Positions 1-41,348 of a DNA stretch of 41,348 bases are shown piece after piece (positions within the stretch are counted from its first letter, which is position 1; each line of letters begins with the position of its first letter). The position numbers and the translations under genes are program-made. The stretch is taken from the IMG/VR virus record IMGVR_UViG_2622736425_000001; one strand, 5' to 3'. Below the pieces are notes generated by a model. It made no database searches, was not told the origin of the DNA, and worked only from the letters and a program-made list of their open reading frames with translations. The stretch is from a virus.

Positions 1-1899
1 ATGAAAGAAAAAATGGGAATATATCAAAGATATAATTTAGGTCCTCAACATTATCACAGTTATTTTGAGTTCGATTTCAAGAATAAAAAGGCACAACTCA
101 TATCTCAAGACATTACAGAAGATTTCAGAAAAGATAATGCTTTAATTTATACTGATGATTCTAATTTAAAAATTGCAAATTCCCTTTTAATTGCAGAAGA
201 AAATAAAATTTTTGATTTGAATGAAGATGATTGTCAAAAACTTTATTCTGAATTTGATAAAATTAAATATTCTCATGATGAAGAAATTCCTGGAATCTGG
301 CAATTGAGTAACATTACATTTAGTGAAAAAAATTTTTATGATGATGCACCTGAAATATTTAAAATTCATGAAAGCAATTATCAATATGTCAATAATTATC
401 CAAAAAATTGGATTCCATTAGGCAATTTAATTATTGATTTATTGGGCTTTGATTTGTTAAATATTAATTTAAATAATTTAATCACTCCATTATATTATAA
501 TATAACTTCAGAAGGGGTTTATGAAAAACAAACAAATAATAAACTGAATTTAAAAAAATTAAATTTTAATATTGTTTCTTTTGAAGAACCATTCAATCCT
601 TTTAATTTTTCTATCGATTCAGAAGATAGTGATTTTGAAAAGATTATTGAACTATTGGAAGATTATGGCGTTTATAAATGGTATGATAAAGATTACGCTG
701 AAAATATAATTGAAAGCGATGATTTCAATGATTTTAAAGGAAATTCATGGTTCATCGAATTAATATTTGAAAATGGTAGAGTTTTGAATTTAAGAGGAGA
801 TAATGCTTATCCAGACACTTATATTCATTTGGGAAACGAAATTTTAAACTTTAAAGAGGATTTGTTAAGAATTAATGAAATAGATAAAGAACAGCAAAAT
901 TTCATTAAATCCTTTGGTGAAAATAAATTAGCTAAAAAAAGGAATATAATCAAAAAAATTGAAATTTCTCAAACTATTCTTTTAGATGATAGAAAACATT
1001 ATGAGTTCACTTTAGATTGTGAAAATTCTGTTATTATACCTTATGATAATTATGATCTTTATGAACCTCGTGAACACATTTCTAGAGACTTATCTAAAAA
1101 GAATTATTCTGTTTCAAAATTATTCTATGAAAATATTGTCAAAGAAGAAATCAAATTAGATGAACAAAAATTAGATAATTTCTTAAATGAAATTAATGAA
1201 TTAAAATTCATTGATGAGAAGCCACACATGTGGTTTTATGATAAAAATTATTATCAGAATCTTATCACTATTCACACTCCCATGGGTGAGAAATCATATA
1301 ATTTAACTAACAACTATGAGCTTTGGAAAAAATTAGGTAGTTTATTTGAAGAATTGCTAGGCTTTGATGTATTAAATATTAAAAACTTTAAAAATATAAT
1401 AAATCCATTTGATTATGATATTTGTAATGATGGTGTTTATGATAAAGAAACGGGGGATAAATTATCATTAGAATATATTGAATATGGGCATGAGGCAGTT
1501 TTACATTTTGGTATAGGTTATAATATCTATGTTGATTTATTAAAAGGAACCACCTCCGGTTTAATTGAAAAAGATGATTTAAGTAATGATGAAATTGAAA
1601 AAATAGTATCTCTTCTTGAAAAGAACCGTGTGTATGAATGGGTTTTTGATGAATTTTGGAATAAAGCCATATATCATAAATGGTGTGGTTTTGATGGATA
1701 TAATTGGTATTTAAGTTTAGTTTTTGAAGGAAATAAAGTTTTAAATATTGGTGATGGGAATGATTATCCCGATACTTTTGTCAACTTGGCAGAAGAGGTT
1801 ATAGAGTTCAGTGGTAAAGATATACTTAAATTAAAAACAGTATATGAAGATGATATTAAAATCTATAAAAAATATGCTGAATTACATTTAAACGGTTAA
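1..1899 (+). CDS. Hypothetical protein with an internal duplication (may be 5'-truncated by the window)
   Basis: Two copies of the block W..LG.L...LLGFD.LNI...I.P..Y.I...GVY.K.T..KL...LLE...VY.W...W...L.FE...VLN....N.YPDT...L..E (about aa 135-295 and 440-625). Confidence 0.75.
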   Translation: MKEKMGIYQRYNLGPQHYHSYFEFDFKNKKAQLISQDITEDFRKDNALIYTDDSNLKIANSLLIAEENKIFDLNEDDCQKLYSEFDKIKYSHDEEIPGIWQLSNITFSEKNFYDDAPEIFKIHESNYQYVNNYPKNWIPLGNLIIDLLGFDLLNINLNNLITPLYYNITSEGVYEKQTNNKLNLKKLNFNIVSFEEPFNPFNFSIDSEDSDFEKIIELLEDYGVYKWYDKDYAENIIESDDFNDFKGNSWFIELIFENGRVLNLRGDNAYPDTYIHLGNEILNFKEDLLRINEIDKEQQNFIKSFGENKLAKKRNIIKKIEISQTILLDDRKHYEFTLDCENSVIIPYDNYDLYEPREHISRDLSKKNYSVSKLFYENIVKEEIKLDEQKLDNFLNEINELKFIDEKPHMWFYDKNYYQNLITIHTPMGEKSYNLTNNYELWKKLGSLFEELLGFDVLNIKNFKNIINPFDYDICNDGVYDKETGDKLSLEYIEYGHEAVLHFGIGYNIYVDLLKGTTSGLIEKDDLSNDEIEKIVSLLEKNRVYEWVFDEFWNKAIYHKWCGFDGYNWYLSLVFEGNKVLNIGDGNDYPDTFVNLAEEVIEFSGKDILKLKTVYEDDIKIYKKYAELHLNG

Positions 1900-1914
1900 A
1901 AAAATTTTTCAGAA

Positions 1915-3632
1915 GTGTGTGTGAAAACAATGCAATGTTATAATTGTAACGGTATTTATAATGATTATTTAAGCTATTGTCCATATTGCGGTATTGAGAA
2001 AGTAGAATTTAATGTATGTAGCAATTGTGAAGAAAAACTTACTAAAGATATTTTAGTTTGTCCAAAATGTGGTGGAAAACCAATTGAAGAAACAAACGAA
2101 ATGAAATCTGATAGGTTGAATAGAGAAGGTTTGATGCATGGTATGACAAGTAGTCCCAGTGATTATTTTAATGAAGCTATAAAGTTTAATAAATATAATA
2201 TTGATGCTTGGGTGAATAAATCAGAATTTTTGAATGATCGCACAATGCATAAAGCTAAAAAATGTTGTGATGCAGGTTTAAAAATTAATAAAGATAATAT
2301 GAAGTTATTATTATCTAAATCAAAAGCTCTTAAAAAAGATGAACGTAGGAGCGATGAGAATAATGCGGAGATTATCTTAAATAATCTTTTAAAAAGATGT
2401 AATCAAGAACTTCAAGAAAATGAATTAAATGAAGAGATTTGGATTTTGAAAGGCGAAGTATTAAATGAACTTGATAAAAAAGAAGATGCAATCGAATGTT
2501 ATTCTAAAGCTCTTGAAATAAATCCTAAAAATGAAGAATTATGGATACGAAAAGCATTCTTATGTTATTTAAATAATGATTATTATTGTGAAATAGAGTC
2601 TTACAAAAAAGCTATTGAATTGAATCCAACAAATGAGAAATACTATGAAAAAATTGGAGATGTTTATCATCTTTATATTCATGATAATGAAAAGGCAATT
2701 GAATATTATAATAAATCTTTAGAACTAAATCCTGATAATAAACAGCTATGGGATACAAAAGGGCGTTTAGAAAAAGAAATTGGAAAATATGAAGAAGCAC
2801 TAAAAAGTTTTACTGTAGATGCTGAATTAAATCCTATCATGATGGAGCATTATTATCTAAAGCAGAAGTATTTTGTGAATTAAATCGTTTTGAAGAAGCA
2901 ATTGAATGTTATGATGCTGCATTAAAAATCTTTTCAACTGGTTATGCTAGAAATTTTAAAGCAGATGCATTAATTGAATTAGAAAGATATGATGATGCTT
3001 TAGAAGTCTATGATGAAACTATTAATGAAGAGCCAGATTATGATGAAGCTTATTTGAAAAAAGGCAGGCTATTGCATAATTTAGGAAGATTTGAAGAGGA
3101 AGTTAACTGTTATGATTTGTTAATTAATAAGGATGATCATATTTATCATTTCTATAAACAAGCTAAATTGTCTAAAGCTATTGCATTATCAAAATTTGAT
3201 AAAGAAAAATCTAAAAATTGCTTTAATGAACTTTTAGAAGATTGTAATAATTCTTTAGAGATATTTCCTGATGATGCAGAATATTTAGAAAGAAAAGCAG
3301 ATATACTTTATTTTTCAGGAAATCTAGAAGAGGCATTTGAATGGTATGACAAAACATTAAAATGTGATAATGTAAATAATAAAGAAGCGATAATTTCTTC
3401 AAAAGGTTGTATTCTATATGATTTGAAAGAATATGAAAGAGCTATTGAATATTTTGATGAAGCACTTGAAATTTCTGATTTTTTCTATGCATTTCAATAT
3501 AAAGGCTATTGTTTAGAAGAACTAAATAGATATGATGAAGCGATGAAATGTTATAATAAATGTTTGGAAATTGAACCTAGAAATAAAGAGATACAACTTA
3601 AAAAATCTGAATTAATGGAAAAAATAAAATAA
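1915..3632 (+). pseudogene. Zinc-ribbon + TPR protein split by a 1-bp frameshift near 2836 (ORFs 1915-2883 and 3054-3632)
   Basis: N-terminal CxxC pairs and TPR motifs. The second frame is open from about 2841 (DGALLSKAEVFCELNRFEEAIECYDAALK...) and runs into the 3054 ORF. Confidence 0.8.
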
Positions 3633-3893
3633 TTCATTTTGAATAGTTAAATCTCTATTTAACTTTAAATTAATTAATTTCTTATTTTTTTCTTTCTATT
3701 TTTATTAATAGCTATTTTTTTTATTGTAAATGAATTTTATTCATAATTTTGTTGTCTGTCCATGATTTAACCCTATAATATTATTTATTATAGTAAACTT
3801 TTTATGAAATAATTTTAACTGGAGCAGATTAAAATATAATATATATTTATATAAAATAAGTAATAAAATATATAATAAATAATATAATAAAAA

Positions 3894-4865
3894 GTGATAA
3901 TGATGAGGCATGAACTTTTTGAAGTTGGATCCTATGATTATTCTGACTTGGATGATAGACTTGACAAACCGGTAATATGGAGCGAAGATGATCTAAAGCT
4001 AATAGCTGAAAACTATAGGGGAGGAATTCCGTTAACTTCAGAGCATGACAATATCTACGTAGGCATCGGAAACAATATTGAATATGAGAAAGGAAAGCTA
4101 TTCATTGAAGTTCCGGACGAACTGGATATGGAATGAAAAGGATTATCTCCTAAAGTTGATGTCTTATTAAAAGATAAAGGAGATTCATTTGGAATTGATA
4201 CTATGAGCTTAATAGATGTCGGTGTAACTAAAAACCCTAGAAAAATTACCTTATTGAATTCTGAAATAACCGGAAATACTGGTGCAACAGGAAATCCAAA
4301 TCCCGCACCACAAGGACAACCTCAGCCTGCACCTAGCAAAGATGCTAATGTCGCAACCAGCTTGCTTTTAGAAAAGCTTCAAGGCAAGGATGTAGAGATT
4401 GGAAAGCTTCAGGATGAAATAAATAATCTAAAAGAAGAATCTAAAAAATATGATGAAATTAAAAAAGCTATTGAAGAAAATAAGGAATTTATAGATTCTA
4501 AAGATGATATTCTAAAAGAATTATCTGAACTGCGAAAAGCTGAAAATGAAAGGAAAATAAAAGAATACGAAGCTAAATATAACTTCAACTATAATGAAAA
4601 CGCCCAAGATAAAGAGATAATTGATAAGCTATTATCTGGTGATGTTGATATGGAATTAATGGAAAAGCTGGCTGAAAGAAGAATTAAAATTGAAGCTAGT
4701 AATGATGGTTCAACACCTGGTGGTCGCAACCCTTCAAACTCCGGTGATGTAGGTGAAACCGGTGAAACCGGCAGCACTGGAAATGAAGATGCACCATCTT
4801 TTACAACTCGTGAAGAATATAATAAGATATTGAAAGATATGGGTTTTAATCGTACCAGAATTTAG
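3894..4865 (+). pseudogene. Mu gpI-like prohead protease/scaffold, interrupted by an in-frame TGA at 4134-4136
   Basis: ORFs 3894-4136 and 4203-4865 share a frame and 4137-4202 is open (KGLSPKVDVLLKDKGDSFGIDT). Motifs LTSEH ... LSP ... DVGVTKNP resemble Mu-type proteases. These are followed by a Pro/Gln linker, coiled coil and a short C-terminal helix, as in scaffolds. Confidence 0.7.
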
Positions 4866-4995
4866 CAATGATGGTGTTTTATTGCTTTTCACCGGAGCTA
4901 AAATTTTTGATATGTAGGAAAACTCGTTATTCATTGGGGAAGTGTTAGGTGTTTTCACTTCTCCTAAAATATCGTGCATTGAAACCCTTAATGCC

Positions 4996-5250
4996 TAATT
5001 AAAGGGGGACAAGCCCCCTTTTAATTACCCACGAATGCCAATGCAAACAAAATAAAGTTTACCAAACTTAACCCCGAACCGACCGCTAAAGGGTCGGTTC
5101 TTAAATTTGACAAATTCATCTATTCCAAATCTAAAACCGGAACAGGGGAACAAGCCCCTGTTCCTCGAGCTTGACAAAGCAATTATTGTTAGGTCTATAG
5201 TATGGCCTTTCGCTTACGCTCAAGGCGTCCAGTCCTCCCTTCGGTCGGAC
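4996..5250. other. Cluster of GC-rich stem-loops (origin/pac/ncRNA-like)
   Basis: Hairpins at 4996-5027 (GGGGG-ACAAG-CCCCC core), 5076-5100 (9-bp perfect stem), 5139-5164 (10-bp perfect stem, loop AACAAG), 5205-5226 and 5227-5250. Confidence 0.8.
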
Positions 5251-5421
5251 GGAACATAATCTTTTATTAGTTGTTTAATAACATAGATGCAGGTAATTGA
5301 TATAATATAAAATAATTTATGTTGTTATAGTTTGATAAAGTCTTTTTTAAATTTCAATGCCAACTATTAACAATGAAAAATATACATATTATATGATATA
5401 AACAAGTTTAACATAAATTAG

Positions 5422-7389
5422 GTGTTTTTCGTGGTTTCAAATAATATTTTTATCTCACCAATTGAGTTTAAAGATTGGGAAAATTGGAAAAACAAAATAA
5501 ATAATTCAAATGATAATGAAGAGCTATGCCATATTGCAGAAACAGATCGTGAATGGTATATTCGTGCTTTAGCTGTTAATAAAATAAATGATGAATCAAT
5601 ATTGGCAGATATTGCAATTAATAATTCTAATTCGTATATATGTAGGTTAGCAGTTAGTAAAGTTCAAAATGATGAATTATTAAAAGAGATTGTAGATAAA
5701 TCTCCAATATATGAAGTTTGGGAGGATGCATTATCTCAGATTGATGATGAATATATATTAATGGATTTTGCAGAAAATGGAAGAGATTTCCATATTAAAT
5801 GGCATGCAATTAAAAAAATTAAAAATGAAAATTTGCTAGTTAATTTTGTTAAAAAAAGATTAAAACATACACGAAAAGATTTTATAGACAAATCCAAATC
5901 ATTTGATGAATCACGTGAATATTCATTATGTACGATTGCTGTAGAAAACATTCATGATGAGTCATTATTAAAAGAAATTGTAATAAATGATTATAATCAA
6001 GCTATGGGCATTGAAGCTCTAAAAAATATACATAATCAAGAATTTTTAATTGATGTGGCTTTAAATAATTATGATGTGCATTATAAGTTATCTGCGATAA
6101 GAAATATTACAAATGATGATGTTTTAATAGATATTGCAAAAAATCACCCTCAACGATTTGTTCGAGAAAAAGCTATAGAAAAAATATCTAATCAAGCTAT
6201 TGCAACAGATATAATCGCAAATGATCATGAAATTGAAGTAGATAAATTAGATATTCAACATATTGATGATAGTTTATTATTTAATCTTGTTAAAAAAGAT
6301 AATAATTGGCTTCGCAGGACATATTTTGTTAAAGCTATTCAAAATACAGATTATTTAAAAGAAGTAGTATGTAATGATGTGGATAGTCATGTTTGTAAAG
6401 CTGCCGTTGAAAAAATTCATGATGAGTCATTTTTAAAAGATTTAGTTAATCGTGATTTTAGTTCAGAAGCATTTGCTTGGGATGTAATACCGGCTGCTTT
6501 AAAAAATATTCATGATGATTCATTTTTAAAAGATATTGTTAACAATACTAAATACGGCCGTTATGCTTTAAAAAATATCACTGATGAATCTTTTTTAATC
6601 CAAATTGCACTAAATTGTCGTGACTCTCATTGTAGAAGTGAAGCGTTGGAAAATATCTATGATGAATCAATTTTAACTCAAATTGCTTTAACTGATCCTC
6701 AGATGCATGTTAGAAGAAAAGCAGTAAGTAAAATCTCTAATGATTTTGCATTAATTAATATTTCCATTATGGATCCTGGTTTTCAAGAATATGATAGACC
6801 ATATTGTGTAATTTATTTGGTTCGCCAAGAGGCAGAGTCCAGATTAAAAGTATTACTTGAAAATCCTGATATAAAAACTAATACTGAATATGTTGATGTT
6901 ATTCAAAGAATTAGATATGAACTTGATGAGAAAAGAAAAACATCAACTCAAAAAGGAATTATACATATACCTTATAATGAAATGAAAGATTTTACTCAAA
7001 ATAAAACAATAATAAAAGAGAAAAATAAAAAAAGAAAGATTACAAAAAACAAAAGGGATGAAAAATCTAATCTGGAAGTCGAAATTAATAAATTACTTGA
7101 AAATTATAAAAATGATGTATTAATTACTATTATATCATTTAATAATAAAAGTTTATTTAAAAAGGGTTCTATTTTTAATATTGTAAAAGAACCAGATAAT
7201 CCATATGATATGGAGGCCATTGCTGTTAAATCTGATAATATAACAATAGCATATGTTGCAAATAGTGTTCGTACTGTTGTAAAAGGTACTATGAGTGCAG
7301 GTAGAATTTATGATAAATTTGGTGAAGATTGTGAAATTGAAGTTATTTTTGTTAGAGATCAAATTATAGCAAAATTAATCTTTGATTAG
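5422..7389 (+). CDS. HEAT-like repeat protein with a C-terminal HIRAN domain
   Basis: Many ~25-aa repeats of the form A(V/L)xNIxDExxLxxIAxND. The C-terminus KEPDNPYDMEAIAV...IAYVANS is the HIRAN signature. Confidence 0.75.
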   Translation: MFFVVSNNIFISPIEFKDWENWKNKINNSNDNEELCHIAETDREWYIRALAVNKINDESILADIAINNSNSYICRLAVSKVQNDELLKEIVDKSPIYEVWEDALSQIDDEYILMDFAENGRDFHIKWHAIKKIKNENLLVNFVKKRLKHTRKDFIDKSKSFDESREYSLCTIAVENIHDESLLKEIVINDYNQAMGIEALKNIHNQEFLIDVALNNYDVHYKLSAIRNITNDDVLIDIAKNHPQRFVREKAIEKISNQAIATDIIANDHEIEVDKLDIQHIDDSLLFNLVKKDNNWLRRTYFVKAIQNTDYLKEVVCNDVDSHVCKAAVEKIHDESFLKDLVNRDFSSEAFAWDVIPAALKNIHDDSFLKDIVNNTKYGRYALKNITDESFLIQIALNCRDSHCRSEALENIYDESILTQIALTDPQMHVRRKAVSKISNDFALINISIMDPGFQEYDRPYCVIYLVRQEAESRLKVLLENPDIKTNTEYVDVIQRIRYELDEKRKTSTQKGIIHIPYNEMKDFTQNKTIIKEKNKKRKITKNKRDEKSNLEVEINKLLENYKNDVLITIISFNNKSLFKKGSIFNIVKEPDNPYDMEAIAVKSDNITIAYVANSVRTVVKGTMSAGRIYDKFGEDCEIEVIFVRDQIIAKLIFD

Positions 7390-7662
7390 TTATTTGTGCA
7401 AGGTTAAAACATCATATAATGAATAGTAATTATCCTCACATAAACTAATATTGCATTCATTAGATTTATTGAGATAACCAATATCAATTAATTTGTTGAT
7501 TAATGCATCAAATTCTAAATCATTCAATCCATAATTCCTCATTTTATTTTTTAATTTTTCAATTTTAATGCCTTTTTCATCCTGTGAATCATTAATATAA
7601 TAACTTAATTTACCTATTATCTTTATAACATAATGGTTTTGTCTAGTAAAATGGATAATCAA
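7390..7662 (-). CDS. Small winged-helix-like ORF, possibly the frameshifted tail of the upstream TPR gene
   Basis: No clear start or RBS. It overlaps the end of 7643-8659, and removing one T in CCATTTTACTAG fuses the two. Confidence 0.35.
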   Translation of the reverse strand: MIIHFTRQNHYVIKIIGKLSYYINDSQDEKGIKIEKLKNKMRNYGLNDLEFDALINKLIDIGYLNKSNECNISLCEDNYYSLYDVLTLHK

Positions 7663-8659
7663 TTTTTAATCCATTGAATCTAAAGTTAAATTCTTCATCG
7701 CATTTTTTACAATAATGTGTAGGACTAGATTCATCAACGGAACATCCACCAACAATAATATTGCCCTTTTCTTGTTCTTCAAATACTTCATCACCTACAA
7801 CGAGCCCATAAATTATCGGAGTTAATTTTCCACCACATTTTGAACAGTTTGTAGTTTCAAATTTATGTTCTATTTTTGAAATCCATTCAAGATAAAATTC
7901 ATTAATGTATGAATAGTCATCAATAGATAATTTAAGTAGCATGCGTTTAATAGCATCAACAGAGTCAGTATCGAACTCTTTATGATCAGTTTCTTCAATT
8001 TCAAATCCTTTTTTATAACACCATAAAGCAGTTTCATATTCTTCTTTTTCCTCAAATCTAAAACCTAATGCCTGATAATCTGTGGAAGTAATATCATCAG
8101 TATTTTCTAAATTTTTACAGAATTCTAATGTATCGTATATTCTGTCTGAAGTATAATATACATACCATTTGTCTTGAATAAGATCTTTGTTATTTTTATC
8201 TATACTTAATGCAATATCATAAATTTTCAAAGATTCATCATATCTATGTGAAAAACATAAGTTATGGCCTGTGAACTCTAAAAGATCCAAATCATCTGGT
8301 CTAATCTTTAATAATTTATAACAGTATATGATTGCTTCATTGCGCTTATTATTATTGCCATATAATTTTGCTTTATCAAACCATGCATCATAATTTTCTA
8401 TATTCATTGAATAAATGCATTTAAAAAATTCATCGTAATTGTCAGAGTATTTTTTCAAACAGTTTGATAGTATTTCATCATACCATTTGAAATGTGATTC
8501 ATTGGAATTATTTTTAAATTCGTTACTGGCTTTTAAAACCTTTTTATAATATTCAAAAGATTGTTTATATTTTTTTCTTTTATAAAATCTCAGAGCTTTC
8601 CTTTCCAAATAAAAAAATTCCTCTTTAATTTCCTGATTTTTGTTAATAATGTTTAACAT
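7643..8659 (-). CDS. TPR protein with a C-terminal zinc ribbon
   Basis: TPR-like helices followed by CSKCGG...PIIYG...GGC....PTHYCKKC. Confidence 0.75.
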   Translation of the reverse strand: MLNIINKNQEIKEEFFYLERKALRFYKRKKYKQSFEYYKKVLKASNEFKNNSNESHFKWYDEILSNCLKKYSDNYDEFFKCIYSMNIENYDAWFDKAKLYGNNNKRNEAIIYCYKLLKIRPDDLDLLEFTGHNLCFSHRYDESLKIYDIALSIDKNNKDLIQDKWYVYYTSDRIYDTLEFCKNLENTDDITSTDYQALGFRFEEKEEYETALWCYKKGFEIEETDHKEFDTDSVDAIKRMLLKLSIDDYSYINEFYLEWISKIEHKFETTNCSKCGGKLTPIIYGLVVGDEVFEEQEKGNIIVGGCSVDESSPTHYCKKCDEEFNFRFNGLKIDYPFY

Positions 8660-8798
8660 ATTTCACCGAACAATTGCTATGATTATATTTTTTGTTGGTA
8701 ATTTTTAATTAATTTTACTTTCAAATAAATTATAAAAAATATGTTTATTATTTTATTTATTATATAATTTATATAAAAAGGATAATAAAATATTAATC

Positions 8799-10466
8799 AT
8801 GACATTGCAGAAAAAATTACAAATCAATATTGTCATGAGCAATTACAACCAGAGGAGCAGTAGCTATTCATCCGGCCATGATTATATCTTCCTGGATAAT
8901 TTAGCCAGCAGTTCTTACTCCAATTATTTCAGAAGTGATTTGAAAAACCTGAAGATCAAAACTTCCAATGGTACTGAATGTCAGGTAGTATACATTCCAT
9001 CTTATGGATCACAAGGCGCAGCAATACTTGCAAGGGTTTCTGTTGGTCAGATTTCACAAAACACAAAGCTACTCTTGGACGTTCATGATACAGGAACAGC
9101 ATTCGCAAGCACTTTATCAACTGGTAATGAAGTTTTAATGTTTGATGCAAATAATGATACATACTCACAATTTTTCATGAACTACTCCGGTTTATCATCA
9201 AACAATGACTCAACAGATGGGGGCCAATTTTTAAGAGCTAGATTTGTTCCTAACCTCGAAGGAACTTCTCCAACTGATTTGTTTACCACATTTGCTTCAG
9301 GCCAACCATTAGCCAACAATCGTGTTGTTGTAGCCAGATTCAAATATATTAACGGTAATGTTTTTGTTAATGATAATGCAACATATCACGGTTCAACCAT
9401 TGGAGGCATCATGATGCAAATTGATGGAACTCTCTCACCTGATGAGTCTAATGTAAAGGCTACTGTCAACTATTGGGGTGGGGAAAAAGATTATTGCATG
9501 TTCACTGGTGCTAAGACTTTAGTATTGGCCAGTTCATTTGATGCTTACAATCAGGGAAGTGATGAAGAGGGAAACTGGAAACAATATCATTTTCATAATC
9601 GTGTTGGAACAGGAACATCGAATACATCAGATTATATTGAAGGGTTCAGCAGAAATAATCCAACTAAAATTTATCTTGGGTGTTTTAAAATGATTATTGA
9701 TTATGATGTAAATTCAACAATCGGACATGGCCGTGGATATCCAACAGGCCTTGAACATACAGAGAAAATGGATGTAATAGCTTGTCTTTTAGATGAGGGC
9801 GAAAGAACATATGTTAATGATGAACATACTGCTTGGATTTGTTCCAATCAATGTGCAGTCGGCGATATGGTAACTTTAGATATGTCTTCAACAATGGAAC
9901 ATACAATTGTTAGAAAAGCTCAAGCAGGAGAATTGGCTTTCGGTTATCTTTTAGGTAAAGTCCAGGTTAAGACTTCAGGATTAACATTAGTTGCTGTGGC
10001 CGTGTTAGGTGATGTCTTTAGATTAAAACTCAAAAGGCCAGTGGCTGAAGACATATTGCCGAATACAAGAATCTATATTGACAGTGCCGGTGAATGCAAT
10101 CCGGTTGAAGGCCATGACTTAAGGCTGTTGTCAATCGTTAATCTTCAAAATAATGAGGATACTGATTACATTAGAGTTTATCGTCAGATGTCTGAGGTTG
10201 AAATGTATCGGGAATCTCAGAACTGTATTGATCTTGGAGATTGCAGTTTTGAACAGGATGAGATAACTCACGTTGTTAATATGATCGTGCCTTCAGAGTC
10301 AAACATCATGGCCCAGGCAAATTATGTAAAGGATGCAGACGGTGTCACCTATTGTGAGCTTCCTGATGTAGCTATTGTCAATAACGTCCGTTTCGTATGG
10401 GAAGACAACAAACTCTACATGGAATGGGAAGGATGTGATGATGGCCAAAATGTATATTTTATATAA
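8799..10466 (+). CDS. Putative virion spike/head-fibre protein containing an internal decoration-protein domain
   Basis: Residues encoded at about 9762-10187 align by eye with the 17429-17923 product (LLDEG, VxDxVTL, VLGxxFRLKL, NxRIxxxSxG, YIxVxR). The N-terminus is weakly DUF2341-like. The C-terminus has short beta repeats (FVWEDNKLY). Confidence 0.65.
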   Translation: MTLQKKLQINIVMSNYNQRSSSYSSGHDYIFLDNLASSSYSNYFRSDLKNLKIKTSNGTECQVVYIPSYGSQGAAILARVSVGQISQNTKLLLDVHDTGTAFASTLSTGNEVLMFDANNDTYSQFFMNYSGLSSNNDSTDGGQFLRARFVPNLEGTSPTDLFTTFASGQPLANNRVVVARFKYINGNVFVNDNATYHGSTIGGIMMQIDGTLSPDESNVKATVNYWGGEKDYCMFTGAKTLVLASSFDAYNQGSDEEGNWKQYHFHNRVGTGTSNTSDYIEGFSRNNPTKIYLGCFKMIIDYDVNSTIGHGRGYPTGLEHTEKMDVIACLLDEGERTYVNDEHTAWICSNQCAVGDMVTLDMSSTMEHTIVRKAQAGELAFGYLLGKVQVKTSGLTLVAVAVLGDVFRLKLKRPVAEDILPNTRIYIDSAGECNPVEGHDLRLLSIVNLQNNEDTDYIRVYRQMSEVEMYRESQNCIDLGDCSFEQDEITHVVNMIVPSESNIMAQANYVKDADGVTYCELPDVAIVNNVRFVWEDNKLYMEWEGCDDGQNVYFI

Positions 10467-10532
10467 AATAAATAATAAATAATATAATAAAATATATAAT
10501 AAAAAATATAATATCATAATGAGGTTTATAAC

Positions 10533-10724
10533 ATGACCATAAGGAAACTGGTAGGAACTCTAGAAAACAAAGGCCCGTACATTGACCAATCAACAGGCCA
10601 CTGGTTTTACTGGAACGGCACTAGATATGTTGATAGTGGCTATCCTTACGCTGTAAAACTCATTATTGAATTTAAAATCGAAAATGGAATATTATATTAC
10701 TCAATTACTTGGGAGGCACAATGA
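10533..10724 (+). CDS. Small fibre-associated viral protein
   Basis: PYIxxxTGHWFxWNGxxYVDxG motif resembles short repeats in phage fibres. RBS GAGGT upstream. Confidence 0.5.
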   Translation: MTIRKLVGTLENKGPYIDQSTGHWFYWNGTRYVDSGYPYAVKLIIEFKIENGILYYSITWEAQ

Positions 10725-10870
10725 AATACATAAAATACTTTGAAACAATCGAAGAGTACGAATCCTGGATGAAAGTAGAAGAAAATGCTGAAGAGGTATA
10801 TCAAAGTGAAGAGAAGATTCTTGTTGATGGAGTAATCATCAGCCACACATACAAAGAGGAGGAAATTTAA
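10721..10870 (+). CDS. 49-aa acidic viral protein (MKYIKYFETIEEYESW...), absent from the ORF track
   Basis: ATGA overlap with the upstream stop, GGAGG RBS, and its stop abuts the next ATG at 10871. Confidence 0.7.
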   Translation: MKYIKYFETIEEYESWMKVEENAEEVYQSEEKILVDGVIISHTYKEEEI

Positions 10871-11122
10871 ATGATTTACGAATTCCTGGAAGCAAACAGA
10901 AAGGACATTGACATTTTAACTTCATTTCTTGTTACAGCTATTCCAATTGTCATGCTCTATTCAGAAGCATTAGGAATTACTGAAAATACAATTCCTTACT
11001 GCATTCTCATGATAATCTTAGGAATAGCCAGTCATTACGCAAGCAGGATAAGAGGCGAAGGAGATGTTGAAGACGCCAAACAAAAAGCTAAAAGAGTATT
11101 GGGATTCCCTGAAGAAAAATAA
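10871..11122 (+). CDS. Holin-like small membrane protein
   Basis: Two hydrophobic segments and a charged C-terminus, in a viral operon. Confidence 0.5.
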   Translation: MIYEFLEANRKDIDILTSFLVTAIPIVMLYSEALGITENTIPYCILMIILGIASHYASRIRGEGDVEDAKQKAKRVLGFPEEK

Positions 11123-11146
11123 GATTCTTTGGAGGATATTGTTATC

Positions 11147-11416
11147 ATGAACAAAATAAAAAAGAAGATATTCATATGCAACTTTACCAAAACAATTTCA
11201 AGTGCCGTTTTAACAGCTGTAGCCATCAACATCATAATGACCAATGCAACAAAGTATGCTTTAATTGAAGGATTATTGCCGTTTACATTAGCTATTGTTA
11301 TTGTTGGCCTAATCGATTTGTATGAGTATAGATGTGAGCGTGAAGACAAGATTAATTTGGATGAACTGGAAGAGCGAATAGAAAAACTGGAAGGTAATGT
11401 GGATGGAGAAAGGTAA
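11147..11416 (+). CDS. Small two-TM membrane protein with a coiled-coil tail (holin-like)
   Basis: Two TM stretches followed by LDELEERIEKLE. GGAGG upstream of ATG 11147. Confidence 0.45.
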   Translation: MNKIKKKIFICNFTKTISSAVLTAVAINIIMTNATKYALIEGLLPFTLAIVIVGLIDLYEYRCEREDKINLDELEERIEKLEGNVDGER

Positions 11417-11737
11417 GATTCTAATTGCAGTTCCGACATTTGAAAATATAAAACCGCAATGCTTCAAAAGCATCTATGGGCTGACAAATCCTAAGGATTT
11501 TAATCTTTATTTCGATTATGTGAAAGGTTATGATTGTGCACGTGCAAGAAACGAAATAGCAAAACTTGCAATCAAACATGACTTTGACTATGTGCTGATG
11601 GTAGATTCAGATGTTAGTGTTCAAAAGGATGCTCTTGTTAAGCTATTGGAATGTGAAACCGACATTGCTTTAGGATGGTATTTCAAGAAGAGAACAAGAA
11701 CAGATGAGTCTGTTATCTTTGATTTTGGAAAAGACTA
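11403..11737 (+). pseudogene. GT-A (family 2-like) glycosyltransferase, 3'-truncated by IS630
   Basis: ILIAVPT...ARNEIAK...DYVLMVDSD (DxD motif). The frame runs into the IS end at 11738. Confidence 0.75.
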
Positions 11738-13108
11738 TAGTAATCAACGCTGAAAATTATAAAACTATTGCAGGAAGTTTTCCTCCCAGTTTTTCCAAAA
11801 ACTTGAATTATCAACTACTTTTTTAAATTCGGTCTTAAATAGGTATTTTAATTGTGCAATGCTTGAAATGTATTTTCTAGAAATTTTAGCTTTGATTGTT
11901 CTCCATACTTGTTCTATTGGATTGTATTTTGGGGAATATGGAGGTAAATGAATTAAATCCATATTTAAAATTTTGCATAATTCTGTGAAAAATATTGCAT
12001 GGTGGACGCTGTAATTGTCTAAAATAACTGCTATTGGTTTTTCTAGGATTAATTCATGTTTTAGTTCATTATCTGAGAAAAATGCTAATAACATTCCTTT
12101 TTGAAGATTTTCGAGAACTGATTTACTTTTTGTTTTAAAACTGAGCGGATTTTTTTCAAGTCTTTCGTATAATTTTTTAATTGTATTATTTTTTTCAGAC
12201 AAGTTTTTAAATGTTAATAATAATTTATTATAGTTCTTTTCTTTATTTATTGTATTTAATATGTTTTCTAGGAGTAATTCATCATTATTGATTATTTTTT
12301 TTAATTTTGATTTTAATTCTTTGTTTTCGATATTATTGATGGTGATGGTGATCATAAATTTCATCATTTCAAAGGTTTTAGTGTTATCTAAAAATGATAG
12401 AAATGAATTTCCATTAATTGCTTGAATACCAAGTCCATTTATTGAAATTCGTTCTGTTGGTTGTTCTTTGATGTTTTTTGTGCCTTTTTTATGGTATGTT
12501 CTTTGACTATTGTCCTGATTTTGACAATATGTTTGATCCAGAAATACGACAGTGAAATTTTCTAAATCTAGATGTCGAGTGTTTTTTTTAACTGTTCTTC
12601 GGCATCAGCGGGCATTTTGGCATAAATTTTATATGGTTTGGTGTAAGAATATCCTAATTTTTTCATTATCCGTTCTATACTTCTAATACTGTATTTTACT
12701 TCAAATTCTTTTTCAATTTTATCTTTTACTTCTCTTGCAGTTTGCAAATTTTCTTCTTGTATTATTTCATCTAATAATATCAATTGTTCATCAGTTAGTT
12801 TTGATTGACCTTTGGAGCCTTTTTTTCTTTTTAATCCTTCCATTCCACCTTCATTCCATTCCCTTATCCAATTATATACTGTTCCTTGACTGATTCCATG
12901 CTTTTCCACAATATATGGTATTGGTTCATCATGTAAAACGTCTAGAATAACATATAATTTATTTAAAACCCTAGTATCATTTTCTAACTTCTTTATTTCA
13001 GCTTGTATCTCAGAAATAATTCCTAAATACTCCTTAATTAATTTTTGATTAGACATAATAATATTTATTATACCTAATAGTATTTATAATTTTCAGTGTC
13101 TAGAACTA
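11738..13108 (-). mobile_element. IS630-family insertion sequence (1371 bp)
   Basis: Imperfect 27-bp TIRs (11738-11764 and 13082-13108, 21/27 identical, CTGAAAATTATAAA core). TA flanks at 11736-37 and 13109-10. Confidence 0.9.
11765..13056 (-). CDS. IS630 transposase expressed via a -1 frameshift
   Basis: HTH orfA (12568-13056) has an A8 run at 12582-12589. The -1 frame reads KKNTRHLDLENFTVVFLDQ... into 11765-12367, giving the DDE motifs VFLDQ / VILDN / YNPIEQVW. Confidence 0.88.
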
Positions 13109-13550
13109 TAATGGGAAATATGATGAGGCAATTAAATTACAAAAAGAGTTAATTAATTTTCAAAGATTGTTTAAAACAACATATGTATCTAATTTTGGTG
13201 AAATCAACCATATATTGAATTACTGTTATGAAGAATTAGAATGGGGAGAGTTAATCAAATTATCAAATGAGTTATTGGATATTGAAAAAAATCATCAAAA
13301 TAATCGGAGAAGTGATAATATACAATATTCAGTAATATTAATTGCAATAGTTACTCTTTGTTCCCAATTATTGATTTATTATTCCAATTTTAAAGATGTA
13401 ATACTTTTCATTGGAGGAATTGCTTTTTTATTTTTCTTAAGCTTAATTTTCAAAGAAAAAATTTATTATGTCTGGCAAATATTAAAGTTAGTGCCTAAAT
13501 TTATTTACAATTTAATAGTTTTATTATTAAAAAGAATAAAAGATTTATAA
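13107..13550 (+). pseudogene. 3' remnant of a two-TM membrane protein, 5'-truncated at the IS end
   Basis: Frame is open from the IS boundary (YNGKYDEAIKLQKEL...) with no own promoter or RBS. It has a helical region followed by two TM segments. Confidence 0.55.
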
Positions 13551-13551
13551 T

Positions 13552-14565
13552 TCATTTGGATTGACAAATCTTTAATTGATAATTCTCATTATCTTCATTT
13601 TTAATCTCATCTAATGATTGTATGGCTATTCTATTTTCAACATACCATTTTGAATGTTTGACTTTAATTTGATTTATTCTAGATAATTCATCAATTAGTA
13701 ATCTAAATGTATTATAAACTTCTAATACAATTTTATTTTGCTTTTGAAGATATTTTATATCAAATTCATTATCTCTAATGTTATGTGAAGGTTTAGATCT
13801 TTCACTTCTTACTTTATTAATAATCTTTATTGTTTTTTTGATGGTGGCTGGAGATACTCCAATTTCACCCAACCATTCTTTAAATAAAGTTATGGTTCCT
13901 TTATCTTTCTTTTTTGTACCGTCTTTATTAGTAAATTCAATTAAATCTAATTTCCCTTCAAAGAATTTTTTGTTGATGTTATCTGAAAGCATTATGTCAA
14001 ATATTTTAATAAAATTATCATATTCTTTTTTAGTAGATAATACTAATATATTAAATTCAATTGGGGGTTTTTTCTTATAATTGGATTTAAATAATTTAAT
14101 TTCATTATCTGAACATAAATTGTTAAGTTGTTCTATTTGATATAATATTGCACTAAAAACAGAGGGATCGGGCCATTCTCCATCATTCATAGATTTTATG
14201 TATGATGGATCAACATAACTTTTCTTTTTAACTTCATAAACACTGAATCTTTTTTGCATTTCAGGGTGTAATTCAGACAGTTCTTTTAAAAGTACTGCAA
14301 AAATTCTTTCATTGTTTTCATCAAATCCAAGACCCACATTATCCAAAATAAATTTAAATTTCTCATCAAGTGTTTCATCATTATCATATTTTTCTGTGAT
14401 GCTTATATTATATTTAAAAGAATTATTGCTGATAACATACCTTGGGTTATCAATAATATTTCTTAATAAATCTACTTCAAAATAAACAAGCTCATATGGA
14501 CATTCTCCATTTGTTAATTTTTGAGTATAATGCCCTTCAATCATATTTTTTCTCCTTGGTTCCAT
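13552..14565 (-). CDS. Hypothetical protein with a C-terminal HEPN-like RxxxxH motif (putative RNase/Abi)
   Basis: VRSERSKPSH near the C-terminus (13783-13800). Probable start is ATG 14544. Confidence 0.5.
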   Translation of the reverse strand: MEPRRKNMIEGHYTQKLTNGECPYELVYFEVDLLRNIIDNPRYVISNNSFKYNISITEKYDNDETLDEKFKFILDNVGLGFDENNERIFAVLLKELSELHPEMQKRFSVYEVKKKSYVDPSYIKSMNDGEWPDPSVFSAILYQIEQLNNLCSDNEIKLFKSNYKKKPPIEFNILVLSTKKEYDNFIKIFDIMLSDNINKKFFEGKLDLIEFTNKDGTKKKDKGTITLFKEWLGEIGVSPATIKKTIKIINKVRSERSKPSHNIRDNEFDIKYLQKQNKIVLEVYNTFRLLIDELSRINQIKVKHSKWYVENRIAIQSLDEIKNEDNENYQLKICQSK

Positions 14566-14571
14566 AATATA

Positions 14572-15150
14572 TCAGTTATTAAGTTTTTTTAAGTAATCAT
14601 TTGTATTTTTTAGTTCATCTTTAATTTTAGTTAAAGACATTTCTATGGAATCGGATTCTGATGTTAAATAAGAAACACTTTTGATATAGCTCAAATCACT
14701 GATATATTCTCTTGTTATTTTAGTATTATAGATATTTGTAAATGTTATAATGAATTTATATTTAACTGGATTATCTTCATTTTTTAAGTAATTAAATCCC
14801 ATATCAAAGAAAGCTTTAATTTGATAATTTGGAGGTAAGAATGAAATTTCCTTTAAATGTTCATAATCTTTATTATGTGAATCTTTTAATTCAGGTTCAA
14901 CTTCAATAGATATATCTTTAGCAACTGTATTTCCTATATTTTCAACAATTAAATACATTCTATTATTTTCTACTTTAAAATACATTATTACCTCAGCAGA
15001 ATTAGCCTCAACACGTGTTTTTTTCATTTCTTCAACAGATTCATTTGTTGAACGTGCCATTTTATATGTTGCGAATGCCATGAATCCCGTAACGATTGTT
15101 AGAATTATATCTAAAATAATTGAAATAAAATTTAAATCCATATTTTTCAC
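14572..15150 (-). CDS. N-terminally membrane-anchored hypothetical protein
   Basis: One TM helix, then a beta-rich region (YLIVENIGNTVAKDISI). Confidence 0.6.
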   Translation of the reverse strand: MKNMDLNFISIILDIILTIVTGFMAFATYKMARSTNESVEEMKKTRVEANSAEVIMYFKVENNRMYLIVENIGNTVAKDISIEVEPELKDSHNKDYEHLKEISFLPPNYQIKAFFDMGFNYLKNEDNPVKYKFIITFTNIYNTKITREYISDLSYIKSVSYLTSESDSIEMSLTKIKDELKNTNDYLKKLNN

Positions 15151-15178
15151 ATTAACTATTTTTCAACCTATAATTTCC

Positions 15179-15343
15179 TTATTTAATTATTTTTAATTCT
15201 AATGTTTCTTTTTCAGTATCTAGAATCCATTCTAATATGTCCCCGGATTTAATATTCAAAGCTTTAACATATGTTTTAGGGATTGTTGTTATGAGTGAAA
15301 TCTCACCTTGGTTTCTAACTTTTGTTTCTTCATTAATTTTCAT
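15179..15343 (-). CDS. AbrB/SpoVT-family DNA-binding protein (54 aa), absent from the ORF track
   Basis: Translated by hand as MKINEETKVRNQGEISLITTIPKTYVKALNIKSGDILEWILDTEKETLELKIIK, which fits the TIPK...LNI..GD.LEW AbrB pattern. Confidence 0.75.
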   Translation of the reverse strand: MKINEETKVRNQGEISLITTIPKTYVKALNIKSGDILEWILDTEKETLELKIIK

Positions 15344-15470
15344 ATTTATTTATATATTTTTTATATTAAATAACACTTTTGATTTATTTTAATAGTTAAA
15401 AAAGTAACACTTAAATATCATTGGGTAGATATTATATACTAGATAATACAGAAATATAATTTGCATAAAA

Positions 15471-16481
15471 GTGGTAATTATGATAAAAGTTATAGAATTA
15501 TGTGCCGGTGCAGGCGGGTTAGCACTTGGATTTGAAAAAGCAGGTTTAGAACATGAGGTGCTTGTTGAAATTGATAAAGATTGTGTGGCAACACTTAATA
15601 AAAATAGACCTGATTGGAATGTACTTCATGCAGATATAAAAGAAGTTGATTTCACACAGTACCATCCAGATATAGTTGTAGCAGGACTGCCTTGTCAACC
15701 ATTTTCTTACGCTGGTAAAAAATTAGGATTTGATGATACAAGAGGAACATTATTCTTTGATTATGCAAGATGCATTAAAGAAACTAATCCAAAAATGTGC
15801 ATAATAGAAAATGTAGAAGGTTTAGTAAGGCATGATAAAGGGCGAACAATGGAAACAATAGTGAATGTATTGGAAAATGAATTAGGTTATGATGTTCAAT
15901 ATAAAGTCCTAAATGCAGTTGACTATGGTGTAGCACAAAAAAGAAAAAGAATGTTTCTTGTAGGAACTAAAAAAGGAATAATATTCAATTATCCTAAAAA
16001 AGTTAAAGGTAATCCTGTGCTTCGTGATGCCCTTAAAGATGTTCCGGAATCAGAAGGAACTGAATACTCTGATAAGAAAAAAGAAGTACTTGAGTTAGTT
16101 CCACCTGGAGGATGTTGGGTTGATCTTCCAGAAGATGTTCAAAAAGAATATATGGGTAAAAGCTTCTATTCTGGTGGTGGAAAACGAGGTATGGCAAGAA
16201 GAATCTCATGGGATGAACCATGTTTAACATTAACCACTTCACCATGTCAAAAACAAACAGAAAGATGCCATCCAGAAGAAGTAAGACCATTCACAGTAAG
16301 AGAGTATGCAAGAATACAATCATTCCCCGATGACTGGGAATTTGAAGGCGGAATAACTTCTAAATACAAACAAATTGGAAATGCAGTACCAGTTAAAGTT
16401 GCTGAAGCAGTAGGAAAAGAAGTTATCAAAGCATTAAATGGCGAAAATAAAAGAAAAGAAGGTCAAACAACTTTATTTTAG
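15471..16481 (+). CDS. C5-cytosine DNA methyltransferase (M.Eco47II/M.Sau96I-like)
   Basis: Motifs ELCAGAGG (I), PCQPFS (IV), ENV (VI), QKRKR (VIII) and KYKQIGNAVP (X). Confidence 0.93.
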   Translation: MVIMIKVIELCAGAGGLALGFEKAGLEHEVLVEIDKDCVATLNKNRPDWNVLHADIKEVDFTQYHPDIVVAGLPCQPFSYAGKKLGFDDTRGTLFFDYARCIKETNPKMCIIENVEGLVRHDKGRTMETIVNVLENELGYDVQYKVLNAVDYGVAQKRKRMFLVGTKKGIIFNYPKKVKGNPVLRDALKDVPESEGTEYSDKKKEVLELVPPGGCWVDLPEDVQKEYMGKSFYSGGGKRGMARRISWDEPCLTLTTSPCQKQTERCHPEEVRPFTVREYARIQSFPDDWEFEGGITSKYKQIGNAVPVKVAEAVGKEVIKALNGENKRKEGQTTLF

Positions 16482-17215
16482 TCTTTAAATATTAGTTGTT
16501 TGTACTTTTCAAATACTACTTGGTCTTTTGGAGTTAAAATATGTTTACTCTTTTTAATATCATTTATTGCATTTGGAAGTGCATCAAATAATTGTTCAAA
16601 AGCAGTTTCATCTCCAGTGACTAATGTATAAACATCTTTTCCAGCAATATTTCTAATATTATCATTTATTTCATGTACAACATTTTCTTTATTGTCTCTA
16701 TACACCCAAGTTTTATCAAATGATTCATAATTTTGTGAAACTATATACGCCCAATATATTTTAGCATTTGGATATTTTTCAGCTAATTCTTCACATTTGA
16801 ATCGAGTATCTCTTAAAGAACTTGAATTCATTGTATTGTATTTATTTTTTAATTCAATCCATATTGTATCATCTTCTTTTTTCAAGTCCATTCCGGATGG
16901 ATGACCTCTTCCAAGATTTACCCAACCATCAACACGACCTAAAAGATTCTGGTGGAAATCACCAACACGATTACTTGCAGTTTTATCATGTTGTCTTGGA
17001 ATTTCAAAATTAATCCATTCACTTAAGCTGAATCTATTTGAATAAATATCAAATAATGTTTTAAATTGGTCAATAGTTTCTCTACTATTGCTTAAAACTT
17101 CCCAAGGTGTTTTTGATAAATCTTCATCCGTTGCATAGGCATCTACAACTTTTTTTACTTCTTCTAGAAATATTTCATCTGAAACAAAAGTTACATATTT
17201 ATTCATAATTTGCAC
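16478..17215 (-). CDS. Eco47II-family type II restriction endonuclease
   Basis: GDFHQ...GMDL...ELKNKYNTMNSSS motif. Convergent with, and overlapping, the MTase. Confidence 0.8.
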   Translation of the reverse strand: MQIMNKYVTFVSDEIFLEEVKKVVDAYATDEDLSKTPWEVLSNSRETIDQFKTLFDIYSNRFSLSEWINFEIPRQHDKTASNRVGDFHQNLLGRVDGWVNLGRGHPSGMDLKKEDDTIWIELKNKYNTMNSSSLRDTRFKCEELAEKYPNAKIYWAYIVSQNYESFDKTWVYRDNKENVVHEINDNIRNIAGKDVYTLVTGDETAFEQLFDALPNAINDIKKSKHILTPKDQVVFEKYKQLIFKD

Positions 17216-17428
17216 CCAAAGTAATTATTACATCATGTTATGTTTATTTTGTTTTAAAGCATTTTCGTTATTGTACGATAAGTACCCAAATATTGATGTA
17301 ATCCAAATCGTGTTTTGGAAATGGTTAAATTCTAACTTCCACTAAATTTTAAAAAAAGTAGCTATTATATATAAATCTTTATATATTATAAGTAATAAAT
17401 TATATAATAAATTAAGTGGAGGACATTT

Positions 17429-17923
17429 ATGGCAGATTCTATAATTTTACTTGAAGAGAGAAAAGAAGTCACAACCTTCCTTCTGGATGAAGGTACAATC
17501 ACCGCAACTACAGTTACAACTCCTACAGGTGAAACTCCAGGTTACGAATACGCAGGAACAAAAATAAAAGTCGATGATGTAGTTACATTATCAGTCAATT
17601 CAGACATCGGAAAACCAACAGTCAAGAAATTCACTGGTGCGGAAGGAGAAATCATCTTAGGCATTGCAGTAAACGATCCGGTTACAATGACCGGAGGTAA
17701 AAGAAAAACAGCTATTCTCGTATTGGGTCATTTATTCAGATTAAAATTAGCATCTGGAATTTCAAACATTGCTGTTAATAACAGAATAGCTTTAACCAGT
17801 ACAGGTGCTATCAAATCAGATGAGGGAGAATATATTGCAATGCATCCTGTAACTAGCTCAGATGATTACAAATACATCGAAGTGTTCAGACCATATGACA
17901 TCGGAACTACAGGTTCAACTTAA
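17429..17923 (+). CDS. Capsid cement/decoration protein
   Basis: 164-aa beta-rich protein directly upstream of the MCP genes. GGAGG RBS. Confidence 0.65.
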   Translation: MADSIILLEERKEVTTFLLDEGTITATTVTTPTGETPGYEYAGTKIKVDDVVTLSVNSDIGKPTVKKFTGAEGEIILGIAVNDPVTMTGGKRKTAILVLGHLFRLKLASGISNIAVNNRIALTSTGAIKSDEGEYIAMHPVTSSDDYKYIEVFRPYDIGTTGST

Positions 17924-17934
17924 GGTGATAATTA

Positions 17935-18873
17935 ATGATTACAAAAGGAAATGATACAAAAGTTCAAAATGAGGTAATAGCTCAAACCATTACTGATGAA
18001 ACTGCAAAAAGATTGAAGTTAGCTAGATTGTTTCCTAAACAAGAAATCAAAGAGAACTCAGATTACTACACATACTTCAGACAGAACATCAATCTCGATG
18101 AAGCTATCAAAAAAGGTTTGCTTGGAGAAGCAAAAGACATTGCTCCCGGTGCATCATTGCAAGAATTGAACATCAGAAAACCTGTAACCGACACAATCAG
18201 TATTGATACTGTTGGTGGAGTCTTGAATGTCAATAAGGATGTTTTCGACTCAGATATCGTTTCATTTGAGGATTTATTAGGCGATGTGGCTACCGTTATT
18301 GCTAACCGTATTGAATACAACATTTACGATACATTAATAAGCTCACCGAACGTTCCACAATATAACACAACTCAAACAGATGATACAATGGATGCTTTCG
18401 GTAACTTTGTCATCAAAGCACAGGAAGCATTCAAAGGCAATGCTGGAGCTGGAGCAGATTTAACAATAATGGCAGAGTCTTACAAAACATTATCATACGT
18501 TAAACAGTTGGCTTACTCCTCAAACAAATTGGTTCAGCCTGTAGAAGACATTAAGGAATACTATGGTATTGATAACATTGATCTTTTAGGAACTACACAG
18601 GCTGACGGCGGATCTCTAATAGGTGAAAAACAGTACATTGGTTTCGATTTAAGAAATGCACCATTAACTGTATTGTATTCCAAATCTTCAGGAACTACAG
18701 TTGCACCTATTACAAGTGATGAGAACATTGCAGATTTCTATCCCATCATTGAAATCATGCGTAAAGACATTTACGATGAGTTACCTCAATATACAAAATT
18801 ATTCATACAAAGTAAAGTCGGAATATTGCTGAATAAACCAGGACTTGCCCTGAAAGGTACTTGCAGGCCATAA
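17935..18873 (+). CDS. Major capsid protein 1 (HK97-fold, inferred)
   Basis: About 310 aa with a pattern typical of HK97 MCPs (LxRLFP...YxY...AKDIAPGA.L.E...GG...DVA..IA..IE), downstream of the decoration gene. Confidence 0.72.
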   Translation: MITKGNDTKVQNEVIAQTITDETAKRLKLARLFPKQEIKENSDYYTYFRQNINLDEAIKKGLLGEAKDIAPGASLQELNIRKPVTDTISIDTVGGVLNVNKDVFDSDIVSFEDLLGDVATVIANRIEYNIYDTLISSPNVPQYNTTQTDDTMDAFGNFVIKAQEAFKGNAGAGADLTIMAESYKTLSYVKQLAYSSNKLVQPVEDIKEYYGIDNIDLLGTTQADGGSLIGEKQYIGFDLRNAPLTVLYSKSSGTTVAPITSDENIADFYPIIEIMRKDIYDELPQYTKLFIQSKVGILLNKPGLALKGTCRP

Positions 18874-18885
18874 GGAGGATTGTTA

Positions 18886-19812
18886 ATGTTAACCAAAGGA
18901 AATGATGCAAAAGTACAAAATGAAGTGATGGCACAGATTGTGGCCGATACTTCTGCAAAGTGGATGAAATTCACAAGATTATTGCCAAAGCAGGAAATTG
19001 AAGAGAACTCACAGTATTACACTTACATGTCTCAAAGAGTCAATATTGAGGAAGCTATTCAGTCAGGCGTTCTTGGTGAAGCCAAAGACATTGCTCCTGG
19101 CGCTACTTTACAGGAACTGAACGTCAGAAAACCAATCAGTGAAACTATCAGTATCGACACTATCGGTGGAGTTTTAAACGTTTCCGCTCAAATGCTTGAT
19201 TCCAATTTAATCTCCGTTAATGACATGCTGCAGGATGTGGGAATCCTTATAGGCAGAAGCATTGAAAAGGCAGCCATTGACATGATTATGAATTCATCTA
19301 AAGTAGCTACCTACAACTTCGAAAGTGGCGATGACACTGGTATGACCATCCTCAAAGCTCAGGAGAAATTCAAGGAATCAGCAGGTAGCTATGCCAACTT
19401 AAACAGCATGGCCGTAAGCTACAAATCTTTGACAACCCTGAAATCAGACATATTCTCAAGCAACAGACAGGTCGAACCGGTAGAACTTATCAAAAGCTAT
19501 TACGGTGTTGACAACATCGATATCTTAGGAACAGCAGTATGCGATGGCGGTTCCGAGATGGGTGACAAGACCTATATCGGTATGGACTACATCAACCCAG
19601 GAATGAAATTATTATACTCCAGAACTACCGGAACTACCGTTGCTCCGTTAGGACCTGACGGTGAGATGTATGATTTCTATCCATTGATTGAATTCATGAG
19701 AAAGGACATCAGGGATGAGCTGCCGATGTACACCAAACTCTTCATCCTGTCAAGCGTTGGAGTATTAATGAATGCACCTAACAGAATCATCAAAGGTAAT
19801 TTCAGAGCATAG
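18886..19812 (+). CDS. Major capsid protein 2, a full-length paralogue of MCP1
   Basis: Colinear with MCP1 from end to end (TKGNDxKVQNEV, LGEAKDIAPGA, YYGxDNID, GTTVAP, DFYP, MRKDIxDELPxYTKLFI). Own GGAGG RBS. Confidence 0.72.
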   Translation: MLTKGNDAKVQNEVMAQIVADTSAKWMKFTRLLPKQEIEENSQYYTYMSQRVNIEEAIQSGVLGEAKDIAPGATLQELNVRKPISETISIDTIGGVLNVSAQMLDSNLISVNDMLQDVGILIGRSIEKAAIDMIMNSSKVATYNFESGDDTGMTILKAQEKFKESAGSYANLNSMAVSYKSLTTLKSDIFSSNRQVEPVELIKSYYGVDNIDILGTAVCDGGSEMGDKTYIGMDYINPGMKLLYSRTTGTTVAPLGPDGEMYDFYPLIEFMRKDIRDELPMYTKLFILSSVGVLMNAPNRIIKGNFRA

Positions 19813-19835
19813 AACCATATTTTATCTCCTAAAAT

Positions 19836-19864
19836 ATTAGTGAAGTTTCAATAGCTTCACTAAT
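19836..19864. terminator. Hairpin after the capsid operon
   Basis: ATTAGTGAAG-9 nt-CTTCACTAAT perfect 10-bp stem. Confidence 0.5.
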
Positions 19865-19922
19865 TTCTTCTGCTCCGTTTTTATATGCAATAATCGCCAT
19901 ATTATATACTGGAGGCTATAAA

Positions 19923-20339
19923 ATGAAACTGATATTAGATACTGAAAATTCACATCCAACAACAATAACAGTCAAGGGAAAAGAAATAACATTGCTGTTG
20001 ATTGAATCCAGTATACTGATTGATTCATCCCAGATAGCCAAGATTTTTGACAAAAAGGAAAAGACAGTAGTTACTAAAGTCCTAAAATCCAAACTGGAGA
20101 AATACGAAACAGAAAACGTTAAGCTACTCAAGAATTACGGGTTGATGCATCCTGATGCAGTCAAGCCAAGACCATTCTATGACTTAAGGCAGATGCTGGA
20201 AGGACCAGCTTATTACTACTTCAAAAAAGAAGATGAAGTTGATATAATCAAAGTAATCATCAGGGTAGCTATCGGCAAACATCGTGAGTGGATTCATAAT
20301 CGGTGCATTGATAAATTTAGGGTTGGGTGTGTCCGATAA
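19923..20339 (+). CDS. Viral hypothetical protein
   Basis: GGAGG RBS and base composition like the viral islands. No family recognised. Confidence 0.7.
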   Translation: MKLILDTENSHPTTITVKGKEITLLLIESSILIDSSQIAKIFDKKEKTVVTKVLKSKLEKYETENVKLLKNYGLMHPDAVKPRPFYDLRQMLEGPAYYYFKKEDEVDIIKVIIRVAIGKHREWIHNRCIDKFRVGCVR

Positions 20340-20626
20340 CTATTTTAATTTTTAAATCTCTCTTTTTTTATTTTATTTTTGAAGAATCATATGTTGGTTC
20401 TTTAAATGAATTATATCGCGAGAGAGTTTCTCAAAGATTTGTTAATTATTTGTCTAGAATTGATTTTCCTTAAATGCATTTTAAGTTTAAATAATTAATT
20501 TCAAATATTCTATATTATTTGTAGCAATAATAAATTATCTATAAATTCTTTTTAGATTCATATTTTATGTTAATTATTTATAATATATGTTTAAGTTCTA
20601 ATTCTGTTCATGAATTTTTTTAAATA

Positions 20627-22303
20627 ATGAAGTTCATAAATATTGATGTAGGTGGAGATGATTTTATGTTGGGTATAAAAGAATTTTTAAAGCCTTCAGT
20701 TTTAGGATACTATAAACGTTGTGAAGTTACTCAAATTTCTTTTTACAAAGATAATCATGAAGAGGAATCTAATTTATTAACTTTATTTATTTTTGATGAA
20801 GAAAATTTTCAAGGTAGGAATGAAATTTTTTTGACTGGCAAGAAGAATAAAATAAATTCTAAGTATAAATTATGTATTAAAAGATTTTATTTATCTATTG
20901 AAGAAAGTATTGAACTTTTCAATTGTTTAAATCAGGGTGTTTCAAAAACAAGTTCATTAAAGAAATATATTTTTAATGATAATCCTTTAAAATTATTGCC
21001 TCAGCAATTCATCACAACAAATGAAGACATTAGATTTAATAAGATACTTAAAAATAATTTCCATAGTGGTTCTTATATATTTGAGTTTTTTGATGAAGAA
21101 AAAGATTTTGAATTATTATTTGGTTTAAATAAATCGGGAAGGTTAAAAAAGATTTCAAAGATGATTGGGGAAGTTGTTCCAATTGATTTGTTGTCTTGTA
21201 CTGATTGTTTGGGAAATTATATTTTTCAATTACCAATAACTATTTTAAATGTTCACACAAATAAGAATAAGAATATACTTGGTATTGATTTTTATTGGCA
21301 TAATAATTTAATTAATGAAGTTAAACCTAATTGTTTGATTAATATATATTCAAAAGTTGATAATAATTATCTATTTGATATTTTTGAGGAATATAATAAA
21401 GAAAATCATCAAAAAATTAACATATTGCCTTCTGGAAAAAATTATGTTTTAAAAATATGGAATAATGATTTAAAAATATTGCTATATGAAATGAATAGTA
21501 AATATTTTGAAAAATTCAGAGTTTCATTGAGTATGAGTGAGTGTGAAAGAAAATTTATTGAGGATAATGGAGAATCTGAAGTAACTATCATGTCAAACCC
21601 TAAATTAAGTGATGATATTAGTTATTTAAATTATAGAAATGATGCAATGTATAAAAAGAATTTAAAAGAACTGGAAGATAATCTTAAATTTAACACATAT
21701 ATGCAAAATGAGAACGCATTAGAAGATATAAAAACATTAATTAATGAATATGGTAAAAATGGTGTGAATATAATTGATCCTTATTTGGAACCGAATGATT
21801 TAATAAGAACAGTAGTCCATTTGAAATTCTATGATGCGCCAATAAAAGCAATTACTTCTTTAAAAAATTCATTTAATGAATTATTGATAATGAAAGAAAT
21901 GTTAGAGCAACTTCCAAATCAAAATATAGTTCAAAATTTTAAAAATGTTTTAAATGAAAAAATAGAAAAAGAAAAAAAATCTAATCTTGAATGTATTGAA
22001 GATTATAAAAAGGAGTTGGATGAGAAAATTATTAATTCATGTGGATTAAATTTAGTATTTAGGGCTCAATTTGATAGATATGGTCAACCATTTCATGATA
22101 GATTTTTAATTTTTCCTGGAGATGATGAAAAATTACTTGAACCCATAGTATTTTCATTAGGAACTTCATTAAATGCTTTTGGTAAACATTTCCATATATT
22201 GCAAGAGGTTTCACATCCGCAACATGTGGCTGATGTTTTTGATAAGTTATGGGGGATATTAGAACAAAAAGAGGAGTGTCTGATTTGGAATTCAAAGGAA
22301 TAA
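20627..22303 (+). CDS. VPA1262-like protein with a C-terminal PLD-like nuclease domain
   Basis: C-terminal IIDPY...FHDRFLIF...SLGTSLN matches the HDR/GxSxN PLD-variant pattern. The family name comes from recall only. Confidence 0.5.
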   Translation: MKFINIDVGGDDFMLGIKEFLKPSVLGYYKRCEVTQISFYKDNHEEESNLLTLFIFDEENFQGRNEIFLTGKKNKINSKYKLCIKRFYLSIEESIELFNCLNQGVSKTSSLKKYIFNDNPLKLLPQQFITTNEDIRFNKILKNNFHSGSYIFEFFDEEKDFELLFGLNKSGRLKKISKMIGEVVPIDLLSCTDCLGNYIFQLPITILNVHTNKNKNILGIDFYWHNNLINEVKPNCLINIYSKVDNNYLFDIFEEYNKENHQKINILPSGKNYVLKIWNNDLKILLYEMNSKYFEKFRVSLSMSECERKFIEDNGESEVTIMSNPKLSDDISYLNYRNDAMYKKNLKELEDNLKFNTYMQNENALEDIKTLINEYGKNGVNIIDPYLEPNDLIRTVVHLKFYDAPIKAITSLKNSFNELLIMKEMLEQLPNQNIVQNFKNVLNEKIEKEKKSNLECIEDYKKELDEKIINSCGLNLVFRAQFDRYGQPFHDRFLIFPGDDEKLLEPIVFSLGTSLNAFGKHFHILQEVSHPQHVADVFDKLWGILEQKEECLIWNSKE

Positions 22304-23769
22304 TTGATAATTTTGATGAATTTAATATGATTTTGGTTAATGAAGAATTAATATTATTATTTGAAAGTTTGCATGACTTTTCCTTTGATGAATTAATGTA
22401 TTTTGAAGACCCATTACATTATGAAAATATTGGTGTTCAAAAAATCATGTCTCAAATTGATGAGATTATATCTGTTTTATTTTATAATATTGATATTAAA
22501 ACAACTGATGATGTCATAAGTATTGTAAAAAGTGATATTTTATTATTTAAAAGAGCTATGGATCAAATTGATTTGAAATATTTTATTTTTTTCTCGTATC
22601 TAAATTCTTATTTGAATGTTGATGTTGATTATTTGATAAATCATTTTAACTATGAACTAAATATGATTAAGATGGAAGAAAAAATTAATGAGTTATTTAA
22701 TCAAATTCAAGTTTTTCCTAAACCTAATGATAATAACTTATCACCACTTTTAAAAAATGTTTTATTTAAGTCCTTGAAAAAAGATGACATTATGCATTCA
22801 TCATTAAAGTTATTAAATATTAGTAAAGATCCATTCATTTTTTATAATTTTAAAATTTATTGTCCAAAATTATTAACTAGTATGCTGATACTTATTAAAA
22901 AAATAAATTATGATTTCTTTTTAAGAAATATGTTTGATGTAAATAATTTAATCATGGCAGTACTTTTTTGTAAAGAATTAGATATATCTGAAATATTAGA
23001 GTGTTATTATGAAAACGATATTTCTAATATTGATTTATTATTCACATTTTTGAAAAAAAGTATAGATTCTAATGAATTAATAGATGATAATATTGTGTTT
23101 ATTAAGGATATTCTACTTGATATTTTGGAGTTAAATGAAAATTTATTTAGAAAAATTATCAGATTATTCAAACATAAAAAGTTATTTAATAGATCAATTG
23201 GTTTATTATTGTCTGGAATTAATAAATGGGAAGTTGAATTAATTGTTAATGAATTTGACTTAAATTTTGGAGCAAATAATCATCTAATTAATCTTAGGGA
23301 AAATATTTTAATAAACCTCGATAAAAAATCGGATAATTTTAAATTAGTTTTAAAATTAGTTTATAAAAATTGGGATTTGAATTTAAATTCTTTGATTGAT
23401 GATGATGAGAATGGATGGGATTTATTATGCAGTGATTTTAATTCATTTATTTTAGAATATTATAATCAATTTTATGATGATGATATGTTGGTTGAAGAAA
23501 TGAAATTGAATTTTAATTTTCTTGAAAAAATTAATTCAACATGGTCATCTAATTTTACAAATTATAAAAATAGGATACATGTTTATTATACGAAATTATA
23601 TTTGTTAAGTTCAATTTATAAAAAAAGGAATATTAATAATATAGAGATATTGGGATGCTATGAGAATTTCTTTAAAAATAAGTATTTAATTGAAGTTTTG
23701 TTAAGAGATAAAGCGAAAAAATCGATTATTGATTTTAAAAAAGATTATAATATGATGAAAATTCAGTAA
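22249..23769 (+). CDS. Large alpha-helical hypothetical protein, overlapping the PLD-like gene
   Basis: 506-aa ORF overlapping the previous stop. Very AT-rich. Confidence 0.7.
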   Translation: MGDIRTKRGVSDLEFKGIIDNFDEFNMILVNEELILLFESLHDFSFDELMYFEDPLHYENIGVQKIMSQIDEIISVLFYNIDIKTTDDVISIVKSDILLFKRAMDQIDLKYFIFFSYLNSYLNVDVDYLINHFNYELNMIKMEEKINELFNQIQVFPKPNDNNLSPLLKNVLFKSLKKDDIMHSSLKLLNISKDPFIFYNFKIYCPKLLTSMLILIKKINYDFFLRNMFDVNNLIMAVLFCKELDISEILECYYENDISNIDLLFTFLKKSIDSNELIDDNIVFIKDILLDILELNENLFRKIIRLFKHKKLFNRSIGLLLSGINKWEVELIVNEFDLNFGANNHLINLRENILINLDKKSDNFKLVLKLVYKNWDLNLNSLIDDDENGWDLLCSDFNSFILEYYNQFYDDDMLVEEMKLNFNFLEKINSTWSSNFTNYKNRIHVYYTKLYLLSSIYKKRNINNIEILGCYENFFKNKYLIEVLLRDKAKKSIIDFKKDYNMMKIQ

Positions 23770-23794
23770 TTAATATTTTTTAAGGGAGTATATT

Positions 23795-25282
23795 ATGTTT
23801 AAAGAGGGCATTAATACAATTATAATTGAAAGTTATGATGAACTGGCATGTATTATAAAAGGAAAACATGAAAAGAATAAAATGGACCTTCGTGAAGATT
23901 TTATATTTTGGGGATTATCAAACATCGAATATGAATTAATTCCTTCTGCTTTAAGAAGAAATAAGTTAAATCAACTTGAAATTAATGAATTAATTGAATC
24001 TGATCACATATTTAAAGTTTCAATTGATGAAAATGATGCCAAAATGTTTAATTTAGAATATTCTGAATCAATAAATGATGGTGAAGTTATAATTGGAGTA
24101 GATAAATATGGGAATCTGATTCATGATGTGAAATCTGATTATAAAGTTTTAGAATGTGATTTGCAAAGAGAAAGAGAAAATTATCTTCTATTAAAATTTT
24201 TTAATTGTGCAGATAAATCTGGTTTGAAAGTTAAATCAGAAGGATTTTTAAGAGAGTTGATTCATAATTATTCTTCAAAACGATTAGAAGAGTATTGGTT
24301 GGATTTTGATATTTTAGAAACTATATCCTTGGCTCAACATTATGGTTTGCCGACTAAAGCTCTAGATTGGTCTTATGATTATAAAGTTTCATTATATTTT
24401 GCTGTAAAAGATGTAATTGAATCTAATTTGTCTTCTGATGGAGTATTGTGGGCCTTAAATTATAAATTAATTGAAAACCATAATTTTAATGAGGAATATT
24501 ATGTTAATTTACATATTCATAGGCCGGAATATAATACAAATCCTAATTTAAATGCTCAAAAAGGATTATTTACTTTTTTAGAAAGATATGTTGGAGATTA
24601 TGACAAACCATTAAACAAAATAATTTCTGATGAATTAAATAAAACTCTTGACCAAATGCCGTGGGATAATCTTTATGAATCTAAAATTAGGACAATTCCG
24701 GATGATATATCTAAAAATGATACGATTTTCTATAAATTTATTATTCCTAAAGAAATTAAACAAAATATTTTAAATGAATTATATTTGGAGGGTTATTCTG
24801 AAGAATATTTATTTCCCGGATATAAAGGAGTTTGTGAATCAGTAATTAATAGAGTAAAGTTAAATGAGATATTAAAAAATAATGATGAACATATTAAAAA
24901 GAGCATATTATTGTCCGTGGACTGGAATTTAAATGAAATTATAAATAAAAATCAACTTTATGTATTTGTAAACTTGGATTTTAAAGAAGAAATTGATAAA
25001 ATCTTTATTTACCATAATAATGATGTTGTAGGTTATTTTAGAGGAAATGAAATAATTAAAGATTCACTAAATGTGTTATGGGAACAGTTTGGGGAACATT
25101 CAGGTTTATCTGAAGATAAATTTGATGAGTGTTTTAAAGGTAATGATGAATCATTTGCAATTAGAATTAATGATTTAAATATTTTTAAGCATTCAATTAA
25201 ATTGTGTGACTTTGAATTGGAGAATGATTTTTGTTTTGTTGAGGATAATGAAGATTTAAAATTTTTATTGAATTTTAATTAA
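23795..25282 (+). CDS. FRG-domain protein with a C-terminal ASCH/PUA-like domain
   Basis: LAQHYGLPTKALDWS...LYFA and N..AQKGLF are FRG motifs, but the signature reads FWG. The C-terminal VVGYF....I....LW......SG....F...F.G....FAI.I is an ASCH-like pattern. Confidence 0.78.
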   Translation: MFKEGINTIIIESYDELACIIKGKHEKNKMDLREDFIFWGLSNIEYELIPSALRRNKLNQLEINELIESDHIFKVSIDENDAKMFNLEYSESINDGEVIIGVDKYGNLIHDVKSDYKVLECDLQRERENYLLLKFFNCADKSGLKVKSEGFLRELIHNYSSKRLEEYWLDFDILETISLAQHYGLPTKALDWSYDYKVSLYFAVKDVIESNLSSDGVLWALNYKLIENHNFNEEYYVNLHIHRPEYNTNPNLNAQKGLFTFLERYVGDYDKPLNKIISDELNKTLDQMPWDNLYESKIRTIPDDISKNDTIFYKFIIPKEIKQNILNELYLEGYSEEYLFPGYKGVCESVINRVKLNEILKNNDEHIKKSILLSVDWNLNEIINKNQLYVFVNLDFKEEIDKIFIYHNNDVVGYFRGNEIIKDSLNVLWEQFGEHSGLSEDKFDECFKGNDESFAIRINDLNIFKHSIKLCDFELENDFCFVEDNEDLKFLLNFN

Positions 25283-25366
25283 AAAACAATTTAAATTTTT
25301 CTCAGAACTTTTGGGTTGCAATTTTATTACAAAAATATAATAGTTATTATATATAAATAATATAAT

Positions 25367-26185
25367 ATGTCAGATAATAAAAATAATAATATTAGTTGGA
25401 CAAGTTTTTGCCAAGCTATGAATTCCATAGCATACTGGCTACTCCAAAATAAAAAGAAGTATAAGAAACGTGACCATTACCAAATATTAACGTTAAAAGG
25501 TAGTTGTAGCGATATAGAAAAGAAAGCGAAGAAATTAGGAAACGATAAACTAGTATCAATGTATACAATGGCTTTAATCAAAGATAATACATCTTTAGAT
25601 TTCCTTCCAAACTATGTAACATTAAAGAACGGAGAACAAATTGATAAAGCCGAATATGTAGATATGGCCATAAGGACAGAAGCATATATCAGAGCAAATA
25701 AAAGACTTCCGGCTATTGTATATAGAATGTCAACACTTCCAGATTACAAAGATTCCACAATGAAGCTATTTATCAATGTATTCAACTTCAAAGGAAATAC
25801 AATCGATGAAGCATTAGCTATTATATCAAAGATGAAATTATATAGTAAATACTTCGATTCACAAAAAACAGACAAGAAAACAATCAATGATGCTAGTCTG
25901 GGTAAAGGTTCAAATTGTGTAGACTGGGGACAAGTATATTATCGTATAGCGAAATCATTAGGATATGATGTACAATTTGTCCATGTCAAATGCCGTGTAA
26001 GTGGAACTGGCCATATAAAATTAAGATTAAAACATAAAAAACATACTGGAGGAAACTGGATTAACCGTGATCCTGCTGCAGTTGCGGATACCACTTCAGG
26101 AAATGTTAAATCAATCTGGTGTGAAGATGGTTACCTCATAGCATATGATCCTTCCTGGATATTCACAGATTTATATAGCAGTTAA
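25367..26185 (+). CDS. pei: Pseudomurein endoisopeptidase (PeiW/PeiP-like endolysin)
   Basis: PMBR-like LPNYVT...EYVDMA.R...YI..N.RLP..V, plus the transglutaminase-like triad NCVD / GH / DPAA. Confidence 0.85.
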   Translation: MSDNKNNNISWTSFCQAMNSIAYWLLQNKKKYKKRDHYQILTLKGSCSDIEKKAKKLGNDKLVSMYTMALIKDNTSLDFLPNYVTLKNGEQIDKAEYVDMAIRTEAYIRANKRLPAIVYRMSTLPDYKDSTMKLFINVFNFKGNTIDEALAIISKMKLYSKYFDSQKTDKKTINDASLGKGSNCVDWGQVYYRIAKSLGYDVQFVHVKCRVSGTGHIKLRLKHKKHTGGNWINRDPAAVADTTSGNVKSIWCEDGYLIAYDPSWIFTDLYSS

Positions 26186-26238
26186 CGTTAATGTTAACTC
26201 TTTTTCTTTTTTAATAGTCATGTATGATTTTATAACAA

Positions 26239-27027
26239 TTACAAATCTTCTTTTTTATTGTAAACTTTTGATAGGTATTGTCGATATTGACTTACTTTTG
26301 CCGCATTTATTGGTTTATAAATTTCAATAGCTTGTTCACAAACTCGTTGGGCATCATCATATTTCTCTGAATCAAAGTATATTTTAAACAGTTTAGAATA
26401 GGAATTATTACTAATTGTCCTTTCATTTAGATTTATTTCATATAATTTAATAGCTTCATCTTGTTTTCCTTGTTTTAATAAGTCATCCGCTTCTTTATCA
26501 CGTTGTTTATGTTCTTCATTTGCAGAAGGCAATCTTTGAGATTTTGTTTCCTTTTTAATTTTTTTTGCTTTTTCTAAATCTCGTTTAAGACTATTAACAT
26601 GAGATTTATTAGGTATCTTCCTACAGTTTTTAATTCCATGCTTCAATACTCTGATACTATTGTCAATTTCATTTCTATCTTGATATATTGAGGATAGATG
26701 GTAATATGTGAATGGTGTGTCCGTATGAATAAGAATATTTGATTCTAAAACTTCAATTGCTTCATCAATTTTTCCTTCTTTTTCTAATTCTTCAGCTTTT
26801 TCGTTATTTTTATAATAAATATTACTATATTTCATCATTTTTGCGTCTTCCAATCTTCTTTCTAATTCCAATGGGACGATGCCATATTTTTGATTGTATT
26901 TGTCCATATCTCTTTTAACAACTTTAATAGCATTGTCATAATCATTATTAAAAAAATAATTGAAATATTCTGTAGAGTCAGGAATCTCTTTTCTTATTCG
27001 TTTTCTATAATCTTCAAATGCTCCCAT
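26239..27027 (-). CDS. TPR protein
   Basis: Two TPR blocks (A.EL.K.GK.DEAI..YE.N). Confidence 0.75.
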   Translation of the reverse strand: MGAFEDYRKRIRKEIPDSTEYFNYFFNNDYDNAIKVVKRDMDKYNQKYGIVPLELERRLEDAKMMKYSNIYYKNNEKAEELEKEGKIDEAIEVLESNILIHTDTPFTYYHLSSIYQDRNEIDNSIRVLKHGIKNCRKIPNKSHVNSLKRDLEKAKKIKKETKSQRLPSANEEHKQRDKEADDLLKQGKQDEAIKLYEINLNERTISNNSYSKLFKIYFDSEKYDDAQRVCEQAIEIYKPINAAKVSQYRQYLSKVYNKKEDL

Positions 27028-27200
27028 ACTATCACTTAAAATATCATTTATAGCAACTAATTAATAGTTATTTTTATTTTAACTATTCAAATAAATTCAG
27101 TTTATCATCAATATCATGTTGGAAACATAGCACAGGATAATTTTATATAATTAAAATAATAAAATATTATATTAATTATTATATACAGGTTGTAATAGCT

Positions 27201-27398
27201 ATGGCCAATATAAATAATACATCATCCTACATGGATGAAGACAAAAAGCAAATTATCAAAGAGTCCAACTATACCTTTAGAGATGCTCTTGAAGTTTCAT
27301 CTTATCTCATTGAAGTAGGCAAGTTCGAAAGATTCTATAAAGAAATGCAAATCCACGATCTTCAAAAGGAACTTGACGAAATGGATGACGGAGAATAA
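27201..27398 (+). CDS. Small putative DNA-binding (RHH-like) protein
   Basis: DEDKKQIIKESNYTFRDALEV aligns with the next gene. Confidence 0.5.
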   Translation: MANINNTSSYMDEDKKQIIKESNYTFRDALEVSSYLIEVGKFERFYKEMQIHDLQKELDEMDDGE

Positions 27399-27533
27399 CT
27401 TCAAAAAATATATCTCTCGTATATAACTCTTAAAAGAAAACTATTTTTCATAAGCAAAAGTAATATTTATTATTACTTTTATATTTTTTTTATAATAAAA
27501 TATTATATATAAAACATAATAAATATATGTATT

Positions 27534-27782
27534 ATGTTACTTGAAAAAACCAACATCAGCGCAAGAGTGGATATTACACTCAAAAAGATTGTCGAAGATT
27601 CAACCTTCACCCACAAGGACGCATATGAACTGGGAGCAAAACTGATAGCTATGGGAAATGCTGAAGAGACAATTGTACTAATAAACACCAATCCTGATTT
27701 TGAAAGAATCATGAAACAAACTGAATACAGTTTAATCGAAGCAAGGAAACTGGAACTTGAAAGAGAGTTAAGAGTTTTATAG
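27534..27782 (+). CDS. Small putative DNA-binding (RHH-like) protein with a coiled coil
   Basis: ISARVDITLKKIVEDSTFTHKDAYELG has the strand-helix-helix pattern. Confidence 0.55.
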   Translation: MLLEKTNISARVDITLKKIVEDSTFTHKDAYELGAKLIAMGNAEETIVLINTNPDFERIMKQTEYSLIEARKLELERELRVL

Positions 27783-27792
27783 GAGGGAACCT

Positions 27793-28605
27793 ATGGGTCG
27801 AGGAAATTCAGATATCATATATTTTTTAGAACAGCATGAACAGGAAATAATAAACTGCTGCAAGAAGGGAATGAGCAACAATGAAGTCATTGAACTATTA
27901 AAAACAAAATATGGTCGTGATGTAGCAGATATTACTTATAGAAAATTCAAGGCGGGTTTAAATCTAACAAAGAGTGATTTCCTGGAAACATTGTTGGATG
28001 AGATAATGGTCATGAAGACATCTGGTGCAACAGATGCAAATGTCAGGCGATGGCTGGAAGAGGAACATGAAATCGAAGTGAGCAGATCCACATTCTCAAG
28101 ATTCAAAAAGAAATATCACATAACAGATAAAGAAAAAGACCCAAGGGCAAGAGATAAAGATTCATTAACAAATAGGGCAATCACTCAAGGCCAAATTATA
28201 GACAATGAAGTTCACACAGACAATATCGACTTAGCTATTGATACAATACTTCAGCAACAGGTTACTGATATCAAAACGGGTCTTGACAATCTTGACAAGA
28301 TTACCAAAAATGCTGTGGGTATTGAAATTGACTTTGCAAAGCTCGACCAGGAAGTAAGATACAATGCCAACGAAAAAAGTCTGGCAAGATACCTGATTGA
28401 TTTAACAGAATTAAAAATAAGATACTTGGAATTATCAGTTAAAGCATTTGAAGCTAAAAACAGGCTGTTCAAGGATGAAATGGATAGGCTATTTAAAAAT
28501 AGAGTTCTTGAACTGGAAGACAAAAAGATTGAAATCTCACAAAAAGACATCATGAATGAAATAGAAATCCTTGCAAAACAAATTGATGATAACAATGTAC
28601 AATGA
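27793..28605 (+). CDS. Terminase small subunit candidate (tandem HTH + coiled coil)
   Basis: Overlaps the TerL start. Two similar HTH-like units (aa ~10-58 and ~63-110). Confidence 0.6.
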   Translation: MGRGNSDIIYFLEQHEQEIINCCKKGMSNNEVIELLKTKYGRDVADITYRKFKAGLNLTKSDFLETLLDEIMVMKTSGATDANVRRWLEEEHEIEVSRSTFSRFKKKYHITDKEKDPRARDKDSLTNRAITQGQIIDNEVHTDNIDLAIDTILQQQVTDIKTGLDNLDKITKNAVGIEIDFAKLDQEVRYNANEKSLARYLIDLTELKIRYLELSVKAFEAKNRLFKDEMDRLFKNRVLELEDKKIEISQKDIMNEIEILAKQIDDNNVQ

Positions 28606-30004
28606 GAACAACGAATTCTATTTGGATGCTAGGGATAAAGTTATTCTTCAGAAATGTGTGTATGAGAATCCATATATTCCATTCTCTCCATTTCCAAAGC
28701 AGGCCGAAATGATTTTAGCTAGAGAAAAGGAAGTCCTGATTGGTGGTGCTGCAGGAGATTCCAAATCAACAAGTCTTTTGATGAGGGCATTGTTCTATGT
28801 TCAGGATGACATGAATGAATACCATGCCCTCATCCTGAGACGTACATTATCTGACTTGAAGCGTAAAGGAGCTTTAATTCACAAGGCAAGTCAATGGTTA
28901 AATCGAAAGGAAATTCAAAATAATGCAAGTATCAAACCGAAGTGGGATGGAACCGAACACTCATGGACATTTCCCAATGGAAATTCATTAACTTTCGGAT
29001 ATTTACGTAACATTAATGACCTTGATACATATCAGGGTTCCGAATACCAGTTCATAGGAATTGATGAGCTGACACAGTTGGAGAGGTTTAAATATATCTA
29101 TATGAGGTCAAGAGTTCGTAAGACCAAAGACAATAAGCTTCCAACACAACTGATGGCATCAAGCAATCCGGGTAAGCGTGGAAACAAATGGGTGCGTGAA
29201 AGATTCATAGAAAAAATAGACACTGACATTCAGGATAAATCACAAATAAGATTCATTTCATCCAGCTACTTGGACAACATCTATCTAGACAGAAACGACT
29301 ATGAAGAATATCTTATGGGATTAGATAGAGTAACAAGAGAGCAATTAATGAACGGTAACTGGTATGCCTCAGTCAAAGGCCAGTTATTTGATGAATCAGA
29401 CTTCCACATAATCTCTCAAGATGAATGCCTGAAAATACCAATCGTTAGAGTCATCAGATACTGGGATCTTGCAACTACAGAAGTATTGAACGATGACAAA
29501 TTGAGAGGAAGTGATCCGGATTATACTGCTGGTGTTTTATTAGCTAAAGATCTAAACGGTAATATCTACATTTGGGATTCATATGAATTTCAGCTTGAGT
29601 CAAGAAACTTGATCAATGAAATACTGAACACTGCAGCACGTGACAAGTCAGATGTACAGTATATTGAACTCGATGGAAGCACAGGTAAAAACTTCGGATT
29701 ATTAATCATAGATGAGCTTAACAGAAGAGGATTCACTACAGGTACTGGTAACTCAAGAGAAAATAAAGTTGACCGTGCAAGAAGAGTTTCAGCAGATATT
29801 CAGAAGAACGGAATATTTCTGGTTGGGAAGGATAGAACAGGGTTTACGAAAAAATGGGCCATGGAATTTCTGGAAAAAATTACTGCTTATCCAAATGAAG
29901 CCATTCATGATGACTGTGTGGTGGCATTTACTGGAGGATATGAAAAAATAGTTGCAGAAAAACAATCACAAAGAGTTAATGTGGATAAATGGTATTCCAC
30001 ATGA
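28595..30004 (+). CDS. terL: Terminase large subunit (PBSX/Terminase_6-like)
   Basis: Walker A-like GGAAGDSKS, Walker B IGIDE, coupling motif ASSNPG, and nuclease WDLA...DYTAG...HDD. Confidence 0.9.
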   Translation: MYNENNEFYLDARDKVILQKCVYENPYIPFSPFPKQAEMILAREKEVLIGGAAGDSKSTSLLMRALFYVQDDMNEYHALILRRTLSDLKRKGALIHKASQWLNRKEIQNNASIKPKWDGTEHSWTFPNGNSLTFGYLRNINDLDTYQGSEYQFIGIDELTQLERFKYIYMRSRVRKTKDNKLPTQLMASSNPGKRGNKWVRERFIEKIDTDIQDKSQIRFISSSYLDNIYLDRNDYEEYLMGLDRVTREQLMNGNWYASVKGQLFDESDFHIISQDECLKIPIVRVIRYWDLATTEVLNDDKLRGSDPDYTAGVLLAKDLNGNIYIWDSYEFQLESRNLINEILNTAARDKSDVQYIELDGSTGKNFGLLIIDELNRRGFTTGTGNSRENKVDRARRVSADIQKNGIFLVGKDRTGFTKKWAMEFLEKITAYPNEAIHDDCVVAFTGGYEKIVAEKQSQRVNVDKWYST

Positions 30005-30228
30005 TAATAGTTTGATTTGAATGTTTTTAATACTAAGATGCATAAGAAAAGTTAGTAAATAATCTTTTGCATGTTGCTATTCAAAAGATACGTCCTAAAA
30101 CTTTATGGTGATATCAATAACCATTAATACTGGAATGAATAAAAACAGTATCAAAAACACTTTTGTGGGCATTATGTGCAGTGAAGATATCTGGGATAGA
30201 TGTTGGCGGAACGGCAATAAAATAAGTC

Positions 30229-30600
30229 ATGACTGATAGGAGCGCAGAAATCAGCAAAATCAACGATGAAAACCAAGAAGAAGATGAGGAACTCTTCAAT
30301 TCACTGGATGAAATAATTTCCCAAAACATAGATGAAATAGATGGTGTTGTGATTTCCTTTCCAGAGAAAATTAACTCAAAAAATGGCATCGCCCATACTG
30401 CAAGAGCCTTCATGTGGATTTGTGATTTGGCCTTAAAATCTATCCTTGATGAGAAATACTCCCAACCTGTTTGGATTTTAATGAACAACTTATGAGACTA
30501 TTCTAATAAATGCTATTATGATAAAGAATTAGATTTAGTAATGGATTCAGCTTATAAAAAAGTATACGAGGGAAAAATTGAAACGAACAAAACAACATAG
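30229..30600 (+). pseudogene. Hypothetical protein with an in-frame TGA at 30493-30495
   Basis: The frame continues DYSNKCYYDKELDLVMDSAYKKVYEG... to TAG at 30598-30600. Confidence 0.4.
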
Positions 30601-32406
30601 ATTGATGCATCAGCAAAAGCCATACTTATGAAAAATGCTCCTAAAAATTGGTCTCTTGCTGAGCCTAGTGAAGATTATGGTAATGATTATTTCGTGAAAG
30701 TTTTTGATAAAGATACTGATGAAGCCACAAAAATCTCATTTATAATCCAACTAAAAGGTACTGAAGATTATAAAAAAGATGAAAAACATGTGAAATTCTC
30801 AATTCGCACGGATTATTTGAAATATTACTACAGTAAAGTTGACATGCCCGTGTTTTTAGTTGTTGTAGATACAATTAATGAAGAATATTGTTGGTTATTT
30901 GTTCAGAAATACATTAATGAAGAGTTAAATGTTGAAAAACCAAATTGGCATTCGCAAGAAACTGTTACATTATATATTCCAATTGAAAATGATTTTTCAA
31001 ATCCCAAAATTATAGAACAAACAGCAGAGAAAGGTTCTCAATATTGTAACATTCTAGTAAATGGAACACCCACACAGGAACTTATATGGAAAGTGAAAAA
31101 TATTATTGACAATCCTTTAGAGAAATCTAAGGATTTAAAAAAGCAATATTCAGAGATATTTAATGCTGAGACAAAAGTTGGATTTGAATTTATTCATAAC
31201 CAAAATAATCCTCAAAATGCAAAAAAACACTTCCGATCAGTTTATGATAAAACAAAAGATGATAATGATTATGTATTAGCCCATTTAAACTCAATTATTG
31301 GATTAACACCGTTTCTTGATTGTCAAAATAAAATTGAAGCAGAAAAATTATTTGAATACATTAAAGAAGGAGAAACATTATCTAAAAAAAATAACATTAA
31401 ATATCTAGAACATTATTTTTATGGTCTCAGATTAGAGAAACTTTGTTTTATTTTACAAAGTCAACTTCGAGATTTGTTAGTAACCCAAAAAATATCTAAT
31501 CTAGGAAAAACAATATTATCCTTTGTTGTTGACCCCGAAACTACTGAAGGTATAAAAGAAATTTTTGAAATACTCCATAAATTATATGCAGATTTTTGTA
31601 AAAATTTGATTGAAACACTGGATGATAAAGACTTGTTTATATTTTTAGAGTTATTGAGAATGCTGATTGGAATGCAACTACATCATATAGAAGCTGTTTT
31701 TACATCAACTGATGATAATACAAAAAAAGCATTATTTAACCAAATGGATCAATTACTTTCTATTTTTAGAGATTTAATTAATTTTACATCCGAATTTGAT
31801 ATTTTTAGGTATGATTTATTATCATTTGAAACCACATACTTGTATTTGATTGGAGATAAACAGTATAATGAAACTGTTGATGAATATATTAATTTTGCAA
31901 AAGAAAATAAGTCACAATATCACCTCAAAAGAGCAGAATCATTAAAAGAAAAATTATCCAAACCATTGAATAGGCAAAAAGACATTAGTGAAATGTCGGA
32001 TGAAGAAATTCATGATTTATTTAAAACATTGATATTAATTATTGAAAAAATCGATATTGATGTTGATGAGACTGATGAAGCAATGGTTTTAAGATGTGCA
32101 GTTAGAGATCTTAATCCAAAAAGAGTACTGGACAATTGCAAACACCTTGAGCTACATTATGGTCATGGTGGACAATATGCTAAATTTTTCGGATTGGCTT
32201 CTGATGGACTCAAAACAATTTATTGTGAACATGGAGGAATTATTACAAATAGGAATTTAGATAATACTTATGAAGAATTTTATAATAAATATTGTAAAGA
32301 ATGTGAACATAAAATTAAACAGGACTTTAAATGGAATCCTGACAAATTATCTTATGTAAAATCAAAGAAATTTAAAGAAATATTAGATAAAAATCCATTC
32401 ATTTAA
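30578..32406 (+). CDS. DUF4365 (PD-(D/E)XK-like) protein with a helical body and Cys-rich C-terminus; probable 1-bp frameshift near 30600
   Basis: W......EDYGND...FIIQLKGT is the DUF4365 pattern. TTG at 30578 with a GAGGG RBS gives MKRTKQH, which needs one extra base to join IDASAKAILMKNAP. Confidence 0.7.
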
Positions 32407-32433
32407 TAATAAAAAATACTAGGGGAAATTTTT

Positions 32434-32781
32434 ATGACAAATATTGAAATTAATGCAGAAACCAAAAATAAACTAGAAGCAATCGGGAAAATATTATCTC
32501 CATACCTAGATATCGGTTATGATGATTTTGATGAAATTATTGGTATTTTAATAAATAATTTCAATAATCATAAATTAAAAGCAGAGTATGATGAGAAAGA
32601 AAATATAATTAAAATTGGATATGAAAATTCAAAAATATATTCAATCCCTATTTTGATATTCGAGCTTAAAAAAGGTTGCTATGAAAAAATTGGTATTTGG
32701 ATGCAAAAAAATAACTTTATTCCAGAAATCAACACCGATGTTACGGAATATATCAAAAAATGTGAGGATACATTTTTATAA
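32434..32781 (+). CDS. Hypothetical protein
   Basis: ORF with a GGGG RBS in the cargo block. Confidence 0.6.
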   Translation: MTNIEINAETKNKLEAIGKILSPYLDIGYDDFDEIIGILINNFNNHKLKAEYDEKENIIKIGYENSKIYSIPILIFELKKGCYEKIGIWMQKNNFIPEINTDVTEYIKKCEDTFL

Positions 32782-32883
32782 TTAATTAATACAAACAAAT
32801 ACAGTTTATAATATCAATTGATAATATAGATTAAGAGAAGCTTTAAAAGTTATTGGAAATTATAATAATATGGAGGATCGAAT

Positions 32884-33540
32884 ATGAAAGGATATGTTGG
32901 ACCTGAATTTAAAAAAGACGCATTTAATTGCCCATACTGCGAAGTTTATGCTCATCAAAAGTGGAGATATCGTTTAATGATATTTAATTCTAACGGTGAG
33001 CATCCTGCAGATCCCATATATGACCAATTAGGAGTCAGGGGTTGGTCCACATCAAAATGCGACCATTGCGGCGAAATCTCATTTTGGCATGATGAACAAT
33101 TAATTTATCCAAAATCATCAATCGCACCATTACCTAATGATGATATGCCTAATGATGTTAAAGAAGATTATATTGAAGCAAGAAATATTGTCAATGATTC
33201 ACCAAGAGGGGCTTGTGCACTTTTAAGATTAGCATTACAGAAATTAATGCCTCACTTAGGAGAGTCGGGAAAAAATTTAAATGAAGATATTGGAAATTTA
33301 GTTAAAAAAGGAATTTCCAGTGAAGTTCAAAAAGCATTCGATTCAGTTAGAGTCATTGGAAACAATGCTGTTCATCCTGGAGAATTAGACTTGAAAGATG
33401 ATGTTCAAACAGCAATTTCATTATTTCGTTTAATCAATTACATTGTTGACAATCAAATTAGCTCAAAAAAAGAAATTGATGGAATATTTGAAGGTCTTCC
33501 TCAAATAAATATTGAAGCAATTAAAAGAAGAGATAAATAA
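32884..33540 (+). CDS. Zinc-ribbon + DUF4145 (HEPN superfamily) protein
   Basis: CPYC...CDHC; EA.......SP.GACALLRLALQKL; RVIGNNAVHPG. Confidence 0.85.
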   Translation: MKGYVGPEFKKDAFNCPYCEVYAHQKWRYRLMIFNSNGEHPADPIYDQLGVRGWSTSKCDHCGEISFWHDEQLIYPKSSIAPLPNDDMPNDVKEDYIEARNIVNDSPRGACALLRLALQKLMPHLGESGKNLNEDIGNLVKKGISSEVQKAFDSVRVIGNNAVHPGELDLKDDVQTAISLFRLINYIVDNQISSKKEIDGIFEGLPQINIEAIKRRDK

Positions 33541-33547
33541 AATTTGA

Positions 33548-34543
33548 ATGAATATTATGGAATATAAATTAAAAAAATATTTTATACATGATGTTTTAAC
33601 TCCTTGGATGCATTTAGAAGATATCTATCTTAACGAAAATCATCCTGCTCATGAAGATTTAAAATATGATTTAGATGCTATAAAAGAACAAGAAGTTCTA
33701 ACATATTACAAAAAACATGAAGAACGAATAAATTTTTTGAATCGGAAAATAAAAAACAAAATAATCTATTCAAAAATATTACTATTTGGAGAATTGCTTG
33801 CTAACTCAATATTTGAAGATAGATTAGAGGCATTGTTAAAAAATGAGCCCTATGATAGAAAAGAGTTTGAAAACTTTTATGATAAAGAAAATTTAATTAA
33901 AGTGGATAAATTTTCAAAAGTTTATGATTCGATAATTATTAACGGAAATAGATATGGATTATGTTTACCTATTAATGCTTTTAATTCATCTTATTGGATT
34001 TCACAAGAACTGAATAAACTTAATTTAGATGATGTTGATTTAAAAATTCGTGTCGATCCCTTTTTAAAAAATTTTTCATTAATTTGTCAAAAAAGTACTG
34101 TATTTTCAAAGCCATTGAACTGGAATAAAATTCGAGATTTAAAAACTGTTGATAAAGGCCAATTTAGAAATTATAAAACTGGGGAATTAACTGAATATAT
34201 GTGGAAACCTAGAAAAAATAATAGAGTAGTATTTACTTGTGAAGAATTACCTTCAGAAGATTTAATAAATTTAAGAGGGAGTCGATATTTCCATGCAATT
34301 TTTGAAAAAGATAGTGGGAGATTTATACATTGCGATGGATCAATAAAAATTTATAATAAAAATTCATTTAAAAAAAGATGCAAATACACAATTAATAACA
34401 ACGAAATAAATGATATTGGAAAAGAAGTGAAAATCTTTCGTGTAGATAAAAATATACCAAAAGAAATGTTCATGTCACTAATAAACAGTTATTTTTATTG
34501 GAATTATGATTTAATAGATTATTTTCTGAAAAAAACTATTTAA
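33548..34543 (+). CDS. Conserved-looking hypothetical protein
   Basis: 331-aa ORF with RYFHAIF...HCDGSIKIY; family not identified. Confidence 0.65.
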   Translation: MNIMEYKLKKYFIHDVLTPWMHLEDIYLNENHPAHEDLKYDLDAIKEQEVLTYYKKHEERINFLNRKIKNKIIYSKILLFGELLANSIFEDRLEALLKNEPYDRKEFENFYDKENLIKVDKFSKVYDSIIINGNRYGLCLPINAFNSSYWISQELNKLNLDDVDLKIRVDPFLKNFSLICQKSTVFSKPLNWNKIRDLKTVDKGQFRNYKTGELTEYMWKPRKNNRVVFTCEELPSEDLINLRGSRYFHAIFEKDSGRFIHCDGSIKIYNKNSFKKRCKYTINNNEINDIGKEVKIFRVDKNIPKEMFMSLINSYFYWNYDLIDYFLKKTI

Positions 34544-34563
34544 CTGATTATATGAAAGATTTT

Positions 34564-34980
34564 TTATTTACAAGCTATTGTCCAATATTGTTTTTTTAAT
34601 ATTTTTAATATATTCTTTTCTCTAATTCTTAATTCATGAATTATTGTTTCTGTGTCAGTTATCTCTTTAGATATAACATTAAAATTCAATCCGACCTGTA
34701 CATCATCTGGTTTTAATATAGATTCGCCTCTTGCATTCTTTTTTGGTACTCTTTTTAATCTTCCGTCAATAGCTACTATTTCAGTATATCTTCCCTGTTG
34801 AATTTCAGATAGAATTCTGAAGTAGTCTCTTTTTCTTTGATTTAGACTTTCTAATATTTTCAACTCATAAGATATCTGTTGATTTAATTGTTTGAGTTTT
34901 TGATTTAATGGTATCCAAAATTCGCATGTGTTTTTGTTTTTGCAGATTTCATGATTTGGATAACAGCCACATCTAAACAT
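34564..34980 (-). CDS. Viral hypothetical protein (Cys-rich N-terminus, coiled coils)
   Basis: Last gene of the leftward early block, downstream of the iterons. Confidence 0.6.
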   Translation of the reverse strand: MFRCGCYPNHEICKNKNTCEFWIPLNQKLKQLNQQISYELKILESLNQRKRDYFRILSEIQQGRYTEIVAIDGRLKRVPKKNARGESILKPDDVQVGLNFNVISKEITDTETIIHELRIREKNILKILKKQYWTIACK

Positions 34981-35000
34981 ATTTATCAGCTCGCTTCCAA

Positions 35001-35254
35001 AGTAACCCAGTAACCTGGTAACTTATCAAAATAAGGTAACTTGGTAACCCAGTAACTTAGCAAACACAAGTATTTTTCACTACTATAGGCCCCCTCCCCG
35101 GGGGTGTCAGGTTACCTCAGAATGTTAAAAAATTAAATGAATTTTAATAGCTTTAATCAAAAAATAAACTGTTTAAAATCCTTTAAATTTTTTTGGTGAG
35201 GTAACTTGGGTCTCAGGTTACCTCAAGTTACCAAAAGTTACCTCACAAGTTACT
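35001..35254. repeat. Iteron array, probable replication origin
   Basis: About 12 GTAAC/GTTAC units. Six GTAAC lie at 35002-35057, facing mostly GTTAC copies at 35111-35254, with a GC-rich CCCCTCCCCGGGGG core and an AT-rich spacer between. It lies directly downstream of the helicase gene. Confidence 0.78.
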
Positions 35255-37271
35255 TTATTTATTGACCTCCTTTTCACTTAAGTTGGGATATAGGAATGTT
35301 AAAAACTTATCAAACCTAACAACCATAACTTTTGTAGATTTAGGTATTTTAACGGATTTGTATTCCCAACCTAACAATTCAGCAATTCCCTTCACATCAT
35401 AGCACACTTCATTAGCATTCTTCAATGCCTTTTTAAGTCCGCTTGTAAAGCAGACATAGTCAAGACCATCACGGCCATGATGCAGCACCATATAAGGAAC
35501 TAGGCGCTCATTGATAATGTTAAAGACACGTTCATAGAAGTCATTTGAGTCTTTAACAGAATCTGTGAAATAGTCGTGATATTTTATCGGATATCCGTCT
35601 TCTGCCGAATAGACCTTAATGCTTTTGTTGTGCTTGTTAATCTCGTCAATGAAAAACATTCTCAGATATTCTATTTCTTCATCGTCCAGATCTTCAGGGG
35701 TTACTGATTCGGCAAATGTCAACAGCCAATCAGGACATTCACGTTCACATTGGGCATATGCTCTTTTAATCAGTTGATTGCTTAGTTCCTGCCAAGGCAG
35801 TCTCAACAATTCTATATCCTCGTTAATTTCATTCACCACAAAGTCCGCAAGATACTTCAAATGATGAAACAGACAATCTTTGGGAGAGTCCATTTGGAAA
35901 TGCTCCATAAATTCCCTTTTCTCATCATCTGTTTTTTTCTCACTGTGAGTATACATTAGCTGAACAAATCTTCTTGTCAAACCTTCGACATTGGGCAACG
36001 GGCTGTTGGATGTAAAAGACAAGGTAGATAAGGCAAGGATAATAGCTAAGTTCCTTCCTTCATATCTGCGTCTTGCATTTGTTCTTTCCACACATGTTTT
36101 CAATGTCTCCGTGCAGCTTTTGCAATTGAACACGCCAACAGGTTCATTGATGATTAATCCGAATGTGGATTTGGATATTTGAGCACCGATTCTTGGAATG
36201 GTATCGAATTCAGATCCTCCAATATCAGTTTCGCTATCAGGTTCGCCGTAAAAGTATGCTCCAATACGGGCAAGGGTAGTCTTACCGCTTCCGCCCTTTC
36301 CGAAATGGAATATATATATGGAATTAAGTTTTCCAACGGCAATCCCATCTGCTTTTTGGCAAATCCGAAAGGAACTATCATTGCATGCTTTAGGGTTGTT
36401 GCCAGCTTTCCTTCCTGACCGATGAAATAATTTCTCAAGTCCTCAATCAAGTCCAATGCATTATTCATTTTGTTAATGTCGGCTTCTCTTAATTCAAATT
36501 CAACTATTGTCAGGCTTTTGCTTTCATCGTTATAGTAGAAACCAGGAGTTTCTATTTCGTTTTTGATTATTGCCAAATTGTTTTCAATAGCTATTGAATC
36601 AAGCCGGGAACAACATCTTTGGATTGGTAACGTGATAGGACATAACCGTGTTCAATGAGATAATGTTCAATTTCAACGATGTTCATATCTTTGGTATGGA
36701 AATGCCCTCCATCTGTTGTTCTCCATTCGATGCTGAAGGTTATTCCGGCTTCACTTATCGGATTGTCATGTATTGTAATCCGCATGGGATAGCAGAACAG
36801 TACTCTGGTGTAATCGGCCACTTCATTTCCTTTTTTCCATTCGATTGTCTGTGTAGTGACTTCATTGTTCCTGTAGTCCATAACGATATATTTGTTGGAG
36901 CCAGTTTGGAGTTTGTAAATCTTATTGGTATCATATGGTATGATTGCCCTATTCAATTCACGCCCTACCAAAATGCTGGTCTTTTTATCATATTTATCTG
37001 AAATGAATCTTTCAATGCCTTTTATCCCACTGTTTGGATTTTCATCACCCAAATAAATGTCTTCGAAGAGTTTGATGATTTCATCTAATGTTTTCTCATG
37101 AGAAGGAAGTTGGTTGTATAATTCAGTAAGAATTTTTTCTACAACTTCTGGGTCGGTACCCTGCAAATAGAAAGCACTGATTATGTTTTTAAAGTATGTA
37201 AACTCATAATCTGGTTTATAGACATTACCGATAGCTTTTTTGATTTGTATGGCTGAACTTCCTTCACTCAT
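35255..37271 (-). pseudogene. Replication protein with a P-loop helicase domain (about 672 aa), split by two frameshifts
   Basis: A 1-bp deletion near 36590 joins PGLIQ to IAIENNLAIIK. A shift in the (AT)5 run at 36310-36319 reveals FHFGKGGSGKTT (Walker A, 36278-36301) and LIINE, which run into 35255-36133. Confidence 0.82.
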
Positions 37272-37280
37272 TTTAATTAC

Positions 37281-37781
37281 CTATACCTGAACGTCCCTCA
37301 CAATGAAACTGTAGAATGTGTATGTTCCTGATCTTTCTTTGACTTGAATTGTCATTTCACTTAATCTGTTTACGAATTCACGATATTCGGAAAGATCAAC
37401 ATTTCTTAGAATATTGGATTTGCCAACTGAACCTGCATTTTCCAATTCAAGAATACTGGTTAAAAAATCAAATAATACGCTTCCTTTCCTGACGTTTTTG
37501 TGGATATCTCCATCATTTTTAAGATTAACATTGATTTCAACATATATTTTGTCTGCATCCTGAAAGATGTATAATTTGAATCTGTTCACTGTTTTTTCTT
37601 CGCCATCATCGTCAAAGGTAAATGATGAAACTGAAGCCATTTCTGGTCTGCCTCTTATTAGGGTTCCATCTTCAAAGTCTTTTAATTCTGCTTTTTCATA
37701 TCCTTCCGGAATTTCTACAATTTCTTCATAATCCAATTGTGTACCTGTAAATATTGTTTGTTTGCTGTTTTCAAAGCTCAT
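37281..37781 (-). CDS. Acidic beta-rich early protein, possibly ssDNA-binding
   Basis: Lies between the annealase and the helicase. GGAG RBS. Function is inferred from position only. Confidence 0.4.
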   Translation of the reverse strand: MSFENSKQTIFTGTQLDYEEIVEIPEGYEKAELKDFEDGTLIRGRPEMASVSSFTFDDDGEEKTVNRFKLYIFQDADKIYVEINVNLKNDGDIHKNVRKGSVLFDFLTSILELENAGSVGKSNILRNVDLSEYREFVNRLSEMTIQVKERSGTYTFYSFIVRDVQV

Positions 37782-37814
37782 TTTAATTCTCTCCTAAAAA
37801 TATTAAAAGAGGAA

Positions 37815-38372
37815 CTAGCTATTGTCCTCTTTTAGAAATTTTGATTGTCCTGCAATCTTTTCAGCTGACATTTCTTCTGCTGACACTTCTCCTGCTCCAA
37901 TGAGTTCAGCTATTGCACGGTTTGTAGCACGTGTCTTTGCAGTTGACATTATGGTATGGTCTGAAACTTTGTCCTTTCCTTTCTCGGACCTTGAGCATAA
38001 TGCATCTGATTCAACGCTGCGGCCATTTGGAAGTGATGCTCTAACGCAGTAATATGCTTCTCTGACTCTTCCCATTTTTGTTCTTTCAATGTCACGGTCC
38101 ACTATTTCGGTATCGACATTGAATGCACGGGAGAGTTTCTGCCATGCTGACTTTTTCTTGAAGTGTCTTTTCACTTTAACGTAGTTTCCGTTTTCATCTT
38201 TTTCCTTAACAATTATTTCCTGATAGTCATTGTCATTCAATAATCCTTTGCATAGTCTCTGATATGCGTCCCATTGCTCAATTGCAACATCAACATCAGG
38301 GACGGTATCGACTTTGACTATTTCTGTTTCCTGTGGATTTTCTATTAATTCGGCTTTTACCATTCTTATCAC
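37815..38372 (-). CDS. Rad52/Sak-like single-strand annealing protein
   Basis: KKSAWQKLSRAFN...A.TRATNRAI.ELIG.GEVSAEE. Confidence 0.6.
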   Translation of the reverse strand: MIRMVKAELIENPQETEIVKVDTVPDVDVAIEQWDAYQRLCKGLLNDNDYQEIIVKEKDENGNYVKVKRHFKKKSAWQKLSRAFNVDTEIVDRDIERTKMGRVREAYYCVRASLPNGRSVESDALCSRSEKGKDKVSDHTIMSTAKTRATNRAIAELIGAGEVSAEEMSAEKIAGQSKFLKEDNS

Positions 38373-38375
38373 CTT

Positions 38376-38510
38376 TTATAATGTTCCAAAGCTTGAGATT
38401 GTTATTCCAAACCATCCGATAGCTATGGCAAATATTATGCTTCCAATCCAAATCACTTTTGGATTCAACTTCATTTCTTTTTTCGGATATAATCTTGCTG
38501 GTTTGCTCAT
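38376..38510 (-). CDS. 44-aa single-TM protein (MSKPARLYPKKEMKLNPKVIWIGSIIFAIAIGWFG...), absent from the ORF track
   Basis: Translated by hand; fills the gap in the tightly packed early operon. Confidence 0.6.
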   Translation of the reverse strand: MSKPARLYPKKEMKLNPKVIWIGSIIFAIAIGWFGITISSFGTL

Positions 38511-38761
38511 CTGTATGACTTCCTTATGATGCGAATTTCACTGATGAAGTTCAGGTTGATTATTTGGATTGTTCCGTTTTTCCTGTGGATTGCTATTGTG
38601 TTTTCGTTCAGCAAATGGAACTCATCTGATTTTGAAAGCAGAAAATGAATGCCTTCATTTGCATAGTGAAAACCGATGCAGTATCCGTCAGTAAGTTTTT
38701 GCTGCATTTCAAGAAGTGTACTTTCCATTTCAGTCACTCCTTTTTTTCCTGAATCCGACAA
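38507..38761 (-). CDS. Small early protein, possibly Sm-like fold
   Basis: C-terminal IQIINLNFISEIRI resembles the Sm2/Hfq strand. Confidence 0.5.
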   Translation of the reverse strand: MSDSGKKGVTEMESTLLEMQQKLTDGYCIGFHYANEGIHFLLSKSDEFHLLNENTIAIHRKNGTIQIINLNFISEIRIIRKSYR

Positions 38762-39038
38762 TGAAAGCCTCTCCTCTTATGAACTTGATGAGTCCGATAT
38801 CTCCCGCTTTTGCATATTGAATCAGTGCCAATAGCTTGGTATGGATTAGTGTCTGGTATGCCTTTTTGCCGCCGTCCACCAATACGATACCGTCATCGTC
38901 AATGTAGAGGATTTCCTGTTCAACATCACCTTTGGCAACTTTGATCTCACCGCTGTGGGTAAGGATGCCGTGGTAGTTGTCTTCGAACTGATTATGTTCG
39001 ATTCCGCAATCTGGCAAATAGCTGTCCATTCTATTCAC
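38730..39038 (-). CDS. Viral hypothetical protein
   Basis: Overlapping member of the early operon. Confidence 0.6.
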   Translation of the reverse strand: MNRMDSYLPDCGIEHNQFEDNYHGILTHSGEIKVAKGDVEQEILYIDDDGIVLVDGGKKAYQTLIHTKLLALIQYAKAGDIGLIKFIRGEAFIVGFRKKRSD

Positions 39039-39135
39039 CTTTATTCAAATGTTCATTGAACATTGCCATTATATCGTCCCATATATCTTTTGGGACTAAG
39101 ACATGTGTTTTCCCGTTTACTTCTTGTTCTAACAT
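39031..39135 (-). CDS. 34-aa protein (MLEQEVNGKTHVLVPKDIWDDIMAMFNEHLNKGE), absent from the ORF track
   Basis: GGAG RBS upstream; its stop abuts the next gene. Confidence 0.55.
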   Translation of the reverse strand: MLEQEVNGKTHVLVPKDIWDDIMAMFNEHLNKGE

Positions 39136-39179
39136 GATTTTAGACTCCTGTTATAATTTTTAGTTCATCGTCTCTGGTG

Positions 39180-39404
39180 TTAATCAAGTTTCATTATCTT
39201 GATTTTGTATGACTGGAAGAATTCCCTTTCATTGCGTATGTTTTCAGTTTCCTGAATTTCTGCAATGACTTCTTCAAGTGCCCTGAAGTTATTGAAAATT
39301 ATTATTTCATTCATCCTAGGTTTTATTACTTCACACATTGTTTTTCTTCTCCTATGTTTTCCCATCATTATGTGGGTGTAAATGATCAACAATCTAAAAT
39401 TCAA
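39180..39404 (-). CDS. Small early protein (probable start MCEVIKPRM...)
   Basis: GGAG RBS before the internal ATG. First gene of the leftward operon. Confidence 0.55.
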   Translation of the reverse strand: MNFRLLIIYTHIMMGKHRRRKTMCEVIKPRMNEIIIFNNFRALEEVIAEIQETENIRNEREFFQSYKIKIMKLD

Positions 39405-39786
39405 TAGGAGTCAGAAGTCTTTGAAAATAAAAATAGTACGTGGTTAAAAATAGTTTTCAATTCTTTACCGAATATTTAGTACAAGATAAACACTGCTTTT
39501 TTAATTTACAAATGTTTATATATTCCTTAAAATAAACTAGAAATTGGGTTAAGTTTTGAAAAGTATTAATTTTTAACATTGTTTCGCGACGTGTCTAATT
39601 ATTTTTATTTTTCTTACCTGACCCCTTAGGATTATAATTAAAAATAATATTTATTAGCTCGTTATTCAAATAAAATTATTTTTTTATAATCCTTTTTTAA
39701 TAATCTTTTTTTTCTGTTATTTTCTTGATATTTTACCTCCAGATATTGATTTTCAGCCCTCACAAAAGAAAAGTTGTACGAGTGTG

Positions 39787-39821
39787 AAAAATTGTTCTCA
39801 CTCATAAAAATTGTTCTCACT
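39787..39821. repeat. 16-bp tandem direct repeat AAAAATTGTTCTCACT x2 (19-bp period)
   Basis: Exact copies at 39787-39802 and 39806-39821, in the long non-coding gap between the integrase and the early operon. Confidence 0.8.
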
Positions 39822-40232
39822 TCGTAATGGCTAATCATAGTCTGTTATTTTGTGTATATAAACATTTTGTTTTCTATTTTTGGCTTAATCGTTCATTTAT
39901 TACAATGTTATACTTGAAGATAAGGCATGTGTTTTTCCAAAATTCTCTAAACATTGAATCAAGATTGACAGTCAGAAAATATCAAATGTATAAAATCATA
40001 ATTGCAATTTGTCATTGAAATTTGATGATGGTTTCAACCAATTGCACTGATTTAAAATTATTTCTCAAAATCACTTTTATATCATAAGTTATTGTTAATA
40101 TGCTTTATATAATCAAAAATAGTTATTTAATTTTCAGTTAATAATAAAAATAGCATAATAATGTTTTTATGCTGTTTAGGAAAAAATAAGAAAAGATAGT
40201 GGAAAGTATAATTTCCACCAAATTCAATAAAG

Positions 40233-41348
40233 CTATTTTGCTTCCTCCTGGCCCAGACGTTCCATGATGTTAGCTATATTAGCTTCCATTCTTTCAACTT
40301 TTTGTTTATATTCATTATTTTCCTTTTCCATCTGCATATATTCCGGAGATTTGATGGACAGTTTTTCAACATCAGTATTTATTGTAATGGCAGGCAGATG
40401 CTTGATATATTCATATTTCAAATCGTCAGGATTGATCATGAAGTAAGCCTGGTCGGTCTTGTTTTTGGCCTTTCCCTGCAAATCATTCACGTTATCCAAA
40501 CTCATGCCGTCATTGTACAATGCTGAAGCATGGAATTTCCTAAGCATATGGCTTCTGAATCTGCTGTAATGTCCTACTCTACCAAGGCCAAGTTCATCAT
40601 TGATTCTTTGGAAATATCCAATGAAATAAGATTCATACATTTTGAATAATTGACTTTCGGGAGTTACATTGTCAGTCCTTGTCAGAATATATGCATTGAT
40701 GGCTTTAACAGCTTCAGGACTGCAGTAAGTAGTGTAATACTTGTTTGTTTTAATTCTCCTGAGGTTAAAGGTAGGTATCACATTGTCATTGTCATTCAAA
40801 TAATCGATTATCTGATAGATGTCCATTCTTTTGTTCGGCAGATATTCTGATAAGGCATCGATATAGTCCTGAATTGTCAGACTCAATGTTTCAGCTCTGG
40901 CACAACCGCTTGAGCAAGAAAACAATATTATAGCTTTCATAACGGGTGGGGAAATTGCTAAAGCTTCCCTTATAATTTCCTTATCAGGCAAATCTTTATA
41001 ATAGATTGATGTTGGTTTTTTCACAGCTTTCATGTTCAATCTTGGTAGAGGATTGATTTCGATGTCATAAAATCTGTAAAATTTTGAGACGGCAGACATA
41101 TGTATTCTGACTGTGTTTATAGAATAGTTGTCTAAAAGGAATTGTCTGTATTTAAGCAATTTTGTTTTAACACGGCGGTGTTTCCATTTGACATTGTCTG
41201 CTTCTTCTTTTTCCGCTTCATCAAGCAGTTCCTGAAGGCTCATACCATTGAATTCACAATACTTCTTCATTACTGACCTATTCACTTTTCGTGTTTCGTG
41301 TGAATAGTTGTTTGTTATAAATATATTTTCAAGTAGCTCGTTATCCAT
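40233..41348 (-). CDS. int: Tyrosine recombinase/integrase
   Basis: SSGCARAE (R), RIKTNK (K), SHMLRKF (HxxR), LQGK and DQAY (Y), with an N-terminal SAM-like domain. Confidence 0.92.
   Translation of the reverse strand: MDNELLENIFITNNYSHETRKVNRSVMKKYCEFNGMSLQELLDEAEKEEADNVKWKHRRVKTKLLKYRQFLLDNYSINTVRIHMSAVSKFYRFYDIEINPLPRLNMKAVKKPTSIYYKDLPDKEIIREALAISPPVMKAIILFSCSSGCARAETLSLTIQDYIDALSEYLPNKRMDIYQIIDYLNDNDNVIPTFNLRRIKTNKYYTTYCSPEAVKAINAYILTRTDNVTPESQLFKMYESYFIGYFQRINDELGLGRVGHYSRFRSHMLRKFHASALYNDGMSLDNVNDLQGKAKNKTDQAYFMINPDDLKYEYIKHLPAITINTDVEKLSIKSPEYMQMEKENNEYKQKVERMEANIANIMERLGQEEAK

Follow-up and report, generated by a model that had tools for sequence, protein, structure and literature searches.

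Conserved head, packaging and lysis modules alternate with variable cargo in a Methanobrevibacter provirus family

Described relatives and comparable systems

The locus analysed here is a window of 41,348 nucleotides (IMG/VR record IMGVR_UViG_2622736425_000001), the whole stretch of DNA studied, within a Methanobrevibacter genome assembly (G000). Its closest described relative is vir323 (BK063679.1 / NC_133304.1), a TPA genome from a goat faecal enrichment that has a Methanobacteriales host and is unclassified in the NCBI taxonomy. The two belong to the same family: they have a near-identical MCP pair (MCP1, 95%), the portal (94%), TerL (92%) and the same module order in common, and 13 kb of the window element aligns with vir323 at about 73-83%. 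Unlike the window copy, vir323 is circular and intact, has no integrase, carries different cargo and shows two marks of the episomal subtype, the short-repeat array and the RHH/coiled-coil genes. The 16 kb of an IMG/VR contig that were compared match vir323 exactly, so that this contig is not independent evidence. The source of the vir323 genome is reportedly Medvedeva et al. 2023. We found no description of the slot architecture in the literature searched outside that source compendium.

A 49-kb prophage of Methanobrevibacter millerae SM9 is described with an integrase, a terminase, RM genes and an endoisopeptidase, in a passage that mentions neither capsid genes nor a missing tail nor a slot structure (PMC4987999). 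The element in genome G154, which spans 47.6-49.1 kb between att-like repeats, agrees with the gene list in that passage, and we infer from these matches that it is the SM9 prophage. Tailed kin are more distant. The tailed virus vir249 (BK063678.1) and proviruses in G006, G012, G175, G261, L097 and L100 show 22-28% identity in the portal and 25-37% in the protease-scaffold protein. Homologous decoration proteins and MCPs occur in L097, L099 and L100 (up to 37%), and G006 has Pei and a replicase in common with the element. In contrast to the element, these kin have a contiguous late operon with minor head protein, single MCP, adaptor, tail tube, chaperones and tape measure.

Three further systems invite comparison. 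Usuviridae (MSTV1) are temperate Methanobrevibacter viruses that encode a PeiW-type lysin and have a region of variable defence genes; unlike the element, they are tailed, with one conserved structural and one hypervariable region (PMC11375127). No usuvirus came up when the phage collection was searched with MCP and portal, and we rejected this assignment because the element has no structural module with tail tube and tape measure homologous to theirs. The hotspots of P2-like prophages and P4 satellites hold rapidly swapped defence cargo at fixed positions between core genes (PMC9122126, PMC13586616), and both variable defence cargo between core genes (by homology) and cassette swapping are found here. 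Those hotspots are bacterial, few and located in elements whose complete tailed virion is their own or borrowed, whereas here up to six slots lie within the late region, one of them specialised for RM. Capsid-forming PICIs (cf-PICIs) are 10-18 kb long and encode their own HK97 head, portal and terminase together with an adaptor and a connector, but neither a tail module nor lysis genes (10.1101/2025.02.11.637232).

Module order and gene content

We compared the window copy with 25 relatives, mostly MAG contigs and some of them partial, giving 26 elements that include two closed isolate chromosomes and two complete circles. In all 26, the circular order is terminase, portal, protease-scaffold, fibre/decoration cluster, decoration-MCP1-MCP2 and Pei lysin, and variable cargo sits in the same slots. 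This supports the modular architecture with exchangeable cargo slots suggested in the original prediction. The same prediction also took the late genes to be scrambled, which we reject, so that its interpretation holds in part: the order is canonical once the circle is cut between TerL and portal, and the fibre block comes before the capsid block. Nor do relatives keep a contiguous late operon of which this copy would be a one-off relic; members of the family retain separate islands, and only the tailed kin are contiguous. A one-off rearrangement or a chimeric assembly, at which the six contigs of the G000 assembly might hint, is exceedingly improbable and is rejected by the comparative data, as the 25 relatives, closed genomes and two circles among them, all have this order. 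An assembly chimera in particular appears unlikely because the window contains no Ns, the Pei|TPR|regulator junction recurs in an independent genome (95% over 1.5 kb), and the single-contig genomes G119 and G154 have the same architecture. Core genes are under purifying selection (dN/dS 0.03-0.18, dS mostly 1-1.4), and the TerL ORF is intact in 16/16. In a quick tree the portals group as a single clade with a long stem, and a FastTree MCP tree places the MCP duplication after the single-MCP relative L095; both trees carry long-branch warnings and are relied on for monophyly alone.

The integrated copy is 48.3 kb in total. Its left att lies near -6867, at the start of a NOG1-like GTPase gene (negative positions are left of the window), and its right att about 90 bp past the right edge of the window, where an AMMECR1-like gene has its 3' end. 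The five predicted islands are present, each on the plus strand, and DNA homology to relatives ends at their edges (3835-5277, 8745-11736, 17340-20339, 25325-26213 and 27136-30004). A sixth island, the portal, lies just outside the left window end at -1425 to -115 (G000:C2 31939-33249); with its promoter motif the gene (436 aa) spans -1468 to -115. This protein is homologous to annotated portals and its Atlas neighbours are portal families at 0.96-0.97, with no direct match in PDB or PHROG. Slot S1, between portal and protease (1-3830, plus strand), holds a 632-aa unknown and two TPR proteins. An element-specific promoter motif with a TATA box and phased A/T units (3847-3893, plus strand) leads into the prohead protease-scaffold gene (323 codons, 3894-4865, plus strand), which is homologous to the gene at the equivalent position in tailed kin and is annotated as prohead protease in vir323. 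Behind it lies a conserved, GC-rich hairpin array (4870-5260) that is 99.4% paired, with four pairs showing compensatory changes and no Rfam match; it may serve packaging or replication as a cis-acting site, or form a structured RNA. Slot S2 (5278-8740) encodes a 655-aa repeat protein (HEAT-like by eye), a 90-aa ORF and a TPR protein.

The next island opens with a fusion (8799-10466, plus strand), in which a deletion has joined a DUF2341-like gene (397 aa) to a decoration-domain paralogue (258 aa). It continues with 63-aa and 53-aa genes, two small hydrophobic, putative holin-like proteins (83 and 95 aa) and a truncated glycosyltransferase-like gene (10533-11753, plus strand). Slot S3 (11765-17215) contains pieces of an IS630-like transposase (by eye), a 127/337/192-aa block common to G251, an AbrB-like gene, and a C5 methyltransferase and restriction-endonuclease-like gene common to G154. 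The capsid module (17429-20339, plus strand) consists of a decoration protein (164 aa), MCP1 (312 aa), MCP2 (310 aa), a terminator and a Rha-like regulator (138 aa, weak match). MCP2 is 57% identical to MCP1 and has the HK97 fold (structure model pLDDT 85; Foldseek HK97 E 5e-13). Slot S4 (20627-25282, plus strand) carries a 558-aa/506-aa pair with distant homologues in slot S3 of G154 and an FRG-domain protein (PADLOC PDC-S15/M11B). The pseudomurein endoisopeptidase (Pei) lysin (25367-26185, plus strand), with Pfam PMBR and Peptidase_C71 domains, is separated by slot S5 (26239-27027, minus strand; a TPR-like gene) from the packaging module (27201-30004, plus strand). This module comprises 65-aa and 82-aa putative regulators, a TerS-position gene (270 aa) and TerL (477 aa; phrog_979, E 4e-80). 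Slot S6 (30114-34980) encodes a DUF4365 protein, a DUF4145 protein and unknowns, and is followed on the minus strand by the replication/early module (35255-39404) and a tyrosine integrase (40233-41348). The predicted TerL, lysin, MCP2 and protease/scaffold are borne out by these assignments; the 555-aa "spike" is not one gene, being the fusion of two that are separate in relatives (about 397 aa and 258 aa).

That fusion is one of at least five lesions in the window copy. The protease-scaffold gene has an in-frame TGA at 4134-4136; the TerL Walker-A Gly is changed to Asp, where 15/15 relatives keep Gly; the glycosyltransferase-like gene is cut to 118 of 199 aa; the collagen-fibre/receptor cluster that comes next in relatives is absent; and the replicase, 671 aa in G119b, is in three pieces. 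As read from its sequence, with the protease stop, the Walker-A change and the lost fibre cluster, this copy is defective; it is probably incapable of forming particles by itself and survives as an island of cargo. Other broken copies occur in G147, G273 and L118/L119, and there are further relics in G000. Such lesions fit the predicted domestication inside a defence island, and fold searches match the MCP to encapsulins too. For the family, however, a domesticated relic or host-serving shell (GTA-like or encapsulin-like) that is inherited vertically is very unlikely. Besides purifying selection, there are two to three copies per genome, with two in the G119 isolate, the elements occupy many chromosomal sites with different att repeats, one site is empty in the relative G119, integrase-less circles occur, and integrase, replicase, TerL and lysin are intact in most members. 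Complete tailless circles are G270:C25 (36,781 bp, 141-bp terminal repeat) and vir323 (34,179 bp); a search of the plasmid collection gave no match to the MCP. A gene transfer agent, as a fixed vertical locus with neither integrase nor replicase, was likewise rejected.

Cargo slots and a shared promoter motif

Across the elements, slots range from 0.05 to 24 kb and hold low-GC cargo (29.5%, versus 36.9% in the core); in the window copy the islands have 31-37% GC and the slots 22-27%. The GC contrast first noted is real, although the spot counts of 40% and 18% overstate it, MCP1 having 36.3%. All slots are filled in the window copy, as predicted, but not in the family: in 15/19 elements nothing but a 57-bp promoter separates portal and protease, and L117 is almost without cargo. 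Cargo inside modules is limited to two exceptions in about 200 intra-module gaps. The 295 cargo ORFs fall into 229 families, 189 of them singletons. Among the families are type I/II/III RM, GmrSD, Eco57I, HNH and HEC-06, and much else is not recognisably defensive (TPR proteins, adhesins, flavodoxins). The label "defence-like" suits part of the window cargo, the remainder being TPR/HEAT-repeat proteins or unknowns. In the pre-capsid slot S3, a DNA-methyltransferase motif, counted by regex, is present in 19/22. The S5 cassette is 97-100% identical to the one in G220:C37, against 77-86% in the flanking Pei and 84% in the next gene, which indicates recombinational swapping; cassette swapping is seen in one clear case and one partial. 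Module distance matrices are decoupled (MCP1 versus TerS, rho 0.02; MCP1 versus MCP2, 0.87; the TerL row, with five sequences, was left out).

The main structural modules are each headed by a shared putative promoter motif. Strict matches in the window copy stand at four module starts (-1468, 3847, 10459 and 17379), and the 1.83 Mb of host chromosome outside the element have no strict match. Relaxed forms of the motif lie at 8769, 27143 and 27503. Among all elements, 77/80 matches precede the portal, protease, 63-aa, decoration or Pei gene, a count made with a regex built from the same sequences; five tailed kin have none. A sigma-70 promoter scan was set aside as irrelevant to archaea.

The window probably belongs to a defective integrated copy of an element that is widespread in Methanobrevibacter and descends from tailed viruses, having kept modules for head, packaging and lysis, gained swappable cargo and lost the tail. 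The elements keep TerL, portal, protease-scaffold, an HK97 capsid with duplicated MCP, three decoration paralogues, receptor-like genes and the Pei lysin, which is present in all complete members. Since late genes would be expressed from separately promoted modules, foreign genes of either orientation could occupy the gaps with no polar effects. Elements in one cell would exchange cassettes by recombining in their conserved flanks, as at P2/P4 hotspots, and RM and other cargo would help the host and so keep the element common. Intact members may replicate as integrated proviruses or as integrase-less, plasmid-like circles. Their terminase would package element DNA into a decorated head, with lysis by Pei and attachment through head-borne fibres in place of a long tail.

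Absence of recognisable neck and tail genes

The HK97-fold MCP, portal and TerL of Caudoviricetes (Duplodnaviria) are all present, but the long tail of these viruses, with adaptor, tail tube and tape measure, is not found. The most unusual trait of the family is that no neck or tail-tube genes are recognisable in any member. The minor-head, adaptor, tail-tube and tape-measure proteins of the closest tailed kin have no homologue in the 26 elements by sequence search, their neck and tail proteins have no match anywhere in G000, and circular vir323 has neither tail tube nor tape measure annotated. The kin's 270-aa gene at the adaptor position and their 150-aa gene are also unmatched in the elements, where a remote analogue may exist.

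It is possible, though unlikely, that these are podovirus-like, ordinary temperate viruses with many moron slots, whose cryptic short tail or portal-vertex appendage is built from the 397-aa, 258-aa and 348-375-aa receptor-like proteins and collagen fibres. The candidate genes are present in every intact member, and the collagen genes match PHROG tail-fibre families and are annotated as tail proteins in vir323. The 397-aa, 258-aa and receptor-like proteins have no solved fold, and the model of the 258-aa paralogue reaches a pLDDT of only 42.5. Yet at the start of the first collagen gene stands a complete capsid-decoration domain, which shares about 50% identity with the 164-aa decoration protein (one of the three paralogues being fused to a collagen fibre); this points to the head. 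Moreover, no adaptor, nozzle or large ejection protein of a short tail was recognised among core proteins, several of which have no assigned fold and the largest of which is TerL.

Head, portal, protease and terminase with no tail module in any member also recall cf-PICIs, and the elements could be tail-borrowing satellites that fill their own heads and take tails from unrelated tailed methanogen viruses. The very wide species spread at 86-100% MCP identity would suit this reading, which we nevertheless consider quite unlikely. cf-PICIs need their own adaptor and connector, and the kin's adaptor-position genes have no homologue here; the elements encode their own lysin and fibres and reach 34-58 kb. 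Size, adaptor/connector and lysin lead us to reject formal cf-PICI membership. The kin's tail-tube family occurs in 2/37 MCP-positive genomes, and other tail families might serve instead.

Prokaryotic viruses with terminase and portal are taken to need a tail. Returning to a derivation from tailed viruses with the tail lost, we tentatively raise the possibility of an abundant HK97/portal/terminase virus family without neck and tail. Its two-MCP head with decoration-anchored collagen fibres would infect pseudomurein-walled methanogens by a DNA-entry route that needs no tail, and the family would switch between provirus and plasmid and be a major RM shuttle among gut methanogens. The portal gene is present in 53/102 species-level genomes of the genus, and a single MCP variant appears on 214 contigs listed as M. 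smithii, which places the family, which looks largely undescribed, among the commonest mobile elements of rumen and gut methanogens. Its slots mark by position where candidate archaeal defence genes can be sought, given the singleton cargo families. A cultured carrier with apparently intact core genes is M. millerae SM9, if it is indeed the G154 host, and methanogen viruses and their lysins are of interest for methane mitigation. Tail borrowing, if true, would bring cf-PICI-like biology to archaea, and a tailless terminase-portal family, if true, would revise the view that such viruses need a tail.

Conserved circular order and cargo slots

The ORF map and GC profile of the window revealed five plus-strand islands of viral genes (31-37% GC) between low-GC blocks (22-27%), as originally described. 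TerL matched phrog_979 (E 4e-80), the Pei lysin contains PMBR and Peptidase_C71 domains, and MCP2 matched Phage_capsid_4, with a structure model (pLDDT 85) whose top Foldseek match was HK97 (E 5e-13). The window lies at G000:C2:33365-74712, and a portal gene (436 aa) whose end is 115 bp to its left makes up a sixth island. The element measures 48.3 kb; its left edge is at the start of a NOG1-like GTPase gene and its right edge at the 3' end of an AMMECR1-like gene, with a 9-bp repeat at the boundaries. In genome G119 the site is empty and these two genes adjoin.

MCP1 matches were found in 37 of 301 family genomes, the full-length copies being 86-100% identical, and the portal gene is present in 53 of 102 genus genomes. 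We compared the window with 25 relatives (17 genomes and one IMG/VR contig). The late genes had been described as scrambled; however, a single circular order on one strand fits all 26 elements, partial ones included. This order consists of 65-aa and 82-aa genes, TerS and TerL; portal; protease/scaffold; a fibre block (397-aa DUF2341-like gene, 258-aa decoration paralogue, small genes, glycosyltransferase-like gene, decoration-collagen fusion, receptor-like genes, collagen gene and wHTH); a capsid block (decoration, MCP1, MCP2 and Rha-like); and Pei. It is the canonical order opened at TerL/portal, with the fibre block preceding the capsid block. Integrated members carry an integrase and replication module between TerL and portal, in either orientation, and three contigs run from TerL through 2.5-4.2 kb to portal. 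The orientation of this module relative to the late genes separates G119a, G154, G220:C8 and G234 from G000, G119b, G189, G247, G251 and G270:C62. It carries one of three unrelated replicases, and locus L117 has a 564-aa gene at the replicase position with a weak match to PF27228 (MTBMA_p00010).

Only two insertions above 400 bp were seen among ~200 gaps within modules, and the slots between modules vary in length between 53 bp and 24 kb. Conserved order with variable cargo supports the predicted modular architecture with exchangeable slots. The 295 cargo ORFs form 229 families (189 singletons), lie in both orientations and have a GC of 29.5%, versus 36.9% for core genes. Pfam and PADLOC identified type I, II and III RM, GmrSD, Eco57I-like, HNH, HEC-06, FRG and DUF4365 proteins, along with TPR proteins, adhesins and flavodoxins. 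By a rough motif search, a DNA-methyltransferase motif occurs in the pre-capsid slot of 19 of 22 elements and in at most one for any other slot. Given this distribution and the mixed cargo families, the description of the cargo as defence-like is strong for the pre-capsid slot and partial elsewhere.

Two sets of cargo genes had no match in Pfam or PADLOC. A 1171-aa NTPase-like protein at the element's left end (L002:12945-16460; window -6420..-2905), with a P-loop motif recognized by eye, is a candidate antiviral protein. A 558-aa and 506-aa gene pair (window 20627-23769), distantly homologous (26-30%) to a pair in slot S3 (pre-capsid) of G154, is a candidate two-gene defence system. Three elements carry, in differing slots, a ~15-kb nested block that has an integrase of its own besides three large adhesin-like genes (L044-L045, G251:C140 slot S2, after scaffold; L054-L055, G220:C8, and L061-L062, G234, both slot S4, after the capsid module); the block is possibly a separate mobile element exploiting slots. 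ORFs of ~510 aa that by eye resemble group II intron reverse transcriptases (L078-L079, G111; L067-L068, G247) are inserted in Pei, ahead of the wHTH gene and in the 82-aa gene.

Proposed cassette exchange and a shared putative promoter motif

Identity between the window and G220:C37 is 77-86% through most of Pei, rises to 97-100% between the end of Pei and the next promoter, a stretch that includes the TPR cargo, and drops to 84% past that point. The window's modules each have a different nearest relative, and distance matrices are correlated for genes of one module (MCP1-MCP2, 0.87) but not for genes of different modules (MCP1-TerS, 0.02). This pattern is consistent with homologous recombination acting on the conserved flanks, a route documented for P2/P4 hotspots (PMC9122126, PMC13586616), and we propose the same mode of cargo exchange for the slots.

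In the window's element, a motif comprising a TATA box and phased A/T units lies upstream of portal, protease, the 63-aa gene and decoration, with no match across 1.83 Mb of the genome outside the element. Across elements, 77 of 80 matches are directly upstream of a module start; none was found in five tailed relatives. The shared motif would drive transcription of the modules, which would account for the tolerance of a split late region. The portal-protease spacer of most members is 57 bp and is itself the putative promoter motif, which would explain how this slot could be filled in the window's copy.

Tailed kin and DNA entry

Distant MCPs were found by profile search, and their contigs, together with five proviruses in Methanobacteriaceae genomes, constitute the tailed kin. 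Their late operon is contiguous (TerL, portal, minor head, protease, decoration, one MCP, adaptor-position gene, tail tube, chaperones and tape measure; vir249 is an annotated example). Kin portal, protease, decoration and MCP match the elements, but kin minor-head, neck and tail genes have no match in the 26 elements or G000. This absence does not stem from fragmentary assembly, since two elements are complete circles (G270:C25 and vir323). The element portals group as a single clade with a long stem. The short contig L095, with decoration, a single MCP and the 258-aa paralogue but no adjoining adaptor, branches before the MCP duplication. As the first collagen gene begins with a full decoration domain, the fibres are likely to be anchored to the head.

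Within the overall reading, we tentatively favour tailless DNA entry. A cryptic short tail seems rather unlikely. The use of borrowed tails is unlikely: cf-PICIs, which resemble the element in having no tail, require an adaptor and connector and have no lysins (10.1101/2025.02.11.637232), and the kin tail-tube family occurs in just 2 of the 37 MCP-positive genomes. Membership of the cf-PICIs themselves was rejected on size, adaptor and lysin. That there is no infective particle at all is improbable.

The only family member in the phage collection is vir323 (Caudoviricetes sp.; 34,179 bp, circular, unclassified), which has the same module order and two annotated MCPs, with neither tail tube nor tape measure annotated. 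The G154 element is very likely the 49-kb prophage described in M. millerae SM9 (PMC4987999). Literature searches, whose reach excluded the apparent source compendium of vir323, returned no account of the family's missing tail, slot architecture or prevalence, and the novelty of the architecture is subject to that caveat.

Decay of the window's copy and state of the family

The window's copy has a stop within the protease gene and a split replicase, and its TerL Walker A motif has Asp in place of the Gly that 15 of 15 relatives carry. A ~300-bp deletion joins the 397-aa and 258-aa genes into what had been annotated as a spike, and the end of the glycosyltransferase and the entire fibre cluster were lost at an IS630-like insertion. 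The capsid genes are intact. G000 also contains relics of further copies (a scaffold with hairpins, TerL/TerS fragments, and an integrase with the 65-aa gene) and a replicase homologue, at C1:~645,100-645,800, C1:~549,500-551,400, C3:~177,800-179,200 and C4:~109,700-111,400. A remnant seen in several metagenome assemblies (L118, L119) lacks the fibre cluster and terminase and keeps decoration, both MCPs, Pei and RM cargo; capsid genes may possibly be retained in decayed copies.

Behind the scaffold gene (window 4870-5260) lies a hairpin array of variable copy number, with compensatory base changes and no match in Rfam; at least one core hairpin occurs in 18 of 19 elements. It is a candidate pac/ori site or structured RNA.

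An integrase-less subtype (G270:C25, G296:C162, G220:C4, G214:C21 and vir323) has RHH-like genes and a 370-386-aa coiled-coil gene in slot S4, and no replicase was recognized among its genes. After TerL it carries an iteron-like array of a short GGAC-core repeat (23-36 copies in 700 bp). G270:C25 is a complete circle of 36,781 bp with a 141-bp terminal repeat. Across the family, core genes show dN/dS of 0.03-0.18 (dS mostly 1-1.4), and elements occupy different loci, often 2-3 per genome, with varying att-like repeats (20 bp in G220:C8 and G234, 16 bp in G270:C62). The low dN/dS, varied loci and complete circle argue against the suggested domestication for the family; by its lesions, it applies to the window's copy only. 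Taken together, the sequences indicate that the family is alive and the window's copy is not intact, and that the element would act like a temperate virus carrying hotspots of the P2/P4 type.

Follow-up and report, generated by a model that had tools for sequence, protein, structure and literature searches.

Tandem paralogous genes for predicted HK97-fold major capsid proteins in a provirus of Methanobrevibacter, and their possible roles in one shell

Introduction

Why does an archaeal tailed virus carry two full-length genes for the major capsid protein (MCP) side by side, and could both products build one shell? The question is raised by a stretch of viral DNA of 41,348 nucleotides (IMG/VR record IMGVR_UViG_2622736425_000001; hereafter the window), in which two paralogous MCP genes, here called A and B, follow each other on the plus strand. 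To our knowledge, almost all HK97-fold tailed viruses build both hexamers and pentamers from one conformation-switching protein; the T4-type phages are the textbook exception to such one-protein shells. No published case of MCP paralogues in a tailed archaeal virus was found in a literature search. The pair itself is already catalogued, since both genes are annotated in the GenBank record BK063679 of the virus vir323, and the gain of the present analysis is therefore a sharpened, testable hypothesis, not the discovery of genes. What is new is the presence of the tandem in all close relatives and of a single copy in distant ones, the separation of A and B into two clades with saturated synonymous divergence and dN/dS of about 0.04, and the clustering of the differences between them.

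Results

Gene A (17935..18873, plus strand) encodes a protein of 312 aa, and gene B (18886..19812, plus strand) a protein of 308 aa from its ATG, or of 310 aa from a TTG at 18880. Both reading frames run without interruption. By BLASTP the two proteins were identical at 175 of 311 positions (56%; 73% positives; one 4-residue gap, at residues 152-155 of A; E 3e-128), and the original prediction of two full-length, diverged paralogues in tandem, about half identical, thus proved correct, as did its coordinates and lengths. Each gene had also been assigned a ribosome-binding site of its own, and a Shine-Dalgarno-like site could be read from the sequence ahead of both start codons, AAGGTGAT being located 5' of the ATG of A at 17935 and AAGGAGGA 5' of the ATG of B at 18886. 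The distance from the stop of A to the start of B is 13 nt; a GGAGGA site stands directly 3' of the A stop and 6 nt from the ATG of B. Codon usage was also considered as a proxy for the relative expression of A and B, and was set aside as giving no evidence on stoichiometry: GC3 was higher for B than for A in 11 of 13 lineages, whereas the CAI against host ribosomal-protein and mcr genes was 0.417 for B and thus below the 0.516 of A.

Upstream of A, at 17429..17923 on the plus strand, is the gene for a decoration- or cement-like capsid protein of 164 aa, with GGAGG 8 nt 5' of its ATG. Downstream of B, the stretch 19813..19900 (plus strand) has a short inverted repeat (GTGAAG...CTTCAC) and then T-rich runs; it is the probable end of an operon and may act as a transcription terminator. 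The decoration gene, A and B would be co-transcribed as a three-gene operon, apart from the portal-protease block. The adjoining gene at 19923..20339 (plus strand) encodes a conserved protein of 138 aa, the 'hyp132' of vir323, which was found 3' of B in every complete relative examined and gave only weak HTH/Rha-like matches.

The model of the 164-aa protein was weak (pLDDT 59) and its Foldseek matches were weak as well (E 0.013-0.7); decoration or cement proteins recurred among them, the recurring matches being HFTV1, Borrelia BB1, T1, phi29 gp8.5 base, Pam3, and lambda gpD. One of its homologues matched Pfam XM1_gp53_minor_capsid (E 4e-6) and Phage_cement (E 1.4e-5), and the counterpart in vir323 is annotated as 'preneck appendage protein'. 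A second copy of the decoration domain is located at 9690..10463 (plus strand), as the C-terminal part of the ORF 8799-10466 and equivalent to vir323 gene 00006. This copy showed 30% identity to the 164-aa protein over 149 aa (BLASTP, E 1e-12) and 83% identity to the 256-aa product of the vir323 gene. In total, the domain is present in three paralogues.

The HK97 fold expected for both proteins was supported, for A by modelling and for B by its family match and its identity to A. Protein A was modelled confidently as an HK97-fold capsid protein (AlphaFold2, 16-sequence alignment; pLDDT 85.1, pTM 0.81). By Foldseek against PDB, this model matched the PhiTE capsid (E 1.2e-11), HK97 (1ohg_A, E 4.9e-10), HRP29, HFTV1, and encapsulins, all at probability 1.0; against BFVD it reached E 1.9e-13, with the MCP of Halogranum tailed virus 1 at E 5.9e-13. 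Protein B matched Pfam PF25209 Phage_capsid_4 with 31.7 bits (cut-off 27; E 2.5e-7), as did 7 of the 16 family members, and this match together with the identity to A suggests the HK97 fold for B. A alone had no Pfam match and is tied to PF25209 through B. Among PDB sequences neither A nor B nor the family profile had a meaningful match, the NCBIfam search found nothing, the PHROGs search returned chance-level matches only, and no Gp23-family match was obtained for A or B in Pfam or PHROG. No further MCP gene is annotated in the complete, circular vir323 genome, and none was detected in G000 by tblastn. The protein of 452 aa encoded after the protease, in the usual MCP slot, was considered as an MCP and rejected; it resembles DUF2341/laminin-G lectin-like proteins instead, which is a lead only, and had no match in Pfam or PHROG.

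The host is an archaeon, Methanobrevibacter, because a pseudomurein endoisopeptidase (Pei) gene is present and the virus occurs in Methanobrevibacter genomes, in agreement with the archaeal virus supposed at the outset. The locus shares its synteny (decoration-A-B-132 aa ... Pei ... TerS-TerL), with high protein identity, with vir323-like Methanobrevibacter viruses. vir323 (Caudoviricetes sp., GenBank BK063679.1 / NC_133304.1; host Methanobacteriales; 34,179 bp, circular; goat faecal enrichment) carries the same three-gene block in the same order, genes vir323_00023 to 00025, with identities of 86% for the decoration protein, 95% for A (vir323_00024) and 97% for B (vir323_00025). Both MCP genes are annotated in its record as 'major head protein, HK97-like fold'; the source paper of the record is reportedly Medvedeva et al. 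2023, as cited in PMC11375127.

Portal, maturation protease, terminase, and tail genes are all present in vir323 and in the provirus G119a. The vir323 genome is complete and includes portal, tail, tail fibre and an intact protease. In the provirus studied here the protease is interrupted by a stop codon and the tail module has been lost from the whole genome; TerS, TerL and the portal remain, the portal just to the left of the window. An IS element and inserted defence and TPR genes further distinguish it from vir323. The provirus in this window is defective, and A and B are therefore probably relics of the virus here rather than genes in use. The defence genes around the virus include R-M, HEPN/MNT, OLD-TOPRIM, and DUF4365.

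The tandem order A then B was observed in all six metagenome contexts. Among 11 further genomes the pair was found in nine, the other two giving contig-end fragments only, and 47 more loci comprised 33 intact, 9 cut by contig ends and 5 degraded; both copies are thus intact in 33 of the 38 loci free of contig-end cuts. The A-then-B tandem is common to all of the approximately 60 related loci. The pair could have been an oddity among relatives carrying one copy only, an outcome named in advance as contrary to the prediction; the close relatives, however, all have both copies, and only distant ones (32-47% identity) have a single MCP gene, with the same decoration gene (homologues of 156-171 aa) adjoining its 5' side. 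In decaying proviruses, stops and frameshifts do disrupt A, B or both. Only A is broken in L072 and L092, only B in L095, and both in L090 and L091; A is also broken beside an intact B in G147. Such breaks in A only, B only or both are as expected from decay of the whole provirus, and no lineage cleanly rid of one copy was found among the loci examined. Near-identical proteins were found across species and genera, which points to a mobile virus.

In the phylogenetic tree, A and B each formed a clade of their own (100/100 for both), and the single-copy protein P0122 stood outside both. The A-B pS was 0.67-0.77 in each 52-codon segment, including the more conserved N-terminal third, and this saturation in every segment ruled out recent gene conversion between A and B. 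An old duplication, as originally proposed, is supported by the saturated synonymous sites and the separate clades. Its maintenance by selection was borne out by dN/dS values of 0.045 for A and 0.038 for B, estimated over synonymous distances near or beyond saturation, which indicate strong purifying selection on both and neutrality of neither. One identical A protein was encoded at three loci despite 58-62 synonymous differences. Divergence after the duplication was symmetric, with stem branches of 0.33 and 0.38; at 72 fixed differences compared with P0122, the outgroup state was kept by A at 26 and by B at 19.

Between A and B, 106 sites are fixed-different and 141 are invariant. The fixed differences are concentrated at aa 101-160, 181-200, 221-260 and the C-terminus, while aa 61-100 and 261-300 are conserved. 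The HK97 fold is composed of an N-arm, an E-loop hairpin, a long spine helix, an A-domain, and a P-domain. Domains were assigned from how secondary-structure elements succeed one another in a single predicted monomer, not by superposition on a capsid. On this assignment the 106 differences cluster in the spine helix, in the loop that follows it and in the A-domain, while the E-loop region and the P-domain strands were conserved.

Discussion

A and B may be regarded as the shell proteins of a vir323-like tailed virus of Methanobrevibacter. One ancestral HK97-fold MCP gene would have been duplicated in tandem before the known members of the group diverged, and both copies would afterwards have become indispensable, most likely because they fill different sites of a single icosahedral shell. 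In HK97-type capsids the E-loop region and the P-domain strands join capsomers, and the A-domain contacts neighbours within the capsomer; conservation of the joining parts together with divergence of the spine helix and the A-domain fits two kinds of capsomer that still dock with each other. On balance we think it probable, without being strongly so, that two related subunits form one shell, most likely specialised for hexamers and pentamers. One paralogue would then build the hexamers and the other the eleven pentamers, in the manner of T4 gp23/gp24. From the genes we infer the presence of both proteins in the virion and the positions that each would take. A hexon:penton split in a T=7 shell requires a ratio of about 6.5:1, and the strong ribosome-binding sites on both genes and their 13-nt spacing suggest similar synthesis of A and B, which counts against such a split. 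The symmetric divergence of A and B also counts against the division into hexon and penton, T4 gp24 being far more diverged from gp23.

The adjacency of the genes, their close spacing and the strong Shine-Dalgarno sites on both, suggestive of near-equal amounts, favour instead mixed capsomers, that is, hetero-hexamers such as A3B3 with one paralogue also in the pentamers, in which each subunit would adopt fewer quasi-equivalent conformations. Symmetric divergence from the single-copy outgroup under equal constraint is what is expected for obligate partners, and the subunit interface within capsomers is formed by the A-domain and spine helix, where the fixed differences are located. Mixed hexamers are a serious possibility of clearly lower probability, as the sequence pattern fits a hexon and penton pair equally well, hetero-hexameric HK97 capsomers are not known to us from any tailed virus, and a literature search found none. 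We are doubtful of obligate A/B hetero-hexamers, or another fixed two-subunit tiling, to which the three decoration-domain paralogues would bind position-specifically; if true, hetero-hexamers with position-specific decoration would represent a two-gene solution to quasi-equivalence, unseen so far in HK97-fold tailed viruses.

It is unlikely that a single paralogue builds the shell and the other works as an assembly factor, forms a special vertex or a portal-proximal ring, or serves as a decoy for a capsid-sensing host defence. The virus does sit among many defence genes, and a decoration domain in three paralogues makes position-specific head parts plausible, but both copies are full length with the same predicted architecture and equally low dN/dS, the capsomer-joining elements are the best conserved in both, and no rate asymmetry was detected. 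Domestication, in which the archaeon keeps the operon as an encapsulin-like or gene-transfer-agent-like shell after decay of the virus, appears very improbable. The operon is intact here despite the stop codon in the protease and the loss of the tail module, and the M. smithii contigs L004-L007 keep decoration-A-B-132-Pei while TerS, TerL and tail genes are absent within 10 kb on each side. These remnants, however, are virtually identical and so give no signal of selection once a provirus has decayed; elsewhere, decaying proviruses have lost A, B or both, the near-identical proteins across species and genera fit a mobile virus, and no cargo gene is evident. Hardly credible is a redundant duplicate, with one copy dispensable and drifting to loss: for all that A is broken beside an intact B in G147 and L072, it is contradicted by the low dN/dS of both copies, the large share of uncut loci with both intact, and the lack of any clean single-copy loss.

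For specialisation into hexamer and pentamer, the reading that we prefer, T4 is the obvious comparison. This 169-kb myovirus with a prolate head likewise has two HK97-fold paralogues that arose by duplication in one virus, gp23 in the hexamers and gp24 in the vertex pentamers, with about 20% identity between them. In contrast, the genome here is about 34 kb, its paralogues are 56% identical and of near-equal length, and their separate roles are putative. By sequence A and B are not members of the T4 Gp23 family, and the likeness is one of analogous arrangement. The mutations that bypass T4 gp24 map to the A-domain interface within the capsomer (PMC9958956), and these sites parallel those at which A and B differ.

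Mixed HK97-fold shells, as required for hetero-hexamers, are known from the Family 2B two-component encapsulin of Streptomyces lydicus, in which two HK97-fold shell paralogues co-assemble (PMC11071501). That system also encodes its two shell paralogues together, and the A model had encapsulins among its structural matches. An encapsulin is, however, a cellular nanocompartment without portal, terminase and tail, whereas A and B belong to the genome of a tailed virus that also encodes portal, protease, terminase, tail fibre, and lysin. In MSTV1 ('Usuviridae') of Methanobrevibacter smithii, one MCP gene is present and a programmed -1 frameshift adds an Ig-like domain to its product (PMC11375127). 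The two viruses are alike in that MSTV1 is tailed and temperate, infects the same genus, and has an HK97-like MCP and a hypervariable region of defence genes (PMC11375127); the virus described here differs in having two separate MCP genes and no Ig-like extension.

An archaeal virus of about 34 kb with two equally constrained shell genes offers a compact system for how a duplicated capsid protein divides quasi-equivalent positions. Complete proviruses are present in the closed genomes G119 and G154; particle studies look feasible if these strains are cultured, and could match the three decoration paralogues to the two shell proteins. In Methanobrevibacter of the rumen and gut the virus has a wide distribution.

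Tandem capsid genes

Two full-length, diverged major capsid protein (MCP) genes in tandem had been predicted, and both reading frames were found to be intact. Paralogue A (17935-18873, + strand) encodes 312 aa and paralogue B (18886-19812, + strand) encodes 308 aa, or 310 aa from an upstream TTG at 18880. By BLASTP, the two proteins were aligned with 175/311 identities (56%), 73% positives and a single 4-residue gap (E 3e-128), and the coordinates, lengths and identity estimate of the original prediction were thus correct. The sequence AAGGTGAT was read upstream of the ATG of A, and AAGGAGGA immediately 3' of its stop codon, 6 nt ahead of the ATG of B. The start of B lies 13 nt past the stop of A, with a strong SD site on each gene. 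The 164-aa decoration-like gene (17429-17923, + strand), carrying its own GGAGG, is located 11 nt upstream of A. Upstream of this gene, the intergenic DNA is AT-rich and has TATA-like runs, and B is followed by a short inverted repeat and then T-runs. From this spacing, the separate SD sites and the flanking elements, the decoration gene, A and B would form a three-gene operon.

B matched Pfam PF25209 (Phage_capsid_4) with 31.7 bits at a cut-off of 27; A alone gave no Pfam match. When 1.84 billion representative proteins were searched with a profile, just 82 relatives were obtained, of which 14 were full-length (297-335 aa), with 47% or less identity to A. PF25209 was matched by 7 of 16 aligned family members. 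The AlphaFold2 model of A, built from a 16-member alignment, was confident (pLDDT 85.1, pTM 0.81), and Foldseek matched it at probability 1.0 to HK97-fold capsid proteins, including PhiTE (1.2e-11) and HK97 (4.9e-10) as well as HRP29, Haloferax tailed virus 1 and encapsulins; against BFVD, the Halogranum tailed virus 1 MCP was matched at 5.9e-13. The HK97 fold claimed at first reading was thereby confirmed for A at the level of the predicted model, and B probably shares it, as judged from its identity to A and its Pfam match.

Nearest known virus and gene order

Close homologues of A carry the names Methanobrevibacter smithii, M. gottschalkii or Methanobrevibacter sp. By tblastn against a phage collection, the match was Caudoviricetes sp. 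vir323 (GenBank BK063679.1 / NC_133304.1), a circular genome of 34,179 bp recovered from an enrichment of goat faeces, with Methanobacteriales as host. Its genes 00024 (95% identical to A) and 00025 (97% identical to B) are both annotated as 'major head protein, HK97-like fold', and 00023 as 'preneck appendage protein'; the pair is therefore already in the public record. No other protein of the element is as conserved relative to vir323 as A and B; identities to vir323 are lower for the large terminase TerL (28571-30004; 92%), protease (91%), the pseudomurein endoisopeptidase Pei (25367-26185; 87%), decoration protein (86%) and TerS (81%).

In vir323 and in G119a, a complete provirus in a closed genome, the gene order begins with portal, protease, 452-aa and 256-aa proteins, small genes, tail genes and tail fibre. 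It continues with cargo, the block of decoration gene, A, B and a conserved 132-aa neighbour gene (138 aa in the window), cargo, the Pei lysin, cargo and TerS-TerL. This order indicates that the MCP genes are displaced from their usual slot after the protease. That slot is taken by the 452-aa protein, which is probably no capsid protein: as a first lead, it resembles DUF2341/laminin-G lectin-like proteins. Neither vir323 nor this genome has a third match to the A/B profile.

Distribution of the pair

Around A homologues in metagenomes, the order decoration-A-B-132 aa was observed in six of six contexts. Matches were found in 12 of 201 species-representative genomes of the family, the genome containing the window counted, and A was followed by B in tandem wherever the contig permits. 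One of these 12 genomes carries two proviruses, and in another (G147) A is broken by a TAG. Another 47 loci came from IMG/VR (1 locus) and the species genomes of GTDB (46 loci), with both genes complete and open in 33, contig-end cuts in 9 and stops or frameshifts in 5. In L072 and L092 just A is damaged and in L095 just B; in L090 and L091 both are. Clean loss of one copy was found in no lineage among the loci surveyed.

The nearest outside relatives have one MCP gene each on the recovered contigs: P0122 (47% identical to A, 45% to B), P0129 (about 36%) and P0137 (about 31%). In all three, a decoration-gene homologue of 156-171 aa lies directly upstream. On the P0129 contig both genes follow genes of portal and protease size, which is the canonical position. 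Within a widespread group of Methanobrevibacter viruses the pair is fixed, and carriage of one copy by relatives, named in the original prediction as contrary evidence, was confined to these distant ones.

Three loci (L075, L092, L095) place the A-B pair on 3.5-3.8 kb contigs in Paludibacteraceae, Lachnospiraceae and Erysipelotrichaceae MAGs, most likely through binning errors and not bacterial hosts. On M. smithii metagenome contigs (L004-L007), a remnant keeps just decoration-A-B-132 aa, Pei and two small genes, flanked by MCM, BstXI-type R-M, DUF4365, OLD-TOPRIM and host genes; TerS, TerL and tail genes were not found within 10 kb on each side. The A protein of this remnant is recorded in 214 contigs. 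In P0128 and L032:1498-2601 (-) in G189 contig 14, the C-terminal half of the ORF corresponds to MCP-B residues ~125-308 (83% identical), and the unrelated N-terminal half resembles by eye the start of a tyrosine recombinase, with no Pfam match. These ORFs probably arose through deletions that fused genes in proviruses undergoing decay.

Age of the duplication and constraint

In the maximum-likelihood tree, A and B formed separate clades (100/100 each) with the main subgroups common to both subtrees; A+B were joined weakly (84/48), with P0122 as their sister (100/98). The duplication is therefore lineage-specific and older than the radiation of known members. The divergence is symmetric, with stem branches of 0.33 and 0.38. 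For 72 fixed differences, the P0122 state is kept by A at 26 sites, by B at 19 and by neither at 27. Recent gene conversion between A and B was excluded, because the proportion of synonymous differences (0.67-0.77 overall) was high in each of six 52-codon segments.

In pairwise Nei-Gojobori analysis of 13 distinct loci, A had a dN/dS of 0.045 and B one of 0.038, dS being mostly about 1 or saturated. The 312-aa A protein is identical among L003, L004 and L008 (10001-10939), with 58-62 of 939 nucleotides different, all synonymous, and constraint on A in these loci is unusually tight. Neither copy is drifting. The saturated synonymous sites, separate clades and low dN/dS bear out the view of an old, selected duplication. 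GC3 was higher in B than in A in 11 of 13 lineages (here 0.46 vs 0.31), GC at codon positions 1 + 2 being equal; adaptation to highly expressed host genes was ruled out as the source of this excess, because B has the lower CAI. Codon usage was of no help in choosing among the possible roles of the pair.

Divergence pattern and possible roles

Across 312 aligned columns, 141 had one and the same residue throughout both clades, and 106 had no residue common to the two clades, 73 of them invariant within each clade. The differences were concentrated at aa 101-160, 181-200, 221-260 and the last 12 residues, and residues 61-100 and 261-300 were most alike. Following the order of secondary-structure elements in the A model, a single predicted monomer, the divergent parts would be the spine helix, the following loop (with the 4-residue indel) and the A-domain helices and hairpins, and the conserved parts the E-loop region and P-domain strands. 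In HK97-type shells, the A-domain lies around the capsomer axis, and the E-loop and P-domain tie capsomers together. In T4, mutations that bypass gp24 map to the A-domain, where subunits of one capsomer meet (PMC9958956). By analogy, the pattern would fit two kinds of capsomer that still dock together.

A and B are probably both shell subunits of one capsid, their nearest analogues being T4 gp23/gp24 and the two-component encapsulin. The precedent of T4 and the pattern of divergence put specialisation for hexamers and pentamers first among the possible arrangements. That pattern is also compatible with complementary A-B interfaces inside one hexamer, and hetero-hexamers are a serious, if less probable, rival: the close spacing of B behind A and the strong SD sites on both look set for similar expression, and the divergence of the two is symmetric and their constraint equal. 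That one copy has a non-shell role is unlikely, as both are of full length with equally low dN/dS. Still less credence is given to domestication of the capsid operon by the host, even with the pair sitting in a defective provirus in the window, since other decaying proviruses do lose A and/or B to stops and frameshifts, and least of all to drift of a redundant copy, given the low dN/dS of both.

The decoration protein itself had no Pfam match. Its model was poor (pLDDT 59), with weak Foldseek matches (E 0.013 and above), and among the weak matches listed head decoration or cement proteins were recurrent (HFTV1, Borrelia BB1, T1, phi29 head-fibre base, Pam3, lambda gpD, XM1). The homologue next to P0137 (28% identical) matched XM1_gp53_minor_capsid (4e-6), Phage_cement (1.4e-5) and Phage_cement_2 (7e-4) in Pfam. 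The domain is present three times in the virus: free, as the 164-aa gene; at 55% identity, joined to a collagen-like C-terminus in a 210-aa protein of the tail-side module (in vir323; L036:7985-8617), a protein missing from the window; and at 30% identity, inside the 256-aa protein (window 9690-10463). Duplicated shell genes together with triplicated decoration domains suggest position-specific head parts.

Defective provirus in the window

The provirus in the window is defective. The portal gene is intact (G000:C2:31948-33246, in the genome containing the window), 119 bp beyond the left edge. Portal and protease genes are adjacent in vir323, whereas here an AT-rich insertion of ~4 kb (window 1-3632) separates them, comprising a 632-aa ORF and the genes of two zinc-ribbon/TPR proteins. 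The protease-scaffold gene (3903-4865) contains a single in-frame TGA at 4134-4136, the 452-aa gene is truncated, and an IS with split transposase ORFs (11765-13056) interrupts a phrog_1574 homologue. At E 1e-8, no part of the genome matched the tail module (210-aa protein through tail fibre). The decoration-A-B genes, the 138-aa gene, Pei, TerS and TerL are intact, and an integrase gene lies at 40233-41348 (- strand).

A heavily decayed second related provirus, with TerL, TerS and protease pieces and several stop codons, was observed at G000:C1:549547-551432 and 645135-645725. Variable-cargo hot spots are located at window 13552-17215, upstream of the decoration gene, and 20627-25282, in the stretch between Pei and the 132/138-aa gene. 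The cargo here comprises Eco47II-type R-M (15471-17215), two large AT-rich genes and an FRG-domain gene; the corresponding slots in the related loci L003-L008 carry HepT/MNT, BstXI R-M, DUF4365, OLD-TOPRIM and DUF4411/M78.
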